Shown here one piece after another: positions 1 to 64,000 of a DNA stretch of 64,000 nucleotides. The stretch is taken from the NCBI GenBank assembly GCA_963753755.1, contig CAVWDM010000023.1:8190-72189 (forward strand), written 5' to 3'. Source of the DNA: an uncultured Gammaproteobacteria bacterium. GTDB taxonomy: Bacteria > Pseudomonadota > Gammaproteobacteria > UBA9214. Within the stretch, counting starts at the first letter, position 1. Each line of letters opens with the position of its first letter. The position numbers and the translations under genes were made by a program. The notes beneath the pieces are model-generated. The model was not told where the DNA came from. It made no database searches and saw only the letters and a list, made by a program, of their open reading frames with translations.

Positions 1-35
1 GTAATATCGAAACTCCATGTAATCTAATCCAACCA

Positions 36-237
36 TTAGGCTTTCCGTCTAGCCAGTCCAGCAAGACCCAACAGGCCGGGGCAGTAGAGCCAGAGGGCTG
101 AAGGGACTACCTGCGAAAATAGGTGTGATGACATCGAAATCGTATAGTAAAAGGTCAACATGTTTCTGGTTCACTGAAAATGCTGGCTCACATGGAGGTG
201 CAAAGCAGTCATCCTCAGTTTCCTCATATGTAACCAC
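36..237 (-). pseudogene. Degenerate VPLPA/PEP-CTERM protein 3' fragment
   Basis: The minus frame ending at TAA 36-38 reads ...QVVPSALWLYCPGLLGLAGLARRKA*, an exosortase-type sorting signal. The upstream ORF 49..237 is in another frame (frameshift) and has no signal peptide. Confidence 0.65.
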
Positions 238-523
238 ATCATGAGGAGTGTATTGAGGGCAAACTGACTAAAGCTTCAACCAGCAGACGTGATCGCTTCA
301 CACTGACCTCGCTGTAAATTCTATTTATACCAGTCCCGATGTCCTGTTGTCGGCTGATTGTATCGAGACTTCACCGCATGAACAGGATGTCGGTTCTCAG
401 AACGTTTGATAACTGCACCACGAAAACAATCTCCGGCTAGATCTCTCAAGTGCGAACTGATGTCGTCGATAGTAATCACTCGGTTTCTGGATTTGCACTC
501 TGGTGCATGGAGAGCAGTAAATT

Positions 524-952
524 ATGGTTCGTCATTCAAGTAAAAGTGGTTTTAGACATTGCCTGACTGCTGCGGCAATGGCCGTTCAACTGGCCGGGTG
601 CGGTGGTGAGGACAACGGTTTTGATAGCTCAGCCTCTTCAACAGTGCCAGCTAACCGTGCCTATAGTTCAGCCTCTTCAGCGCCGACAACCGGCAGTGCT
701 ACCTTAAACTGGGTTGCTCCTGTTGCGAGAGCAGATGGGTCGCCCATCTCGCTGGCGGATATTGACGGTTACCGGGTCTACTATGGGGCGACCAAAGGTA
801 ACTATACAAATCGTACTGATGTCACTGATGGTACTGCCGAGGGGGCTGTCCTGAGAGGCCTTCCCCCAGGAACTATCTATATTGTTGTCACGACCTATGA
901 CACTGCTGGACGTGAGAGTGCTTACTCGGACGTGGTCATTAGAAAGATCTAG
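524..952 (+). CDS. Lipoprotein with fibronectin type III-like domain
   Basis: Lipobox LAGC, Ser/Thr-rich linker, then GSATLNWVAP...DGYRVYYG...YIVVTTYD..GRES (FN3-like). Confidence 0.75.
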   Translation: MVRHSSKSGFRHCLTAAAMAVQLAGCGGEDNGFDSSASSTVPANRAYSSASSAPTTGSATLNWVAPVARADGSPISLADIDGYRVYYGATKGNYTNRTDVTDGTAEGAVLRGLPPGTIYIVVTTYDTAGRESAYSDVVIRKI

Positions 953-1228
953 TCAGCTACCCGTATTCGGAGATTTAGCTTCATTCCCGGTATACCAATT
1001 CCAGCAGCGCAAAAAAGCCGGACTCCGATGCAGTCATCGGGTCACTATTATTGTGACTCCGTGGGTTTCGACTATGCCAGTAGCCCTCTGTGTCGGAATG
1101 CTTGCCTAATAGGATCACAGATGCACGGTTACTTTCTGTTTGCAGAAAGGACGGTTACCCCGCTAGCGGTCATTTACTAACAACATTGTTGAAATAATTC
1201 TGCCTGCACTGTTGGCAAAGTCTGACAG

Positions 1229-1308
1229 GCGCCGCAACCTCACCGGGTGATGCTGTGTTTGTACTCGAGGTAGACACCTGTCTGCGAGCCGTCAATCAGG
1301 AGAGGGCG
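1229..1308. repeat. Dispersed module X, copy 1
   Basis: Core CGAGGTAGACACCTGTC (1266-1282) is identical to 40782-40798, with similar flanks on both sides. Confidence 0.7.
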
Positions 1309-1507
1309 TGCCACCGAAGAAGGCCGCTTACATTACCGCAACATCCAGAGACTCTGGAACGATGGTGCGATGAGTCCAGATTCTGACAATGTTGAGGAAA
1401 TCGGCCACATCCTGTTGTACAGCATCACAATCACTTGATGCATGCCGCTAGAACCCGACATATTGACTGCAGAGCAGGATGGTCATTGCGGTGAACGCAG
1501 CGGAGGG

Positions 1508-1542
1508 GCACTGTAAAGGTCACATACTGAAGGTCGATACAA
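1508..1542. repeat. Dispersed module Y, copy 1
   Basis: gcactgtaaaggtcacatactgaaggtcgatacaa aligns by eye at about 27/35 with 4433-4467. Confidence 0.55.
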
Positions 1543-1621
1543 GGGGTGTTGTAATTGTAGTGTAAAGGTCACTGCGGCAAGCGTCCTCCTCCTCTTGCTT
1601 GCCGTAGTGGCCGTCTTCATT

Positions 1622-1716
1622 TGTACCTAAGGACAATATACAGCCTGGGGCTTTATGTCATATCTTTTTACTTAGTGGCGTAACGATAATAGTAATCCTC
1701 CAATCAACGTCACTAG
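1622..1716. repeat. Dispersed module Z, copy 1
   Basis: TGTACCTAAGGACAATA (1622-1638) followed by TTATG-C-TAT, GTGGCG and GTCAC blocks also seen at 4287 and 40855. Confidence 0.8.
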
Positions 1717-1757
1717 TATGAACTGCATCAGGGAAGTAGCAGGGCATCTATCTTACG

Positions 1758-1781
1758 GCCACCCCTCGGGGTGGCTTTTTT
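1758..1781 (+). terminator. Rho-independent terminator; group IIC intron target
   Basis: GCCACCCC-TC-GGGGTGGC hairpin plus TTTTTT; the intron 5' end GTGCG follows at 1784. Confidence 0.9.
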
Positions 1782-1783
1782 AT

Positions 1784-2415
1784 GTGCGCCCAGCATGGGC
1801 GCGATTCTGGAGGTGGAAGTCCTCCCGTGAGTTGACCACAGCGAACGAAGTGAAGCGCAACTGCATGAGGGTGACCGATTGTGGGGAGGAAGCGTGGAGC
1901 GAAGCCGTGAGCCGATGGACAAGAACCGGATACGAGGCGGTGCCGAGCAGGGTGAGCGGGCATGAAATCGCGAAGCTCTTGTGGTCAAGGCTCAGGCGGC
2001 GTAAATCCGGCGGTTGTGCGGTGAAGGATCGCGTTCTTACCTGGGGAGATCTCGCCTTGTGCCTGAAAGGGCGACGGTGATGAACCGGAGCGAGAAGTCA
2101 GCAGAGGTCATAGTAGCTGCCAGCATGGAGCGAAGGGCCGAAGGAATAGGAGAGGGAGTCCTCTGGTTCTCGGATTTGGAATGTCTCAGATGTTCGCAGA
2201 AGCGAAGCTCGTCGTTATGGCTTGTAAGGTGAAGCCCGATAAGCTACGGCAGCGAGAAACCGAATCGGGCGGATCAGAAACAAGCAACCTCAGGAGGTGT
2301 GCCGGGATTGACTCAAGTGCGCCGACCTCAACTATTCCAACCGCCCGGTGCGGACCCGCATGCCGGGTGGTGTGGGAGGGGCTCGGTCAGGTTTCCTGAC
2401 CGCCCCTATCCCGAT
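1784..2415 (+). mobile_element. ORF-less group IIC intron
   Basis: 5' GTGCGCCCAGCATGGG; DV AACCGCCCGGTGCGGACCCGCATGCCGGGTGGTG with CGC triad; DVI ending CCCCTATCCCGAT; DIV only about 200 nt with no RT ORF. Confidence 0.9.
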
Positions 2416-4250
2416 GTGCGCCCAGCATGGGCGCGATTCTGGAGGTGGAAGTCCTCCCGTGAGTTGACCACAGCGAACGAAGTGAAGCGCAACTGCATGA
2501 GGGTGACCGATTGTGGGGAGGAAGCGTGGAGCGAAGCCGTGAGCCGATGGACAAGAACCGGATACGAGGCGGTGCCGAGCAGGGTGAGCGGGCATGAAAT
2601 CGCGAAGCTCTTGTGGTCAAGGCTCAGGCGGCGTAAATCCGGCGGTTGTGCGGTGAAGGATCGCGTTCTTACCTGGGGAGATCTCGCCTTGTGCCTGAAA
2701 GGGCGACGGTGATGAACCGGAGCGAGAAGTCAGCAGAGGTCATAGTAGCCGCAAGGCGAAGGACCGAACGAGAAGGAGAGTCGACTGTCATGTCGCTTGG
2801 CACTGCAAGGCATCAGAAGCCCGGGCAACCGGGGCGAACTGCCGAGGGGGAAGGTGAAGCCCGACCCGAAGCATTTCGTGATGAAGCAGGGCTGGCGCGG
2901 CATGAATCGCAAGGCTCGGGGCGAGCTGACCTGCTTGGGCAGGTGCTCGCGAGAGGGAACCTGGTCGTGGCATGGAAACGTGTCAAGGCCAATCGCGGCA
3001 GTGCGGGGGTAGATGGACTGACGATCCAGGCCACGGCCGAGTACCTCAAGACCCACTGGTCCCAGATCAAGGAGGCGCTGCAAAATGGCAGCTACCGGCC
3101 TCAGCCGGTGCGCCGCGTGCAGATACCCAAGTCTGGGGGCGGTATGAGGGAGCTGGGGATACCGACCGTGACGGATCGATTGATTCAGCAAGCCCTACTG
3201 CAAGTCCTGCAGCCATTGATTGATCCGACGTTTTCCAACCATAGCTATGGCTTCCGACCGGGCCGACGGGCGCATGACGCTGTGCTGACTGCGCAGCATT
3301 ATGTTCAAGAAGGTTATCGGGTGGTGGTCGATGTGGATCTGGAGAAGTTCTTCGACCGGGTCAATCACGACGTGCTCATGGATCGGCTGGCGAGACGTAT
3401 CGACGATAAGGCCGTACTGCGGCTGATACGGCGATATCTCAACGCGGGTGTCATGGATAACGGTGTGGTCATGGAGCGGTACGAGGGTACGCCGCAAGGC
3501 GGGCCACTTTCGCCGCTACTGGCCAATGTGTTGCTGGACGAGGTGGATCAGGAACTGGAGCGACGGGGCCATCGGTTCGTGCGCTACGCCGATGACTGCA
3601 ATGTGTATGTGCGCAGTCAGAAGGCCGGCGAGCGAGTCCTCAATGGTTTGCGCAAGCTCTACAACCGGCTCCATCTGAAGGTAAACGAAGCTAAAAGCGC
3701 GGTGGCCAGCGCCTATGGCCGTGCCTTTCTCGGCTACGAGTTGTGGTGTTCGGGCGGGGACATGGTCAAGCGGGGTGTTGCGCATAAGGCAACGGTCGCC
3801 TTCAAACGGCGCATCCGGCAGATTACCCGCCGGACGTGCGGGCGTAACCTGAGCGAGGTAGCGGAGGAACTGCGGCGATATGTGCCGGGCTGGAATGGTT
3901 ATTTCAAGCTGGCACAGACACCAAAGGTCTTTCGCGAACTGGACGAATGGTTGCGACACCGTCTGCGTGCCTTGCAGCTCAAACACTGGCGCCGCGGAAC
4001 GACGGTTTATCGGGAGTTACGGGCCTTGGGTGCGAGTTCGGATCAAGCGGCACGAGTGGCGGGTAATGCCCGCCGCTGGTGGCGTACCAGCTGCTTGCTG
4101 CTGAACTGGCTCATGCCTATTGCCTACTTCGATCGTCTCGGTGTTCCCCGACTCTCATGACCTCAACTTCTCGAACCGCCCGGTGCGGACCCGCATGCCG
4201 GGTGGTGTGGGAGGGGCTCGGTCAGGTATCCTGACCGCCCCTATCCCGAT
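2416..4250 (+). mobile_element. Full-length group IIC intron encoding RT/maturase
   Basis: Starts GTGCG directly after copy 1, ends CCCCTATCCCGAT at 4250, and has the RT ORF in DIV. Confidence 0.95.
2790..4160 (+). CDS. ltrA: Group II intron reverse transcriptase/maturase (class C, no endonuclease domain)
   Basis: Motifs GSAGVDG, RELGIPTVTDR, SYGFRPGR, DLEKFFD, GTPQGGPLSPLL, RYADD and a thumb/X domain (GWNGYF). ATG 2790 follows AAGGAGAG; the ORF-track start 2646 lies inside the ribozyme. Confidence 0.95.
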   Translation: MSLGTARHQKPGQPGRTAEGEGEARPEAFRDEAGLARHESQGSGRADLLGQVLARGNLVVAWKRVKANRGSAGVDGLTIQATAEYLKTHWSQIKEALQNGSYRPQPVRRVQIPKSGGGMRELGIPTVTDRLIQQALLQVLQPLIDPTFSNHSYGFRPGRRAHDAVLTAQHYVQEGYRVVVDVDLEKFFDRVNHDVLMDRLARRIDDKAVLRLIRRYLNAGVMDNGVVMERYEGTPQGGPLSPLLANVLLDEVDQELERRGHRFVRYADDCNVYVRSQKAGERVLNGLRKLYNRLHLKVNEAKSAVASAYGRAFLGYELWCSGGDMVKRGVAHKATVAFKRRIRQITRRTCGRNLSEVAEELRRYVPGWNGYFKLAQTPKVFRELDEWLRHRLRALQLKHWRRGTTVYRELRALGASSDQAARVAGNARRWWRTSCLLLNWLMPIAYFDRLGVPRLS

Positions 4251-4286
4251 TTGAATCTCAGTAGCGGGCCGGCAACCATGTCCGGT

Positions 4287-4370
4287 TGTACCTAAGGACA
4301 ATAGTCAGACCTGGCGTTATGCCTTATCGTGTAAAACAGGTGGCGCTCCACTTCTTCTACTCGTCACTAA
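4287..4370. repeat. Dispersed module Z, copy 2
   Basis: TGTACCTAAGGACAATA at 4287-4303 plus TTATGCCTTAT, GTGGCG and GTCACTA. Confidence 0.8.
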
Positions 4371-4432
4371 CACGCCCTGTGATTCACTCCCACAGTGCGT
4401 GTTTCTATGTCTGCAGCCTTCATGGCGTGGCG

Positions 4433-4467
4433 ACAGTATAAAGACCACATGCAGAAGGTTGATACAA
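4433..4467. repeat. Dispersed module Y, copy 2
   Basis: acagtataaagaccacatgcagaaggttgatacaa, similar to 1508-1542. Confidence 0.55.
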
Positions 4468-4742
4468 CTAGCACAAGTCGAGAGCGGTCGCTGATGTGGC
4501 TGTCCTCATACTGGCGGTGTTCCATCATTGCAGAATACAGCTCTTCATAGGGTGTCGTTTATTGTTCAATGCAGACCTTGATTACAACGATGTTTACTTG
4601 TTTAGATCTCCAGTGACAAGTGCGGGCAGCAAACTTCTGCATGGCCAGCTTGTCGCAGCCAGACAATGGTCTGGCACGTAGTGGTTACCGTGTATTTTTT
4701 AGCGGGCATAATATTATCCATGGTACCTTCTAGTTGGTTTTC

Positions 4743-4768
4743 AGGCGGCCTCAGGGTCGCCTTTTTTT
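4743..4768 (+). terminator. Rho-independent terminator
   Basis: AGGCGGCC-TCAG-GGTCGCCT followed by a T run. Confidence 0.75.
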
Positions 4769-4853
4769 ACGTGGAATGTACGTAGAACCTTAGAGCAATA
4801 GTATGACTTGCTGAAATTGGACATGATTGTAACCGTGCAACTTTCTGGAAAGC

Positions 4854-4991
4854 ATGATGGAAATACATATCTTGGCAATGCTCTGTATATCAGTAGGGAT
4901 AGTCTCAATACTGGGTGGACTGATCTGGTACTTGTCGATGCGGTCGTTGCCCTATGAACGGAATATTACTCATCAGAGACATCATTACTAA
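4854..4991 (+). CDS. Putative 45-aa single-pass membrane protein
   Basis: MMEIHILAMLCISVGIVSILGGLIWYLSMRSLPYERNITHQRHHY*; hydrophobic N-terminal half; below the ORF-track cutoff. Confidence 0.4.
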   Translation: MMEIHILAMLCISVGIVSILGGLIWYLSMRSLPYERNITHQRHHY

Positions 4992-5218
4992 CGGGCTAGA
5001 ACGCATCAGCGGGTAAAGACTCCCGCTTGGTATCGGTCAGTAGCTTGTGATAGCCCGGACAGCTGGCCAGCAAGTTCTTGTCAGCATGGCAGGACAGAAG
5101 GTCAGAATCAGTCATCGGGCTGTTCATAGTCTGGTTGCTCATCATCAGGTTCATTATTCCGCGACTGCCCAGGGTAGCGGTATGGGGCTTGCCGTATATT
5201 AAGTATCTATGTTCACAA

Positions 5219-5315
5219 ATAAAAAAGGCGGCTGGTTAGGGAGGGCAGCCGCCTTGATAGAGAACTTCAAAGAATCTCTCAACACACGTCTGGATAGGGG
5301 GGAGAAGACGTGTGA
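5219..5315 (-). ncRNA. Candidate sRNA with C/U-rich loops and intrinsic terminator
   Basis: Stem 5283-5291/5306-5314; terminator stem 5225-5234/5246-5255 plus U-tract; TAGTAT -10-like element at 5321-5326 on the minus strand. Confidence 0.45.
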
Positions 5316-5579
5316 GTGTCATACTAGGCGAAATGCAGTACGACTTCGATGTGACATAGTGTCGCACCGCAAAATACTGAAGACGTTCGCCTGAAGATTA
5401 TCAAATCGCCATATCACAGCTTCTCATCCGGCCGTTATGACGGTTCGCTGACTGATGTCGCACGGACGCAGCTCTTTTCCTCATTGTTACCAACACCGTA
5501 TGTATTTATGAGATACCGCTACACGTTTGGGCGGCTACTGCGATGCATGGTATTAGGCAAGTATTGTGTCATTAAAAAT

Positions 5580-5662
5580 TGTTACTGAATGGCGACAATA
5601 TATACCCATATTTTTCTGTTAGTTAGATAGTTCTAATCAGAGGCTGTCGGGAACAGGCGACA
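5580..5662 (+). promoter_or_regulatory. Two TGT-N12-ACA palindromes (putative enhancer-binding-protein sites)
   Basis: TGTTACTGAATGGCGACA 5580-5597 and TGTCGGGAACAGGCGACA 5645-5662, upstream of a sigma-54 promoter. Confidence 0.45.
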
Positions 5663-5748
5663 CATTCGCCTGTTCAGTAGGTTGTAATCTATTTGTAATT
5701 CCGCATTAGTTCCTGTTTTTCATTTCCTTAGGCTTGTACCGTTCTATA

Positions 5749-5763
5749 TGGCACGGCTATTGC
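5749..5763 (+). promoter_or_regulatory. Sigma-54 -24/-12 promoter
   Basis: TGGCACG-GCTA-TTGC matches TGGCACR-N4-TTGC. Confidence 0.8.
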
Positions 5764-5819
5764 CTGTGAACGTCGATACGCCCATTTCTAACGCCCAGCC
5801 CAGGAAGGAAACAGTTCCA

Positions 5820-7388
5820 ATGACAATCCATCAGTTTAATTCTACATCTCGATACTTGAAGTTCTTTATTTTATCTGTGTTTTTGTTTGCTGTGCACGGT
5901 GCGGCTGAGGCAAAAGATCTATGGGTGGATATCCTCTCACTGGGAGGTAGCTGTTCCGATGCGCGTAATCGAGACCAGGTTGGTCCTGCGACACCCTGGT
6001 GTAATCTGGGTCCGGCCGGTGAGCAGGCCCTTGCTGGCGATGTCGTCACGGTGAGAAGAGGTACCTACGCCAAACTTCACACCTGCCAAAAGTGTTACGA
6101 CACCTTTGTGTTTGAAGTCGTGAACAGTGGGACAAGTTCCGCCTGGATCAAATTTCGTTCATTACCTGGCGAGAAAGTGATCATATCGGGAAATGGCGGT
6201 GTTTCTCACGGCATTGGTGTCCTTCAAAACCGGAATTTTGGTGAGAAACCCCGATTTATCTCACTGCAAGGCTTCGAAGTACGTGACTTTGGACCCGAAG
6301 GCTTTTGTACCTGGGTGCGGTCCACCTCTGATGTTGTCCTGAAAGACCTCGACATCCATGGCTGCAGCCTGGGAGCGGTTGAGCTTCACGATACCGCGCG
6401 CGTTACCGTCGAAGATAGCCGTATACATGACAATCCAATGAGCGGATGGACCAGCGCAGTAGACCTCTACCGTTGCAGAGAAGGCCACATCATTCGACGA
6501 AACCTCATCTGGAACAATACGGATACTGATCCCGCCGAGAGCGAGGGCCATGGAATAATCATGGACGTATGTAAAGACTATGGTGGAAGTGCTGTCATAG
6601 AAAGCAACGTGATATGGGAGAATGAAGGGTGGTGCATAGTCGCAAACTGGGCAGACAACAGCATTGTGCGTAACAACACCTGCTGGATGAATGGCAACGG
6701 CCGCGCAGAGACGGGTGAAATTATCGTCGGCGACAACAATCATAGTATTCACAACAATATCACTGTACCCCGGTCAGGCCGACTCGGGCTTGCCATGAAG
6801 TACGGTGAAGGTAATACGTTTGAATACAATCTGGTACATGGAGGAAACTGGCTTTTGACATGGCCTGAGAACCTGTACCTGATGAACGAAGATCCAATGT
6901 TCGTCAATCCTGGTGCCGGGGACTTCCGCCTTAGGGCAGGCTCACCGGCTATTGATTCCGGTGACAACGCCAACGCGGCTTCCAGTGACGCTGACGGCAA
7001 TGCACGCCCACAGGATGGAAGTAACCTTGGCTACTCTATGGTAGATCTTGGTGCGTATGAATATACCCAGAGCGACTCCGGTAACGGTAATCCCGCATTG
7101 GACAGTGACAATGACGGTATTGCCGATAACCAGGACAATTGCACGCTGGTACCCAATAGTAGCCAGCTGGATACCAATGGGGATGGTTTCGGCAACAGCT
7201 GCGATCCGGACTTTAACCAGAACCTGGTTGTTGATCCGAATGATCATTCAGCCCTCAAGGCCGTCCTGGGGCAGTCCGGGCATCCAGACGAGGATATGAA
7301 TGGCAACGGTATCGTGGATCCGGAAGACTTCTCGATTCTCAAGTCCTTTCTGGGCCAGCCACCGGGGCCATCCTGCTGTGCACTATAG
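5820..7388 (+). CDS. Secreted parallel beta-helix protein with choice-of-anchor-Q-like region, thrombospondin type-3 repeats and dockerin-like tail
   Basis: Signal peptide (...VHGAAEA), beta-helix repeats, DPMFV..DFRL..SPAIDSG..DLGAYE, DSDNDGIADNQDNC...DGFGNSCD, DMNGNGIVD, and a QPPGPSCCAL end. Start moved to ATG 5820 (RBS AGGAAGG) because 5748 overlaps the promoter. Confidence 0.85.
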   Translation: MTIHQFNSTSRYLKFFILSVFLFAVHGAAEAKDLWVDILSLGGSCSDARNRDQVGPATPWCNLGPAGEQALAGDVVTVRRGTYAKLHTCQKCYDTFVFEVVNSGTSSAWIKFRSLPGEKVIISGNGGVSHGIGVLQNRNFGEKPRFISLQGFEVRDFGPEGFCTWVRSTSDVVLKDLDIHGCSLGAVELHDTARVTVEDSRIHDNPMSGWTSAVDLYRCREGHIIRRNLIWNNTDTDPAESEGHGIIMDVCKDYGGSAVIESNVIWENEGWCIVANWADNSIVRNNTCWMNGNGRAETGEIIVGDNNHSIHNNITVPRSGRLGLAMKYGEGNTFEYNLVHGGNWLLTWPENLYLMNEDPMFVNPGAGDFRLRAGSPAIDSGDNANAASSDADGNARPQDGSNLGYSMVDLGAYEYTQSDSGNGNPALDSDNDGIADNQDNCTLVPNSSQLDTNGDGFGNSCDPDFNQNLVVDPNDHSALKAVLGQSGHPDEDMNGNGIVDPEDFSILKSFLGQPPGPSCCAL

Positions 7389-7410
7389 ATAACATCATAA
7401 ATCATCAACA

Positions 7411-7440
7411 GCGGCGGCCTTCTGGCCGTCGTTTTTGTTT
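7411..7440 (+). terminator. Rho-independent terminator
   Basis: GCGGCGGCC-TTCT-GGCCGTCGT plus T-rich tail. Confidence 0.7.
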
Positions 7441-7688
7441 CAACGAATAATTGAAATAGACACTGGTTGATGTTCGATATGTAAACAAAAGGGAAAAAGA
7501 GCGAATCATCCGGAATAATGTCTGGGCAATTGCGGCAAAGTCTAATTGATAGGAAAACGGCAGTTAGCTGGAATAGCACTGAGTGTGAGTGCCGCTGATT
7601 CAACCAATTGGCGCAACAAATGATTCCTGATTGCTGAGCGGCCGATAAACAGTGATAACCGGTCAACGACTGACCTTTTGGTGTATAT

Positions 7689-7711
7689 AAAAATGGCTCC
7701 CGAAGGAGCCA
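7689..7711 (-). terminator. Terminator downstream of VPLPA-CTERM remnant
   Basis: TGGCTCC-CGAA-GGAGCCA with an A-tract on the left (U-tract on the minus strand). Confidence 0.7.
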
Positions 7712-7732
7712 CTGTATCGAGGCGGTAACCGC

Positions 7733-7924
7733 TTACGTTTTCTTTCGCCCAAGCATGCCAAGCAGGCCCATCAGTCCGGAGCCAAAGAGCCAGACGGATG
7801 CCGGGAGAGGAACCGCCTGAATCTGCATCCCGGCAAGTGCAGAATTCACCCCGAATAGCCCCCCGGCTATCGGAAAATCCTGGATTTGCAGTTGACCACT
7901 ACCATCACCAATGACTGCGAACTG
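7733..7924 (-). pseudogene. 5'-truncated VPLPA-CTERM protein
   Basis: Frame QFAVIGDGSG...QIQAVPLPASVWLFGSGLMGLLGMLGRKKT*; in-frame TGA at 7925-7927 directly upstream; no signal peptide. Confidence 0.8.
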
Positions 7925-8052
7925 TCATAGCGAGGGGGCGCAACGTTATCCTGGTGACGGCATATTGTTTTATACCTGCGAACAAGGTTGCGTAAATTTG
8001 TGCGTGCGGGTAGCCGTTCCGTTACCCGGTGGTACCCTGCTGTCCCAGTCTG

Positions 8053-8127
8053 CTAGTTTCCGCTGGCTAGAACGGCAGCAATAACTATGCTGGCAACGAT
8101 AATAAGAATCAGGACGCTGGTGCTCAT
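8053..8127 (-). CDS. Putative 24-aa hydrophobic peptide
   Basis: MSTSVLILIIVASIVIAAVLASGN*. Confidence 0.3.
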   Translation of the reverse strand: MSTSVLILIIVASIVIAAVLASGN

Positions 8128-8373
8128 GTCGTACCAGTCAGACGCGAATTTTTCATGACTCCCCTTGGTAATTATTTTTCCAGCCTGATAGATTCTTCTT
8201 GCTGGCTGTCTAACATACTTCTTTTGAGCCGATGATCTGTTGATGTGGGTCAACAAAATGGCAATCAGGGTTTGTTAAATCCAATCTGAAATGCCTGCCG
8301 CACCCTGCAGGCAACATTAGCCAGCCTGTCCCGATCGTTTCCATGCCGAGGGTGTGAGTATGTATGGCGAAGG

Positions 8374-8835
8374 TCAGGTGCGTTTGCGTGTGGGTACAAC
8401 AAGAACAGGACGTTCGGAGCCATGGATGATTCCCTCGCTAGTGCTACCAACAACCAGATGGTACATCGCGCCGCGTCCATGAGAACCTACAACAATCATA
8501 TCTACATCAAGTTCCGAGGCTTCCTTCAAAATCACTTCTACCGTTGCGCCTTGCACGAGAAGAGCCGTTGTATCCAGGTCTGACTTGCGCAATCGATCAG
8601 CAATCGTTTGAATCTGGTTGTGCTCATTGTGGAATTGTCTGGCAAGTGTGTCCCGCACCGGTTCAGGGTCCGCATTTAACCCAACTTGTGGATTATCAAA
8701 TCCTACGAAGTCTGGATCAGGCTCTGCGACATGCAGCAGCCAAACTTGTGCTTGAAGTGCTTTGGCAATATCTTCAACCTTTTTCACAATCATTTCTGTG
8801 GATTCAGAAAGGTCAATGCCCACGAGAATCTTCAT
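8374..8835 (-). CDS. Universal stress protein (UspA family)
   Basis: KILVGID, LLHV, DMIVVGSHGRG...GSTSE...PVLVVP. Confidence 0.93.
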   Translation of the reverse strand: MKILVGIDLSESTEMIVKKVEDIAKALQAQVWLLHVAEPDPDFVGFDNPQVGLNADPEPVRDTLARQFHNEHNQIQTIADRLRKSDLDTTALLVQGATVEVILKEASELDVDMIVVGSHGRGAMYHLVVGSTSEGIIHGSERPVLVVPTRKRT

Positions 8836-9340
8836 GTCTGCTCTCCAGTCGTAGTGTGCCCAGTTACCTGACGGTTTATCTCAATTCATATCATAGTCTT
8901 CAACCAGTTCATGAGTCGCGAAATCAGCCATGGCTATTGTGTCATTGGTCCGTCATAACCGGAGACGGCGCAGTACTAAGGACTGAACGGCAGTCGGGGT
9001 AATGGGGTTGATAGTCTGTATAATTTGTGGCGCACCAGCAGGCAGGTAATGAGCGAAGACAACTGCAATCCAGGACGGCGAAGAGAGTATAACTTATTGT
9101 ATTTCTTTATTTATCTTTGTGTGCCGATGCGGGTTATCTGTTTGTACGGGTTGGCGACGAAGATGTCACATGGCTCGCGATGACTCCAGCTATATCAGGG
9201 TTCCTGGTTTCGGGAAGTCCTTTAAATAATCATGGCAACATGAAACGTTATCGGCTACAGCCATAGCGGCTGATTGCTACTCAATATTCCTCGACCTGCA
9301 AGGATTTGCTCTCTTGAGTCGGTTTTTCCGCTATGGAACA

Positions 9341-9370
9341 AAAAGAACCCCGCAATTGCGGGGTTCTTTT
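9341..9370. terminator. Bidirectional terminator (perfect 30-bp palindrome)
   Basis: AAAAGAACCCCGCAATTGCGGGGTTCTTTT downstream of the cold-shock gene. Confidence 0.85.
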
Positions 9371-9391
9371 GTGACAGGTTGTAACTGAACG

Positions 9392-9595
9392 TCAGGCAGC
9401 GGTTACGTTTGTAGCCTGAAGGCCTTTAGGGCCTTGCTCGACATCAAATGATACGCTTTGTCCTTCAGCCAGTGTCTTGAAACCGTCTCCGCCAATCGCA
9501 GAAAAATGTACGAATACATCTTCTCCGCCATCATTAGGGGCGATAAAACCAAAACCCTTGGAATCGTTGAACCATTTAACAGTGCCTGTAGCCAT
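9392..9595 (-). CDS. Cold-shock protein (CspA family)
   Basis: [22 protein letters not shown]. Confidence 0.97.
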
Positions 9596-9841
9596 GTTGT
9601 GTATATACCTCTAGTAAAAAATGAACGTGAATTCAATCGCAGATCGTTAAAGGTGATGTACAGGAGGTGCAACGAGGAACATCCAATATAACCTATTTAA
9701 TACGTGCAACTGAGATTTCTCTTCTTGCTAATGCGCATGAGAACACACTCCCCAAGCCCCTAGCTATTCAAATACTACACCAAGCGAAATGAAAATGCCT
9801 TATTTTTCAACAGAAGGCATGGAAATCTGTGGGTATGGCTG

Positions 9842-10027
9842 TTACCCGGATTTGGGCGGTAGTGCGGGCATCTCTGATAACAGCAGCTGGCGCTCTTCCA
9901 GAGTCAGGTTTTCCATGCGCCGATCACGAATTTTGCGTCTTTCGACAGCGGTCGCTTGCTGCGGCCTGTCGCTGATGGGGTTCGGCTTTGGTGGGTGCGG
10001 CTGACGCCTGTCGTTTGGGTTCCTCAT
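9842..10027 (-). CDS. Small hypothetical protein with ERR/DRR motifs
   Basis: RBS GGAG before ATG; NDRR...ERRKIRDRR. Confidence 0.5.
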   Translation of the reverse strand: MRNPNDRRQPHPPKPNPISDRPQQATAVERRKIRDRRMENLTLEERQLLLSEMPALPPKSG

Positions 10028-10296
10028 GGATACACTCCAGGATGTTGCATGGTCATCATGCTTGTGTAGACAGGTTAGCGGCTAGCGGAAACCGGGCTTA
10101 AGAAAAATTATTATTTAAAAATCAAGTAGCTGGTCGCTAGTCGCAAAACAGGACTGGTCCGGCTGTCAGGAGGGATATTCATCGCTCGAGTGCTGTGTCC
10201 GTGATGCTTTTCACATAATTGTCTTGGCACACTGGAAATATGTCGTCGAATGCCGATATGAGCAGCAGTCAAACAGCCGGTTTTCGAGGTCACTAT

Positions 10297-10497
10297 ATGC
10301 TCAAGTCTTACTGTTTACGTGCTGTTAACTCAATTGAATTTATTGGTATTGTGGTGTTGATTGCTGTTGTCCTGACCTCGGGGCTGTTTTCGGTAAAGGC
10401 TGAACGTGATCCGTCTGTAAAACAACAGAGCCTGGTGTACTCACACCTGCTGTCAACACAGAAACCGGCACTGCCACCCTCACGCGTTGCAAAATAA
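10297..10497 (+). CDS. Small hypothetical membrane/secreted protein
   Basis: GAGGT RBS; hydrophobic FIGIVVLIAVVLTSGLF segment. Confidence 0.45.
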   Translation: MLKSYCLRAVNSIEFIGIVVLIAVVLTSGLFSVKAERDPSVKQQSLVYSHLLSTQKPALPPSRVAK

Positions 10498-10514
10498 CTG
10501 CCTGCTGGCGACGG

Positions 10515-11744
<1,230 letters not shown>

Positions 11745-11945
11745 GTTTGGGTCCAGGGTCAGTAGAAGTTCCGGTTTGCCATGACGGCGGTACGCACCTT
11801 GGTCGCTGGCTGCCGTTTTCAGCCGCTTATGATAATGGAATTTACCAAATCGCACAGTAAAACCCTGTATTCAGTACATGGCAATCGTCGAAATATTCCA
11901 TATCTATGCATCCGTCGAATAAAAACACTTGCATTTGTATGTTTA

Positions 11946-11980
11946 CTGTATAGAATCACAGTAACTGTATGGATAACCAG
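11946..11980 (+). promoter_or_regulatory. Two tandem LexA (SOS) boxes overlapping the lexA promoter
   Basis: CTGTATAGAATCACAG 11946-11961 and CTGTATGGATAACCAG 11965-11980; TTGCAT 11929 / TAGAAT 11951. Confidence 0.9.
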
Positions 11981-11989
11981 TATATGATT

Positions 11990-12601
11990 ATGACCCATGA
12001 TACGTTGACTGCACGGCAGGCCGAGATTCTCGAGCTGATTCGAAGTTACATAGCCGAGGAGGGCTGCCCGCCGACACGCGCGGAGATTGCCGAGGCGCTC
12101 GGCTTCCGTTCCGCGAACGCCGCGGAGGACCACTTGCGAGCGCTGGAACGCAAGGGCGCCATCGAGATGATCCCCGGATCTTCGCGCGGTATACGCCTGC
12201 TCGATGAAATCGAGGATTACGGCCTGCCGGTGGTCGGTCGTGTTGCGGCGGGTGAACCGATACTGGCAGAGCAGAATATCGAGGACTATTGCCAGATTGA
12301 TGCCGATACCTTTCATCCGCGTGCCGATTATCTGCTACGTGTCAAGGGTGACAGCATGCGGGATATCGGCATTCAAGATGGCGACCTGCTGGCGGTCCAT
12401 CACACGCCGCACGTTGAAAATGGCCAGGTGGTCGTGGCACGACTGGATGACGAGGTGACGGTCAAACGTTTCCGGCAGCGTGGTTCCATCGTCAGGCTGA
12501 TGCCGGAGAATCCGGCTTATGAACCGATTCGTGTCGACCTGCGTGAACAGGCGCTGGAAATCGAAGGGCTGGCCGTGGGCATCTTGCGCAAGGAGATTTA
12601 G
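11990..12601 (+). CDS. lexA: SOS repressor LexA
   Basis: [19 protein letters not shown] cleavage site, GDSM, TVKR; start ATG 11984 or 11990. Confidence 0.97.
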
Positions 12602-12624
12602 TTCACCTTGAAGGAGTATTTGTT

Positions 12625-13224
12625 ATGAAAACAGTCAATAAGCTGCACCATATTAATGCCTGGGAACAGTCCTCGCTGTCAGGTTCCTCACTAGTGACAA
12701 CGACCGGTATCGCGGTGCTTGATGACATGCTGCCGGGTGGGGGCTGGCCAAAGAGTGGACTGGTCGAGATTATCCTCCCGGACGCGTACTGCGACGCCCT
12801 GTCATTGCTGATGCCGGCACTGATACGACTCAGTCAGCAGGGGCGCTGGATTGCCATGGTGAATCCAACCTACCCGGCGCGTGCCGGGTTGTTTACAGAA
12901 GTTGCTATCAACCACGACCGAATCTTGCAGGTTAACCCGCATCCAGGGCGTAGTGCGCTGTGGACGGCCGAGTCGATGCTGTACTCAGGTGACTGCTGCG
13001 TTGTCATGGCCTGGCCCAACTGCAGGACCGAATTGCTGGGTAAGCGCCTGCAGAAATCCGCCGCTCATGGCAAGGCACTCGGCATCCTGTTCAGTTATGA
13101 AGGCCTGGAAAAGCAGCCCTCGGGCGTGGAGACGCGAGTCAAGCTGGGCGTCGACAGGGAGGGCAGTGCGGTGTACCTGCTGAATAGCCGAGGTGAAACA
13201 TTGTCGGGGGCGGCTTTGAAATAG
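12625..13224 (+). CDS. ImuA/SulA-like RecA-fold protein
   Basis: TGIAVLDDMLPGGGWP, LSLLMPAL, ALWTAE, VMAWP, RLQ; directly after lexA. Confidence 0.8.
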   Translation: MKTVNKLHHINAWEQSSLSGSSLVTTTGIAVLDDMLPGGGWPKSGLVEIILPDAYCDALSLLMPALIRLSQQGRWIAMVNPTYPARAGLFTEVAINHDRILQVNPHPGRSALWTAESMLYSGDCCVVMAWPNCRTELLGKRLQKSAAHGKALGILFSYEGLEKQPSGVETRVKLGVDREGSAVYLLNSRGETLSGAALK

Positions 13225-13233
13225 AAGGGGGGC

Positions 13234-13953
13234 TTAATCAGACAGATAGTATTCAACCGTTGAAACGACTCTCACCCGTTTGATGTGCGGGGTGTTGTTG
13301 TCCCTTGCACTGATACTGAACTGCCCCTGCGATGCTTTCTTGATCTTCCCCAGCTTGCTTTGTGAATCTTCCGAGAACTTCAGGGCAACCTCACGGGCTT
13401 TCGTTGTCGCCTCTTCTATCATGGCGGGCTTGACTTCATTCAGACGGGTGAAGATATATTCTGTCTGTGATTGATAATTGCCACCGGTAAACACTATGCC
13501 CTGTTTTCCGAGTTGTGCGAGTTCACCCATCAGGGTGCGCACGGCATCGATATGTGGTGAATAGACCGTGACCGTCTGTATTGCAGAGTACCTGAACTCG
13601 GCAGGAGCAGCGTTGCTGTAGCTTTGTGCCGACTTGTCTGTAATTGCCGGTGCTGACAGAGAAATTTCGGCAGGATCCAGTCCCCTGGTAGTCAGGAAAT
13701 CCCTGATCCTGGCCGTGTTCTGTTCAATTGAATCATACAGGCTGCCGAGGTCGTTACTGGTTGCGGTGAACTGGATCGGCCAGATCACGATGTCGGCCGG
13801 ATACTCGCGCTCAGCGAGCCCCTTTACGGTGACGCTGCGTTCGTACTCCTTGAATGCACTGGCGGCGTTCCCGAGCAGATAACCCAGCGCAGCTAGGCCC
13901 AGAAATATGCAGATGCCCAGTATAGCGGCAGTCAATCGATTGCTGTTATCCAT
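13234..13953 (-). CDS. SIMPL (DUF541) domain protein
   Basis: RSVTVKGLAERE.PAD, KPAMIEEAT..ARE.A..F, KRVRVVSTVEY. Confidence 0.88.
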   Translation of the reverse strand: MDNSNRLTAAILGICIFLGLAALGYLLGNAASAFKEYERSVTVKGLAEREYPADIVIWPIQFTATSNDLGSLYDSIEQNTARIRDFLTTRGLDPAEISLSAPAITDKSAQSYSNAAPAEFRYSAIQTVTVYSPHIDAVRTLMGELAQLGKQGIVFTGGNYQSQTEYIFTRLNEVKPAMIEEATTKAREVALKFSEDSQSKLGKIKKASQGQFSISARDNNTPHIKRVRVVSTVEYYLSD

Positions 13954-13969
13954 GGTTGCTCCTTGCGGG

Positions 13970-14833
13970 CTAGCTTGCCTCGCCCCTGCGTATCGCGCTT
14001 TTATAATCCTGGTAGAGGTTGATCATGCGCCTCCACATTGGTCCCGGGACACCGCTGCTGATGACATTGTCATCCAGGCGGATAACGGGTGAGATCTCCC
14101 GGGTTGAGCTTGTCAACCAGATTTCATCGGCGCTGAAGAGTTCCTGCTGCGTGATATCAGCTTCGCGAAACGGGATGGCGTGGTTTGCGGCCAGTTCGAT
14201 GATGAGGTCACGGGTAATACCGGGCAACAGGTCAGGGCCATTGCCTGGTGTGATCAACAGACCGTTGTTGACGATGAAGAGATTACTGGCCGCGCCCTCG
14301 ATGGCGAGTCCATCGTTTATCAGGATCGCTTCAGCACCGTCGCTGTCCAGCGCCTGTTGTCGCAGCAGTACATTGGGCAGCAGCGTGATGGCCTTGAGGT
14401 TGCAAAGTTTCCAGCGTATATCCGGCAGGGTGATGGCCGCGATACCTGTGACACTGTCAATATCAACCGCTTCGGGCATCGCTGTGCTCATGGCAAACAG
14501 TGTTGGCGAACAGTTCTTCGGGAAGGCATGATCGCGCCTCGGTGCAACACCCCGTGTCACCTGCAGGTAGACCGCCTGGTCAAGACCTTCATTGCGGGAC
14601 ACCAGCTCGGTCAGCATGGTTTCCCATGCCACGTCGGATAACGGGTTCGCAATGCGTACACCATCGAGACTGTGTCGCAGGCGTTTGAGATGATGCGTCA
14701 GCCGGAACAGTCTGCCACCGTAAACCGGTATTACCTCGTAGACACCGTCTCCAAACAGAAATCCCCGGTCCATGACCGATACCTGCGTTTCCGACAGTGG
14801 CCGGAATTCCCCATTCAGATAGGCTGTAGACAT
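13970..14833 (-). CDS. dat: D-amino acid aminotransferase (class IV)
   Basis: DRGFLFGDGVYEV, YLQVTRG, LPGITR; typical position after dacA. Confidence 0.88.
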   Translation of the reverse strand: MSTAYLNGEFRPLSETQVSVMDRGFLFGDGVYEVIPVYGGRLFRLTHHLKRLRHSLDGVRIANPLSDVAWETMLTELVSRNEGLDQAVYLQVTRGVAPRRDHAFPKNCSPTLFAMSTAMPEAVDIDSVTGIAAITLPDIRWKLCNLKAITLLPNVLLRQQALDSDGAEAILINDGLAIEGAASNLFIVNNGLLITPGNGPDLLPGITRDLIIELAANHAIPFREADITQQELFSADEIWLTSSTREISPVIRLDDNVISSGVPGPMWRRMINLYQDYKSAIRRGEAS

Positions 14834-14848
14834 GAGTGGCTGCCGGGT

Positions 14849-15991
14849 TTATTCGAAATACAGCAGGCCTTCATCCGTGATACGCTGCCAGAATGAACCT
14901 TCACCGATCGATTGCAAGCTCACCAGTGGCTGATTGGCAACGACCTGTTCTCCCAGTGTCACTTGTACCGTTCCCAGTGCCTGACCTGCGGTGACCGGTG
15001 CCATGATGCGCTGATCAATATTCATGGACGCATTCAGTGATTCGTACTGTCCCCTGGGAATCGTGACATACAATGCATTGTCGATACCCAGTGGAATGGT
15101 ATCACTGCTGCCTTTCCAGATGCGTGATGTCGTCAGCTGGGTACCTGCGTCGTAGAGCTTGTGGGTTTCAAAGAAGCGGAACCCATAGTTCAGCAGAGCC
15201 TGGCTGGCATCAGCACGTGCGCTGGTGCTGCTGGTGCCGAGGACCACGGTAATCAGGCGCATGCCGTCTTGTTTTGCGGAGGTCACCAGGCAATAGCCCG
15301 CCGATTCTGTGTAGCCTGTTTTCAGGCCATCGACGCTGTCATCGCGCCATAGCAGTTTGTTGCGGTTCTGCTGGGTAATATCGTTATAGGTGTATTCCTT
15401 TTGCGAGTACCACTTGTAGTACTCCGGAAACTGCCTGATTAACAATGAGGCGAGTGTGGCGATATCCTTTGCCGTCATGTAATGGTTTTCGTCCGGCAGG
15501 CCCGTTGAGTTCGTGAAGTGGCTGCCAGAGAGGCCGATGGCCTCTGCATGTTTGTTCATCAGTGCGGCAAAGGAATCTTCACTACCTGCGACATATTCGG
15601 CCAGCGCCACTGTGGCATCATTGCCAGATTGCACGATCATGCCCTGCAGCAGGGCTTCAACCGGAACCTGTTTACCGACTTCAACGAACATGCGTGAGCC
15701 GGGCGTACGCCACGCCTTTTCGCTGATGGTGACGATGTCGCTGAGAGTGATGTTATTGGACTGCAGTTCATTGAAGACCACGTAGGCGGTCATCAACTTG
15801 GTGATGCTGGCAGGATCGACCGGGACCTCGGAGTTCTCTTCTGCCAGCACATTGCCACTTCCATGGTCCTGAATGATGAATGACTTGGCGCCTGTCGCCG
15901 GTGGCTTGGGGATTGGCTGGGCTGCTTGCAGGGTGTTGGCGCTGAGCAGATACAAAGAAATAATAACTATATATATTAGCGTCTTATACAT
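14849..15991 (-). CDS. dacA: D-alanyl-D-alanine carboxypeptidase (PBP5/6)
   Basis: PASITK, SGN and KTG motifs. Confidence 0.93.
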   Translation of the reverse strand: MYKTLIYIVIISLYLLSANTLQAAQPIPKPPATGAKSFIIQDHGSGNVLAEENSEVPVDPASITKLMTAYVVFNELQSNNITLSDIVTISEKAWRTPGSRMFVEVGKQVPVEALLQGMIVQSGNDATVALAEYVAGSEDSFAALMNKHAEAIGLSGSHFTNSTGLPDENHYMTAKDIATLASLLIRQFPEYYKWYSQKEYTYNDITQQNRNKLLWRDDSVDGLKTGYTESAGYCLVTSAKQDGMRLITVVLGTSSTSARADASQALLNYGFRFFETHKLYDAGTQLTTSRIWKGSSDTIPLGIDNALYVTIPRGQYESLNASMNIDQRIMAPVTAGQALGTVQVTLGEQVVANQPLVSLQSIGEGSFWQRITDEGLLYFE

Positions 15992-16083
15992 AATTTTCCT
16001 GTAGAAGAAAGATGTTGCAAAGTGCCTGCATTGTCCGCATGTGGTTGTCAATTTGCAATGCCTGACCATGTGCTGCCGTGGGC

Positions 16084-16923
16084 TTACTGGACAATCGAAT
16101 GGCTGTTGTTGATGCCCAGTGTTTTTAGTTCCAGGGTTACCCGGTTGGCTTCCATGTGGCTCGCCAGGGGGCCTACCTGTACCTTGTAAAAGGTGCCGTC
16201 ATTGGTGGCGGTCTCAACGATTCTGACCTCGCCGATATTTTGCGACAGCAGGTCATCCTGCATCCGCTGGGCATTGCCATGACTCGAAAATGCACCGACC
16301 TGCAGGTACAAGTTCTGGCTCTCCTGCGTCGTGGCGGGTGCGGCGCTGGTCTTGACCGGCGCTGCGCCCGTGGCAGTATGCTGCTCCGGGTCTATAGCGC
16401 GAATCTCCACCTGTCCGGTGCCGTATTGCAGGATATCGAGCTTTGCTGCCGCCGTGTAGGACAGGTCAATCAGCCGGTCATCATGAAAGGGGCCGCGGTC
16501 GTTGACCTTGACAATCACCGAACGACCGTTGACCAGGTTTTTGACCTCGACATAGGTGGGTAACGGCAGGGTCTTGTGTGCCGCCGTCATCGCATACAGG
16601 TCATAAGGCTCGCCGCTGGAGGTGCGCTTGCCATGGAACTTGGTGCCATACCAGGAGGCGGTGCCGCGCTCCTGGTAATCCTTGCTCGAGGGCAGGGTGT
16701 AGTAAGTCTTGCCGTACACCTTGTAGGATTCCGGATTGCCATAGCGGCTAAGGGGTTCGTTACGTGGCACGGCATCGGGTACGTCCGACACGTCCCGCGG
16801 GTTAGCGGGTGCATCATCCGATTGCAGGCCGGTCTTCAGTGTGCTGCAGGCCACAAAGCCGCTGCAGATCACCAGTAGCACGGCAGCGAGATGAGTGGTG
16901 CTGGGGATGGCGGGCTTACTCAT
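16084..16923 (-). CDS. rlpA: Endolytic transglycosylase RlpA with SPOR domain
   Basis: ASWYG, TAAHKTLP, VNDRGPF, LQVGAF. Confidence 0.94.
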   Translation of the reverse strand: MSKPAIPSTTHLAAVLLVICSGFVACSTLKTGLQSDDAPANPRDVSDVPDAVPRNEPLSRYGNPESYKVYGKTYYTLPSSKDYQERGTASWYGTKFHGKRTSSGEPYDLYAMTAAHKTLPLPTYVEVKNLVNGRSVIVKVNDRGPFHDDRLIDLSYTAAAKLDILQYGTGQVEIRAIDPEQHTATGAAPVKTSAAPATTQESQNLYLQVGAFSSHGNAQRMQDDLLSQNIGEVRIVETATNDGTFYKVQVGPLASHMEANRVTLELKTLGINNSHSIVQ

Positions 16924-17938
16924 TGAAATGCAGGCTCTGTTGATAGGCTCCACGAATTTCCTCGCTCAATTGGTAGACGGCCATGGCATACAGCGGGCTG
17001 TGGTTATAGCGGGTAATGGTGTAGAAGTTGTCAAAGGCAAGCCAGTATTCCGGCCCATCTTTCTGCTCCAGGCTTAATAGCGCAGCGACCAGCTCATCGG
17101 GCATGGGCTCGACCGGTGTGATGCCATCGTGGCGCATGGCATCGAGCACGGTATTGGGTTTGTAGCCCAGATCCAGAATGGTCTGGTACTGATCGCCCTC
17201 CACCCTGGCGCGAACGGCCACGGGACTACCGGCTTTCCAGCCATGCCGGCTGAAATAATTGGCCACGCTGCCAATGATATCCATCTTGTTATTCCACAGA
17301 TCACGTTTACCATCCTCGTCAAAATCAACGGCATAGTTGCGATAGCTACTGGGAATGAACTGGCCGTAACCCATGGCGCCGGCATAGGAGCCGGTAGTCG
17401 TCACCACCTCAATGTCTTCCTCACGCGCGAGGATCAGGTACTGCTCCAGTTCAGCGGTGAAAAATTCACTGCGTGGCGGATAGTCAAAAGCCAGGGTCGA
17501 GAGTGCATCCAGTACCCGGTGCCGTCCGGTATTGCTGCCGTAACGGGTTTCCACACCAATAATAGCGACGATAATCTGCGGCGCCACGCCGAACGCAGCC
17601 TCGGCCTTGTTGAGGGCATCAGCATTTTCTTTCCAGAACGTGACGCCGCCATCGATGCGAGCGGGCGTCAGGAATATTTTTCTGTACTCATACCATTTCA
17701 GCCGTTTCTCGGCAGGCTTGCGCATGAGTTCCAGGATGTCCTCGCGGCGTTGCGCCTCGTTAAAAACGGCCACGAGTTCTTCCTGCTCGAAACCGTTCTT
17801 GTCGACCATCATGTCGATGAAAGACTGTACCTGCGGCTGATCAGCGTAGCTGTCAGCAAGCACGGTCTGCGGGCCAAGTATCAGCGTGGTCAGCAGAATG
17901 AATGAGGAAATGACTGCTTTTAAAGCTTGTCGCTGCAT
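16916..17938 (-). CDS. mltB: Lytic murein transglycosylase B
   Basis: IIGVETRYG, GSYAGAMG..QFIPSS, ITRYNHS. Confidence 0.95.
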   Translation of the reverse strand: MQRQALKAVISSFILLTTLILGPQTVLADSYADQPQVQSFIDMMVDKNGFEQEELVAVFNEAQRREDILELMRKPAEKRLKWYEYRKIFLTPARIDGGVTFWKENADALNKAEAAFGVAPQIIVAIIGVETRYGSNTGRHRVLDALSTLAFDYPPRSEFFTAELEQYLILAREEDIEVVTTTGSYAGAMGYGQFIPSSYRNYAVDFDEDGKRDLWNNKMDIIGSVANYFSRHGWKAGSPVAVRARVEGDQYQTILDLGYKPNTVLDAMRHDGITPVEPMPDELVAALLSLEQKDGPEYWLAFDNFYTITRYNHSPLYAMAVYQLSEEIRGAYQQSLHFNE

Positions 17939-17993
17939 TAACGGGTACCCTGTTGAGAGTCACATCGCGTGCATTCTAACACCGAATTATTGC

Positions 17994-19118
17994 TCAGGCA
18001 GGGAGTAATTTCCGGTGTGTCTGTATCGACATGAGGATACCAAAACCGGCCATCAGGGTAACAATGGAGGTGCCACCGTAACTGATCATGGGTAACGGCA
18101 GGCCCACCACAGGCAGCATCCCGGTGACCATGCCGGTGTTGACTATAAAATATACGCAGAATGTCATCGAGATGCTGCCGGCCAGCAGCCGCGTGTAGGT
18201 ATCCTGTGCCTGGATGGTAATCATGATGCCGCGCACGACGATAGCGGTATACAGTGCAAACAGCGTCAGGATACCCAGGAAGCCGAATTCTTCGCCGAGT
18301 ACGGCAAAGATAAAATCCGTCGATCGTTCCGGAAGAAAATCCAGTTGCGACTGTGTGCCGTTCATCCAGCCTTTACCCAGCAGACCACCCGAGCCGATCG
18401 CGATCTTCGACTGGATGATGTGATAGCCGGAGCCCAGCGGGTCGCTTTCCGGGCTTAGAAAGGTAATTACGCGCTGGCGCTGGTAGTCATGCATGAAGTG
18501 CCAGAGCAACGGCGCTGCCGCCGCAAGCAATACGGAAAAGAATGCCAGCAGTCGCCATTGCAGGCCGGCAAGGAACAGCACAAAGAAGCCGGAACTGGCG
18601 ATCAGCAGTGCGGTACCGAGGTCCGGTTGTTTGGCGATCATCAGCATCGGCACAGCGATAAGCGTGGCGGATGCCAGTAATTGCTTGGAGTTCGGGGGCA
18701 GGCGGGTATCCGCAAGATACCAGGCTACCATCATCGGTACGGCGAGTTTCATCATTTCCGATGGCTGGAAACGCACGAAGTACAGATTCAGCCAGCGTTG
18801 TGCCCCACCACTGGCCTCACCGCCAATGAGTACTGCAAGCAGAAACAGTACGCCGAGCACGAACAGCCATGGCGTCAGGCGTTGCAGCATCCCGGGTGAT
18901 AATTGTGCAACGACCAGCATGCCGGTAAAGGCAATTCCCAAGCGTATCAGCTGACGTTCGACCAGTGCCATATCACCACCACCGGCACTGTAAAGCACGA
19001 TCAGTCCAAGCGCGGAGACGGTAATCAGCGCAAACAGCAGCGGTGCATCGAGATGTAACCGGTATTGCCAGCCGCTGAGGCTGGCATCCTCACGGTGTGG
19101 TGTCAGCGCACTGCTCAT
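17994..19118 (-). CDS. rodA: Rod shape-determining protein RodA
   Basis: GAQRW, QPSE, QPDLGT, GYHIIQSKIAIGSGG, ISYGG. Confidence 0.96.
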   Translation of the reverse strand: MSSALTPHREDASLSGWQYRLHLDAPLLFALITVSALGLIVLYSAGGGDMALVERQLIRLGIAFTGMLVVAQLSPGMLQRLTPWLFVLGVLFLLAVLIGGEASGGAQRWLNLYFVRFQPSEMMKLAVPMMVAWYLADTRLPPNSKQLLASATLIAVPMLMIAKQPDLGTALLIASSGFFVLFLAGLQWRLLAFFSVLLAAAAPLLWHFMHDYQRQRVITFLSPESDPLGSGYHIIQSKIAIGSGGLLGKGWMNGTQSQLDFLPERSTDFIFAVLGEEFGFLGILTLFALYTAIVVRGIMITIQAQDTYTRLLAGSISMTFCVYFIVNTGMVTGMLPVVGLPLPMISYGGTSIVTLMAGFGILMSIQTHRKLLPA

Positions 19119-20965
19119 GATGATGGACCCGGTAGATAGGCATCAAGGATGGCGCGGGCAACTGGTGCGGCGATAGAACCGCCGCCACCACCATGTTCGA
19201 TAATGACGGCCACCGCGATCTTCGGATTTTCAACGGGCGCGAAGGCAATGAACAGGGCATGGTCACGCAGTTCTTCCGGAATGGCCTCGGCATCGTATTT
19301 TTCTTCCTGCTTGAGCCCGTAGACCTGTGCCGTGCCAGTCTTCCCGGCAATTGTCCAGGGACTGTCTTCGCCAATTCTGCGTGCTGTGCCGCGAGCACTG
19401 TGTACTACGTCAGTCATGGCCTTGATGACGACGTCCCAGTGCTGCTGATCTCTGACGGTGATAGTGTCGAGGGGGCGTGGCTGGTGCGGCAACAGGTCAT
19501 CACTGTCGGCTTCCTGTTCGGCGTACACAATGTTCGGTTGCAGCAGCCGTCCACCGTTTGCCAGTGCCGCCGTCGCGGTGGCGAGTTGTATCGGCGTGAC
19601 CAGGAAAAATCCCTGGCCGATACCGGTTATGAGGGTTTCTCCAGGGAACCAGGGCTGATCGTGTCGGGCGCGCTTCCAGCTTCTTGACGGCAGCAGTCCT
19701 GACAGTTCCCCCTGGATATCTATTCCGCTTGCCTGGCCAAAGCCGAAGTTTTGCAGATACTCGTGAATGCGGTCTATCCCCAGCGACAGCGCCAGGTCGT
19801 AAAAGTAGACGTCGCAGGACTGCACAATGGATTTGTCAAGATCGACGGTGCCATGACCGGTGCGTTTCCAGTCACGGAACTTGCGCGTGTTGCCGGGCAG
19901 GGAATAGAACCCCGGACAGTAGGTGCTGGAATGGCGGGTGGCTACTCCTTCTTCAAGGCCTGCCAGCCCGACGAACGGCTTGATGGTCGAACCGGGTGGA
20001 TACTGGCCACGCAGGGCGCGGTTAAACAGCGGTTGTTTGCTGTTGTCGCGCAGGGCAGCATAATCGCCATGTTCGATTCCGTTTACAAATGCATTCGGGT
20101 CGTAGCTTGGCTGACTGACAAAAGCCAGAATGTCACCATTGTTTGGATCGATCGCAATTGCCGAGCCTGTGTAGCCTGTAAAGGCCTTTTCAGCGGCCGC
20201 CTGTACGCGGGAATCAATCGTCAGGTACAGGTTGCGTCCGGATACCGGCGGGGTGCGGCTGAGAACGCGGATGACCCGGCCCTGAGCGGTTGTTTCCACA
20301 TGCTGCAATCCAACGCTGCCATGCAGCACAGACTCATAGGTTTTTTCGAGCCCGATCTTGCCGAAATGGGAGGTGCCGCGGTAATTGGAGCTGTCCAGCT
20401 GATGCAGTGCCTTCTCATCGATGCGCCCCACGTAACCCAATGCATGTGCTGCCAGCGAACCGTGCGGATAATGACGTGACAGACCGGCAGCGATGTCGAC
20501 TCCGGGGAAACGGTGACGGTTGACGGAGAAGCGTGCAACCTCTTCATCACTCAAATGGAAACGCAACGGGATGGCTTCAAAGCGTGGTTTTCGTCTTAAC
20601 AGTTTTTCAAATCGGCTTCGATCGATGTCCCTGATTTCAATAACTTCCTCAAGCGCCCCGAGGGTGGCATCCATGTCATCGATCTGTTCCGGCGTGATTT
20701 CAAGTCGATAGGATGGCAGGTTTTCAGCGAGCAGGATGCCGTTGCGGTCGTAGATCAGGCCACGGTTGGGTGCTATCGGTTGCAGCTTGACACGGTTGTC
20801 TTCTGACAACGTTGTGAAGTGTTCGTGCGCCAGCACCTGCAGGTAGAACAGCCGTCCCAGTAAAACGGCCAGCAGCAGGGCACCGGCAATCAGTAACAGG
20901 ATGGCCCGGTTCATGACCAGCCGGGACTCGAAAAAATAATCCTTCAGGGTAATCTGGCGTGGCAT
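19115..20965 (-). CDS. mrdA: Penicillin-binding protein 2
   Basis: PNRGLIYDRNG, PPGSTIK, SCDVYFY, GKTGTAQ. Confidence 0.96.
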   Translation of the reverse strand: MPRQITLKDYFFESRLVMNRAILLLIAGALLLAVLLGRLFYLQVLAHEHFTTLSEDNRVKLQPIAPNRGLIYDRNGILLAENLPSYRLEITPEQIDDMDATLGALEEVIEIRDIDRSRFEKLLRRKPRFEAIPLRFHLSDEEVARFSVNRHRFPGVDIAAGLSRHYPHGSLAAHALGYVGRIDEKALHQLDSSNYRGTSHFGKIGLEKTYESVLHGSVGLQHVETTAQGRVIRVLSRTPPVSGRNLYLTIDSRVQAAAEKAFTGYTGSAIAIDPNNGDILAFVSQPSYDPNAFVNGIEHGDYAALRDNSKQPLFNRALRGQYPPGSTIKPFVGLAGLEEGVATRHSSTYCPGFYSLPGNTRKFRDWKRTGHGTVDLDKSIVQSCDVYFYDLALSLGIDRIHEYLQNFGFGQASGIDIQGELSGLLPSRSWKRARHDQPWFPGETLITGIGQGFFLVTPIQLATATAALANGGRLLQPNIVYAEQEADSDDLLPHQPRPLDTITVRDQQHWDVVIKAMTDVVHSARGTARRIGEDSPWTIAGKTGTAQVYGLKQEEKYDAEAIPEELRDHALFIAFAPVENPKIAVAVIIEHGGGGGSIAAPVARAILDAYLPGPSS

Positions 20966-20975
20966 GACGTGGCGC

Positions 20976-21464
20976 CTAGTTCACTCTGAAGCCACGACGC
21001 AGGCCGCGCAGCGTGGCATACACCAGCGGCCAGATGATCATACCCAGCACAGAGGGCATCCAGAAAAACCAGGGTGCGCCGGGACGACCGATAATGCGGC
21101 TAATCCACAGCGACAGTAACTGGTGCAGCACCAGCAATACCAGCACGGTCAGCGACTGTTGCCACACCGGTACCAGTCGCAGGCGCAGGTGGAATTTCAG
21201 GGCAATGTAGGCAACGACCGTCAGGGACAAGGCGTGCTGGCCAAGCAGGGTGCCGGTGAGCAGGTCAACCATCAGACCAAGGAACCAGCCAGTGGCAACG
21301 CCCACTCGTTCAGGTAATGCCATGCACCAGTAGATCAATACCAGGCCGACCCAGTCGGGTCGCATGTAGCGCGCCCAGTCGGGCAACGGGATGACGGTCA
21401 GCAACAGGGCGATGATAAAGGTGAAAACGATGACGCCGCCACCATGATGTCTGCCGCGTATCAT
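20976..21464 (-). CDS. mreD: Rod shape-determining protein MreD
   Basis: RPDWVGLVLIYW...LGQHAL; synteny. Confidence 0.94.
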   Translation of the reverse strand: MIRGRHHGGGVIVFTFIIALLLTVIPLPDWARYMRPDWVGLVLIYWCMALPERVGVATGWFLGLMVDLLTGTLLGQHALSLTVVAYIALKFHLRLRLVPVWQQSLTVLVLLVLHQLLSLWISRIIGRPGAPWFFWMPSVLGMIIWPLVYATLRGLRRGFRVN

Positions 21465-22411
21465 TCTGCTGCAGCCGCCGTTGCGTTTTCCGTGCTGTTG
21501 CTGTCCGCTGCTGCCTCTAGTGCAGTTTCACTGCTGTCTGATTCAGTGTCTGTTCTCGACGGTACATGATTGCTGGTTTCTATGACCGACGTCTGTCCCG
21601 GCCAGATCAACAATACTTCACGGCTGCGATTCAAATGCGCCAGTGGTGTCGCAACCACTGAGGAGAAGGCATTGCCGGGATCGTGCTGTACGGCGTTTAC
21701 AGTGGCTACAGGGTATCCGGGAGGAAAGCGTCCACCCAGGCCGGAGGTGATTAACAGGTCGCCGGGTTGAATATCAGCACTGTTGGGTATGTACGGCAGT
21801 TCCAGACGGTTGATGGCACCACTGCCCAGTGCGATCGAGCGCAGGCCGTTGCGGTTTACCTGCACCGGGATGGCGTGTGATGTGTCCGTGATGAGCATCG
21901 CCGTTGAGGAGTAGGGGCCAGCATGCACGATCTGTCCCATCACGCCTTCTGCGTCAACCAGCGGCTGACCGGTATATACACCGTGTATTTCGCCCTTATT
22001 AATCACAACCTGGTGTTTGTAGGGATCCAGGTTTACCGACATCAGTTCGGCAATAAGTACTTTCTCTCCGATTTCAAATGACGAATCCAGTAATTCACGC
22101 AGGCGAATATTTTCTGCCTGCAGTGCAGCAAACTTTTGCATCTGGGCTTTCTGCATGAATTGCTGTGTGCGCAGGCTGTCGACTTCTTCCTGCAGTTTGC
22201 GGCGGCCAGCCAATGACTCGTTGAGCCATTCGGTGAACGAGCCAGGCAGATCGACGCTTAACTGGATTGGATAGACCAGCAATGAAAGCCCGTCGCGCAC
22301 CGATTCAAGGCTCTTGTATCTGTGGTCCATTACCATCAATACCACCGATAGCGAAACCAGCACGAGCAGGCGCGTCGTGATGGATGGGCCTTGTGTAAAA
22401 ATAAGCTTGAT
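21461..22411 (-). CDS. mreC: Rod shape-determining protein MreC (probable ATC start)
   Basis: ENIRLRELL, TSGLGGRFP.GYPV; the frame continues 16 codons upstream of GTG 22363 as IKLIFTQGPS.... Confidence 0.92.
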   Translation of the reverse strand: MKLIFTQGPSITTRLLVLVSLSVVLMVMDHRYKSLESVRDGLSLLVYPIQLSVDLPGSFTEWLNESLAGRRKLQEEVDSLRTQQFMQKAQMQKFAALQAENIRLRELLDSSFEIGEKVLIAELMSVNLDPYKHQVVINKGEIHGVYTGQPLVDAEGVMGQIVHAGPYSSTAMLITDTSHAIPVQVNRNGLRSIALGSGAINRLELPYIPNSADIQPGDLLITSGLGGRFPPGYPVATVNAVQHDPGNAFSSVVATPLAHLNRSREVLLIWPGQTSVIETSNHVPSRTDTESDSSETALEAAADSNSTENATAAAAE

Positions 22412-22603
22412 CGGTCACCCCGTATTACTGTTATATGGCAGTGTCCTGCCAATCTCAGGGCGCTATTCTAGCCTAAGTTGAAATAGCGGATGCAATTTGC
22501 CCCTGCAGGTGCGTCTGATAGGGTGAAGGTATGCCTCACAAGGCTGCTCCGGCATTTTGTGCTACTCCGGCTCCATTACCCATGGGCATCGTGCGATCCG
22601 GGT

Positions 22604-23713
<1,110 letters not shown>

Positions 23714-23848
23714 TTAGGAGCAAGGAAATCGACTGAAAAACGTTGCCAGCCCTATACTGCCTGCCTGAATGTGAAGATGTACGTGATAAGCGATTGTGCT
23801 AACGTTGCGCCCCTGTTTTTTACATGAATGATCGACTACGGAGTGACC

Positions 23849-24136
23849 ATGGCGCTTGATGCCTCGGATGTTGAGAAGATTGCACACCTGGCGCGGCTCG
23901 GTATCAATGCCGATGATATTCCCGGATATGCCCGTAACCTTACGGATATCCTGGCCTTTGTGGAGGAGTTGAATAGTGTCGACACATCCGGTGTGGAGCC
24001 GCTGGCACACCCGTTCGAGGCCACCCAGCGACTGCGCGCAGACGTGGTGACGGAGTCTGATAATCGCGATCACTTCCAGCAGGTAGCACCCGAGACCGAG
24101 TCCGGACTGTATCTGGTGCCGCAGGTCATCGAGTAA
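23849..24136 (+). CDS. gatC: Asp/Glu-tRNA amidotransferase subunit C
   Basis: [10 protein letters not shown]...LRAD...YLVPQVIE. Confidence 0.95.
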
Positions 24137-24214
24137 GTCGCTGTTTCATGCCCTGTTACCGGGTTAGTCAAGCGCAGCACGGGTCGGGCGCAGCGAACTG
24201 TCAGGAAACGTTTT

Positions 24215-25669
24215 ATGTACCAGAAAAGTCTAGTTGAACTTGCCGCTGATTTGCACCGCGGTATCTTCTCAAGTGAAGAGTTGACCCGTGCCTGCCTGCA
24301 GCGGATCAGTGCCCTTGATAAGCGCTTGAACAGCTTTGTGACCGTCACCGAGACACAAGCACTCGCCGCTGCGCAGGCGGCCGATGCCGCCATCAAGGCC
24401 GGCAAAGCCGGGCCGCTGACGGGTATCCCGTTTGCACACAAGGACATCTTTTGTACCAATGGCGTGAAGACCAGTTGCGGTTCAAGGATGCTGGATAACT
24501 TTATTGCCCCGTATGATGCGACCGTTACCGAGAAACTGCTTGAAGCCGGTGCCGTGATGATCGGCAAGACCAACATGGACGAATTCGCCATGGGCTCGTC
24601 CAATGAAACCAGTTTCTACGGGCCAGTCAGGAACCCCTGGGATGAAACGACGGTGCCGGGCGGGTCTTCCGGGGGCTCCGCCGCAGCGGTTGCGGCACGG
24701 CTGGTGCCGGCCAGTACCGGTACCGATACCGGTGGCTCGATTCGGCAACCGGCGGCGCTCTGCGGCATCACAGGGCTGAAGCCGACCTACGGTCGTGTCT
24801 CACGTTACGGCATGATTGCCTTTGCCTCCAGTCTCGATCAGGGTGGGCCGTTTGCGCGCTCAGCTGAGGACGCCGCCGTGATGCTGGCTGCCATGGCCGG
24901 GTTTGATGTGCGTGATTCCACCAGTGTGGATCGCCCGGTTGACGATTACGTTGCGCGGCTGAATGAGCCACTGCAAGGTCTGAGGATTGGCCTGCCGAAA
25001 GAATATTTTGGCGAAGGGCTGGATGCCGCCGTGGGGGATGCGGTCGCCGTGGCCATCGATGAATTCAAAAAACTCGGCGCCACGGTGGTGGATATCACCC
25101 TGCCGAATACGCACCTCTCGGTACCCGCCTATTATGTAGTGGCGCCGGCGGAGTGCTCATCCAACCTGTCGCGCTTTGACGGTGTGCGTTTCGGTCACCG
25201 TGCGGACAATCCACAAGACCTGCAGGACCTGTATACCCGCTCACGCGGTGAAGGTTTTGGTGACGAGGTGAAACGACGTATTCTGGTCGGCACCTATGCA
25301 CTGTCTGCCGGTTACTACGATGCCTACTATCTCAAGGCGCAGCAGGCGCGTCACCTGATACGCGACGATTTCCTGCAGGCCTTTGAGCAGGTCGATGTCA
25401 TCATGGGGCCGACGGCACCGTCGGTCGCCTTCAAACTGGGTGAAAAGGCGGATGATCCGGTCAGCATGTACCTGTCTGATATCTACACGATCGCCGTGAA
25501 CCTCGCGGGTTTACCGGCTATATCGGTACCTGCCGGGTTTTGCAATGGCTTGCCGGTTGGCTTGCAGATAATCGGTAATTATTTTGATGAAGCGCGCTTG
25601 CTGAATGTCGGGCACCGCTACCAGCAGGTAAGCGACTGGCATACGCGCTCCCCGCAAGGATTCGAATAA
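24215..25669 (+). CDS. gatA: Asp/Glu-tRNA amidotransferase subunit A
   Basis: [31 protein letters not shown]. Confidence 0.97.
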
Positions 25670-27105
25670 TGGAATGGGAGACGGTTATCGGGCTGGAGAT
25701 TCATACCCAGCTCGCCACCAGCAGCAAGATCTTTTCAGGCGCATCAACCACCTATGGCGCAGAACCCAATACCCAGGCGTGTGCTGTTGACCTGGGTTTG
25801 CCAGGCGTGTTGCCGGTCCTGAATAAGGAAGTGGTGCGCATGGCCGCGATGTTCGGACTGGCGACGCATTCCACGGTTGCGCCGCGCTCGGTGTTTGCGC
25901 GCAAGAATTATTTCTACCCGGACCTTCCCAAAGGTTACCAGATCAGCCAGTTTGAACTGCCGATTGTGCATGACGGCTACCTGGACATCGAGCTGGACGA
26001 TGGCAGCAGCAAACGCATCGGAATTACGCGTGCACATCTGGAAGAAGATGCCGGTAAATCCCTGCATGAGGCTTACCTGGGCAAGACCGGTATTGACCTG
26101 AACCGTGCCGGTACACCGCTGCTGGAGATTGTCTCCGAGCCGGATATCCGTTCGGCGAAGGAAGCCGTTGCCTACATGAAGAAGATACACTCGCTGGTGC
26201 GTTACCTGGGTATTAGCGACGGCAACATGCAGGAAGGTTCCTTCCGTTGCGATGCCAATGTGTCGGTGCGTCCGCAGGGCCAGGACACGTTCGGTACCCG
26301 CGCAGAAATCAAGAATATCAATTCGTTCCGTTTCATTGAACAGGCCATCAATTACGAGGTTGAACGCCAGATCATGCTGCTTGAAGGTGGTGGCACGGTG
26401 GTGCAGGAAACCCGCCTGTTCGATGCAGACCGGCACGAAACCCGCTCCATGCGTTCCAAGGAAGAGGCCAACGATTACCGTTACTTCCCGGACCCTGACC
26501 TGTTGCCAGTGGAACTGGACGAGGCGTTTCTGGAAGCCGTGAGGAAAACCCTGCCGGAACTGCCGGATGCCCGAAAGGAACGTCTTGTCAGTGAGCATGG
26601 ACTGTCGGAGTACGATGCCGGTGTGCTGACCGCCGCGCGCGAGCTGGCGGATTACTTCGAGGCTGCAGTGCAGGCCGCGGGTGGGGCGGGGAAGTTGACC
26701 GCCAACTGGGTCATGGGTGAGTTGTCCGCAGCGCTCAACAAAAGTGACTGCGATATTGGCAGCAGCCCGGTCAGTGCCGCGGCGCTCGGCGGCCTGTTGC
26801 TGCGCATCGAGGATGGCACCATCTCAGGAAAAATTGCCAAGCAGGTATTCGAGGCGATGTGGAACAGCGAAGGCTCGGCTGATGACATTATCGAACAACA
26901 GGGGCTCAAGCAGATATCCGATTCCTCTGCAATAGAGGGGATTATCAGGGATGTGCTGGAGAACAATCCAAAACAGGTTGAACAATACCGTGGCGGGCAA
27001 CAAAAGTTATTCGGCTTTTTCGTCGGCCAGGTCATGAAAGCTACCCAGGGCAAGGCCAACCCGAAACAGGTCAACGAACTGCTGAGGAAACTGCTGGATA
27101 ACTGA
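25669..27105 (+). CDS. gatB: Asp/Glu-tRNA amidotransferase subunit B
   Basis: [33 protein letters not shown]. Confidence 0.97.
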
Positions 27106-27205
27106 TCACGGCGTCTTTGAAACGGCATCCTGGCCGTGATTGATCTCCTGCCGGGGACGGTGCTCCAGCAGTATTCCCTGGCTTCAACATGAATTATCCA
27201 AATCA

Positions 27206-28348
27206 ATGAAAATCATTGCCGATGAAAATATTCCCTGTGTGGAGCAGGCGTTTGCATCCCTGGGCGAGGTGACCCTGCTGCCGGGACGCGGCATGAAGGC
27301 AGAACAGGTGCGCGCTGCGGATATCCTGCTGGTGCGCTCGGTCACGCGGGTTGACGCATCTCTGCTGCAAGGGTCGTCGGTGCGCTTTGTAGGATCCGCC
27401 ACCATCGGCTTTGATCACGTTGATCGCGATTTTCTGCAGCAGCGGGACATTGGTTTTGCAACGGCACCGGGCAGTAATGCTACCTCGGCGGCCGAGTACG
27501 TGGTCAGCGCCCTGATGGTGCTATCCGGGCAGAAAGGTTTCGGGCTGGCAGGTAAAACGGTCGGTATCATCGGTTGCGGCAATGTCGGCTCACGCGTGCG
27601 CCGCAAGCTTGCTGTACTGGGCATGGATTGTCTGGTCAATGATCCGCCGTTGCAGGCAAGCGCCGGCGACGATGGCTTTGTATCGCTCGACGAGGTATTG
27701 CAGGCTGATATCGTGACGCTGCATGTACCGTTAATCAAGGATGGTCCACACCCGACAGCTCACCTCATCAATGCAGCAGTTCTGGAGCGACTGAAAGCGG
27801 GCGCGATTCTGGTAAATACCTCCAGGGGGGCGGTCGCTGATAACCGCGCACTTGATGCACTGCTGGCGACGCGTGATGACCTGTCAGTCGTGCTCGATGT
27901 CTGGGAAAACGAGCCAGCCATCAGTGCCACTTTGTTGCAGAAGGTCGCCCTGGGAACAGCGCACATTGCCGGCTACAGTTACGATGGCAAGTTGCGGGGT
28001 ACCGAAATGATTTGCCGTGCCGCCTGCGACTATTTTGCCATGCCCGTGCAATGGCGCGCGACCGATGAACTGGCACGTGCGGCAAGCATCGACCTGCGGA
28101 ACCACGATACCGATGATGTACACGCGCTCGCGAGGGCGGCGGTTCTTGCCTGTTACGATGTACGTGAGGATGACGCACGGCTGCGCGCGGCGCTATCGCT
28201 GCCTGCCACGGAGCGTGCCCGGGCATTTGACCGCCTGCGCAAGGACTACCCGCTGAGGCGTGAATTCAGTGAATCGACCGTGCTGCTGCATGAGCCGGCC
28301 GGCGCCCCCGGTCAGTTGCTATCCGGCCTCGGCTTCGTGGTGGCGTAG
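27206..28348 (+). CDS. pdxB: Erythronate-4-phosphate dehydrogenase
   Basis: MKIIADENIP, LVRSVT, GCGNVG, HIAGYS, FDRLRKDYPLRRE. Confidence 0.93.
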   Translation: MKIIADENIPCVEQAFASLGEVTLLPGRGMKAEQVRAADILLVRSVTRVDASLLQGSSVRFVGSATIGFDHVDRDFLQQRDIGFATAPGSNATSAAEYVVSALMVLSGQKGFGLAGKTVGIIGCGNVGSRVRRKLAVLGMDCLVNDPPLQASAGDDGFVSLDEVLQADIVTLHVPLIKDGPHPTAHLINAAVLERLKAGAILVNTSRGAVADNRALDALLATRDDLSVVLDVWENEPAISATLLQKVALGTAHIAGYSYDGKLRGTEMICRAACDYFAMPVQWRATDELARAASIDLRNHDTDDVHALARAAVLACYDVREDDARLRAALSLPATERARAFDRLRKDYPLRREFSESTVLLHEPAGAPGQLLSGLGFVVA

Positions 28349-28362
28349 GACGCATTTGCGAG

Positions 28363-29103
28363 TCAGCCGCAGACGCGGCAGGCAGGATCACGCGCAAGTG
28401 TCAAGGTGCGCCATTCGTGCAGCAGTCCGTCAAAGACGACCAGCCGGCCGCACAGGCTGTTACCCAGTGAGAGGATAATCTTGACGGCTTCCAGTGCCTG
28501 CATGGAGCCGATGATTCCGACCAGCGGTGAGAGTATACCGGTCTCGGCACAGGTCTGCTCTTCATCCTCGCCTTGCTTGTAGAGGCAGCTGTAGCAGGGG
28601 CTGTCGTGCTTTCGCGAATCAAACACGGCCAGTTGTCCCTCGAAGCGGATTGCGGCCCCGGACACCAGCGGTGTGTGCTCGCGGACACATGCCGCATTAA
28701 CATTGAAACGCGTGGCGAAGTTATCGCTGCAGTCCAGCACCACATCGGCAAGCCGTACCTGTTCGTCGAGTCGTTCTCCCTGCAGTGAACAGGGCAGGGT
28801 ATTGACCCGTGTGTCTGGATTGATCGAGTGCAGGGTCTCGCAGGCTGAGGTCACCTTTTTACGGCCGATGTCAGTGTTGCGATGTAACAGCTGGCGTTGC
28901 AGGTTACTCAGGTCCACTACGTCATGGTCGGCGATCGTCAGCTGTCCGATACCGGCGGCGGCGAGGTACATTGCCGCGGGTGAGCCGAGTCCGCCGGCAC
29001 CGATAATCAGGGCCCTGCTCGCCAGCAGATTCTCCTGCCCGGTAAGCTCAACCTGCGGCAGCATGATGTGTCTGCTGTAACGAAGCAGCTGGTCATCATT
29101 CAT
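28363..29103 (-). CDS. moeB: MoeB/ThiF family adenylyltransferase
   Basis: RYSRHI, GAGGLG, SNLQRQ, two CxxC motifs. Confidence 0.88.
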   Translation of the reverse strand: MNDDQLLRYSRHIMLPQVELTGQENLLASRALIIGAGGLGSPAAMYLAAAGIGQLTIADHDVVDLSNLQRQLLHRNTDIGRKKVTSACETLHSINPDTRVNTLPCSLQGERLDEQVRLADVVLDCSDNFATRFNVNAACVREHTPLVSGAAIRFEGQLAVFDSRKHDSPCYSCLYKQGEDEEQTCAETGILSPLVGIIGSMQALEAVKIILSLGNSLCGRLVVFDGLLHEWRTLTLARDPACRVCG

Positions 29104-29210
29104 GGTTTTTCATGGTGTGATAGCAGGACGCCGTCTGTAAACGTTATTACACGAAGTCCGTATATTTACAGTGCTGTGCAGAGGGTGTGAGATGCCTTAT
29201 TCATGCGCGC

Positions 29211-29603
29211 CTACAGGTAGCGCCGCAAGTATTCCGGACGACGATCTCGGCAACCATGGGGGCGGTGCAGGTATCGGGTGATAAACGCATCCCGGGTGTA
29301 CTCGGCCTGGTCATGTCTGCAACTGGTGCACTCAATGTCCTCGATGTAGTAACACAGGGCGCGCATGGTCCGGCAGACGAGACTGGTGCGCAGCGTGTAG
29401 CCAAACTCGGTGAGCAGTGCCTCGAGTATCTGCAGCTTGATTTCGCGAACATTGTAGCTGACCAGCAAGTGGTCCGAGCGGGCAACCTGTACATTGATTA
29501 TCCCCCTGGCATTGCGCAGCAGGTCAGCGGCCGAGTTCGCGTAATCGGGGTCCTGGCTTGGTTCGATCAGCCAGATGGAACGCTGTCTCAGTTTTTTACC
29601 CAT
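29211..29603 (-). CDS. Hypothetical protein
   Basis: Co-oriented between prmC and moeB; C-terminus HGCRDRRPEYLRRYL. Confidence 0.6.
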   Translation of the reverse strand: MGKKLRQRSIWLIEPSQDPDYANSAADLLRNARGIINVQVARSDHLLVSYNVREIKLQILEALLTEFGYTLRTSLVCRTMRALCYYIEDIECTSCRHDQAEYTRDAFITRYLHRPHGCRDRRPEYLRRYL

Positions 29604-29645
29604 AGTCCAATCCTAGCGCTGCGTGTGAAAAATACAAGCATCATG

Positions 29646-30500
29646 CTACCGGCCATACCTGCCGGCAATGACGCGATCCTGACCCGCGTCATCCGTGTAG
29701 TCGATAACATCCATAAAACCACTGTGTTCGAGTAATTCCCGGGCCTGCACACCCTGGTCGTAACCGTGCTCCATCAGCAACCAGCCACCGGCTTGCAGGT
29801 GATTGGCAGCACAGCGTGTAATACGTATCAGGTCATCCATTCCCTGTGGACCGGCGACGAGTGCGCTGCGCGGTTCAAAACGGACATCGTCCGCCAGCAG
29901 GTGCGGGTCCGCTTCGGCAATGTAGGGTGGATTGCTGACGATCATGTTGAACTGCATACCAGCCAGAGGTCCACACCAGTCACCGGTGAGGAAGGCGATG
30001 GAGTGAATGCCGAGTTGCCGTGCATTGTGGCGGGCTGTCTCGATGGCGGCCGCGGCAATGTCCGTAGCAATAATTTGACAGTGTGGGCGTTCACGGGCGA
30101 TGGCAAGTGCAATGGCGCCGCTGCCGGTACCCAGGTCGGCGATTAGTTGCGGCCGGTCCGCAGGTATCCGTTGCAATGCCTGAACAACCAGTGTTTCTGT
30201 CTCCGGACGCGGAATCAGGGTGTCTGTGCTAACAGACAGCGCCAGTGACCAGAATTCGCGTTCCCCGGTCAGGTACGCGACCGGCTCACCGTTGAGCCGG
30301 CGTTGCAGCAGTTGATCAAAGTGCTTGAGGCTCTCGGCGGGCAACAGTTTTTCCGGCCAGGCATGAAAGTGGCTGCGGGGTAACTGCAATACATGTTCCA
30401 GCAATACCTCGGCATCGAGTCTTGCCGATTCCGTGTGCAGCCGTCCTGTGGCCTGTTCCAGCAGTTGCTTGATCGAAACCGGATCAGACGCCTGATTCAT
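29646..30500 (-). CDS. prmC: Release factor glutamine methyltransferase
   Basis: [20 protein letters not shown]. Confidence 0.96.
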
Positions 30501-31575
30501 TGAGTGCGGTCAGTTGATCGGCCTGGTATTCGTTAATCAGTGGTTCAATGGCAAGATCCAGGTTGCCGGCCATGAAGTCGTCAAGCTTGTAGACGGTCAG
30601 GTTGATGCGGTGATCGGTCATGCGTCCCTGCGGGAAATTATAGGTGCGGATACGCTCAGAGCGATCGCCACTGCCGACCAGCGAGCGCCGTGCCTCGGTT
30701 TCCTCGGCCTTCTGCTTGGCCAGTTGCGTGTCCAGCAGTTTTGCCGACAGCAGTGATAGCGCGCGGGCCCGGTTCTTGTGCTGCGAGCGTTCATCCTGGC
30801 ACTCCACCACGATGCCGCTTGGCAGGTGTGTCAGGCGGATCGCCGAGTCAGTCTTGTTGACGTGCTGGCCACCGGCACCGGAAGCGCGAAAGGTGTCGAC
30901 CTTCAGGTCTGCCGGGTTGATGTCTACCGGGTCGATATCGCCGGCCTCGGGGAGGATGGCAACGGTTGCAGCCGAGGTGTGTATGCGTCCCTGGGACTCG
31001 GTTTCCGGGACGCGCTGTACCCGGTGGGCACCGGATTCAAATTTCAGCCGCGAGTATGCGCCCTGGCCGACAATGCGTGCGATGATCTCCTTGTAGCCAC
31101 CGTGTTCACCGGCGCTTTCACTGATCACTTCCACCTGCCACTTGTTGAGCTCGGCATAACGTACGTACATGCGAAACAGGTCACCGGCAAAGATGGCTGC
31201 TTCATCGCCGCCGGTACCGGCACGTATCTCAAGGAAGATGTTGCTGTCGTCATGCGGGTCTTGCGGCAGCAGTAGCTTTTGCAGTTCCAGTTCCAGTGCT
31301 TCGGAACGTTCGCGCGCTTCTTTTAGTTCCTCCTCGGCCATGTTTTTCATATCCGGGTCCGGATCTTTGAGCATTTCCTGTGCCGAGAGGGTGTCGTCCC
31401 GGGTTTGCTGCCAGGCCCTGAAGCTGTCGACCACCGGGGTGAGTTGCGCGTATTCCATGGAAAGGTTGCGGTACTTGTCCTGATCGGAGATTATTTCTGC
31501 ATCGGCCAGCAGTGCACTGACCTCGGACAGGCGTTCTTCGATGTGCTGAAGTTTACTGATGATGCTTGCTTGCAT
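30484..31575 (-). CDS. prfA: Peptide chain release factor 1
   Basis: GGQ motif, VQRVPETE (PxT), RTYNFPQ; start ATG 31575. Confidence 0.97.
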
Positions 31576-31577
31576 GA

Positions 31578-32843
31578 TTATTTGTTGTCGTTGACCTCGA
31601 GCTGGAAAAGCGTCTGCATCGCTTCCAGTACACCGGTTTCGCCCTCGGCAACCGCGCCTCGCAGATTCACGCACGGATTGTGTGTCAGCTTGTTTACCAG
31701 GTTGCGAGACAGTGTATCGATTACTTCCTGCGCCGGCTTGCCATTCCTGAGCTGGTTGCGAGCCTTCTCCAGTTCAGCATCGGCCAGCGACTGTGCATAT
31801 TCACGGTATGCGCAAACCGTGGGTACGGCGTCCAGCGAGCGGGTCCAGGCCATGAAACGATCCACCTGCACATCAATAATCTCTTCCGCCTGTTGCGCGG
31901 CTTCCTGGCGCGAGCGCAGGTTCTCCTCGATGACATTTTTCAGGTCATCGACGCTGTAGAGATAAATATCATCAAGCGTCGCGACATCAGCCGCGATGTC
32001 CGGCGGTATGGCGATGTCGACCATCAATACCGGGCGGTGCTTGCGCGAAACAAGGGCTTTTTTCACCTGCTTGCGGGTCAGGATGGGGGTGGTGCTGCCG
32101 GTCGAGGAAATCACGATATCGGCTTCGGCAAGGTGCGCCGGGATTTCATCCAGTTTAATTCCGTAACCGTTAAATTGTGCCGCCAGCTCATGGGCGCGTG
32201 AAACGGTGCGATTGGCGATGACCATTTTCCCCAGTCCCTGGTCATGTAAATGCCGGGCGGTCAGCTCGATGGTTTCGCCTGCGCCAATCAGCAGTGCCGT
32301 CTGGTTTTCGAACTGGCCGAATATCTGGCGTGCCAGACTGACGGCCGCGAATGCCACCGATACCGGACTGGCACCGATTGCCGTATCGGTGCGAATCTGC
32401 TTGGCAACCGAGAAGGTGTGTTGAAACAGTCGGTTGACCAGTGTGTCAAGGCTGCCGGTTTGCAGTGCACTCTGGTAGCTGTCCTTCATCTGCCCCAGAA
32501 TCTGGGGTTCACCCAGTACCACTGAATCGAGCCCGGCCGCGACACGCAGTATGTGGCGTACGGCCTCGGATTCCTTATATGTATACAAATGCGGTTGCAG
32601 ACTGGTCGGGTCCAGCCGGTGGAAGCGGCACAACCACTCAGGGATCTGCTCGACAATTTCGCTGTCCTGGTTGATGTACAGTTCAGTACGGTTACAGGTC
32701 GACAGAATGGCTGCCTCCTGGACGCCGTCCAGCGCCTTGAGTTCGCCGAGCGCACGCTGCAGTGACTCGGGTGGAAACGCCACCTGTCCGCGCACCTCGA
32801 CGGGCGCGGTACGGTGGTTAATTCCAAGGACTGTCAAATACAT
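31578..32843 (-). CDS. hemA: Glutamyl-tRNA reductase
   Basis: [19 protein letters not shown]. Confidence 0.97.
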
Positions 32844-33003
32844 ATCATTATTAAAGAAAATTACGAGGCGAACGCAAAATTCTGCATGGCGAGGTCAGTT
32901 AATACAAGCAGGAGTCGAATCCTGCCGCATACCCTGCGGATATACAACAAAATACTGATTTTGCTGTCCATTAAGATACCCGGGTAAACAGTGGGCTGTT
33001 AGA

Positions 33004-34785
33004 ATGACAAGCATGAAAGATTCAATTATCAGTCTAGAAGACTTGCTTCGACAGCTTGTGCTTACCGTGCTGGTGGCCGCGATACTGGTGTCCTGTGCCA
33101 TCTCGGGTGACAAAAGCCAGTTGCAGACAGTTACGGCAATAGAGGATGAACGGCCGCCCGCCGCGGGTGTAGAGGTTGCTCAGAATACAGCACTGCCGCA
33201 ACAGACGCTAACAGATGACATGATGTTCGATATTCTGCTGGCCGAGATTGCCGGTCAGCGTGGTGAAATGAATGTCTCCGTCCCTCACTACCTGCAGGCT
33301 GCACTGCTGGCCCAGGATCCGCGGGTTGCGGAGCGTGCCGTACAGATTGCCTCCTATGCCAAGGAATACCAGGCCGCCGAGCGTGCCGCGCGCCGCTGGG
33401 TCGAGCTTGATCCGGACAGTGTTGAGGCACGCAAGGCCCTGATTGCACTGGCGCTGCACAATGGTGACCGGCAAGAGGTCATTACCCAGCTGGATTACCT
33501 GCTGGCGATTTCAGATGACCCGGAGGCCGGTTACAGCCTGGCGACCACCATCCTTGCACATGAAGCTGACAAGGGTGCCGCACTGGATGCGATGGAGAAG
33601 CTGGTCGCCCATAACCCGGAAAATCCCTATGCCTGGATGGCATTGAGCCGCATTGCGGTGGCTGCGGAGCAAATGGACAAGGCGCTGCAGGCGGTCAACA
33701 AGGCACTGGCGGTGAGTCCGGACTCGGATTCGGCGATCCTGCTAAAGGCCCAGATACTGGTCAGGATGGATCAAAAGGAAAAGGCCAGCCGGCTCCTGGC
33801 CGAAGCGGTTGCCAGGCATCCCGAGAACGCCAACCTGCATTTTGCCTACGGTCGTATGTTGCTGGACGCAGAGGACCTGGAGGGTTCCCGTGAGCAATTT
33901 GCCACGGTCGTCAAACTGGAACCCAACAATCCGGATGGTCTCTATTCACTCGCGCTGCTGGAGCTGGAGACCGGGCAGTACAAGGCCGGTGAAAAACACT
34001 TGCTGCGGCTGATCGAAATCGATGAGGGTGTGCAAAATGCCTATTACTATCTGGGTTATGCCAAGCTCAAGCAGGATGATGATAAGGCTGCGCTGGTCTG
34101 GTACCGCAGGGTTGAATCGGGCGATTACTGGAGTCAGGCGCAGTTGCGGATCGCTGAGATTCTCGTCAGACAGGATGATGTCGATGCCATGCAGAGACAT
34201 ATGCGGATACTGCGGCAAAAGGACCCTGCTCAAAGTGTCACCTATTACCTACTAGAAGGACAGGTTTTATCGGATGCAAAACTTTACAGGGAAGCCTTTG
34301 AACTCTATGCCAGGGCGCTGCAGGCCAGTCCGGACAACGTCGACTTGCTGTATGCGCATTCACTGGCCGCCGAGCAGTTGGGAAAACTCGAAATTGCTGA
34401 AAGAGATATGCGCCGGATTCTCGAAATGGATCCCGACAATGTGCGTACACTGAACGCGCTCGGTTATACGCTGGCAGACCAGACCGATCGTTATGAAGAG
34501 GCGCTGGTGTACATCAACAGGGCCTACGCACAGGAACCGGATGATCCGGCCATTATTGACAGTCTTGGCTGGGTGCACTATCGCCTCGGCAACCTCGATG
34601 AGGCGCAAGACCTCCTGCAGCGGGCCTGGAATATGACCCAGGACAGCGAGATCGGTGCTCACCTCGGCGAGGTCATGTGGGTGCAGGGTGATCACGAGGG
34701 TGCACGTAAAATCTGGGAAGCCTCGCGTCAGGCCTCGCCCGATAATCCGGTTTTACTGGAAGTGATCAATCGTTACAACCCGTGA
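33004..34785 (+). CDS. Tetratricopeptide repeat lipoprotein
   Basis: LVSC lipobox-like motif, TPRs, LNALGYTLAD, DSLGWV; conserved position between hemA and lolB. Confidence 0.88.
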   Translation: MTSMKDSIISLEDLLRQLVLTVLVAAILVSCAISGDKSQLQTVTAIEDERPPAAGVEVAQNTALPQQTLTDDMMFDILLAEIAGQRGEMNVSVPHYLQAALLAQDPRVAERAVQIASYAKEYQAAERAARRWVELDPDSVEARKALIALALHNGDRQEVITQLDYLLAISDDPEAGYSLATTILAHEADKGAALDAMEKLVAHNPENPYAWMALSRIAVAAEQMDKALQAVNKALAVSPDSDSAILLKAQILVRMDQKEKASRLLAEAVARHPENANLHFAYGRMLLDAEDLEGSREQFATVVKLEPNNPDGLYSLALLELETGQYKAGEKHLLRLIEIDEGVQNAYYYLGYAKLKQDDDKAALVWYRRVESGDYWSQAQLRIAEILVRQDDVDAMQRHMRILRQKDPAQSVTYYLLEGQVLSDAKLYREAFELYARALQASPDNVDLLYAHSLAAEQLGKLEIAERDMRRILEMDPDNVRTLNALGYTLADQTDRYEEALVYINRAYAQEPDDPAIIDSLGWVHYRLGNLDEAQDLLQRAWNMTQDSEIGAHLGEVMWVQGDHEGARKIWEASRQASPDNPVLLEVINRYNP

Positions 34786-35363
34786 AGCATGTTAGCGGGT
34801 TGTTGCTGATCCTGTTGCTGAGCGGTTGTGCAGCAACACCTCTCCTCAAAAGCAGTCGTTCCGCAGCGGAATTCAGTGACTGGCAGTTGCAGGGTCGTAT
34901 TGCCCTGCGCCACGGCGATCAAGGCTGGCATGCAAGTTTACTTTGGCAGCAACAGGCAGACGCGTACCAGTTGAAGGTATCCGGTCCGCTGGGGCAGGGT
35001 GGTTTCCAGCTTGCCGGTGATGAAACGGGTGTCGTGCTGGTAGATGCCGGGGGGAATTCATCGTTTGCCCATGATGGTGATGCCCTGCTGTTGCAGGCTA
35101 CCGGCTGGCAGTTGCCGGTGATGGGATTGCGCTACTGGGTGCGGGGGTTGCCCGAGCCGGATGCCAAGGCTACCCGGATAGTTGATGAATCGGGCCTGTT
35201 GAGCCGTCTGGAGCAATCGGGGTGGGTTATTCATTACCAGAATTATCAGTTAGTTGAAGGCGCTGCTGTGCCCTCGAAACTGCAGCTGGCACGGGATGAT
35301 ATCAGTGTGCGGCTGGTCATTAATCAGTGGCAACTGGGCCCGGCTGCAGATACGTTGCCATGA
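34782..35363 (+). CDS. lolB: Outer-membrane lipoprotein insertase LolB
   Basis: LSGC lipobox, W...GRI, GPLG, LRYWVRG. Confidence 0.92.
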   Translation: MKHVSGLLLILLLSGCAATPLLKSSRSAAEFSDWQLQGRIALRHGDQGWHASLLWQQQADAYQLKVSGPLGQGGFQLAGDETGVVLVDAGGNSSFAHDGDALLLQATGWQLPVMGLRYWVRGLPEPDAKATRIVDESGLLSRLEQSGWVIHYQNYQLVEGAAVPSKLQLARDDISVRLVINQWQLGPAADTLP

Positions 35364-36220
35364 CCCTGGACTTGATCCCGACCACAGCCAGCGGTCCGTG
35401 GCCGGCTCCGGCCAAGCTTAACCTGTTGTTGCACGTGCTCGGGCAGCGTGCTGATGGGTACCATGAACTGCAGACGGTGTTTCAATTCCTGACTGCCAGC
35501 GACTGGATGTATTTCGATGTCCAGCAGCAGAGCGACATACAGCTTGTCGGAGGACCGGCTGGCCTAGCGGCAAACGCAGACCTTTGCGTGCGAGCGGCTA
35601 CACTGCTGCAGCAAGCCACCGGCTGCCGGGCAGGGGTCACAATTTATAACGACAAACGCCTGCCCGTGGGGGGCGGTCTGGGCGGGGGTAGCTCCGATGC
35701 GGCGACCACGCTGCTGGTTCTGAATCGGCTCTGGGGGCTGGGATTGCCGCCTGACGAGCTGGCACGGCTGGGACTCTCTCTGGGTGCCGATGTGCCGGTG
35801 TTTGTCCATGGCCGGGCGGCCTGGGCTGAGGGGGTTGGTGAAAGACTTACCCCCGTGACCCCACAGGAAGCATGGTATTTTGTGCTGATTCCGCCGGTAA
35901 GCGTATCAACTGCCGCAATTTTTTCCGATCCGGGTTTGACACGGGACACGCCGCGAACGAAAATACCCGACCTTCTTCCGGGCGCGGGTCATAATGACTG
36001 CGAGGACGTGGTTCGTCGCAGGTATCCGGAAGTGGCCGCGGCGCTCGACTGGCTGAATGATTTTTCTGCGGCGCGGCTGACCGGCACCGGTGCCTGTGTC
36101 TTTGCCGCGTTCGATACACAGGCTGATGCACAGGCAGTCGCTGCGCAGCTGCCGGCCAGCTGGTCTGGCCTTGTGGCACGGGGTACCAATCGCTCTCCCT
36201 TGCTGACCGCAATGGAGTGA
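35360..36220 (+). CDS. ispE: 4-diphosphocytidyl-2-C-methyl-D-erythritol kinase
   Basis: PAPAKLNL, GGGLGGGSS, LGADVP, LTGTG. Confidence 0.96.
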   Translation: MTLDLIPTTASGPWPAPAKLNLLLHVLGQRADGYHELQTVFQFLTASDWMYFDVQQQSDIQLVGGPAGLAANADLCVRAATLLQQATGCRAGVTIYNDKRLPVGGGLGGGSSDAATTLLVLNRLWGLGLPPDELARLGLSLGADVPVFVHGRAAWAEGVGERLTPVTPQEAWYFVLIPPVSVSTAAIFSDPGLTRDTPRTKIPDLLPGAGHNDCEDVVRRRYPEVAAALDWLNDFSAARLTGTGACVFAAFDTQADAQAVAAQLPASWSGLVARGTNRSPLLTAME

Positions 36221-36262
36221 GCGGCTATCCGTCCTGCGCAGGTGTGTCACTAACAGATTAAT

Positions 36263-36337
36263 TGGGACGTCGCCAAGTGGTAAGGCCCGGGGTTTTGATC
36301 CCCGTATGCGCAGGTTCGAATCCTGCCGTCCCAGCCA
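36263..36337 (+). tRNA. tRNA-Gln (TTG)
   Basis: Cloverleaf, anticodon loop TTTTGAT, GTTCGAATC, 3' CCA. Confidence 0.96.
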
Positions 36338-36394
36338 AGCATGAACATCGCACAGCGGTGAGTACTGACGCAAGGCGCGGCAGGTAAATATGCA

Positions 36395-36493
36395 TTCCCT
36401 CTCCCTCCGGGAGAGGGGCAGGGAAAGGGGATACGCCCCAGGCAGTTAACTGTCCTGATCCTCGTTCCCCAACCCTCTCGGTACGAGAGGGAG
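36395..36493. repeat. REP/BoxC-like GC-rich palindromic element
   Basis: CCCTCTCCCTCCGGGAGAGGGG...CCCCAACCCTCTCGGTACGAGAGGGAG inverted pair. Confidence 0.6.
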
Positions 36494-36518
36494 TACAACA
36501 ATTGACAGCAGACACATT

Positions 36519-37493
36519 ATGAACGCTTTGCACAGCTCTGATTCTGACAGCCAGATAATGGTGTTCAGCGGGAATGCCAATCCGAAGCTGGCGGAGGCGG
36601 TTGTTGAACATTTGCAATTGAGTCTGGGCGCTGCCAGCGTCGGCAGTTTCAGCGACGGTGAAGTGCAGGTGGAGATTGAAGAGAACGTTCGTGGCAAGGA
36701 TGTTTTCGTGATACAGCCGACGTGTGCGCCGACCAACGATAACCTGATGGAATTGCTGGTGATGATTGATGCCCTGCGGCGTTCATCCTCCCGCCGGATC
36801 ACTGCGGTGATGCCGTATTTCGGTTATGCGCGCCAGGATCGCCGGCCACGTTCAATACGTGTTCCGATCACGGCCAAGGTGGTTGCACAGATGATCGGCA
36901 ATGTTAAGGCTGACCGTGTGTTGACCGTCGATTTGCATGCTGATCAGATACAGGGTTTTTTTGATATACCGGTTGATAATGTGTACGCATCGCCGATCCT
37001 TCTGGGCGATGTCTGGAAACAGAAATATCCGGATATGGTGGTGGTGTCACCGGACGTCGGCGGTGTCGTCAGGGCGAGGGCACTGGCAAAACGCCTTGAT
37101 GATGCCGATCTGGCGATTATTGATAAACGCCGGCCGCGCCCGAATGAAGCGCGGGTGATGAATATTATCGGTGAGGTTGAAGGGCGTACCTGCGTGCTGG
37201 TCGATGACCTGGTCGACACTGCGGGCACCTTGTGTCTGGCTGCGCAGGCACTGAAGGAACACGGTGCGGTTCGCGTGGTCGCCTACTGCACGCATCCGGT
37301 ATTGTCCGGTTCGGCAGTCGACAATATCGAGGCGTCAGTGCTGGACGAACTGGTGGTAACCGATACCATCCCGCTACAGGAAAATGCACAGGCCTGTAGC
37401 AAGATAAGGCAGTTGAGTATTGCAACCATGCTTGCAGAAACCATGCGCCGTATCAGTATGGAAGAGTCGGTGAGCTCACTGTATATGGATTAG
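36519..37493 (+). CDS. prs: Ribose-phosphate pyrophosphokinase
   Basis: [36 protein letters not shown]. Confidence 0.97.
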
Positions 37494-37537
37494 GATCTGA
37501 TTCGTGGTGCTGTTGTTCGCGCAACCGTGCTGCATCC

Positions 37538-37563
37538 AGTCTTCCCTGGTCGCGGGGAAGACT
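37538..37563 (+). promoter_or_regulatory. Putative rplY (bL25) leader hairpin
   Basis: AGTCTTCCC-TGGTCGCG-GGGAAGACT about 40 nt upstream of rplY; resembles, from memory, the proteobacterial L25 leader. Confidence 0.6.
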
Positions 37564-37604
37564 TTATTCGCACCACTAGGTGCATATTCATCTGGAGAAG
37601 TAAC

Positions 37605-38276
37605 ATGGCTATGAGTTTTGAATTGAATGCGGAGCCACGCAGTGACACAGGTAAGGGTGCGAGCCGCCGCCTGCGTCGTGCGGGTAAGGTTCCGGCCATC
37701 ATCTATGGTGGAAACAAGGATCCCGAGGCACTGACACTGTCGCATAACGAGGTGCTGCGTAACCTTGAGCATGAGGCATTTTACTCGCACATCCTGACAG
37801 TCAAGAGCGGCGGTAGCGAAACGCAGGCTATCCTGCGCGATTTGCAGCGTCATCCCAGCAAGGTGATCATCATGCACATGGACCTGCAGCGCGTCAGTGC
37901 AACTGAAACGCTGAGGACAAATGTACCAATACACATTATTGGTGAAGATGTCGCCCCGGGGGTGAAAGAGGGTGGCCTGGTCTCGCACGACCTGACGGAT
38001 GTCGAGGTCGAGTGTTATCCCCAGGATCTGCCTGAATATATTGAGGTGGACATCTCTGCACTTGAAGTGGGTGATTCCATTCACCTCTCAGCCCTGAAGG
38101 TGCCTGAAGGCGTTACACTGACAGAGCTGGAACGTGGCGAGGATCACGACGCCTCTGTTGTCTCCATCCACGCCAAGCGTATTGTTGAAGAGATCGAGGA
38201 AGAAGCGCCTGCTGCAGAAACGGGTGAAACCGGTGAAGAAGCGAAGGGCGAGGGTGAAGGCGAAGACGAAGACTGA
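37605..38276 (+). CDS. rplY: 50S ribosomal protein bL25/Ctc
   Basis: [31 protein letters not shown]; acidic tail. Confidence 0.96.
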
Positions 38277-38279
38277 CCG

Positions 38280-38858
38280 TTGGCTGCTATACAGCTCGTT
38301 GCCGGGCTGGGTAATCCTGGAGCAAAGTACGAACAGACCCGGCATAACGCCGGGTTCTGGTTTGTGGATGAAGTTGCCCGCCAGGTAAATGCCGGTTTCA
38401 AGTCCGAAACCAAATTCAAGAGCGAGGTTGCGCGCTGCTTGATTGCGGGGCATGACTGTCGTCTGCAGAAACCCATGGATTTTATGAACCGCAGCGGACT
38501 GCCGGTGGCGTCACTGGCAGCCTTTTACCAGATTCCGCGCAGCAGCATTCTCATCGTGCATGACGATCTGGATCTGCCACCGGGCACGGTGAAGCTGAAA
38601 AGAGGGGGTGGTCACGGCGGACATAACGGTCTGCGTGACCTGATCCCCCATCTTGGGGGCAATGATTTCCTGCGCTTGCGTATCGGCATAGGACATCCTG
38701 GCCATCGTGATGATGTCGTGGGTTATGTGCTGAAGAATGCTTCCCGCGACGAGCGTGCCGTCATTGACCAGGCAATAGACGACGCAGTGAAGGTATTGCC
38801 GGATATTATTTCAGGCTATTTCGACAAGGCCATGAAAGAGTTGCATACGGCGAAATAA
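38280..38858 (+). CDS. pth: Peptidyl-tRNA hydrolase
   Basis: GLGNPG, TRHNAGF, HDDLD, GGHNGL. Confidence 0.97.
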   Translation: MAAIQLVAGLGNPGAKYEQTRHNAGFWFVDEVARQVNAGFKSETKFKSEVARCLIAGHDCRLQKPMDFMNRSGLPVASLAAFYQIPRSSILIVHDDLDLPPGTVKLKRGGGHGGHNGLRDLIPHLGGNDFLRLRIGIGHPGHRDDVVGYVLKNASRDERAVIDQAIDDAVKVLPDIISGYFDKAMKELHTAK

Positions 38859-38933
38859 CCGCCATGTGTGATACTCGTTGATGGGCGCGCTGTACCTGGT
38901 CCATCCTGGAATGCATTAGAGAACTGGATAACT

Positions 38934-40025
38934 ATGAGCGTCAAATGCGGCATTGTAGGTCTTCCCAATGTGGGCAAGTCCACCCTGTTCAACGCCCTGA
39001 CCGAGGCGGGTATTCAGGCTGAAAATTATCCCTTCTGTACCATTGATCCCAATGTCGGCATTGTGCCGGTACCGGACCCGCGTCTTGACCGGCTGGCTGA
39101 GATCGTCAAGCCGCAGAAGATCATCAGCACTACCATGGAGTTTGTCGACATCGCCGGACTGGTTGCCGGCGCCTCCAGGGGTGAAGGGCTGGGCAACAAG
39201 TTCCTGGCCAATATTCGCGAGACCGATGCCATCTGCATGGTGGTGCGCTGCTTTGATGATGACAACGTTGTACACGTGTCCGGCAGTGTAGACCCGATGC
39301 GTGATATTGATGTCATCAATACGGAACTCGCACTGGCAGACCTTGAGACTGTCGAGAAAGGCATCAACCGCGCTGGCAAGATTGCCAAGAGTGGTGACAA
39401 GGAGGCCAGGGCAAAGCTGGCCATTCTTGAAGCCGCCCGTGACCATCTGGATGCCGGCGGGCTGATCACTGGCATGGCGCTTGATGATGACCAGCAGGCA
39501 CTGCTTTATGACTTGCATTTGTTGACAGCCAAACCGGTGATGTACGTTGCCAACGTCAGCGAGAATGGCTTCGAGAATAATCCATACCTGGATGCGGTGT
39601 GCCGCCGGTCCGAGGAAGAGGGCGCCGAGACGGTAGCCGTTTGTGCCGCCATCGAGGCGGAACTGGTGGAACTCGACCGCCAGGAGCGCAAGGAGTATCT
39701 CGACGAGCTGGGATTTGACGAGCCCGGGTTGAACCGCGTAATTCGCGCCGGGTACAAGCTTCTCAAACTGCAGACCTATTTCACCGCCGGGGTAAAAGAG
39801 GTCCGCGCCTGGACCACGCACGTCGGCGCTACTGCGCCCAAGGCGGCGGGTGAAATTCATACCGATTTCGAGAAGGGTTTTATCCGCGCCGAGGTCGTTG
39901 CCTACGACGATTTTGTCCGCTACGAGGGCGAACACGGTGCAAAGGATGCCGGAAAACTGCGTTTGGAGGGCAAGGACTACGTCGTACAGGATGGTGATGT
40001 TATGCATTTCCGCTTTAACGTTTAA
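38934..40025 (+). CDS. ychF: Ribosome-binding ATPase YchF
   Basis: [35 protein letters not shown]. Confidence 0.97.
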
Positions 40026-40100
40026 CGTCCAGGCGCACCCGCAAGAGAGGCAGCGAGACTTGTCCAGGGCTACTGTTTTCAGGTACCCTATCGCACCCTT

Positions 40101-40177
40101 GGCTACGTAGCTCAGCCGGTTAGAGCACAGCATTCATAATGCTGGGGTCGGTGGTTCAAGTCCACCCGTAGCTACCA
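40101..40177 (+). tRNA. tRNA-Met (CAT, elongator type)
   Basis: GGCTACG/CGTAGCT acceptor stem, anticodon loop TTCATAA, 3' CCA. Confidence 0.95.
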
Positions 40178-40675
40178 ATTAATCAATAAGTTAGGTTAGC
40201 CGGCGTAATTCTTAATCCTGACTAAAGTGTGCATTAAGTGCATAGGGCAATATAAAAACGGGCTATTGCAGCCCGCTTCCTATATTGCCACGCTCGATTT
40301 TCTATTGAAGGTAACTGCGGTAGCACTCATTTAAGAATTTTTGCAACTGATTGCCATCGATACAACTTGAATCCTCATTACCTGAAAACGATCGCTAATC
40401 CGCATTAAATCGACTTTCCGAGTGTATTAGGAAAACGCGAGCATTTTTAGTAGCAGAATTTATCTTGACCGTGTTCGTCTTCTTCGCCTGTAATGTAAGG
40501 GGGTACAGGTATTCCAAACAAGCTCATAAGCGGCCTCATATGATCTTCAATGAAAGCATCCCATAGGCTGGCCGGGTCCCACCATGTAGCCGCCCCGGCA
40601 TCATGAATGATGCGTCTGTATCGTGTTCGCATGCGTGAATCTCTGCAGTTGATCAAGGTGGGTTATTCGCTCAAA

Positions 40676-40756
40676 TGAAAACAGCGGCCATCGTTTGAAC
40701 AAAAGCCGCCGTTCAGTTATCTAGGCTGCACAGCAGGATGGCCCCGACGGCTCATC
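40676..40756 (-). pseudogene. 3' tail and terminator of a PPGPSCC-family gene
   Basis: Minus strand gagccgtcggggccatcctgctgtgcagcctagataac (EPSGPSCCAA*) matches the end of 5820..7388 (cagccaccggggccatcctgctgtgcactatagataac), followed by a similar hairpin. Confidence 0.65.
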
Positions 40757-40826
40757 AGGTAACACTGTATGTATCCGCTCCCGAGGTAGACACCTGTCCA
40801 TGAACTGTCATAGCGGGAGAGGGCTC
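40741..40826. repeat. Dispersed module X, copy 2
   Basis: CGAGGTAGACACCTGTC at 40782-40798. Confidence 0.7.
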
Positions 40827-40837
40827 GACCTTTTCTA

Positions 40838-41512
40838 ATGGCAGATTTGCTGTCTGTACCTAAGGACAATACCGATTGGCGGTTATGCCATATATTGTTA
40901 ATCAGTGGCGTAACTATTCTCCCTAACAGTTCAGTGAGTCACCAATCAAGTTCAACCTGGGATGAAGGGATTGTTGGTGATTTCAACGCAGGGCAACTTT
41001 TTACGCTGACCGAGGGTGGTAACTGGTTTATTGGGTCACAGGCATGGGCAGTTGACCCAGTTGATGGGTTTCGCTTCACCGTTCCAAATGGTTACAGGGC
41101 GACAATTGATATTACTTATAGATACCTGAACCTGGGCGATGCAGAGGGAACAGCATGGATTTGGGATTTGTTCTCATTGGCCGTTGAAGAATCATGTATA
41201 CCTGATGCATCTAGGCCTTACAGCTGTTTTGCGCCTGCAGGCAGCGCGCTCATAACGAGAAAAATATTACAAACTCCGGGAGATTTCATAACTCCAGGTG
41301 ACTGGGATTATGTTCCTATTGATGGTTATATGCTGAATGCAGCAACCTACCAACTGGCTGATAACCTTGCATTCACAAACAGTCAGGATTCGGTACTTTC
41401 GTATTCATTTAGTTTACACGTCGTTCCAGTACCTGTTCCCGCCTCAATCTGGCTCTTCGCCTCTGGTATGCTGGGGCTAATCGGTATGGCACGACGCAAG
41501 AAAGCGGCTTAA
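40838..41512 (+). CDS. VPLPA/PEP-CTERM protein lacking a signal peptide (probably 5'-truncated)
   Basis: C-terminus VPVPVPASIWLFASGMLGLIGMARRKKAA; the first ~35 codons read through repeat module Z. Confidence 0.75.
   Translation: MADLLSVPKDNTDWRLCHILLISGVTILPNSSVSHQSSSTWDEGIVGDFNAGQLFTLTEGGNWFIGSQAWAVDPVDGFRFTVPNGYRATIDITYRYLNLGDAEGTAWIWDLFSLAVEESCIPDASRPYSCFAPAGSALITRKILQTPGDFITPGDWDYVPIDGYMLNAATYQLADNLAFTNSQDSVLSYSFSLHVVPVPVPASIWLFASGMLGLIGMARRKKAA
40855..40945. repeat. Dispersed module Z, copy 3
   Basis: TGTACCTAAGGACAATA 40855-40871, TTATGCCATAT, GTGGCGTAAC, GTCACCA. Confidence 0.8.
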
Positions 41513-41799
41513 TATTTTCATTCAATGACGGCCCTTAGGGGTGGTATTCGTATGGGGATAAAAAGTCGTGTTTTGGTTATCATCGTTGCCCGCCTTGGCA
41601 TGAACTGGAATTCCGGGCACGACGAATGACAGGTTACTGGTCGGTCTCGGAAGTACAGGGCGTTCCCCCTGTAAACCCCAGATTGCTGCTCGATTTTTTC
41701 TTTTTTATTTTCAGAAATTTCTTCTCAAGCGCAGGCGGGGATACCTTGGCACAATCGATAGGGGGGCTCTCCTTTTTACTTTTACCGCGGGAAAGGGGG

Positions 41800-42041
41800 G
41801 CACTTTCCAGAGTATAGACAAAGGCATTTTTCTGAAATGCCCGCTACCACAATTTGAGAGGTGGAAAGCTGTACTCATTCAGCACCCTCTCGACTGTTCG
41901 CCAGCCTATGTTGTACTCGTCTTTACAGTGGGCTGTGATTTCCGTCTGCTGGTACTCACCGGCCTCGATGGACTCGGTGATGGCCTCTGTGATGGTTTCA
42001 TCCTGCTGCCGCTGGGCAGCGGCCTTCTTGAGTGTCAGCAC
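41800..42041 (-). pseudogene. Fragment resembling the C-terminus of a phage/satellite replication protein
   Basis: 65-aa piece with HTH-like TEITAHCKDEYNIGWRTVERVL; the frame stays open after the TAG (RAFQKNAFVYTL); family assignment tentative. Confidence 0.3.
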
Positions 42042-43168
42042 GTCGACATAATCAGCTCGGGTAGTGATTGACCTTGGGTAAGCCGGATTCTGTTGTCAGG
42101 CATCGACGCATCTTCGACCAACTTCACTCTATATATTTTATCCACGCAAGGCCAAGTTGGTTATGCAGTTTTACCGCAAGCTATAAGCAAGGTTACGGGG
42201 GCTTCAGAGCCCCGAGCGGAGGTCTTCGTGAATTCGTAGGCCGGCATTGTTTTTATTCGTGCCAAAATGAGCCTGCCATTTCCATGACAGCCTGGTACTC
42301 CTGAACAACGTCCCCCTCTTGCTATGCCAAGAAATGGCTTATTAGATAAATGGATGCGACTGAGACAAATGTGGCAAGTAACGGCTTGAACCAGGTTTCG
42401 TTATGTCGGATGAACTTACGCATTTTCTCCTCCTCTTGATCCGAAATTCTTGGTACTCGATGGTAAGGCGATAAATCGTAAAACTAGCCAATATTGAATG
42501 AATGGTCTTTGATACAAGTCAAGTATGCGTAGATATACGGATGTGATCACTTGTAGTTAAAAAATACCTATAAATTATATATATCATGAATTTATAATAT
42601 CTTTCTGTGACTGTGCTTGAGACGATGACCTCTCTGCGATCCGATGAGAAGCAGTCGGGATTAGTTGGGAGGGGCGGTATTGCATGACCGAGTACGCCCT
42701 TTAATCGTGTCTAAAGATCGAAGCTCCCAAGAGCCCTGCTTGGATCCTTATACGGTAGTCAGTAAATGTCCCGGTGAGACGAAGACGGAATATTTGACCA
42801 GACTTGCACTCATGCGAGTTCTTTAAATAACAATGGGATAGCACAATAGGTTCACCCTCAAGCCGCGAAGGAGACTTGACAGACACCGCAAGCATCAAAA
42901 ATTACAACATGTAACCCGTCTTGAAATATGTAACTATTTATTCTGCAGTGGCCCACAAGTGGCCATTTTACGACGTACTGTGCTTACGAAGTTAATCGAA
43001 ATGCGGCCAGGGACTGAAAATGCGAGCAGTGTGTGATGGCTTGGTGCGGATACTCGAACTGCATTTACCATCAGCGGATCCTGGTGCTTGCCCCTCCATG
43101 ATTCATCTGGATAACATATACTTATAGAGGTTATCTATAATATCAATGTTGTTATATTGGAGAGCGTT

Positions 43169-43507
43169 ATGAGTTGCGAAGGTATCTGGGTTGTGGAAAT
43201 GAAAGGTCCATATGGTTGGGAACGCATAGCCATAGCATTTATGAAAAATGGGGAATACCAGGGAGCAGGTCCCAACCACTATGCGGTAGGAAGTTACAAG
43301 GAAGAGGGCGATGATTTCGAGATGTCTGTTGCTATTACACAATATGGTCAGTTGCGCACCATATTCGGAAAAAAATTCGCAGGTAAAATACAGATCACAT
43401 CAAAAGGCAAGATCGAGAAAAATAAAATTGTTGGCACCAGCAAGGCGAAAGGGGTGAAGAATTTCGATATCCTGATTCGCCTGACCAGGTTAGACGATCT
43501 CAAATAA
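43169..43507 (+). CDS. Hypothetical GrlR-like beta-barrel protein
   Basis: EGIWVVE...NG.Y.G...Y.VGSY pattern; GGAG RBS before ATG 43169. Confidence 0.55.
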   Translation: MSCEGIWVVEMKGPYGWERIAIAFMKNGEYQGAGPNHYAVGSYKEEGDDFEMSVAITQYGQLRTIFGKKFAGKIQITSKGKIEKNKIVGTSKAKGVKNFDILIRLTRLDDLK

Positions 43508-43568
43508 GCGCTGTTTGAAGATCGAAACTCCATCATGGAGTATGCTGACTCGGGAACTGTGTCCTGGG

Positions 43569-44819
43569 TTAGTGGTTAACGGGCGTTGTGGACCGCAGGC
43601 GGAACAGGCCCTCTGTGTGGGAATCACTGGTGAAATACAATGCCCCGTCCGGACCTGTTATCACACCGACCGGTCGCGCCAGTCGTTGCCCGTCTGCTCT
43701 CTGGAAGCCACTCACGACAGGCACGACATCCGCCGCTTTGCCATCTGAGAAATGTACCATCACGAGGGCCGGTGGCCGTCGTGTGGATCGCTTTCCAAGC
43801 ATACCTCCGGAGGGTTGAGTCCCCCAGGACCCCCTCAGGGCTACGATGGCATTGTTGTAAAAACGCTTGTCCATGGCTGTTTCCGGTACAAAGGCGACAC
43901 CCATGGGGGCGTTACGAGCCGGGAAGGTGGCAACCGGAATCGCTACATCACTGCGTGGACGGGGAGGGGAGGTGCGCACACAGTCATCGCGCTGGATGGA
44001 CTTGCCGTCAAACTGGTACCACGGCATACCATGGAACGAGCCGGGTGTGAGTTTTGCAAAATACTCGGGAGGCTGGTCGTAACCGAGGTGATCGGGGCCA
44101 TTGTTGGACGCGTACAGGATGCGGGTTTGCGGGTGCCAGTCAAACCCCACCGGGTTGCGCAGACCGGATGCGAAGCTCTGCCAGCGGGGTCGTTGTCCGC
44201 TTTCATCAAGCACCAGTACACCGCCGCGCCGGTCGTCGAATGGGTAGCCCTGATCAAGATACTCATCGGAACAATTACCGCTGATTCCCAGGGCAAGGTA
44301 CACACGCTGGTCCGGACCGACGGCCACGGTGCGGCTGCTGTGACCGCCACCGCCTGGCAGGGCAGCGAGCAACTGAACGGTATCCCGGTCGATGCGGGTC
44401 TGGCCAGGCCTGAAGTTGGCGCGATACAGGCCATCGGTCTGTGCAATCAGCAGTTCGCCGTCGCGATAGGCGATGCTATGCGGGTAGTCCTCCAGCTCGA
44501 CCAGTACCTCAGCCCTGCGAAACGGGGGTTCCATTCGGTAAACCTTGCCACTGCGTGAGCCGATCAACAGATCCCCATTTGGCAGGAACTCCAGCAAGCG
44601 GGGTTGCTCCAGTTGGTCTGTCAACAGTTCCAGCTGCATACCGGCCGGGATGGCTAGCGTCCACACCTCGCCGGAAGCCGTCAGCTGCTGTTCATGGAGC
44701 TGCCATTCCTCGGCATGAACTGTCGTTGCATACAGGCACAGGACGGCAAGCAATGGCAAGTGTGATACAGGCATATTGCAAGGGTAGCGCAAACCGTGTG
44801 TCGAGACTAAATAATCCAC
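43569..44819 (-). CDS. PQQ-dependent sugar/sorbosone dehydrogenase family protein
   Basis: Signal peptide, FASGLRNPVG, GSW, ARPVGV..GPDGALY.TSD; the true start may be the internal MPVSHL. Confidence 0.88.
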   Translation of the reverse strand: MDYLVSTHGLRYPCNMPVSHLPLLAVLCLYATTVHAEEWQLHEQQLTASGEVWTLAIPAGMQLELLTDQLEQPRLLEFLPNGDLLIGSRSGKVYRMEPPFRRAEVLVELEDYPHSIAYRDGELLIAQTDGLYRANFRPGQTRIDRDTVQLLAALPGGGGHSSRTVAVGPDQRVYLALGISGNCSDEYLDQGYPFDDRRGGVLVLDESGQRPRWQSFASGLRNPVGFDWHPQTRILYASNNGPDHLGYDQPPEYFAKLTPGSFHGMPWYQFDGKSIQRDDCVRTSPPRPRSDVAIPVATFPARNAPMGVAFVPETAMDKRFYNNAIVALRGSWGTQPSGGMLGKRSTRRPPALVMVHFSDGKAADVVPVVSGFQRADGQRLARPVGVITGPDGALYFTSDSHTEGLFRLRSTTPVNH

Positions 44820-45178
44820 CCTGCTATGGGAGGTATATTGAGTAGCAGCGGTATGCGAAGGCCTGGAACAGGGGCGTAGCGTTCATTTCCGTGAATACCT
44901 GTTAAATACCATTGCAGATGACCGCTGCAAGCAGATACTGCTTGTTGGTCTCAATACCCGTGTTTCCTCATGCTGTCCTCATTTCATAGGATCAATTATC
45001 GTCTGTTCACGGGAGTAAAGGGCATGGAAAGATGTATCTCATGTCTGAATAACAGCATGGAAAATAAAATCACAATGGAGGCGTTCGTAGAGGTAAGGTG
45101 GCCGATCAGTGTCGCCCCGCAGCAGGGTGCAGATGGTTGTTCTGCGGGAGATCAGGGGGATAAAGTATTCTCAGGCAG

Positions 45179-45499
45179 CTAGTATGTCTGTGAATTATGC
45201 GTGTGTCGGTCGTCAGTCAACGACTTCTGGTATTCATTGAGTTCCTGCTGCCAGGCTTTGCAGCCGTGCAGCAAGGAAGGTACGATGACAGTGCCGGAGA
45301 GCAATGCAAAGAAGTTGCCGGTTGCAATGTTGTGGTATTCCAGAAACACGATGATTGCAGTGACCAGTGCCAGCAGTGAGATCATGCTGCTGCTAAATGC
45401 GAAAGAGATGATATGTGCAAGCAAGCTTGAGACTGACGGCTTGTCCATGTCCTGTATGTTGTGAATTTTCTGCATCATCCTCATCGAGGAGTGTGTCAT
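45179..45499 (-). CDS. Hypothetical membrane protein
   Basis: AGGAG RBS; two hydrophobic segments. Confidence 0.55.
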   Translation of the reverse strand: MTHSSMRMMQKIHNIQDMDKPSVSSLLAHIISFAFSSSMISLLALVTAIIVFLEYHNIATGNFFALLSGTVIVPSLLHGCKAWQQELNEYQKSLTDDRHTHNSQTY

Positions 45500-45809
45500 G
45501 CCGATGCTCCTGCTTCTGATACGCTCATTTCATCAGCATAGGCAGGTTCACGGTCGGTGTATATTGTCCCAAGGTATGACATCCTTTGCTGGAGCGTAAA
45601 TCGTCAGTGATACAGGAAATGGCTTACCCTCGCCGGCATGTGATACTGGTATCTCTATGCAAGGCATAGAAACACCCTGTGTAGTTTGGCTGGCCAGTGA
45701 ATAGGCACACTCGGGCAGCATAACTGACTTCCCCGCTGCAGTTGAAGCACGGCGAGGGGAATGGTATCGGCGCCATGAATTCATGCGGTCGTGGATACCG
45801 ATAATCTGC

Positions 45810-48527
45810 TTATTGTGAACCCAACGGTATCTTTGGTGACCAGTGCAGCCAGCTTTCCATGTGCTTGTCATGCAACTGGAAAGACATTCCCTCACTGGCA
45901 GCATCCCCCATGTCGGAATTGTCAGGTGTACTAAAGGCGATGCCGCCCTCAAGGATAGATTCCAGCGAGCCAGTCTCAACTTTTATACCGCCGATAACAC
46001 TGGCATCGACGCGGATGCCGCTGGTATTCCAGAACACTGAATTGCCACGCACCAGCGGGGCGTAGTAGGGCCTGATGTTGATGAACACAATCACCTCGTT
46101 GGCAATGGCCCCCAGCTTGTAGCCAATGACGCTACCCACGGGTACCTGTCGATAATAGACCGGGTCGCCGATTTTAATAGACCCGAGTCGCTGTGTCGTT
46201 AGTTGTAAATTGAGGCCGTCACCGAGGCCTTTTTCGAAGGGTTCTTGCTCCAGTCCGGTGAATTGTGTGGCTGGTATACCCTCACCGGGCTGCACGGCAA
46301 TGTAGTTACCGCTAATCAGGGTGCCAAGGTGTTCGGTTTTAGTCAGACCGAGTTTCGCGCTGACCACCCAGAAGCGCGTGCCCGTACTGGCCATGTGACT
46401 GGCTGATCCAAACAGGTCTGCATAAACTGTCACACCATTGCGGTTGTTTCTGAGTTTGACATCCGTGACGCGACCGATCTGGATGTCCTGGTATTTGATT
46501 GCAGCGCCGGCAGACAGTCCGGTTGACGAATCAAACGTAATACGAATCGGTATGCTGTCTTCCATTGCGCTGCGTGCATCCTTATACAGGGGAAATACCG
46601 CATTCTCCTGTGCGACGGCGCCCGGCTTGTCCGGTGTGCTGAAGGCAATGCCGCCCGCGAGTATCGACTTGACGGATTCGCTCTTCAGATGGAAGTTACC
46701 AAGCCCACCCGTCACCTCGATACCGCTGGCATTCCAGAAGCGTGTATTTGTATGTACCAGGTGTTTGTATCGCGGCCTGATGGTGAGTTGTACCAGTACC
46801 GTTTCATTGTCCTCATCCAACCGGTAGCTATCGACCTGCCCGACCGTTATCCTTTTATAAAGCACCGGCGAGCCGGCTGCGAGCGAATCAAGATTCGCGG
46901 TGCGAACACTCAGATGCAGACCGGGTTTACGCTTGTTGCGAAACAGGGTCTCGTTTTCGGAGGCCTCGTCGAAATTCGGGTACAGTTTGAAATGGCTGCC
47001 GTTTTTCGCTGCTGTCCTGGACGGCTTGTTGCCTGGTGTGGCAAAAGCAATACCGCCCGAGATGATGCTGGCGGCTGACCCGGTTCTCAGCTTGAAACCT
47101 GCCACACTGCCACTCAGCTCTATACCGCTGGCATTCCAGAAGCGTGTGTTGCTGTGTACCAGATGGGCGTACTGATCCTTGATATAGGCATCTATGATGA
47201 TCCGCTCGCCCGATTTATCGAGGTGATAGGATTGCACATGACCGACGGGAACTCTCTTGTAGTAGATGCTGGTGCCTGTTGAGAGCGAACCGAGGTTATC
47301 GGCGCTGAGCGTGAAGTGCAGACCGGGGAGGCTGACAGGTAGTACCGGCTGTTCGTCCAGTACCGTGAAATCTGTCAGCGGTTCTCCTTCACCGGGTTGC
47401 ATTGCAATGTACTCACCTGAAAGCAGCGTCGACAGACCCGATACTTCGGTGAGTGATATCTGCGGACTGACTCGCCAGAAGCGGGTGCCGGTGGTGAGCA
47501 GGTGACTTGCACGAGGGTCAAGCGATGCGTGTGCCACAACGCCGCTAAGATCCTTTTCAATGCCGATCTCTTCAATGTTGCCTATCTCAATTCCTTCAAA
47601 CATGATGCGGGTGTTGTGTTCCTTGAGGCCTTCCCCGCTTTTCAGGTGCAGTGTGATGTTCACGCCGGCATCGGCAACCTTGAAATTATCGTATAAAGTG
47701 AATACATCGCCATCTTCGGCGGGGATGGTGGATTCATCGTAGTCCGGTGTGAAGAAGGCCAGACCGCCGGAGAGTATGCTTGTCACTGACTCGGTTTCAA
47801 CAGACAAGCCGGACAGACCGCCGGAAATGCTGATACCACTGGCGTTCCAGAAGCGGCTGCTTGTTCTCACCAGGTGTTCATACTTCTCGTTGATGAAGAG
47901 GTTGATGTTGACGCTGTTACCGTCTTCGGCGAGGGTATGTTCCTGAACACGCCCGACGAGAATTTGCCGGTAGTAGATGGGCGCATCCTGTCTGAGCGAG
48001 CCGAGCTTCTCGGCCGTGACAGTGATATGCAGTCCCGGGGTTTCGACATTATGTGGAGGCGGACTGGGCAGTGCCCTGAACTTGCGCGTCTTTTTTCCGC
48101 CCCCGGGTTTGACACCGATATAGTTGCCGGACAGTAGGGTACCCAGCCCGGTCACGCCGGCAAGAGAAATTTCCGGTTTCACCAGCCAGAATTGTGCATT
48201 CGACCCCAGGTGTTTCTCGGCATTACGCGGGATGTCGATGTGGACCGTCACCGACTGCAGATCCGGGTTCAGCTGCACCGTCTTGACCCGCGCAACCTCA
48301 AGGCCGCGGTACATCAGCTTGGTCTTGCCGGCCTCGATGCCGTCGGCGGTGTTGAATACGATTTCAATGGGTACGCCGGCGTCCATCAGACTCTTGATCA
48401 CCAGACCGCCACCAATGAGTGCCGCCAGCAACGGCAATATCCAGATAAACGGAATGCCGCGTTTTTTATTCAGCACGGGTTTCTGCGGTTTGCCGGTATC
48501 GTTACCGGTCGCCGGTTGCTCAGTCAT
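45810..48527 (-). CDS. letB: LetB/YebT-like protein with seven MCE domains
   Basis: N-terminal TM WILPLLAALIG; seven FW-containing MCE repeats (AQFW, SRFW, TRFW x4, SVFW); W..WSPKIPL end. Confidence 0.88.
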   Translation of the reverse strand: MTEQPATGNDTGKPQKPVLNKKRGIPFIWILPLLAALIGGGLVIKSLMDAGVPIEIVFNTADGIEAGKTKLMYRGLEVARVKTVQLNPDLQSVTVHIDIPRNAEKHLGSNAQFWLVKPEISLAGVTGLGTLLSGNYIGVKPGGGKKTRKFRALPSPPPHNVETPGLHITVTAEKLGSLRQDAPIYYRQILVGRVQEHTLAEDGNSVNINLFINEKYEHLVRTSSRFWNASGISISGGLSGLSVETESVTSILSGGLAFFTPDYDESTIPAEDGDVFTLYDNFKVADAGVNITLHLKSGEGLKEHNTRIMFEGIEIGNIEEIGIEKDLSGVVAHASLDPRASHLLTTGTRFWRVSPQISLTEVSGLSTLLSGEYIAMQPGEGEPLTDFTVLDEQPVLPVSLPGLHFTLSADNLGSLSTGTSIYYKRVPVGHVQSYHLDKSGERIIIDAYIKDQYAHLVHSNTRFWNASGIELSGSVAGFKLRTGSAASIISGGIAFATPGNKPSRTAAKNGSHFKLYPNFDEASENETLFRNKRKPGLHLSVRTANLDSLAAGSPVLYKRITVGQVDSYRLDEDNETVLVQLTIRPRYKHLVHTNTRFWNASGIEVTGGLGNFHLKSESVKSILAGGIAFSTPDKPGAVAQENAVFPLYKDARSAMEDSIPIRITFDSSTGLSAGAAIKYQDIQIGRVTDVKLRNNRNGVTVYADLFGSASHMASTGTRFWVVSAKLGLTKTEHLGTLISGNYIAVQPGEGIPATQFTGLEQEPFEKGLGDGLNLQLTTQRLGSIKIGDPVYYRQVPVGSVIGYKLGAIANEVIVFINIRPYYAPLVRGNSVFWNTSGIRVDASVIGGIKVETGSLESILEGGIAFSTPDNSDMGDAASEGMSFQLHDKHMESWLHWSPKIPLGSQ

Positions 48528-49152
48528 CAGTAACCTCTTTATCCCAGATTAAGCGCGCATCAAATGTCGTGGCGGCCAGCATGGTCAACACCACGACGCT
48601 GCCAAAGGCAGTAGCACCAGGTCCCGACACAATCTGTGCAATACTGCCGAAGTTGACCAGTGCAACCAGCAGGGCAATAACAAACATGTCGAGCATCGAC
48701 CAGCGGCCGACCAGTTCGACGGCACGGTACATGCGGGTGCGCTGGCGGTCGTCCAGCACCCATTTTAACTGCACGGATAACAGCAGGATCAGCAGTGCGA
48801 CCATTTTCAGTACGGGTACCAGGATGCTGGCGATAAATATTACCGCTGCGACCGGGTAGCTGCCGTGCTGTAGCAAGGTGATAACACCGGACATGATGGT
48901 GTCGGGTTGTCCGGCGCCGAAATAGGTGACTGTCATAATCGGCAGGATATTCGCCGGTATATAGAGGATTGCAGCCGTGATCAATAATGCCCAGGTACGT
49001 GACAGGCTGTTGGTGGCACGCATGTGCATGTGTGCCCGGCAGCGCGGGCAGTGCTCTTCATAACCGTCATGGCCGACATCAAATGCCAGCTTGCCGCAGG
49101 TATGGCAGCGAATCAGGCCCATTTGCCTGGCAGTTAACGGATGTTGTCTCAC
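48520..49152 (-). CDS. PqiA/LetA-family membrane protein (C-terminal-half type)
   Basis: CxxC...CPRC, PANILPIM, GRWSMLDMF, FDARLIWD. Confidence 0.9.
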   Translation of the reverse strand: MRQHPLTARQMGLIRCHTCGKLAFDVGHDGYEEHCPRCRAHMHMRATNSLSRTWALLITAAILYIPANILPIMTVTYFGAGQPDTIMSGVITLLQHGSYPVAAVIFIASILVPVLKMVALLILLLSVQLKWVLDDRQRTRMYRAVELVGRWSMLDMFVIALLVALVNFGSIAQIVSGPGATAFGSVVVLTMLAATTFDARLIWDKEVTDD

Positions 49153-49805
49153 TGCGATTGCCCTTTCAGGCCGTGCTCGATCCTGCTCCAGAAATCGTCC
49201 TGGTCAAGCAATGAGGACATCAATGTGGTCACCAGTAACAGGGCGATGAAACAATACAGGCCAATACCCGGTATAACACTGGCCATGCCCTTGAGCTTTA
49301 CCACGGCGACCAGCACGCTCAGCATATACACTTCGAGCATGCCCCATTCATCAAGATAGTGGTAGTAACGAAACGCATAGGGCAATAGCGGGCTGGATCG
49401 TTGCAACTGCAGGCAGCCAGAGACAAACAGCATGAGCAGCAACTTGCAAAGCGGGATCACGACGCTGGCAAAAAACACCAACAGGGCCGTCCAGTACAAA
49501 CCTTCCCGAAACAGCACCAGGGAGCCCTCGTATATCGTGGTCGAGGATTCCTGGCCGACGAGGTCCAGTGTCATGACCGGTAACAGATTGGCCGGCAAGA
49601 ACAGCAGTAGCCCGGTGACAGCAAGCGCCAGGGTATGTTCTACGCTTTGCTCCCGTGATTGATACAGCGGGTTGGCGCAGCGCGGGCACAGTGCCTTGTC
49701 ACCGAGGGGCGTTTCCACACGCTCCAGCAACAGGTCGCAGTCCTTGCAGGCGATCCAGTTCTCCGGGATAGATGTCAGGGGTTGGGTGCTGTCTTGGGTT
49801 CTCAT
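49149..49805 (-). CDS. PqiA/LetA-family membrane protein (N-terminal-half type)
   Basis: ACKDCDLL, CPRC, EWGMLEVY; start ATG 49805. Confidence 0.9.
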   Translation of the reverse strand: MRTQDSTQPLTSIPENWIACKDCDLLLERVETPLGDKALCPRCANPLYQSREQSVEHTLALAVTGLLLFLPANLLPVMTLDLVGQESSTTIYEGSLVLFREGLYWTALLVFFASVVIPLCKLLLMLFVSGCLQLQRSSPLLPYAFRYYHYLDEWGMLEVYMLSVLVAVVKLKGMASVIPGIGLYCFIALLLVTTLMSSLLDQDDFWSRIEHGLKGQSQ

Positions 49806-49857
49806 GAAAATACTTATAATACAGATAGATGGGTCTTTATGTGAGCAGCCTGTCTGT

Positions 49858-50889
49858 CTAGCGGAAAGGGGCAGCCAGCGGTTCGCCAATGAACACACCC
49901 TGACCGGGCCATTGGACACTTTTCCAGTAAGCTTCCAGCAGGGTCTCGCCATTCAGGTAACGGTCAATAACAATATTCGGACGTGGAAATTTCTGTATGA
50001 AGGCACACGGTTCGACCACGGTGCCATAGCTGCCGGTCGCGCCCGCCTGCAGCCAGCGCAGGCTGCTCATTTGCCGACTGCCGGTTAATTTGCCACCGGC
50101 GGATGTCAGGTGATCCGCGATGGCACCGGGACGGTACTGATTTTTGTCGATGCCCTTGACGTGTACCAGCCCGGTGAAATAGAACATGATGTCACTGCGA
50201 TGCTGCAGGGAATTACCTTTAATAGTCTCCACCTTGAAACGGTCGGACTGCAGCAGGTGTATGCCGGGATAAAAGCGTGCCCGCGTATTCCTGACCTTGT
50301 CGGATGTGCTTAGCAGGTAGGCCGTGCCGTCCGGGTGGGTACCGTCAGCGGTAACACCGCGATCAATGAGTGCCTGCACCGCGGCATACGTTTCACCGGC
50401 CAGCATTATGGTCGGACGCCAGTTAAAATCTGTAAACGGCCGCTGGCTGTTGCTGTTGAAATAAGGGCTTGCCCTGGTCGCCTTGCATCCCTGTACGCAG
50501 AATGCTTCATCGAAGCCGGCTGCGAATGCCGTTGTGATGGACATGCAACCAACCCGGTAGGGTGCCGTCCAGGTCAGTACGTAACCCTGTATGCTTGCCG
50601 GGACCTGTTTATCCAGTTGTTCCTTGATCAACCTGAAGGTTTGCGGGCGCATGACATTGCTGCCCGGTGTGAACTTTACATGGATGACATTACTGGCGGG
50701 GATGTGTCGCCGTGTCTGGTAATACTCGCCAATGCGGCGACTCAACGGGTCCTCGTCATTTACGATCAGTGCGAGATGTTGCGGGCCGAGTGTGGAACCG
50801 ACAGGCGTTTCGATCATGTCAGCACCAGGTCCACTGTCACAGGCCGAGAGTAGCATCAGTGACAGCAGCAGCGAGAGCAGCGTTTGCAT
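49858..50889 (-). CDS. TIGR03790-family lipoprotein
   Basis: LSAC lipobox, LIVNDEDP.S..IGEYY...R.IP..N, GAIADHLTS.GG, GATGSYGTVVEPC, IGEPLA.PF. Confidence 0.8.
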   Translation of the reverse strand: MQTLLSLLLSLMLLSACDSGPGADMIETPVGSTLGPQHLALIVNDEDPLSRRIGEYYQTRRHIPASNVIHVKFTPGSNVMRPQTFRLIKEQLDKQVPASIQGYVLTWTAPYRVGCMSITTAFAAGFDEAFCVQGCKATRASPYFNSNSQRPFTDFNWRPTIMLAGETYAAVQALIDRGVTADGTHPDGTAYLLSTSDKVRNTRARFYPGIHLLQSDRFKVETIKGNSLQHRSDIMFYFTGLVHVKGIDKNQYRPGAIADHLTSAGGKLTGSRQMSSLRWLQAGATGSYGTVVEPCAFIQKFPRPNIVIDRYLNGETLLEAYWKSVQWPGQGVFIGEPLAAPFR

Positions 50890-50944
50890 GGAATGGTTCT
50901 GTGGCGCCGGTATTGGTGTGGCCGACTGGGCGATCCCGGGCCGG

Positions 50945-51952
50945 TCAGTTGTTTTCACGGTACTCTATCGGGGATACCCCCGTCCAGCGTTTGAAGGCAC
51001 GGGTGAAGTTGCTGGGTTCGGAAAAACCCAGTAAATAGGTGATTTCGCCGAGTGAGCGATGCGTTTCGCGAATATAAAGCAGTGCCAGTTCCCGGCGGGT
51101 ACTCTCCAGTAGTGTCTTGTAATTGGTTGATTCGCTGTTGAGTTTGCGTTGCAGACTGCGCAAGCTGACATTCAGGGAATGCGCTATGTCTTCCTGGTTG
51201 GGTGTTCCATCCTGCAGACGTTCAATGATTCTTGAACGCACCTGCATAGTCAGGCTGTCACGGTCAAAGCGCGCCAGGTAATCTACAACAGCCTGGTCAT
51301 TGATGCGTGCCAACAGGGGGTTGGCATTGATTAACGGTGTATCAACCAGTTGTTTGCTGAAGGACAGTATGTTGGCATCGGCGTCGTACTGGAGCGGTGC
51401 GCGAAAGAATGCCTGTAGCTTGCTGTCACAGTTCGGCTTCGGGCGTTTCAGCGAGACATGAACAGGGTCAATCTCGTCTCCTGCAGTCAAGCGACACATG
51501 CGCAGAAAACCGCTCAAGCCGGAATCCTGGAAAGCGGTGACAACCACCTTTACCCCTTTCGGCGGTAATATGACCAGGTCCAGGCAGTCATCGTTATCCT
51601 GCAGATGTATGTTGGCTGCCGAGGATATCAGTCGTGAATAACGCACCAGGCGGGTGAGTGCATCCCGCAGCGTGTCACTGGCCATCCAGGAAAAGCCAAG
51701 GCCATGCAGGACAACGGGCTGGACATGCTCTCCCGCGACAAAACCGAAACAGGGATCGCCACTCGCATCTACTGCAAGTTGCCAGAGATGCTGTATACGG
51801 TCGCCGGGGTAACGGGTATCCGGGTTTGACAGTTGGCTCATATCAATTCCTGCCTTCCTGAAGAGCGGCTCCGGATCACAGCCGTAGGTGCGCAGGGTAT
51901 GTGCTACCAGGGCGGCAACACTACCCATCATCGAGTAGTTACCAGTAGACAT
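50945..51952 (-). CDS. AraC-family transcriptional regulator
   Basis: SLRSLQRKL, LLGFSEPSNFTRAFKRWTG. Confidence 0.93.
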   Translation of the reverse strand: MSTGNYSMMGSVAALVAHTLRTYGCDPEPLFRKAGIDMSQLSNPDTRYPGDRIQHLWQLAVDASGDPCFGFVAGEHVQPVVLHGLGFSWMASDTLRDALTRLVRYSRLISSAANIHLQDNDDCLDLVILPPKGVKVVVTAFQDSGLSGFLRMCRLTAGDEIDPVHVSLKRPKPNCDSKLQAFFRAPLQYDADANILSFSKQLVDTPLINANPLLARINDQAVVDYLARFDRDSLTMQVRSRIIERLQDGTPNQEDIAHSLNVSLRSLQRKLNSESTNYKTLLESTRRELALLYIRETHRSLGEITYLLGFSEPSNFTRAFKRWTGVSPIEYRENN

Positions 51953-52168
51953 CGTTATCAGTCCTTATTAATGAGCATCAGCGGATCAGTCGATGGCATG
52001 TCTTGACAGCACAATAGTAGCAGGCCGGCGCTAATGAATCAGCATCGAGTCTACGTCGGTCACACGGATGTCAACAAGGCCAGACTTGTTTTATTGTTTT
52101 TCTACGGTAGACGTCTGAGACGGGTGGGGTGTGCTGAGCTGATGACAGTGTTAGCGGGCTGTAAAAAG

Positions 52169-53236
52169 TCAGTCGATAGTGTGTCGTTCCTTGACGAAAT
52201 CAACCATACGCTGGGTGGCTGTGAGGGCCTTTATGCGGACCGCTTCCGGGACGTGGATTTCATTACTGCCATTTTTCAGGACCTCGGCCAGGTTGCGCAG
52301 ATTATTCATCGCCATCCACGGACAGTGAGCACAGCTTTCACAGGTGGCACCTTCGCCCGCTGACGGGGCTTCCAGAAATGTTTTGTCGGGTGCAGCCTGT
52401 TTCATCTTGTAGAAGATGCCGTTGTCCGTGGCGACGATGAATTTCTTGTTGGGGAGCCGTGTGGCGGCATTGATCAGCTGTGTGGTTGAACCCACCACGT
52501 CGGCGAGTGCAATCACGGATTGCGGCGATTCGGGATGTACCAGGATGGCCGCGTCCGGGTGGCGCTCGGCGAGGTTTTGCAGTGCCTCGGCCTTGAAACG
52601 TTCATGCACAATGCAACTGGCCTGCCAGAGTAGCATGTCAGCACGGGTTACCCGCTGGACATAGCTGCCAAGGTAACGGTCGGGTGCCCAGAGAATCTTC
52701 TTGCCTTGTTGCTTCAGATATTTTGCAACGTCAACCGCAATGCTTGAGGTGACCACCCAGTCGGCACGAGCCTTCACTTCTGCACAGGTGTTGGCATAGA
52801 CCACCACGGTGCGCTCCGGGTGCGCGTCGCAGAACGGGATGAATTTCTCCGCGGGGCAGCCTAGATCCAGCGAACACTCGGCTTTCAGGGTTGGCATCAG
52901 GACGCGTTTTTCCGGATTCAGTATTTTGGCAGTTTCCCCCATGAAGCGTACCCCGGCAACAACCAGGGTGCTGGCAGGGTGCTGGTTGCCGAAGCGCGCC
53001 ATCTCGAGTGAGTCGGATACGGTGCCGCCGGTTTCATCGGCGATCATTTGCAGATCATCGTCGGTGTAATAATGTGCCACCAGGGCAGCATCCTTTTCCT
53101 TCAGGAGCTGTTTGATCTCGGTGATCAGCATGTCACGCTCACCGGTGTCATATGCCGGTTGGGCGACGCTGCCAGGAAGCGGGTAGGGAGTGTCCGGTGT
53201 GTCTGGAAGCGGATCGCTGTGTGTTGCCTCAGTCAT
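52169..53236 (-). CDS. nadA: Quinolinate synthase
   Basis: [34 protein letters not shown]. Confidence 0.96.
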
Positions 53237-53306
53237 GGCGTGGGTTACCTTGTTCTCCGAAAGTACCTTCGGAATAGTATGTAACTGACTGTTTTAACGT
53301 GTTTAT

Positions 53307-53705
53307 TTATGTTTTGTCGGTTGGTGGTGCAGGTTCTTTCTGTTTGCTAATGCGTCGCAGTATATCTGCCGATTCGGTATCGCCGCTGTCTGATGCCAGT
53401 TGCAACCAGCGGGCCGCTTCTTCAAGGTCGCGAGTTACCCCCTGTCCCTGGTAGTACATCATACCGAGGTTGGCTTGCGCATCGACAAACCCCTGTTCTG
53501 CGGCCTTGCGGTACCATTCCGCGGCCTTGCCAAGGTCCGGTTCCGGGCTGGTACCTTCATCGTACATGACACCGATATTGTACTGGGCCTCGACATCCCC
53601 CAGTTCGGCCAGCGGCAGCCATTCTTCAAAAGCTGCCAGATAGTCTCCTTTCAGATAGGACTGGTAGCCGCCACCGAGAATGGTCCATGTCGGCATGCCT
53701 GCCAT
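53307..53705 (-). CDS. Sel1-repeat protein
   Basis: AQYNIGVMY..G, WYRKAAEQG..AQANLG; the start may lie further upstream. Confidence 0.85.
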   Translation of the reverse strand: MAGMPTWTILGGGYQSYLKGDYLAAFEEWLPLAELGDVEAQYNIGVMYDEGTSPEPDLGKAAEWYRKAAEQGFVDAQANLGMMYYQGQGVTRDLEEAARWLQLASDSGDTESADILRRISKQKEPAPPTDKT

Positions 53706-53911
53706 TAGCAGGTAACCAAATTCAGGAGTTTCATTAACATAGCTGACATTCTAATAACTTTACCGGCAATATGTATAGCCAATGTTGGGTAGGGGCCATA
53801 AAATGGAGCTATTCTTTGGGTTGATTGTTGAATGCTGGCGGAAGTTAGCGCCAGCTGCAGATGCAGCGGTTCAGCTCTGTTTTGTAACAGTATGAATAAT
53901 GGATGATTAAC

Positions 53912-54322
53912 ATGTACCGCGTGTCAAAATCTGTCTCCTTTTGTTACGGTCATCGGCTACTGAACTACCAGGGCAAGTGCCAGCACTTGCATGGACATAA
54001 TGCCCGTGCGGTGATCATGTTGCAGAGTAAGACGCTGGATGAACGCGGTATGGTGGAAGATTTCAGTGACTTGAAGCGGCTGGTGTGGGAATGGCTGGAT
54101 AGCGAAATTGACCATACCCTGTTGCTGCACAAGGACGACCCGATTCTGCCCTTGTTGCAGGGCAGTGGTGAACGGGTCAGGGTGACGCAGGAGAATCCAA
54201 CGGCCGAAGTCATTGCGAAAATGATATATGAGTATGTTGCAGCAAAAGGTTTTCCAGTGACCGATGTGACTTTGTGGGAGACGGAAACCAGTTATGCCAG
54301 CTATAGTAGTGATTCCCGGTAG
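53912..54322 (+). CDS. queD: 6-carboxytetrahydropterin synthase
   Basis: GHRL...C.HLHGHN, NPTAE, LWETE. Confidence 0.9.
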   Translation: MYRVSKSVSFCYGHRLLNYQGKCQHLHGHNARAVIMLQSKTLDERGMVEDFSDLKRLVWEWLDSEIDHTLLLHKDDPILPLLQGSGERVRVTQENPTAEVIAKMIYEYVAAKGFPVTDVTLWETETSYASYSSDSR

Positions 54323-54324
54323 CC

Positions 54325-55419
54325 GTGGCCCCTTATGCAGCTAGTATCATGAACCCAAAGAAAGCTCAAGCAGGCGGAAATCATCTTCTCGCACGACTGG
54401 CATGCCCGGTAGTGATGCTGTGTGTGACCCTCAACGCCGCGGCTGCACAGGTCAGTTACGATCATGGCTTTGTGGAATTTGATGATGCGCCCCTTGAAGA
54501 TCCGCTGGCCTTTCCGGACTGGTTCAAACTCAGCTTTCTGGACCTGCGTGAAGATATAGCGGAGGTTCGGGAGGCGGGTAAGCAGGGACTGATACTCTAT
54601 TTCGGGCAGAAATATTGTGCCTACTGCAAGCAGTTTCTGGAAGTGGATCTGGAGGCAGGGGATATCCAGGCGTACCTGCGTCAGCATTTCGATATCATCG
54701 GCATTGATATCCACGGCGATCGCACTGTGACTGACCTGCAGGGCTGGGAGCTGACAGAGAGTGCACTGGCGATTCGAGACAAAACCAACTTTACCCCGGC
54801 ATTGATTTTCTATAACAGCACGGGAGAGGAGGTGTTGCGCTTGCGTGGCTATTATCCGCCGTATCGTTTTCGTGCGGCGCTGGAATATGTCGCTGATGCG
54901 CACTACAAGGATGAAAATTATCGTCAATACCTGGCACGTGCAGATGTACCGCTGGTGTTTGAACCCGGTGACCTCATCGATGAGCCGTTGTTCCTGCCCG
55001 GCCCCTATATGCTGGATCGCACGGTAAGGCCGGGTGAAAGGCCACTGGTTGTATTTTTTGAGCAGGGCAACTGTCACGCCTGTGATGTGCTGCACACCGG
55101 CCCCTTGCAGGACCCGGAGATAGTGACACGTTTCGAACAAATGGAGGTTGTGCAGTTACCCTTCTGGTCGGATACCCCGGTAATAACACCCTCCGGAGAA
55201 CGCATGAAGGCACGACAATGGGCTGAAAGACTGGGGCTTTTTTACACGCCCACGCTGATATTTTTTGACGAAAATGGCCGTGAAATCATGCGCGTTGATT
55301 CCGTTGTACAGTTCTACCGTTTGCGCAATGTGCTGGATTATATCCTCAGTGGCGGCTACCGCGAATTTCCGACTTTTCAGCGCTGGCGAGCCAGGCGCAG
55401 CCCGATGTTGCTGAAATAG
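54325..55419 (+). CDS. SoxW-like tandem thioredoxin-fold protein
   Basis: PDWFKLSFLDLRED, two CxxC motifs (CAYC, CHAC), two TP motifs; the start may be ATG 54349. Confidence 0.8.
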   Translation: MAPYAASIMNPKKAQAGGNHLLARLACPVVMLCVTLNAAAAQVSYDHGFVEFDDAPLEDPLAFPDWFKLSFLDLREDIAEVREAGKQGLILYFGQKYCAYCKQFLEVDLEAGDIQAYLRQHFDIIGIDIHGDRTVTDLQGWELTESALAIRDKTNFTPALIFYNSTGEEVLRLRGYYPPYRFRAALEYVADAHYKDENYRQYLARADVPLVFEPGDLIDEPLFLPGPYMLDRTVRPGERPLVVFFEQGNCHACDVLHTGPLQDPEIVTRFEQMEVVQLPFWSDTPVITPSGERMKARQWAERLGLFYTPTLIFFDENGREIMRVDSVVQFYRLRNVLDYILSGGYREFPTFQRWRARRSPMLLK

Positions 55420-55421
55420 CG

Positions 55422-56639
55422 CTAATCCTGCCAGCGTTTGAATACCAGTGTGGCATTGGTGCCACCGAATCCAAAGCTGTTGGACATCATGATACTGGTG
55501 CCGGCACTATCGATGCGCTCGCGGATGATCGGAAAACCTTCCCCGGCGGGGTCCAGATCGGTGATGTTGGCCGAGGCGCTGAGGAAATCTTCCTGCATCA
55601 TCAGCAGTGAATAAATGGCTTCGTGAACACCCGCCGCCCCCAGTGAATGGCCAGACAGCGATTTGGTCGAGTTGATTTTCGGAATATCGTCAGCAAACAC
55701 CTTGCGTACCGCTTCCAGTTCGCGCATGTCGCCGACCGGTGTACTGGTGCCGTGTGCATTGATATAGTCAATCGGCCCATCGACCGTGGACAGGGCCTGT
55801 TGCATACAGCGTACCGCACCTTCACCCGAGGGCTGGACCATGTCGTAGCCGTCGGATGTTGCGCCGTAACCGACCAGTTCGGCATAGATTTTTGCCCCGC
55901 GCGCCTGCGCGTGTTGCAGTTCTTCAAGCACCACCATGCCGCCGCCGCCGGCGATGACGAAGCCATCTCTGGTCGCGTCATACGGGCGTGATGCCGTTTC
56001 CGGTGTGTCATTGTATTTGGAGGAGAGTGCACCCATGGCATCGAACATTAGCGTCAGTGTCCAGTGCAGTTCCTCGCCGCCTCCGGCAAACACAATATCC
56101 TGTTTGCCAAACTGGATCTGTTCATAGCCATTACCAATGCAGTGGGCGCTGGTAGAACAGGCAGAGCTGATTGAGTAGTTGATGCCGAGAATCTTGAATG
56201 GTGTGGCCAGGCAGGCGGAATTGGTGCTCGACATGGTGCGCGGCACCATGTAGGGGCCAACCCGACGCAGGCCTTTGTTACGCAGCGTGTCGATGGCGAG
56301 GGAGATGTTCTCTGTGGACGAACCACCGGAGCCGGCAATCAGGCCGGTGCGAACATTGGAAATCATGTCATCCGCCAGGCCTGAATCCTCAATGGCCTCT
56401 TGCATGGCGATATAGTTGTAGGCGGCGCTATTGCCCATGAAACGGCGCAGCTTGCGGTCAATCAACGCCTCGGTATCAATATTGAGAGTGCCTGCTACAT
56501 GGCTACGAAAACCAAGTTCTTTGTACTCCGGTATGTATTCGATACCGGACTTTCCTTCCCTGAGTGAAGTGGTGACTTCCTGTTTGTTATTTCCAAGACT
56601 TGATACAACGCCAAGTCCGGTGATGACAACGCGACGCAT
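55422..56639 (-). CDS. fabB: Beta-ketoacyl-ACP synthase I
   Basis: [26 protein letters not shown]. Confidence 0.96.
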
Positions 56640-56649
56640 GATGATAATC

Positions 56650-57201
56650 CTAAAAATTTTCGGTTGAGGTAAACAGACCTACGCGCAAACTGCTGGCGTG
56701 ATAGATTTTCCGGCCGTCGACTTCCATGACACCATCGGCAATGCCCATGTTGAGCTTGCGCTGAATGACGCGTTTCATGTCAATGCGGTAGGTAATTAAG
56801 GTGTTTTTCGGGGTTACTTGGCCGGTGAACTTCACTTCACCGGCGCCCAGTGCGCGGCCACGTCCCGGGCTGCCTGCCCAGCCGAGGTAGAAGCCGACCA
56901 GTTGCCACATGGCGTCCAGGCCGAGGCAACCGGGCATCACCGGGTCACCTTCAAAATGGCAGTCAAAAAACCATAAATCCGGTTTTACATCCAGTTCGGC
57001 GATGATATGCCCCTTGCCATGTGCGCCGCCCTTGTCGCTGATCTGGGTTATACGGTCACACATCAGCATGGGGGGTAATGGCAGCTGGGCGTTGCCAGGG
57101 CCAAACATCCTCGCATGACCGCAATCGAGCAGTTCCTCGCGGGTATAACTGTGCTTTTTTACGTGAGGGGTGTGTACATCTGCCTGGGTCGATTGCGTCA
57201 T
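56650..57201 (-). CDS. fabA: 3-hydroxydecanoyl-ACP dehydratase/isomerase
   Basis: [23 protein letters not shown]. Confidence 0.97.
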
Positions 57202-57312
57202 TGTAAATGCGAATAGCCTGTCTAGGTTTAATCAGGCTATTCTAATCTACTTTGAGGTGAGTCTGCACTTGTCATTGCGCCCATCGCCGGGAACATGTGA
57301 TATCGGTGTGGT

Positions 57313-57795
57313 TTAGTCCCTGAAATTAATGGTTTGCAGGGGCTGCTGCAAATCGTAGCTCTCCAGCTGACTGATAATCTGCTGTAAATCATCACGTTTT
57401 TTTCCGGTGACGCGCACCTTGTCACCCTGAATACTGCTTTGAACCTTCAATTTTGATTCCTTGATCTTTTTGACCAGTTTGCGTGCGGAATCCTGGTCAA
57501 TGCCCTGTATGACATTGATCAGCATAGTTGCCTTGCCACCGCTGTTGTGAACAGCACCTTTCGATAGTGAGGAAATGTCAATGCCGCGTTTCGACATGCG
57601 ATTGTGCAGGATATCGATTACCTGCCGAATCTGAAATTCATTTTCGCCATGTACGGTAATGGTGCCTTCCTGCTGTTCGACACGCGCGTCGCTTCCCTTG
57701 AAGTCAAAGCGGGTGCCGACTTCGCGGTTGGTCTGGTCCACGGCGTTGCTGACCTCATGCAGGTCAACTTCTGAAACAATATCAAAGGACGGCAT
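57313..57795 (-). CDS. yajQ: YajQ-family nucleotide-binding protein
   Basis: MPSFDIVS, RFDFKG, VRVTGKKRDDLQ, NFRD. Confidence 0.95.
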   Translation of the reverse strand: MPSFDIVSEVDLHEVSNAVDQTNREVGTRFDFKGSDARVEQQEGTITVHGENEFQIRQVIDILHNRMSKRGIDISSLSKGAVHNSGGKATMLINVIQGIDQDSARKLVKKIKESKLKVQSSIQGDKVRVTGKKRDDLQQIISQLESYDLQQPLQTINFRD

Positions 57796-57864
57796 ACCTG
57801 GGCTCCTGGCGAGAATAATGTGCACACTGTCAAAGGCGCCCAATTATATTCAAAAAACAGGTGG

Positions 57865-57909
57865 CTGATACAACTCATGGCCAGAAAGACCGGCCATGAG
57901 TTGTATCAG
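57865..57909. terminator. 18-bp perfect inverted repeat (terminator-like)
   Basis: CTGATACAACTCATGGCC-N9-GGCCATGAGTTGTATCAG. Confidence 0.7.
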
Positions 57910-57929
57910 AAGTGAGGATGACCCCCGGA

Positions 57930-59519
57930 TCAGCCGGGTTGCCTGGATCGCCGGAACGGGGATGCCAGGGCTGAGCAGATGCGCCGGAAAATACCAGGCT
58001 GCTTCATGGTGACGCCTTCAACTGCTTCTTCGGAGAGCGTCGTGTTTGCGGGAGTCGCTGAAGCAGCATCAGCACTGCGTTCACTCACCGTCGCATGGTC
58101 GCCGGTACCCGAAGTGTGGGTAGGTGTAGTCTCTGTAATGGGTGTGTTGTCAGGCTGTTGCCAGGCTGTCTGGGTTGCTTCACAAGGGTCATTGATATCG
58201 AATGGCGCAGTGATGATAATTGTTTCATCTTCATCTTGACCTTCATCTGCGTCATGGTCGACGGTGAAGGTTGCAGTCCCCGTCGCTGCTGCCTGCACGG
58301 GCGTCTTTGTCTGTGCGCTATCGGTTGCTGCCGATACTGACAGTTCGGGTACAGGGCCGGCAAACATGCTCGGTATATCATCAGGCACCTGTCTGGTACG
58401 GAATTCAACCGTGGTCAACTCATCATTTGCCAATGCCTCGTCGTTTTCGGCGTTGACGTTTTCATATGCTATTTCAGGCTCGACAGGCTGGTTGATCATT
58501 GCGGTGATGTCTTCATCCTGCAACACCGGTACAGTCACCTGGGTGGACGCCTGGTCCTGTGATGAAGATGCACCAGCCCCGGATTGTTCGAATACGACCT
58601 GATTGCCTCCCTGGGACACGGCATAAACAAGTCGGCTATCAGCAATCGACAGCATCTCTTCAAAACGCGTATCACGACGTATCTCGGGTGCTGCAACACC
58701 GATACTGACCGTGTAACGGATCCTTTTTTCACCCTGTTTGAGAATGCGTGCGCGGATATCACGATTTGTCCGGTCAGCCAGGTTGCGGATACCGGTGGTG
58801 CTCATGCCTGGCAGTAGCAGGGAAAAACGGGCGCTACCGACACGCGCGGCCATGTCTTCATGGCGAATACTTGATTTTAGCACCGTCGCGACGGACTTGA
58901 TTATTGATTCGGAAATATCCTTGCCGTGATGCTTGAACAGTTCATCAAAGTCATCGATTTCAATGCGGAAAACTGCAAGACTGGTTTTGTGGCGAATAGC
59001 ATATGACAGCTGCTGGTAACTGTGGTCCATAAAGGCGGCTTCGTTTGCCAGACCGGTGACCGGGTCCGTCAGTGCCTGCTCCTCCAGTCCGATGTTTTCT
59101 TCCATCAGTGTCTGGGTTGTTGTATGTGCGCTCGCATGTGCCTGTGTGCGCGCAAGCAAGTGGACGGAATCGAACGGTTTGCCTATGAAATCAGTGGCGC
59201 CCGCCTGTTTGGCGCGCTCCTTCGTTGATTCGGAATCATTGGCGCCGGTGATGACAATAACAGGGATGGTCTTTATTTGCGGTAGGTGCGAGCTTCTTAT
59301 GCGTTCAAGCAGACCATAGCCATCAAGGTTTGGCATGGTCAGGTCGGAGACAACCAGGGAAAACGGAGCGCTATTGTTGAGTAATTCCCATGCATTTTCA
59401 CCATCCACTGCTTCAACCGTATCGAAGTGGTTCTGCAGGATTTTTCGTGCTGTGACCCGGATAACCCTGGAGTCATCAACGATTAATAACCGTTGTTTGT
59501 TGCCTGATTCGTTGCTCAT
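57930..59519 (-). CDS. Response regulator: REC + degenerate GGDEF + low-complexity tail
   Basis: LLIVDDS, SDLTMP, KPF; DPVTGLAN, RHED, ARVGSARF in place of GG(D/E)EF. Confidence 0.88.
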   Translation of the reverse strand: MSNESGNKQRLLIVDDSRVIRVTARKILQNHFDTVEAVDGENAWELLNNSAPFSLVVSDLTMPNLDGYGLLERIRSSHLPQIKTIPVIVITGANDSESTKERAKQAGATDFIGKPFDSVHLLARTQAHASAHTTTQTLMEENIGLEEQALTDPVTGLANEAAFMDHSYQQLSYAIRHKTSLAVFRIEIDDFDELFKHHGKDISESIIKSVATVLKSSIRHEDMAARVGSARFSLLLPGMSTTGIRNLADRTNRDIRARILKQGEKRIRYTVSIGVAAPEIRRDTRFEEMLSIADSRLVYAVSQGGNQVVFEQSGAGASSSQDQASTQVTVPVLQDEDITAMINQPVEPEIAYENVNAENDEALANDELTTVEFRTRQVPDDIPSMFAGPVPELSVSAATDSAQTKTPVQAAATGTATFTVDHDADEGQDEDETIIITAPFDINDPCEATQTAWQQPDNTPITETTPTHTSGTGDHATVSERSADAASATPANTTLSEEAVEGVTMKQPGIFRRICSALASPFRRSRQPG

Positions 59520-59787
59520 TTCCCCGCCCGTGCTGATGTGATGATTCTTGCAGTCGTATCGGCGTTGAGGATCTTATCTTTAACCGTTGGCGCTGCCATG
59601 GAATGCAACGCTGTCCGGGTCGTAGCTCTGTGGTGGTTGATGCTATGATGCGTTTACAGTCGGCAGACAGCCGCGCGGGTTTAGCTGTCAAGGTGGCGGC
59701 CGATGCGGTGTCATCTTCAGTGTATTGTTTTTTTTCAGGCAAACGGAATTGGTCCTGGTGACTTTGGCGTACTGAACGGATTGGCGA

Positions 59788-61161
59788 ATGGTTAACGAGG
59801 TTCATAACTTGCTGGCGCGGCTCAACTCCCTGGTCTGGGATGATGAAATGCGTGAGCTGTCCGGCTGGCGTCACTACCTGGTGTTTGTGTTACGCGTTTT
59901 GCATTTGTTAATAAAGGAACTGATGGGTGGCCAGTTAAACCTGCGTGCCATGAGTCTTGTTTATACCACCCTGCTGTCGGTTGTGCCATTGCTGGCGGTC
60001 AGTTTTTCTGTACTCAAGGGTTTCGGGGTTCATAACAGGATTGAACCGCTGCTTTATAATCTGCTGACACCGCTTGGTCCGAATGGTATTGAAATTACCG
60101 ACAGGATTATCAGTTTTGTTGAAAATGTAAAAGTCGGCGTGCTGGGATCAATCGGTATTGTATTGCTGATCTACACCGTTATTTCATTGTTGCAAAAAAT
60201 CGAGTCTGCCTTCAATTTTGTCTGGCAGATTGATCACCTGCGATCACTTTCACAGCGTATCAGTAACTACCTTAGTGTCACCCTGGTAGGACCGGTGCTC
60301 ATCTTCAGCGCAGTTGGTTTTACTGCCATGGTGTTGGATACGGAGACAGCACAACAGCTGGTTGCAATAGAACCCTTTGGTACCCTGATGTACTATGTCA
60401 GCAAGCTGGTTCCCTACGTCCTCGTGTGCCTGGCGTTCACGCTTATCTATATCTTCATCCCTAATACGCATGTGCAGTTTACTGCGGCCCTGGTCGGTGG
60501 TGTGATTGCCGGTGTCCTGTGGAAAATAACCGGCTGGGGATTTGCCGCATTCATCGCTTCATCTTCAAAGTATGCAGCGATCTATTCTGGGTTTGCCATC
60601 GTGATCATGTTGCTGATCTGGATGTACCTGAGCTGGTTGATCTTGCTGGTGGGGTCGCAGATTGCCTACTTTGTGCAACATCCAAAGTACATGACCCTGC
60701 ACCGGGAACCGATGGTACTCAGTAATCGAATGCGCGAGCGGTTGGCGCTGCAGGTAATGTTTCTGGTCGGGTATAATTATGTTCATGGCAAGGAAGCCTG
60801 GACGCTTGATCGTTTTGTCGAGTATCTTGACCTGCCCGGTGAGGCGCTACTGCGTATTCTCAGGACACTTGTCGATGCAGGCTACCTGATTGAGGTTGAC
60901 AACAACAGTGCACCGCTGTACATGCCTATGCACGACGTTGAGAACATACGAATCATTGATGTGTTGAACGATGTTCGTTGCTCTCGTGAGACTCGGGTCT
61001 TGAGTCTGCAGCAGTTAACACCGGTAAGGGCTATTGAGCAGCTTATGATGGAATTGAATACAGCGCAGCAGTCTGTACTGGGCGAGCAAACACTCCGCAG
61101 TATGGTGCTGGCAGTTGATGAAGAGCTGGAGGCTGGAAGTCAGGTCCCGGTCAAGCAATAA
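59788..61161 (+). CDS. YihY/BrkB-family membrane protein with C-terminal extension
   Basis: SLVYTTLLSVVPLL, IESAFNFVW, IYSGFA, W.Y.SW.I.L.G. Confidence 0.9.
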   Translation: MVNEVHNLLARLNSLVWDDEMRELSGWRHYLVFVLRVLHLLIKELMGGQLNLRAMSLVYTTLLSVVPLLAVSFSVLKGFGVHNRIEPLLYNLLTPLGPNGIEITDRIISFVENVKVGVLGSIGIVLLIYTVISLLQKIESAFNFVWQIDHLRSLSQRISNYLSVTLVGPVLIFSAVGFTAMVLDTETAQQLVAIEPFGTLMYYVSKLVPYVLVCLAFTLIYIFIPNTHVQFTAALVGGVIAGVLWKITGWGFAAFIASSSKYAAIYSGFAIVIMLLIWMYLSWLILLVGSQIAYFVQHPKYMTLHREPMVLSNRMRERLALQVMFLVGYNYVHGKEAWTLDRFVEYLDLPGEALLRILRTLVDAGYLIEVDNNSAPLYMPMHDVENIRIIDVLNDVRCSRETRVLSLQQLTPVRAIEQLMMELNTAQQSVLGEQTLRSMVLAVDEELEAGSQVPVKQ

Positions 61162-61650
61162 CTATTCAAGCAGGCTCAGGGTTGTAGCACTGGATGTCTT
61201 AATGTCCATCCAGTCTGGCAGGTTTTCCAGCAGCGTGTGATAGAGTTTCTGTGTATCCGTGCTTTGGCAGCCGCTCAATCCGGGTCGATGGCTGATGCGG
61301 TAATACCAGGCGGGATAACCGCCTGCCGATTCGGGTGCGCTGGTGGGGAGTGGGCCAATATTTTCCGCGAACTCACCATTCATTACCCAGGTGTCGCTGC
61401 ACAGTTGTTTTGCGGTTTTTTCCCTGGCATTAACCAGTGAGATGTGAGTCATTGCCTTGGCAACCGTTGCGGTCTGGGCACTGTCGCGTGGAACCCAGGC
61501 AATGTAGTGATCCAGCATCGGATCTGCCTCGGGGATTTGGCTGGCGGCGACTGGATTGTGATAGGGGCCTGTAGCGGAGAGTGTTGCGCATCCCTGCAGT
61601 GCCAGCAGGGCGATAGTCGAGATGCTTGTCCTGATCGCTTGAAACCACAT
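61162..61650 (-). CDS. Hypothetical lipoprotein
   Basis: LQGC lipobox. Confidence 0.65.
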   Translation of the reverse strand: MWFQAIRTSISTIALLALQGCATLSATGPYHNPVAASQIPEADPMLDHYIAWVPRDSAQTATVAKAMTHISLVNAREKTAKQLCSDTWVMNGEFAENIGPLPTSAPESAGGYPAWYYRISHRPGLSGCQSTDTQKLYHTLLENLPDWMDIKTSSATTLSLLE

Positions 61651-61805
61651 TACGAACGCTCCAGGGGGTGCCTTGGTTTGCAGACACGTCCCGTATTTAT
61701 CAGAATACAGTCTAGGGTGTGTGATCGGATAAAACTGTGATCCGCTATGTAAACACTAAAAACACTGTAAACTACAGGGTATTGACGAGGCTCTAGGACA
61801 GATAC

Positions 61806-62009
61806 ATGGTCGCAGCACACAGTAGCGTTGAGCAATGCGTGGAGTCACTGTGCCAGCACGGCTGTGAGCGCGTCTCTGCCTATATCGGGTTACTGAGAGC
61901 TGGCGAGGTATTTGCCGAAGTAGCTGATCTAACTGAGGTTGAACGGCAGCTGGTGCTGAATGAACTGGTGGCCATTATGGCGCCATATAACGAGAAGGAT
62001 GGCAACTGA
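61806..62009 (+). CDS. Small hypothetical protein
   Basis: AGGA RBS; CVESLCQHGC..V motif, ELVAIMAPY. Confidence 0.6.
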   Translation: MVAAHSSVEQCVESLCQHGCERVSAYIGLLRAGEVFAEVADLTEVERQLVLNELVAIMAPYNEKDGN

Positions 62010-62036
62010 TTGTTTCCCGACTGTGGGTTTGTGACA

Positions 62037-62531
62037 TCAGTGCTTTATTGACTTTAACTCATCAACCTCGCCGTTGACATCGACAACTTTCGAAAATCGG
62101 GGTGAGTCATTCAATAATGAATCAATATCGTTCCTGATGCTGGAGAGTTCGGCCAGTTCATCGTAGTCTGGATCGCTTGCCGTAAGGTCGTTATCGGTCG
62201 CCGGCGTCTCCGCTGGCTGATGCCCCAGTGAGGGGGCATCTTCCTGGTCAGCACAGAGGTGGTATGCGCCGGTGGCCAGGTGCTCATAAACGGCACGATA
62301 GCTGCGCGTCATTTCCTGCACAAGATCCGAGGTGTGCATGAAATGCTGACTGACCTGTTCACGGTACTCGGCAAATCGTTCTACGAGCTGGTCCAGTTCT
62401 TCCTGCAGATTCTGGTTCCGGTTATTGTGGCGGGTAAGGGTGTAGGTCACGATGCTGCCCAGTCCAATACCGAGCAGGACGCATAATGCGCCGACTATCC
62501 ATAGGTAACTCGTTTCATTCAGCTCAACCAT
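62037..62531 (-). CDS. YhcB/ZapG (DUF1043) family protein
   Basis: N-terminal TM, YREQVSQHF..T..L...M..SY..VYEHLA.GA. Confidence 0.85.
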   Translation of the reverse strand: MVELNETSYLWIVGALCVLLGIGLGSIVTYTLTRHNNRNQNLQEELDQLVERFAEYREQVSQHFMHTSDLVQEMTRSYRAVYEHLATGAYHLCADQEDAPSLGHQPAETPATDNDLTASDPDYDELAELSSIRNDIDSLLNDSPRFSKVVDVNGEVDELKSIKH

Positions 62532-62686
62532 GCTGAGACCTCGCAAGTGTGACTGCGCATTGCCGCGCGGATGATTCCCGGGCACATTGTACTGCAATTC
62601 ATGCACAAAGAAATCTTGCCAGAGGACTGGTTTCTGTTGGTGTTTGTGTCGGTATCACTCAAAGTAAAAAACAGTACAGTGATTGT

Positions 62687-63427
62687 TCATAGTGATTCAT
62701 GGGCGTGCTCGGGTGCAGTTGCCGGGCGCTGGCCGAAAATGGCGCTGCCGACGCGAATCATCGTGGCACCTTCGGCAATGGCGACCTCGAAGTCATTGCT
62801 CATTCCCATGGAAAGTTCACTGAAACGGTGCGCATCAAATCGTTGCGCACACGCCTCAGACAGTTTCCGCAGGGCGGCAAAGGTTGCGCGTGTCTGATCG
62901 AGGCTGTCGTTGCGGCGACCGATGGTCATCAAGCCACGCAAACGGATGCCAGTTAGCCCGGCATCTAACAGGTCTTCAATAAAAGGGTAGATCGATGCCG
63001 CCTGCAGACCAAATTTATCAGGATCACTGGCGATGTTGACCTGTAATAGCACATTCAGTGTGCTCCGTGACCGCGTGGCGCTGGCAGACAGTTTATTGGC
63101 AAGTTTCAGACTGTCAAGTGTATGCAACCAGGTAAAATTGACGGCGACCGAATTTGCCTTGTTGGATTGCAGGTGGCCGATGAAGTGCCACTCGTTTGCC
63201 GGGTCATCCAGCAGAATTTGCTTGCTGTGTGCATCCTGCAGGGTGTTTTCGCCGAAGCAGTGCTGTCCTGCTGACATGGCTGCTTGCACGTATTCGGGTG
63301 GCATGTACTTGGTAACAGCGATCAGCCGTATGTCATCGATGTTGCGTTCGGCTTCAGTCGCGGCTATCCGCATGCGTTCGCGGATGTTCTCAAGGTTAAT
63401 CTTGATAGTGCTGGTTGATAGTGACAC
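62687..63427 (-). CDS. yggS: PLP homeostasis protein
   Basis: LIAVTK, FGEN, WHFIGHLQSNK, LSMGMSND, RVGSAIFG. Confidence 0.95.
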   Translation of the reverse strand: MSLSTSTIKINLENIRERMRIAATEAERNIDDIRLIAVTKYMPPEYVQAAMSAGQHCFGENTLQDAHSKQILLDDPANEWHFIGHLQSNKANSVAVNFTWLHTLDSLKLANKLSASATRSRSTLNVLLQVNIASDPDKFGLQAASIYPFIEDLLDAGLTGIRLRGLMTIGRRNDSLDQTRATFAALRKLSEACAQRFDAHRFSELSMGMSNDFEVAIAEGATMIRVGSAIFGQRPATAPEHAHESL

Positions 63428-63449
63428 GTTGTTTAAACCGGTTCCTCAC

Positions 63450-64000
63450 TCATGCATGAACCACATTACGCGGCCTGCCGTTCAGAAATGCATGAATATT
63501 GTCAGTCAGTTCATTGATGAGCGATTGCCGTGCGGTAATGCTTGCCCAGGCAATGTGCGGTGTCACGATCAAATTGGGTACCGGTTCGTCCAGTAGTGGA
63601 TTACCACGGCCTGGAGGTTCTTCGCTCAACACATCAATTGCGGCGCCGGCAATTGCACCGGACTGAAGCGCCTGTTTCAGCGCCGTTTCATTGACGATGC
63701 CGCCCCGTGCCGTGTTGATCAGCAGGGTGTCTTTGCCCATCAGCGCAAATTCACCATGGTCTATAAGATTGCGGGTCGTCTCGGTAAGTGGACAATGCAG
63801 AGTGATAATATCAGCTTGGGATAACAGCTGTTGCAGTGAGCAGCGACCCGCCTGGGGTTTTCCACCCGGCCGTTGTGCAATCAGGATCTCCATTCCAAAT
63901 GCCCTGCCCATGGTGGCGACTGCATTGCCCAGTTCCCCGTAACCGATAATTCCCAGGGTCTGTCCGGCCAGTTCCCTGATCGGGTAGTCCAGCAGGCAAA
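63450..64000 (-). CDS. D-2-hydroxyacid dehydrogenase (glycerate dehydrogenase-like), 5' end outside window
   Basis: GIIGYGELG, LHCPLT, INTARG, TPHIAW; frame open to the window edge. Confidence 0.9.
   Translation of the reverse strand, partial: CLLDYPIRELAGQTLGIIGYGELGNAVATMGRAFGMEILIAQRPGGKPQAGRCSLQQLLSQADIITLHCPLTETTRNLIDHGEFALMGKDTLLINTARGGIVNETALKQALQSGAIAGAAIDVLSEEPPGRGNPLLDEPVPNLIVTPHIAWASITARQSLINELTDNIHAFLNGRPRNVVHA

Follow-up and report, generated by a model that had tools for sequence, protein, structure and literature searches.

A recurrent unit of predicted regulator box, promoter and small RNA, with its box shared by surface-protein genes, in an uncultured gammaproteobacterium

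The repeated element analysed here, module Z, is probably a small transcription unit made up of a regulator box, a weak promoter and a small RNA of about 70 bases, and its box is shared with surface-protein genes. The predicted RNA would represent a new small-RNA family and regulon of a known kind. The 17-mer box is predicted to be bound by a transcriptional activator and would abut a weak σ70-type promoter with a TAnnnT −10 hexamer 21 nt downstream, a distance that places the box around −50 to −34. Transcription would start 1–3 nt before GUGGCG and yield an RNA of ~60–85 nt with two hairpins, the second being the terminator. This RNA most likely acts in trans, its C/U-rich loops pairing with ribosome-binding sites and repressing translation, and there are loci where this hairpin, either alone or together with the terminator, would form the 5′ leader in front of a protein gene. 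The architecture of the sequence, the fixed spacings, the conservation throughout an order, the compensatory changes and the association with the genes named below are observed; transcription and its start site, action in trans, the regulator's identity and anti-Shine-Dalgarno targeting are what we infer. The initial annotation had considered a recombination site, a protein-binding array or a structured RNA marking surface-protein islands, and it is partly supported.

In the window, i.e. the whole 64,000 nt stretch of DNA that was analysed, the 17-mer TGTACCTAAGGACAATA is present as an exact match at 1622–1638, 4287–4303 and 40855–40871, all on the + strand and at the positions originally given. 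Only 0.05 chance matches are expected, none of 100 shuffles gave three, and with up to 3 mismatches nothing beyond the three exact sites was returned from the window. The downstream elements claimed to follow in order were likewise found in all three copies.

In copy 1 the box (1622–1638, +), a predicted activator site at about −50 to −34, is followed by TACA, a poor −35, and by the −10-like hexamer TATCTT at 1661–1666 (+), 22 nt past the box. The elements are TTATGTCATAT, GTGGCG (1675–1680) and CGTCAC (1708–1713), the latter two forming hairpin 1 as GUGGCG/CGUCAC around a loop with CCUCC. A small RNA of ~110 nt is predicted at 1673–1783 (+) from the sequence, a terminator scan and a fold z-score of −3.05; its terminator region (1757–1783) consists of a hairpin (1757–1776) and a T-run. 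The middle part and the 3′ half are divergent, and the score with model R1 misses E ≤ 0.01. Copy 2 (box 4287–4303, +) carries TATCGT at 4325–4330 (+), 21 nt past the box, and then TTATGCCTTAT, GTGGCG (4340–4345) and CGTCAC (4362–4367). The predicted RNA of 69 nt (4338–4406, +; G000:C23:12527–12595) is matched by model R1 with 51.1 bits (E 1.9e-9) and has a fold z-score of −4.42; hairpin 1 (4340–4367) is followed by the terminator (4369–4403, inverted repeat 4369–4381/4391–4403) and a U-run to 4406.

Copy 3 (box 40855–40871, +) has TATTGT at 40893–40898 (+), again 21 nt past the box, followed by TTATGCCATAT, GTGGCG (40905–40910) and GTCAC (40938–40942). GUGGCG and GUCAC form a hairpin 1 with the loop CUCCC and without a terminator, in what would be a leader that continues into a PEP-CTERM/VPLPA-CTERM open reading frame (leader and frame together 40903–41512, +); the frame matches TIGR03370 with 27.2 bits (cut-off 25.35) and TIGR02595 with 17.5 bits (cut-off 16). 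This leader folds no better than its shuffles (z +0.13), and on reading the sequence of the ORF no signal peptide was seen 3′ of the predicted transcription start.

Two tandem group II introns occupy 1784–4250 (+), as seen from Rfam matches and from the sequence GTGCGCCCAG that opens each of them, at 1784 and 2416. The one at 1784–2415 is ORF-less and the one at 2416–4250 encodes a reverse transcriptase (domains RVT_1 and GIIM); both share the 3′ end ...CCCGAT. They are separate from module Z and start immediately behind copy 1's terminator, splitting copies 1 and 2, the 17-mers of which would start 198 nt apart without them, in agreement with the ~200 bp estimated before. A fourth, degenerate box, CATACCTTGGGACAATA, lies on the − strand (box 45578–45562, unit 45535–45578), followed by TACA and by TATGCT (45540–45535) 21 nt past the box. 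It had been overlooked, as had the terminator continuation of the module and its extra genomic copies.

The source genome (G000) contains 19 matches to the 17-mer at ≤2 mismatches versus 3 for a reversed control, and about 28 boxes in total, 12–16 of them with the RNA; as a headline number for the small gene unit, about twenty may be given. Stand-alone copies occur in tandem, for instance 167 nt apart on C16. Most copies have no ORF behind them, and their promoter, hairpin and terminator are all intact.

The box can be refined to GTACC-N3-GGACAATA-NN-C, and GTACC-N3-GGACAATA is kept in 39 out of 54 family genomes. The bulged palindrome described initially is present as written; its centre TAA, however, is free in relatives (AAA, TCA, TGA, TAT, TTG), which conserve only TGTACC...GGACA within the 17-mer. 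Among 25 boxes of the source genome (≤2 mismatches), TAnnnT follows after 21 nt in 21 cases, after 22 nt in three and after 20 nt in one. With a relaxed box (171 real matches, 158 in the reversed control), TAnnnT was found 19–23 nt downstream 34 times as compared to 4 in the control. On inspection, relatives from the same genus diverge in the 21 nt between the two elements, and TAnnnT is still found at +21 in 26 of 28 rows. Where a hairpin 1 was found, it starts 8–10 nt past the −10. The notion of a protein-binding array is half right: the 17-mer behaves like a promoter regulator box in its fixed distance to TAnnnT and in also preceding protein genes. The poor −35 (TAnnCA) leaves the sigma factor uncertain; in a consensus σ70 scan the proposed promoter reached 8 out of 12 in the window copies at a threshold of 9 and was called in none of the three.

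The reading as a structured RNA is likewise half right and applies from GTGGCG onwards, where the module behaves like a hairpin and terminator with compensatory changes. Hairpin 1 has the stem GUGRC(R)/(Y)GYCAC; hairpin 2, rich in GC, would be a rho-independent terminator, which the scan called in copy 1 only among the three window copies. The loop of hairpin 1 varies from 14 to 43 nt, and variable spacers had rightly been held to argue against coding. The pairing is supported by an alignment: in 27 RNAs from the source genome and relatives, 92.5% of the cells pair versus 32–48% with the partners slid, both sides are changed in 9 of 15 pairs, and the observed score was reached in none of 500 shuffles, a control that leaves the kinship of the sequences uncorrected. 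At position 4 of the first helix, G-C occurs 11 times, G-U 8 times and A-U 3 times; the abundant G-U pairs, A-C on the other strand, fit an RNA from the + strand. The C6 copy has a fold z-score of −5.79.

The hairpin 1 loop usually contains the anti-Shine-Dalgarno-like CUCC or CCUCC and often also AAUAAUAA, and the terminator loop often contains CUCC too. A CUCC-like 4-mer is present in loop 1 of 23 out of 32 RNAs, as opposed to 9.8 expected from shuffles, and in the 3′ part of 15 out of 32; the loop motif is missing in 9 of the 32. Model R1 returned 13 matches at E ≤ 0.01 in the source genome, 12 of them behind a box, and found the RNA in 40 of 54 family/order genomes, representing all six genera. 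Of 145 other gammaproteobacterial genomes, from outside the order, two were matched, both weakly. A search of Rfam returned no family at threshold, and metatranscriptome contigs from four runs, inspected for a two-copy locus, gave nothing usable for the RNAs.

Genes that the box precedes and would drive in the source genome are those of three VPLPA/PEP-CTERM proteins, a family-2 glycosyltransferase (GT2) and four small Arg-rich ORFs. Behind the fourth box lies the gene of a 106-aa membrane protein with two helices (45179–45499, −), which has no NCBIfam match, shows 40% identity to a box-driven gene of L042 and has box-driven homologues in many relatives. Since one box drives PEP-CTERM, glycosyltransferase, Arg-rich and two-helix membrane protein genes, the RNAs appear to be part of a cell-surface/matrix regulon. 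Of 23 PEP-CTERM genes, nine have a box no more than 4 kb away, versus 1.1 expected, and none of 5000 random placements gave as many as nine. The idea that the module marks surface-protein islands is thus sustained by this proximity and by the three boxes driving PEP-CTERM genes, but most PEP-CTERM genes are without a nearby box, and these three are a minority of the ~28 boxes, most copies driving small RNAs.

A candidate for the regulator is a LuxR(GerE)-type protein, judging from the gene order in Comamonadaceae: in 13 out of 13 Comamonadaceae-type loci a GerE-type regulator gene ends 14–70 nt before the box and a LapA retention-module gene starts 74–81 nt past it. The source genome has a homologue with 40% identity over part of its length. 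Co-occurrence of regulator and box is imperfect, the candidate being absent at E ≤ 1e-25 from some box-bearing genomes, such as G052 (91% complete, 5 boxes) and G044.

The hairpin and terminator might be merely a cis-acting leader or attenuator, controlled by a protein or ligand, with the stand-alone copies being gene-less leaders lacking any role in trans. We consider this unlikely. Box, promoter and hairpin do lie directly before a small Arg-rich ORF in L025, L033, L039, L041, L043 and on C19 of the source genome, at most of these loci with the terminator in between, and copy 3 of the window as well as the C13 copy precede PEP-CTERM genes as leaders. Against this stand the mostly ORF-less, tandem and fully intact copies of the source genome, the conservation of the stand-alone type in six of six genera, and the enrichment of C/U-rich loops in that type, leaders carrying (AAU)n loops instead. 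Leader and trans-acting roles are, however, compatible and not mutually exclusive. Far less probable is a mobile or recombination element (MITE-like, attC-like or an integration site) spreading with accessory regions, its internal motifs being recombinase or transposase sites. Copies in the source genome do outnumber those in relatives (12–13 model matches versus 0–6) and share the spacer GTTATGCCATAT and the post-terminator motif ATGTCCGCTGCATTCAT, both missing in more distant relatives, which points to recent duplication or gene conversion; transposase genes (IstB, DDE_3) adjoin 2 of 19 loci. The initial suggestion of a recombination/integration site was nevertheless not upheld: the three window copies have no terminal inverted repeats in common, informal inspection revealed no target-site duplications, no integrase is among the 28 neighbouring ORFs tested, and the unit occupies equivalent places across the whole bacterial order. 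What is conserved is the box at a fixed distance to the −10 and a hairpin and terminator with compensatory changes, and in another class of Proteobacteria the box drives ordinary genes.

Two further readings concern the promoter, and both seem very improbable to us. Haft et al. (2006; PMC1569441) describe a motif of 17 nt that precedes PEP-CTERM genes, with a −24/−12 motif 32–92 nt later, and the 17-mer could be this motif 1, an enhancer site for PrsR, which activates σ54 promoters, with GTGGCG as the −24 element. It lies ~36 nt before GTGGCG/GTGGCA, which is similar to TGGCA, and PEP-CTERM genes do follow some of the boxes. Yet a σ54-like pattern (TGGCAC-N5-TTGC, GG-N10-GC required, ≤2 other mismatches) occurred within 150 nt downstream at 0 of 28 boxes versus 92 of 2000 random windows, and motif 1 as given in the text of that paper ends in TTTACA, the module Z box in ACAATA(TACA). 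Moreover, the change from GTGGC to GTGAC is compensated in the pairing partner, which suits a helix but not a −24 GG. The other reading takes ACAATA as the −10 (TATTGT) of a promoter on the opposite strand that fires away from the hairpins. In copy 1 the σ70 scan called two promoter-like sites on that strand instead, one of them, ATGACA-17-TATTGT (1661 to 1633), having as its −10 ACAATA read in reverse complement, and no part of the box is better conserved than GGACAATA. This call was, however, made in just one of three window copies, relatives do not keep its −35 part, TTATGYC, whereas they keep TAnnnT at +21, and where copies stand in tandem, transcription from it would run antisense into the terminator of the copy before. 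Protein genes are found on the + strand at a steady 74–140 nt past the box, not upstream of it.

Comparison of the preferred unit, box, promoter and small RNA, with known systems gives partial likenesses. Xanthomonas sX13 and Firmicute RsaE/RoxS are short RNAs whose C-rich hairpin loops pair with G-rich ribosome-binding sites. The module Z RNA resembles them in being short and in its C-rich hairpin loops; Rfam searches revealed no sequence or model similarity, and these RNAs differ in their hosts, their promoters and their single- or few-copy occurrence. The PEP-CTERM site of Haft et al. (PrsR/PrsK/PrsT) is alike in having a 17-nt motif in long intergenic regions before proteobacterial PEP-CTERM genes and in being taken for the target of a dedicated activator. 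It differs in sequence, in the module Z box having a TAnnnT −10 at a distance of 21 nt and −24/−12 at none of 28 boxes, and in most module Z copies driving small RNAs, 3 of ~28 driving PEP-CTERM genes. Among LuxR/GerE-type biofilm regulators (VpsT/CsgD), VpsT of Vibrio cholerae binds at biofilm and adhesin-export loci according to PMC8754643, which is reminiscent of the GerE gene immediately upstream of the box and the LapA-type adhesin gene at all 13 Comamonadaceae-type loci; the T-box consensus WR[CG]YWWR[GC]YW quoted there misfits GTACC-N3-GGACAATA.

The closest analogue is the alphaproteobacterial cuckoo family (alpha-r14/RSs0680/CcsR1–4/NfeR1; Rfam ar14, RF02344), which according to PMC4615179 and PMC8034643 shares with module Z RNAs multiple, often tandem copies, adjacent hairpins, C/U-rich anti-Shine-Dalgarno-like loops, compensatory stem variation and a frequently adjoining gene for a small arginine-rich protein. 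Two relatives' copies match ar14 weakly (35.2 and 29.8 bits, gathering score 58.8). Cuckoo RNAs carry the 9-mer CCUCCUCCC, whereas CUCC/CCUCC predominates here, and are reported from Rhizobiales and Rhodobacterales (PMC4615179), module Z belonging to a gammaproteobacterial order. Unlike cuckoo RNAs, module Z RNAs have a terminator as second hairpin and would be made from their own box-dependent promoter and not cut from a 3′ UTR, and DUF1127 was found in 0 of 17 small proteins next to module Z. The resemblance is one of analogy and is probably convergent.

The 17-mer reported in the initial annotation, TGTACCTAAGGACAATA, was found as an exact match at positions 1622, 4287 and 40855 of the window (copies 1 to 3), each time on the plus strand, and the downstream elements described with it are present, in the same order, in all three copies. 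The motif is expected 0.05 times in the window; none of 100 shuffles reached three matches, and no additional match was seen in the window at up to three mismatches. In the whole genome of the source gammaproteobacterium, of which the window is the part C23:8190–72189, allowing two mismatches gave 19 occurrences, as compared with 3 for a reversed control. A fourth box, CATACCTTGGGACAATA, is located at 45578–45562 on the minus strand of the window. Alignment of 16 genomic copies revealed that the unit extends beyond what had originally been seen. The 17-mer and TACA(G) are separated by a spacer from TATNNT, and GTGGC(G/A) comes about 9 nt further on; after a loop whose length varies, (C/T)G(T/C)CAC and TAACAC lead to a GC-rich hairpin and a T-run. 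The 3′ end of the box is GGACAATA, after which comes TACA, and the exact form GTACC-N3-GGACAATA occurs at 79 places in 39 of the 54 genomes of the family, versus 11 places for the reversed control. Because the supposed loop of the 17-mer would comprise one base and its centre varies without compensation in relatives, the box is regarded as a DNA site and not as an RNA hairpin.

The motif TAnnnT was found 19–23 nt 3′ of a relaxed box in 34 of 171 cases, as against 4 of 158 with the reversed control. For the 25 boxes with at most two mismatches, this distance was 21 nt in 21, 22 nt in three and 20 nt in one. Same-genus relatives have unrelated sequence in the 21 bases between box and TAnnnT (GTTATGCCA being replaced by CGCCCGCC, for example); by eye, TAnnnT is retained at +21 in 26 out of 28 rows, and the C at box position 20 is conserved in every row read. 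Wherever present, the GTGRC arm starts 8–10 nt past TAnnnT, this being the expected transcript start. Taken together, the fixed TAnnnT, the position of GTGRC and the terminator-like end of the unit speak for a promoter and, downstream of it, a short transcript. If TAnnnT represents the −10 element, the box covers roughly −50 to −34, and TAnnCA makes a poor −35. A sigma-70 scan (−35 TTGACA, −10 TATAAT, spacing of 16–18 nt, at least 9 of 12 matches) called the proposed promoter in none of the three window copies, arrangements of the type TATACA-N17-TATCGT reaching 8/12. Such sub-threshold −35 and −10 elements combined with a fixed TAnnnT would fit an activator-dependent promoter, possibly of the sigma-70 type. 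A promoter reading leftward on the strand opposite the hairpins, with TATTGT as its −10, was called by the scan once, in copy 1; this promoter is not conserved and is scarcely credible.

The available text of Haft et al. (2006; PMC1569441) describes, for PEP-CTERM genes, a 17-nt motif (motif 1) ending in TTTACA, a spacer of ∼63 nt and a sigma-54 −24/−12 motif, the −24 GG/−12 GC element being situated 32–92 nt past motif 1. A sigma-54-like element was present within 150 nt downstream of 0/28 boxes, in comparison with 92 of 2000 random windows of 150 nt. The box was accordingly rejected as this element or PrsR site, as it ends in GGACAATA plus TACA instead of TTTACA and lacks the sigma-54 element, the comparison with motif 1 having been made by the ending TTTACA given in that text.

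For 11 copies from the source genome, RNAalifold predicted both helices of the putative RNA, i.e. hairpin 1 (GTGGC/GYCAC) and the terminator. In a MAFFT alignment of 27 non-identical RNAs from this genome and its relatives, four rows were misaligned and the terminator alone was predicted; for this reason, helix 1 was examined with a two-helix structure supplied by hand. Standard pairs then occupied 92.5% of the cells, versus 32–48% when the partners were slid by 1–3 columns, and 9 of 15 pairs had changed on both sides. None of 500 shuffles, a control that leaves the relatedness among the sequences, matched the covariation score or the percentage paired. The fourth pair of helix 1 is G-C in 11, G-U in eight and A-U in three RNAs, and with G-U pairs this abundant the plus strand alone fits as RNA. 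In the terminator helix, 7/9 pairs covary. The z-scores of single-sequence folds were −5.79 for a copy on contig C6, −4.42 for copy 2, −3.05 for copy 1 and +0.13 for copy 3.

The unit ends in a GC-rich stem-loop and T-run, the form of an intrinsic terminator. That of copy 1 (1757–1776 plus T-run) was called by a terminator scan; that of copy 2, with 13-nt arms (4369–4381/4391–4403) followed by TTTCT, was not. Two of the window copies are atypical: the 3′ half of copy 1 is divergent and finishes with a different terminator, the one targeted by the introns; copy 3 has hairpin 1 and no terminator, its leader being fused to a PEP-CTERM ORF. A hairpin with an GUCCUCCUCCUCUU loop (1567–1612) directly precedes the box of copy 1. 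In addition, a stretch of ∼30 nt before copy 1 (1527–1542) is repeated after copy 2 (4452–4467) and nowhere else in the genome, and it may be that the array here formerly comprised more units.

The length of loop 1 varies from 14 to 43 nt, which excludes coding and bears out the original view of the module as non-coding. One of the 4-mers CUCC, CCUC or UCCC is contained in loop 1 of 23/32 RNAs, where 9.8 are expected from shuffles; 15/32 have one in the 3′ portion, chiefly in the loop of the terminator. CCUCC is the core of the anti-Shine-Dalgarno (anti-SD) sequence of 16S rRNA, and we infer from this that the loops pair with ribosome-binding sites. Ten loops show at least three consecutive A-R-N triplets, such as AAUAAUAAUAA; A-R-N tracts and U-tails are typical Hfq contacts. 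Metatranscriptome runs matched one locus with two RNA copies in at most 23% of its words. Contigs from four runs cover positions 1–800 and 1083–1483 of locus L010, where the upstream protein gene and a portion of the spacer lie, and not the RNAs; since contigs and standard libraries miss RNAs of ∼70 nt, this coverage speaks neither for nor against transcription.

A covariance model built for the RNA portion (threshold E≤0.01) gave 13 matches in the source genome, copy 2 scoring 51.1 bits; the box precedes 12 of these and is absent from the thirteenth. Matches were obtained in 40/54 genomes of the family, which constitutes the whole order, and in 6/6 genera, with one to six copies per relative and the maximum in the source genome. 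Among 145 genomes of other gammaproteobacterial families there were two weak matches. Against Rfam, the window reached threshold with group II intron pieces, a cspA element and two tRNAs and not with the module, on whose plus strand permissive searches likewise gave nothing at the gathering score; a 30-bit ‘Betaproteobacteria toxic sRNA’ match between two copies was discarded, as it is a terminator read on the minus strand. Judged by title and abstract, none of the publications found deals with such an RNA in a PEP-CTERM context, and the literature found on sRNAs with CCUCCUCCC concerns Alphaproteobacteria throughout. On comparative sequence evidence, we rate the module as a new family of predicted sRNAs plus promoter box, both of a type already known. 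A different RNA of ∼85 nt likewise follows the box in relatives (L083:452–536, L115:450–536 and, on the minus strand, L104:313–393; L-numbers denote loci from the source genome or relatives). It resembles sRNA-Xcc1 (RF02221) at 35.7–38.2 bits, the gathering score being 53, and the leader of a box-driven family-2 glycosyltransferase (GT2) gene in the source genome (C6:221030, minus strand) could represent an RNA of this type that has become shorter.

Copies 1 and 2 are separated by a directly adjoining pair of group II introns, one without an ORF (1784–2415, 632 nt) and one with an RT/maturase ORF (2416–4250, 1835 nt). They share the 5′ end GTGCGCCCAG and the 3′ end ...CCCCTATCCCGAT. Their removal would leave 198 nt between the starts of the two 17-mers, in agreement with the ∼200 bp originally estimated. 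The introns immediately follow GGCCACCCCTCGGGGTGGCTTTTTTAT, which is the terminator of RNA copy 1, and by this position their insertion is apparently a class-C-like homing to the terminator. The terminator motif GGCCACCC(C/T)TCGGGGTGGCTTTTTT recurs after several RNA copies (window 1757–1783; L107, from a distant MAG; contig C16 of the source genome, about 40590). This motif, the insertion point in the window, could either be carried along by the introns or be the target that they favour.

Box and −10 geometry also precede protein genes. In the source genome these encode three VPLPA/PEP-CTERM proteins (window 40838–41512, L008, L017), a family-2 glycosyltransferase (L011) and four arginine-rich ORFs of ∼56 amino acids (L009:1593–1775, L016:1564–1731 and, on the minus strand, L015:1246–1416 and L019:1131–1298), all four without a Pfam or NCBIfam match. 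The PEP-CTERM ORF behind copy 3 (40838–41512) has no signal peptide past the predicted transcription start, its sole long frame beginning upstream of the box, and may be 5′-truncated or decayed. The consensus of the ∼56-residue family is M.N.R....RR....MP.VPFKDS.G.TI.ECRRK..DRRI..IQAEW.D, with three RR/DRR motifs and a PFKDS.G core. The family is multi-copy and conserved across the order, and in several genomes its gene directly follows a leader of box, hairpin and terminator or directly precedes an RNA copy. Among 17 small Arg-rich proteins from such neighbourhoods none matched DUF1127 at E≤10, and the ESM atlas returned ‘hypothetical protein’ clusters alone. The fourth window box precedes a two-helix membrane protein of 106 residues (45179–45499, minus strand), homologues of which are box-driven in many relatives (L042, L044, L045, L048, L086, L109, L112). 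Members of this family have ∼105–120 residues, two hydrophobic helices and a C-terminal (R/Q)GC..WQ.(D/E)L..YQ, and no NCBIfam match was obtained; within the order, theirs may be the gene most widely under control of the box.

We recognised 23 PEP-CTERM genes and 28 boxes in the source genome. Nine of the former lie within 4 kb of a box, whereas 1.1 are expected and none of 5000 random placements reached nine. Neighbours within 1.5 kb of modules include FG-GAP, dockerin/TSP3, beta-helix, fn3, Sel1 and secretin proteins. The link to surface-protein zones proposed in the initial annotation is thus real; the recombination or integration site, one of three alternatives offered there, gained no support, and the connection appears to be one of a regulon instead. 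High copy number and similar spacers within the genome do indicate recent amplification, as a mobile or recombination element of the MITE, attC or REP type would show. However, the window copies have no terminal inverted repeats in common, their inverted repeats being internal hairpins or unrelated 8–10-mers that differ between copies, and the search for an accompanying recombinase yielded no integrase among 28 neighbouring ORFs and transposase genes at 2/19 loci, so that we regard such an element as very improbable. Less remote, and still unlikely, is that hairpin and terminator form a purely cis-acting leader. This is true of some cases, namely copy 3 and loci before small ORFs, but it leaves the tandem, fully equipped copies without an ORF unexplained. 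The most likely reading remains an activator-dependent promoter with a predicted sRNA.

The pattern of box, CA, N17 and TAnnnT was scanned over ∼185,000 species genomes. From titles and sequence, the resulting 48 loci comprised ∼30 from gammaproteobacterial MAGs of this group, five chance-like cases and 13 from Burkholderiales, all of the latter being Rhodoferax, Curvibacter or related (L088, L091, L095, L099, L103, L108, L111, L117, L118, L123, L124, L127 and L129; see also L153). In 13/13 of these Comamonadaceae-type loci the box is situated 14–70 nt past the stop codon of a GerE/LuxR-type regulator, whose gene follows one for an HlyD-type T1SS protein, and an adhesin gene with a LapA-type ‘retention module’ starts 74–81 nt after the box. 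The variable and conserved positions of the box are identical to those in the gammaproteobacteria. Because of this synteny in another class, the LuxR-type protein is the best candidate for the box-binding activator. The homologue in the source genome (C1:115099–115767) shows 40% identity, confined to part of the protein. Homologues were found in 46/54 family genomes and, at E≤1e-25, were absent from some that have boxes; their co-occurrence gives no support beyond the synteny. The T-box of VpsT was also considered and rejected as the identity of the box, given the misfit to its consensus in the source available. In the region C1:115099–117000 (L156) this regulator homologue adjoins ORFs that by eye resemble degenerate GGDEF and EAL domains, which hints at a c-di-GMP link.

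Tentatively, and as a possibility we consider weaker than even, these elements could belong to an undescribed matrix or biofilm regulon shared by this gammaproteobacterial order and Comamonadaceae. One activator, possibly of the LuxR type, would switch on adhesins or PEP-CTERM proteins and, in the gammaproteobacteria, also the anti-SD sRNAs and the ∼56-residue ‘DRR’ proteins. Binding of the DRR protein to the hairpin would serve in maturation or anti-termination, and the sRNAs would reprogramme translation as cells turn sessile. If the sRNA reading of the module holds, an uncultured order whose MAG records derive, by title, from sediments and salt marshes would possess an unannotated sRNA family outside Rfam with 1–13 copies per genome. 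The box would tie these RNAs to PEP-CTERM proteins, to exopolysaccharide glycosyltransferases and, in another class, to LapA-type adhesins, and would offer a testable handle on PEP-CTERM gene control outside the sigma-54/PrsR scheme. For annotation, a class of conserved ‘empty’ intergenic repeats would be explained, and the class-C-like group II introns seen here would have the terminators of such RNA genes as their homing sites.

The closest known systems are the alphaproteobacterial cuckoo RNAs (ar14, RF02344, CcsR). According to the portions available of the reports on them, these comprise two to four hairpins side by side, with CCUCCUCCC as the motif in every loop (PMC4615179), and are sibling RNAs with anti-SD loops beside the gene of a small RNA-binding DUF1127 protein (PMC4615179, PMC8034643). 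The RNAs described here have two hairpins, and the full 9-mer CCUCCUCCC is found in few loops (among them those of the copies C6:192157 and C16:47940). Unlike cuckoo RNAs, they score 35.2 (L093), 29.8 (L128) and 13.8 bits (a copy from the source genome) with the ar14 model, whose gathering score is 58.8, and 0/17 neighbouring Arg-rich proteins are of the DUF1127 type that neighbours cuckoo RNAs (OG1/ccaF1). As far as those reports describe the latter, both groups appear to be sibling RNAs with anti-SD-like loops beside small-protein genes. The sRNA/DRR-protein pair might thus be a convergent counterpart of cuckoo RNA and CcaF1 (DUF1127) and, if so, would be a second, independent pairing of anti-SD sibling sRNAs with a small Arg-rich protein, the earlier case being that of the Alphaproteobacteria.

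Follow-up and report, generated by a model that had tools for sequence, protein, structure and literature searches.

A tandem of an ORF-less and a reverse transcriptase-encoding group IIC intron behind one transcription terminator of an uncultured gammaproteobacterium

Group IIC introns such as GsI-IIC of Geobacillus stearothermophilus and Ta.it.I1 insert just past intrinsic terminator hairpins, use a short EBS1-IBS1 pairing and encode a reverse transcriptase (RT)/maturase without an endonuclease domain. A hairpin plus IBS1 is the substrate for a IIC intron according to the accessible part of one report (PMC7161350). Outside class IIC, the ORF-less TeI3 introns of Thermosynechococcus elongatus are described, in excerpts of PMC2882425, as products of ORF deletion that kept remnants of domain IV (DIV), spread to sites with good EBS/IBS pairing and were shown experimentally to be mobilised in trans by 'driver' intron-encoded proteins (IEPs) of related introns. 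The twintrons of Methanosarcina acetivorans are attributed to repeated insertion into or beside related introns in intergenic DNA (review PMC4424553, in part). The only tandem integration of a group II intron that we found in print is a 2025 report on the IIB1 intron EcKTE56.groEL (PMC12584367). As far as the available text of that report goes, a second copy integrated experimentally upstream of the first at the same long, sequence-specific homing site, leaving a seamless 3'-end|GTGCG junction in which the first G of the resident copy serves as IBS3, and an EBS3(U)-IBS3(G) wobble allows the re-insertion. According to the same text, tandems were more frequent for the delta-ORF than for the full-length intron (22.4% vs 4.2%), and they were seen in an over-expression assay and in about 3% of the intron-containing reads of one sequencing data set (PMC12584367). 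Natural IIC tandems are not described in the literature that we could search; the primary IIC papers may hold earlier IIC tandems or ORF-less IIC introns.

Here, we provide evidence from comparative sequence analysis for a natural array of two group IIC introns in an uncultured gammaproteobacterium. The array lies in a window of 64,000 nucleotides (assembly GCA_963753755.1, contig CAVWDM010000023.1), with all features on the forward strand. Intron A (1784-2415, 632 nt) is ORF-less and carries no RT, and intron B (2416-4250, 1835 nt) encodes one. The two abut exactly, head to tail, at 2415/2416 (CCCGAT|GTGCG). Like GsI-IIC and Ta.it.I1, they sit just past an intrinsic terminator hairpin, have a short EBS1-IBS1 pairing and, in the case of B, encode an RT/maturase without an endonuclease domain. 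Unlike in these systems, two different units, one of them ORF-less, share one terminator without a seam. They also differ from the TeI3 introns, which are not IIC and form nested twintrons in the accessible description, and from the nested M. acetivorans introns as summarised in the part of the review consulted, as A and B lie side by side without overlap or interruption. The proposed upstream entry and the type of seamless junction are those of EcKTE56.groEL as reported in the text available, whereas arrays of the A/B type are natural, fixed in genomes and composed of two different introns.

The array directly follows the hairpin at 1757-1776 (8 bp, 4-nt loop) and its T-run. This hairpin was recovered by a terminator scan as well as by folding (-17.3 kcal/mol, z -4.2). 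The last six nucleotides of the terminator tail, TTTTAT (1778-1783), form IBS1, and the first 3'-exon nucleotide, the IBS3 position, is a T at 4251. Both introns contain one match each to RF02001 (110 bits) and to RF01998 (46-47 bits) of Rfam. Together with folding, these matches describe both units as six-domain ribozymes in standard group II domain order with 5' GUGCG. In A, DV (2340-2371) and DVI (2373-2413) were placed by folding (-51.1 kcal/mol, z -5.1), and the candidate branch point is a bulged A at 2408, which lies 8 nt from the 3' end. With RF00029, the Rfam model of DV/DVI, nothing in the source genome reached the model threshold, which we take as a limitation of the model for compact IIC DVs and not as absence. 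Sequence comparison, Rfam matches and hairpin folding thus bear out the layout of terminator, A and B, the coordinates and the exact junction given in the initial annotation.

A twintron was considered and rejected, as the boundary lies at 2415/2416 and neither intron interrupts the other. Nor is either intron a circularly permuted group II ribozyme, in which D5-D6 would precede D1-D4 within one unit (PMC8637638), as both are in standard order. Only the stretch that spans the junction (DV-DVI of A, then DI-DIV of B) looks like a permuted order. The introns have a GC content of 0.60-0.61; that of the genome is 0.55 and that of the window 0.54. The terminator itself closes a small conserved element (1622-1783), so that the element's own terminator is the intron target. 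The next copy of the element (4287 to approximately 4440) begins 36 nt past the array. The genome holds at least seven copies, as a common 15-nt word gives seven matches, and by alignment at least four of the seven end in a hairpin plus T-run.

The ORF of B (2790-4160, 456 aa plus stop) encodes a protein with RVT_1 and GIIM domains and a TIGR04416 score of 423.7 bits; no endonuclease family was matched within its 456 aa. Its best solved relative is the GsI-IIC RT (6ar1, E 1e-134), and the IIC RTs 6ar1, 7uim and 5hhj rank far above the IIB/IIA proteins 6me0 and 5g2x. By sequence, B encodes an RT/maturase of class C type that lacks a DNA endonuclease domain. B is present in three genome copies, two of them solo, which differ at two third-codon positions and encode an identical RT protein.

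Intron A is ORF-less yet keeps a complete ribozyme. Two reading frames tested within it (120 and 72 aa) matched no Pfam family. DI-DIII are identical between A and B, and differences in DV/DVI are confined to the DVI loop. The DIV of A aligns with the 5' part of that of B, as seen in a comparison made for retention of the IEP-binding DIVa. A occurs three times in the genome, at three different terminators. Two copies stand alone, one without any difference and one with a single-base deletion. Such near-identical copies at several proper target sites point to recent mobility of A, and together with the copies of B they give indirect evidence that the introns may splice and move. The source genome also carries one diverged ORF-less relative of A, and another ORF-less copy occurs in a sister species. 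The initial annotation would have been refuted by a splicing-dead A that occurs nowhere else, and it had proposed mapping of both intron types. A is in fact found solo at two other terminators and has ORF-less relatives, and B likewise stands alone elsewhere in the genome. A close, IEP-encoding relative of A is present in its own genome in the form of the three B copies. A is probably non-autonomous and mobilised in trans by the B-type RT. As a counter-case, one sister-species genome, which is 92% complete and in 290 contigs, has an A-like intron but no RT that the query used could detect.

By its segment identities, A is a mosaic: the 5' 334 nt come from, or are common with, B, and an older lineage without ORF contributed the tip of DIII, DIV and the 3' end. 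A and B are identical at 334 of 334 positions at the start, 59% identical in DIV and identical at 88 of 92 positions at the 3' end. Against the ORF-less copy of the sister species, A shows 88% identity at the start, 86% in DIV and 91 of 92 identical positions at the 3' end. The differences from B are unevenly distributed (0/340 vs 4/92, Fisher's test, p = 0.002). The DIII tip and DIV of A (2118-2323) are specific to the ORF-less lineage and unlike B, whose DIV region is 2750-4158. Members of this A-type lineage, as defined by DIV and the 3' end, also occur in the sister species and in one genome of Zoogloea. When DNA of the whole class was searched with the DIV of A, only two candidates per genome were scored and only two of the four known own copies were recovered, so that the lack of hits in 399 other genomes is uninformative. 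The predicted DIV fold of A has 66 pairs, 25 of which are changed on both sides, a number reached in none of 500 shuffles; covariation thus supports this fold, and the ORF-less DIV is conserved and structured across hosts. The ribozyme-core tree was nearly star-like (2 of 20 branches starred). An AU test rejected a single clade for the units with A-type DIV (p = 0.0285), and as this group was chosen after the first tree, we base the mosaic on the segment identities. The mosaic means that A and B have recombined, and the observed pattern is the one expected if the RT had switched templates, from A RNA to B RNA, while making cDNA. The 5' identity between A and B is common to all solo copies and is hence not a by-product of the formation of this tandem. 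A's ORF-less lineage thereby differs from TeI3, as the latter is portrayed in the accessible source, in that it spans distant hosts and exchanged the 5' part of its ribozyme with a local helper.

An empty allele of the site occurs in nature. In a contig of 1438 nt from a marine sediment run (X3), positions 1500-1781 are joined straight to 4249-4496, with 2 and 3 mismatches, respectively. The contig joins 1781 to 4249, and all 2467 nt have therefore been inserted, as judged against this natural allele without introns. The existence of such an allele also leaves some room for an artefact, e.g., two alternative alleles of one site that were put in series by the assembler. The source assembly has 24 contigs and an estimated contamination of 3.7%, and the evidence on 2415/2416 from the source sample consists of Logan contigs, with no read that crosses the junction. 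Among the Logan contigs of four runs (X1, X2, X3 and X15), none crosses 2415/2416, and the parts they leave uncovered are uninformative. We nevertheless regard an artefact as very improbable. Stacked alleles would not give a seamless CCCGAT|GTGCG without a duplicated flank. Furthermore, many exact repeats of at least 1 kb, and up to 2.6 kb, are resolved within contigs of the source assembly, and contig ends overlap, a trait of long-read assemblies; both make a seamless false join at the A/B boundary unlikely.

The junction was also seen independently elsewhere. The same exact end-to-start junction was found in 43 other public contigs in a search of 596 Gb, contigs of 638 kb and 67 kb among them, and the formation of tandem arrays is hence characteristic of this intron lineage. 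By our own estimate, a 20-mer should match about once by chance when both strands of 596 Gb are counted; the match at locus L041, with no intron similarity on either side, was probably such a case and was rejected. The 638-kb contig (L037) carries two ORF-less units and, after the two nucleotides TG, an ORF-containing unit, and another locus (L070) repeats the order of A and B, ORF-less before ORF-containing. The arrangement is thus not as singular as the initial annotation had assumed.

How the tandem was formed can be approached through target recognition. At all six occupied sites of the genome, the intron follows a GC-rich hairpin plus T-run, and the nucleotide directly downstream is a T. 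Nine arrays at other loci with a visible start each follow a hairpin plus T-run or T-rich tail. The putative EBS1 loop, ATGAAA, is the same in A (1962-1967) and B (2594-2599). Its assignment is supported by loop/tail covariation: in seven of seven arrays the first unit pairs with its own terminator tail, at 6/6 positions in six arrays and with 3 contiguous pairs in one. At the locus studied here, ATGAAA pairs at 6/6 positions with TTTTAT of the terminator and at 2/6 with the intron end CCCGAT. From this difference, two insertions at the terminator, with A the later one, are the likeliest history. Alleles of this terminator with B alone or A alone were not found, and the order of arrival is consequently read from the pairing and the hairpin geometry.

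We therefore consider it probable that the tandem arose by two separate retrohomings into the terminator site at 1757-1783. The autonomous B was probably the first arrival. The recombinant A, which retains a complete ribozyme and a structured DIV and would rely on the B-type RT in trans, would then have entered the still-intact terminator site between the terminator and B. During this second insertion, the first G of B would have served as IBS3 at +1, where a T is usual. Of 17 related units, 12 have T at +1, three have C and two have A, and identical coordination loops occur with different +1 nucleotides, which suggests that +1 is not strictly constrained in this lineage. Covariation of the coordination loop with +1 across these 17 units gave no EBS3 candidate, and no EBS3 pairing with G was identified in this lineage.

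The usual T at IBS3 would be kept if the order was reversed, i.e., if A was the resident and B inserted right behind its 3' end, with the DVI hairpin and GAT as 5' exon and the genomic T as IBS3. At its C2 site, B indeed follows a tail that ends in GAT, like the intron's own end, with 2 contiguous bp only; weak IBS1 pairing thus does not forbid insertion. Insertion behind a resident intron does occur in the lineage, as indicated by four related units (L043u2, L060u2, L064u2 and L067u2) with the EBS1 ATCG, which forms 4 bp with the intron tail CGAT and, where testable, 0 bp with the terminator. The genome of L043 contained only one such tail-type copy, and its other relatives there are of the terminator type. 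We still judge the reversed order unlikely for A and B. The ATCG-type EBS1 is absent from B, whose own EBS1 matches 2/6 positions of CCCGAT as against 6/6 of the terminator tail. Moreover, the site lies 3 nt past the end of the DVI stem and 14 nt past that of the inner hairpin of DVI, as compared with 7-10 nt between hairpin and site at the six terminators (all spacings counted by eye).

The initial annotation had offered two origins, repeated insertion at one site and recombination of a circular intron cDNA. The former is favoured by the EBS1/IBS1 pairing and by the IIB1 precedent as far as its text is available (PMC12584367), and nothing that we found calls for circles. A circle or a concatemeric cDNA would likewise have an end-to-start junction, and a single event could have taken several forms: an end-to-end template switch of the RT from B RNA to a second intron RNA during cDNA synthesis, homologous recombination by which an intron DNA circle enters a copy already in place, or excision of a composite A+B RNA at the 5' splice site of A and the 3' splice site of B, followed by its retrohoming. 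Contigs of about one unit in length (1.85-2.2 kb) make up 17 of the 43 junction loci, and three of these have terminal overlaps of 122-127 nt, meaning a cycle in the assembly graph. A contig from an RNA library (X15) leads from a related intron end to a related intron start with one base missing, and the mosaic of A testifies to recombination with B. Several observations speak against a single event, which we consider improbable. At its outer borders, the array is joined to the flanks exactly as an ordinary IIC insertion would be. The A|B pair occurs at one site only, with A and B each solo elsewhere, and the 5' identity is present in all solo copies. The 2-nt genomic spacer in L037 fits separate insertions in slightly different registers. 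Finally, DNA circles of group II introns have, to our knowledge, not been reported.

Two separate retrohomings thus remain our preferred reading of the tandem. It is tempting, although speculative and on balance doubtful, to extend it to a parasite system of two tiers that spans distant bacteria. In such a system, an old lineage of ORF-less introns with a conserved, structured DIV would repeatedly swap its ribozyme core for that of the resident RT-encoding relative, and arrays at re-usable terminators would provide the meeting place. One sub-lineage would have adapted its EBS1 to pair with the 3' tail of introns already in place, and the arrays, in which DV-DVI are directly followed by DI-DIV, would lend themselves as precursors of circularly permuted group II ribozymes.

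The window and the 43 further contigs indicate that IIC introns in nature return to terminators that are already occupied and thereby form arrays. They also indicate that a IIC lineage that is non-autonomous has persisted in different hosts and recombines with its helper. These arrays offer a natural system for asking how strict the recognition of the 3' exon (IBS3) is in IIC introns and how a helper RT is shared between introns. They may equally serve the question of how parasite and helper introns co-evolve, as a bacterial counterpart of LINE/SINE pairs.

The tandem consists of two head-to-tail group IIC introns behind a single terminator, whose hairpin (1757-1776) is followed by the tail TTTTTAT directly before intron A. 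The short, ORF-less intron A occupies 1784-2415 (632 nt) and the reverse transcriptase (RT)-encoding intron B 2416-4250 (1835 nt), after which TTGAAT follows. The Rfam families RF02001 and RF01998 each match once in A and once in B. By folding, the last 82 nt of both introns form a compact DV and a DVI in which an adenosine bulges out 8 nt before the end, and the DVI loop is the sole difference between A and B over this stretch. The ORF of B (2790-4160, 456 aa) contains RVT_1 and GIIM domains only and scores 423.7 bits against TIGR04416; among solved structures, its product is nearest to the reverse transcriptases of IIC introns, first GsI-IIC 6ar1 (E 1e-134) and next 7uim and 5hhj, with IIB and IIA proteins far behind. 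The tested ORFs within A matched no family. The tandem is real, and the initial annotation had interpreted it correctly.

The A+B pair is an insertion with exact borders. A 1438-nt Logan contig from a marine-sediment run joins 1500-1781 directly to 4249-4496 (two and three mismatches, respectively), with a 2-nt ambiguity at the join, as both borders carry AT. It is the empty allele; the 2467 nt that it lacks are the two introns. The junction at 2415/2416 is known from the genome assembly; none of the short Logan contigs compared spans it. It is unlikely that the tandem represents two alleles of one site stacked during assembly, as stacking is not expected to give a seamless join lacking duplicated flanks and as the assembly, in long-read-like fashion, resolves exact repeats as long as 2.6 kb within contigs. 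Its contig ends also overlap; overlapping ends and repeats resolved inside contigs are usual in long-read assemblies.

Intron A had been proposed to be a passenger dependent on the RT of B, with copies of both introns to be sought elsewhere. Mapping across the genome indeed located A alone on contigs C7 (no differences) and C13 (one single-base deletion) and B alone on C5 and C2. Relative to the B of the tandem, both solo copies carry only the same two changes, each at a third codon position, so that all three encode the same protein, and the remaining RT-like genes of the genome are only 35-42% identical to the B RT. C3 carries A', an ORF-less relative of 651 nt that has diverged to 83% identity, and a lone 63-nt 3' intron fragment without 5' part (97-98% identical) is located at C16:75490-75552. 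All six occupied sites follow their own, different GC-rich hairpin and T-run, with T as the next nucleotide. Because copies of A stand alone at other proper terminators, A is a multi-copy, recently mobile element without its own RT.

The sequence of A is a mosaic. It is identical to B over the first 334 nt (334/334) and matches it at 88 of the last 92 nt, whereas the DIII tip and DIV in the middle are only 59% identical. Against the ORF-less intron of the sister-species genome G004, the corresponding values are 88%, 91/92 and 86%. A', two ORF-less units of a Zoogloea genome (L037) and three metagenome contigs share the A-type DIV, for which a fold of 66 pairs is predicted. Both sides have changed in 25 of these pairs, a number reached by none of 500 shuffles and compared with 4-10 in slid controls; because prediction and test used one alignment, the fold has an advantage here. 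A DIV type common to several hosts and a covarying fold indicate that the ORF-less lineage is old and structurally constrained; judging from these comparisons, its 5' ribozyme part has recently been swapped with that of B. As cDNA is synthesized from the intron 3' end towards the 5' end, an RT that changed its template from A to B RNA within DIII would yield exactly this mosaic, and we infer such a switch as its origin.

The DI loop ATGAAA after GGGC (1962-1967 in A, 2594-2599 in B) behaves as EBS1, the loop that pairs with the 5' exon. In both introns it forms six of six pairs with the terminator tail TTTTAT and two of six with the intron end CCCGAT. Across arrays with a visible start, the loop of the first unit pairs with the tail of the terminator before it in seven of seven cases (6/6 in six arrays, three contiguous pairs in one), and loop and tail change together: ATGAAA occurs with TTTTAT or TTTCAT, ACGAAA with TTTCGT, AAGTGA with TCGTTT, CATGAA with TTCATG and CAAAGA with TTTTTG. 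The gap from hairpin to insertion, counted by eye, is 7-10 nt for terminators and 3 nt for DVI. From pairing and spacing, each unit appears aimed at the terminator and not at the other intron. An empty terminator hairpin at 4743-4762 (+) has the tail TTTTTTAC, whose last C would mismatch the first EBS1 base (pairing judged by eye).

A later arrival would then enter between terminator and resident copy, facing G instead of T at +1, the first 3'-exon nucleotide; in this model, A would have come after B. Such entry is plausible because +1 is not constant within the lineage (T 12, C 3 and A 2 of 17, no covariation) and because experiments show the IIB1 groEL intron to enter between target and resident copy (PMC12584367). 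The reverse order, with A resident and B arriving later, may apply instead, with lower probability: one B site has the tail GAT, and four of 26 alignable downstream units elsewhere have an ATCG EBS1 matching the intron tail CGAT. These ATCG(AA/AT) units (L043:1007-2888, L060, L064, L067) lie downstream of a junction and can form 4 bp with the 3' tail CGAT typical of the lineage; at L060, the only testable locus, loop and terminator tail are not complementary. By their loops, they may be a sub-lineage homing onto the ends of resident introns.

The 20-nt end-to-start word was found at 13 genome-collection loci and on 30 metagenome contigs; among these 43 loci, L040/L062 and L047/L068 are each one contig, and L041 was rejected as a likely chance match. 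Record titles include Roseateles, Zoogloea, Rhodocyclaceae and other Betaproteobacteria, Acidobacteriota, Polyangiaceae, Chromatiales and Sabulibacter. Where both sides were typable, two ORF-containing units meet at 11 loci, although five of these (L044, L045, L046, L061, L066) are contigs of at most about one unit length, so that both ORF parts may be one unit read around a cycle. Two ORF-less units meet at L037, and an ORF-less unit precedes an ORF-containing one at L070, in the window and at the second junction of L037; an ORF-containing unit followed by an ORF-less one was absent among loci with both sides typable. The 17 contigs of about one unit length attest junction-spanning reads, not copy number; L037 lies in a contig of 638 kb and L042 in one of 67 kb. 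The L037 array (2553-5701) has three units behind one terminator: two identical, seamlessly abutting 653-nt ORF-less units, a TG spacer and an 1841-nt RT-encoding unit. In several arrays, a full unit is followed by no more than a 5' fragment of another. Such remnants, very short at 8-81 nt, come just after the junction that ends a full intron at L039, L047, L058, L074 and L036; the one at L036:1718-1763 is a mini-element of about 46 nt that joins an intron 5' hairpin to a DVI-like 3' end. At L057, a metagenome contig (native coordinates 810-1193, minus strand), the array directly follows the terminator of a bacterial RNase P RNA gene (RF00010, 308 bits). A metatranscriptome contig aligning to 2339-2433 joins a related intron 3' end to a related 5' start, one base short; transcription of a tandem, an intron circle or DNA carry-over could each account for it.

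The terminator occupied by the pair belongs to one copy of an element family of about 110-190 nt; 36 nt beyond the pair, the next copy begins. At least seven copies share the conserved start GTACCTAAGGACAAT and a GTCACTAAC box (1622-1783, 4287-~4440 and ~40855 in the window; C1:247204, C2:100256, C6:192861 and C16:285099(-)), and at least four have a terminator of their own at the end. In appearance they resemble leaders or genes for small RNAs, and no Rfam family matched them at gathering score. Further downstream, a gene at 5748-7388 encodes a 546-aa beta-helix/thrombospondin-type-3/dockerin-like protein; most of it (5737-7063) is duplicated at C16:285506-286832 with 99.85% identity. A cspA thermoregulator match (RF01766, 95 bits, gathering score 78) is located at 9339-9714 (-).

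Thermosynechococcus provides an established case of ORF-less introns mobilised in trans (PMC2882425); according to PMC4424553, such introns are rare in bacteria and nearly always accompany a related IEP-encoding intron. Neither natural tandems of IIC introns nor ORF-less members of this class turned up in the literature searched, which included PMC7306698 and PMC8919778 and covered the primary IIC literature in part. The tandem IIC pair is a variant on known kinds, not a separate kind, and its end-to-start arrangement is a trait of the intron lineage.
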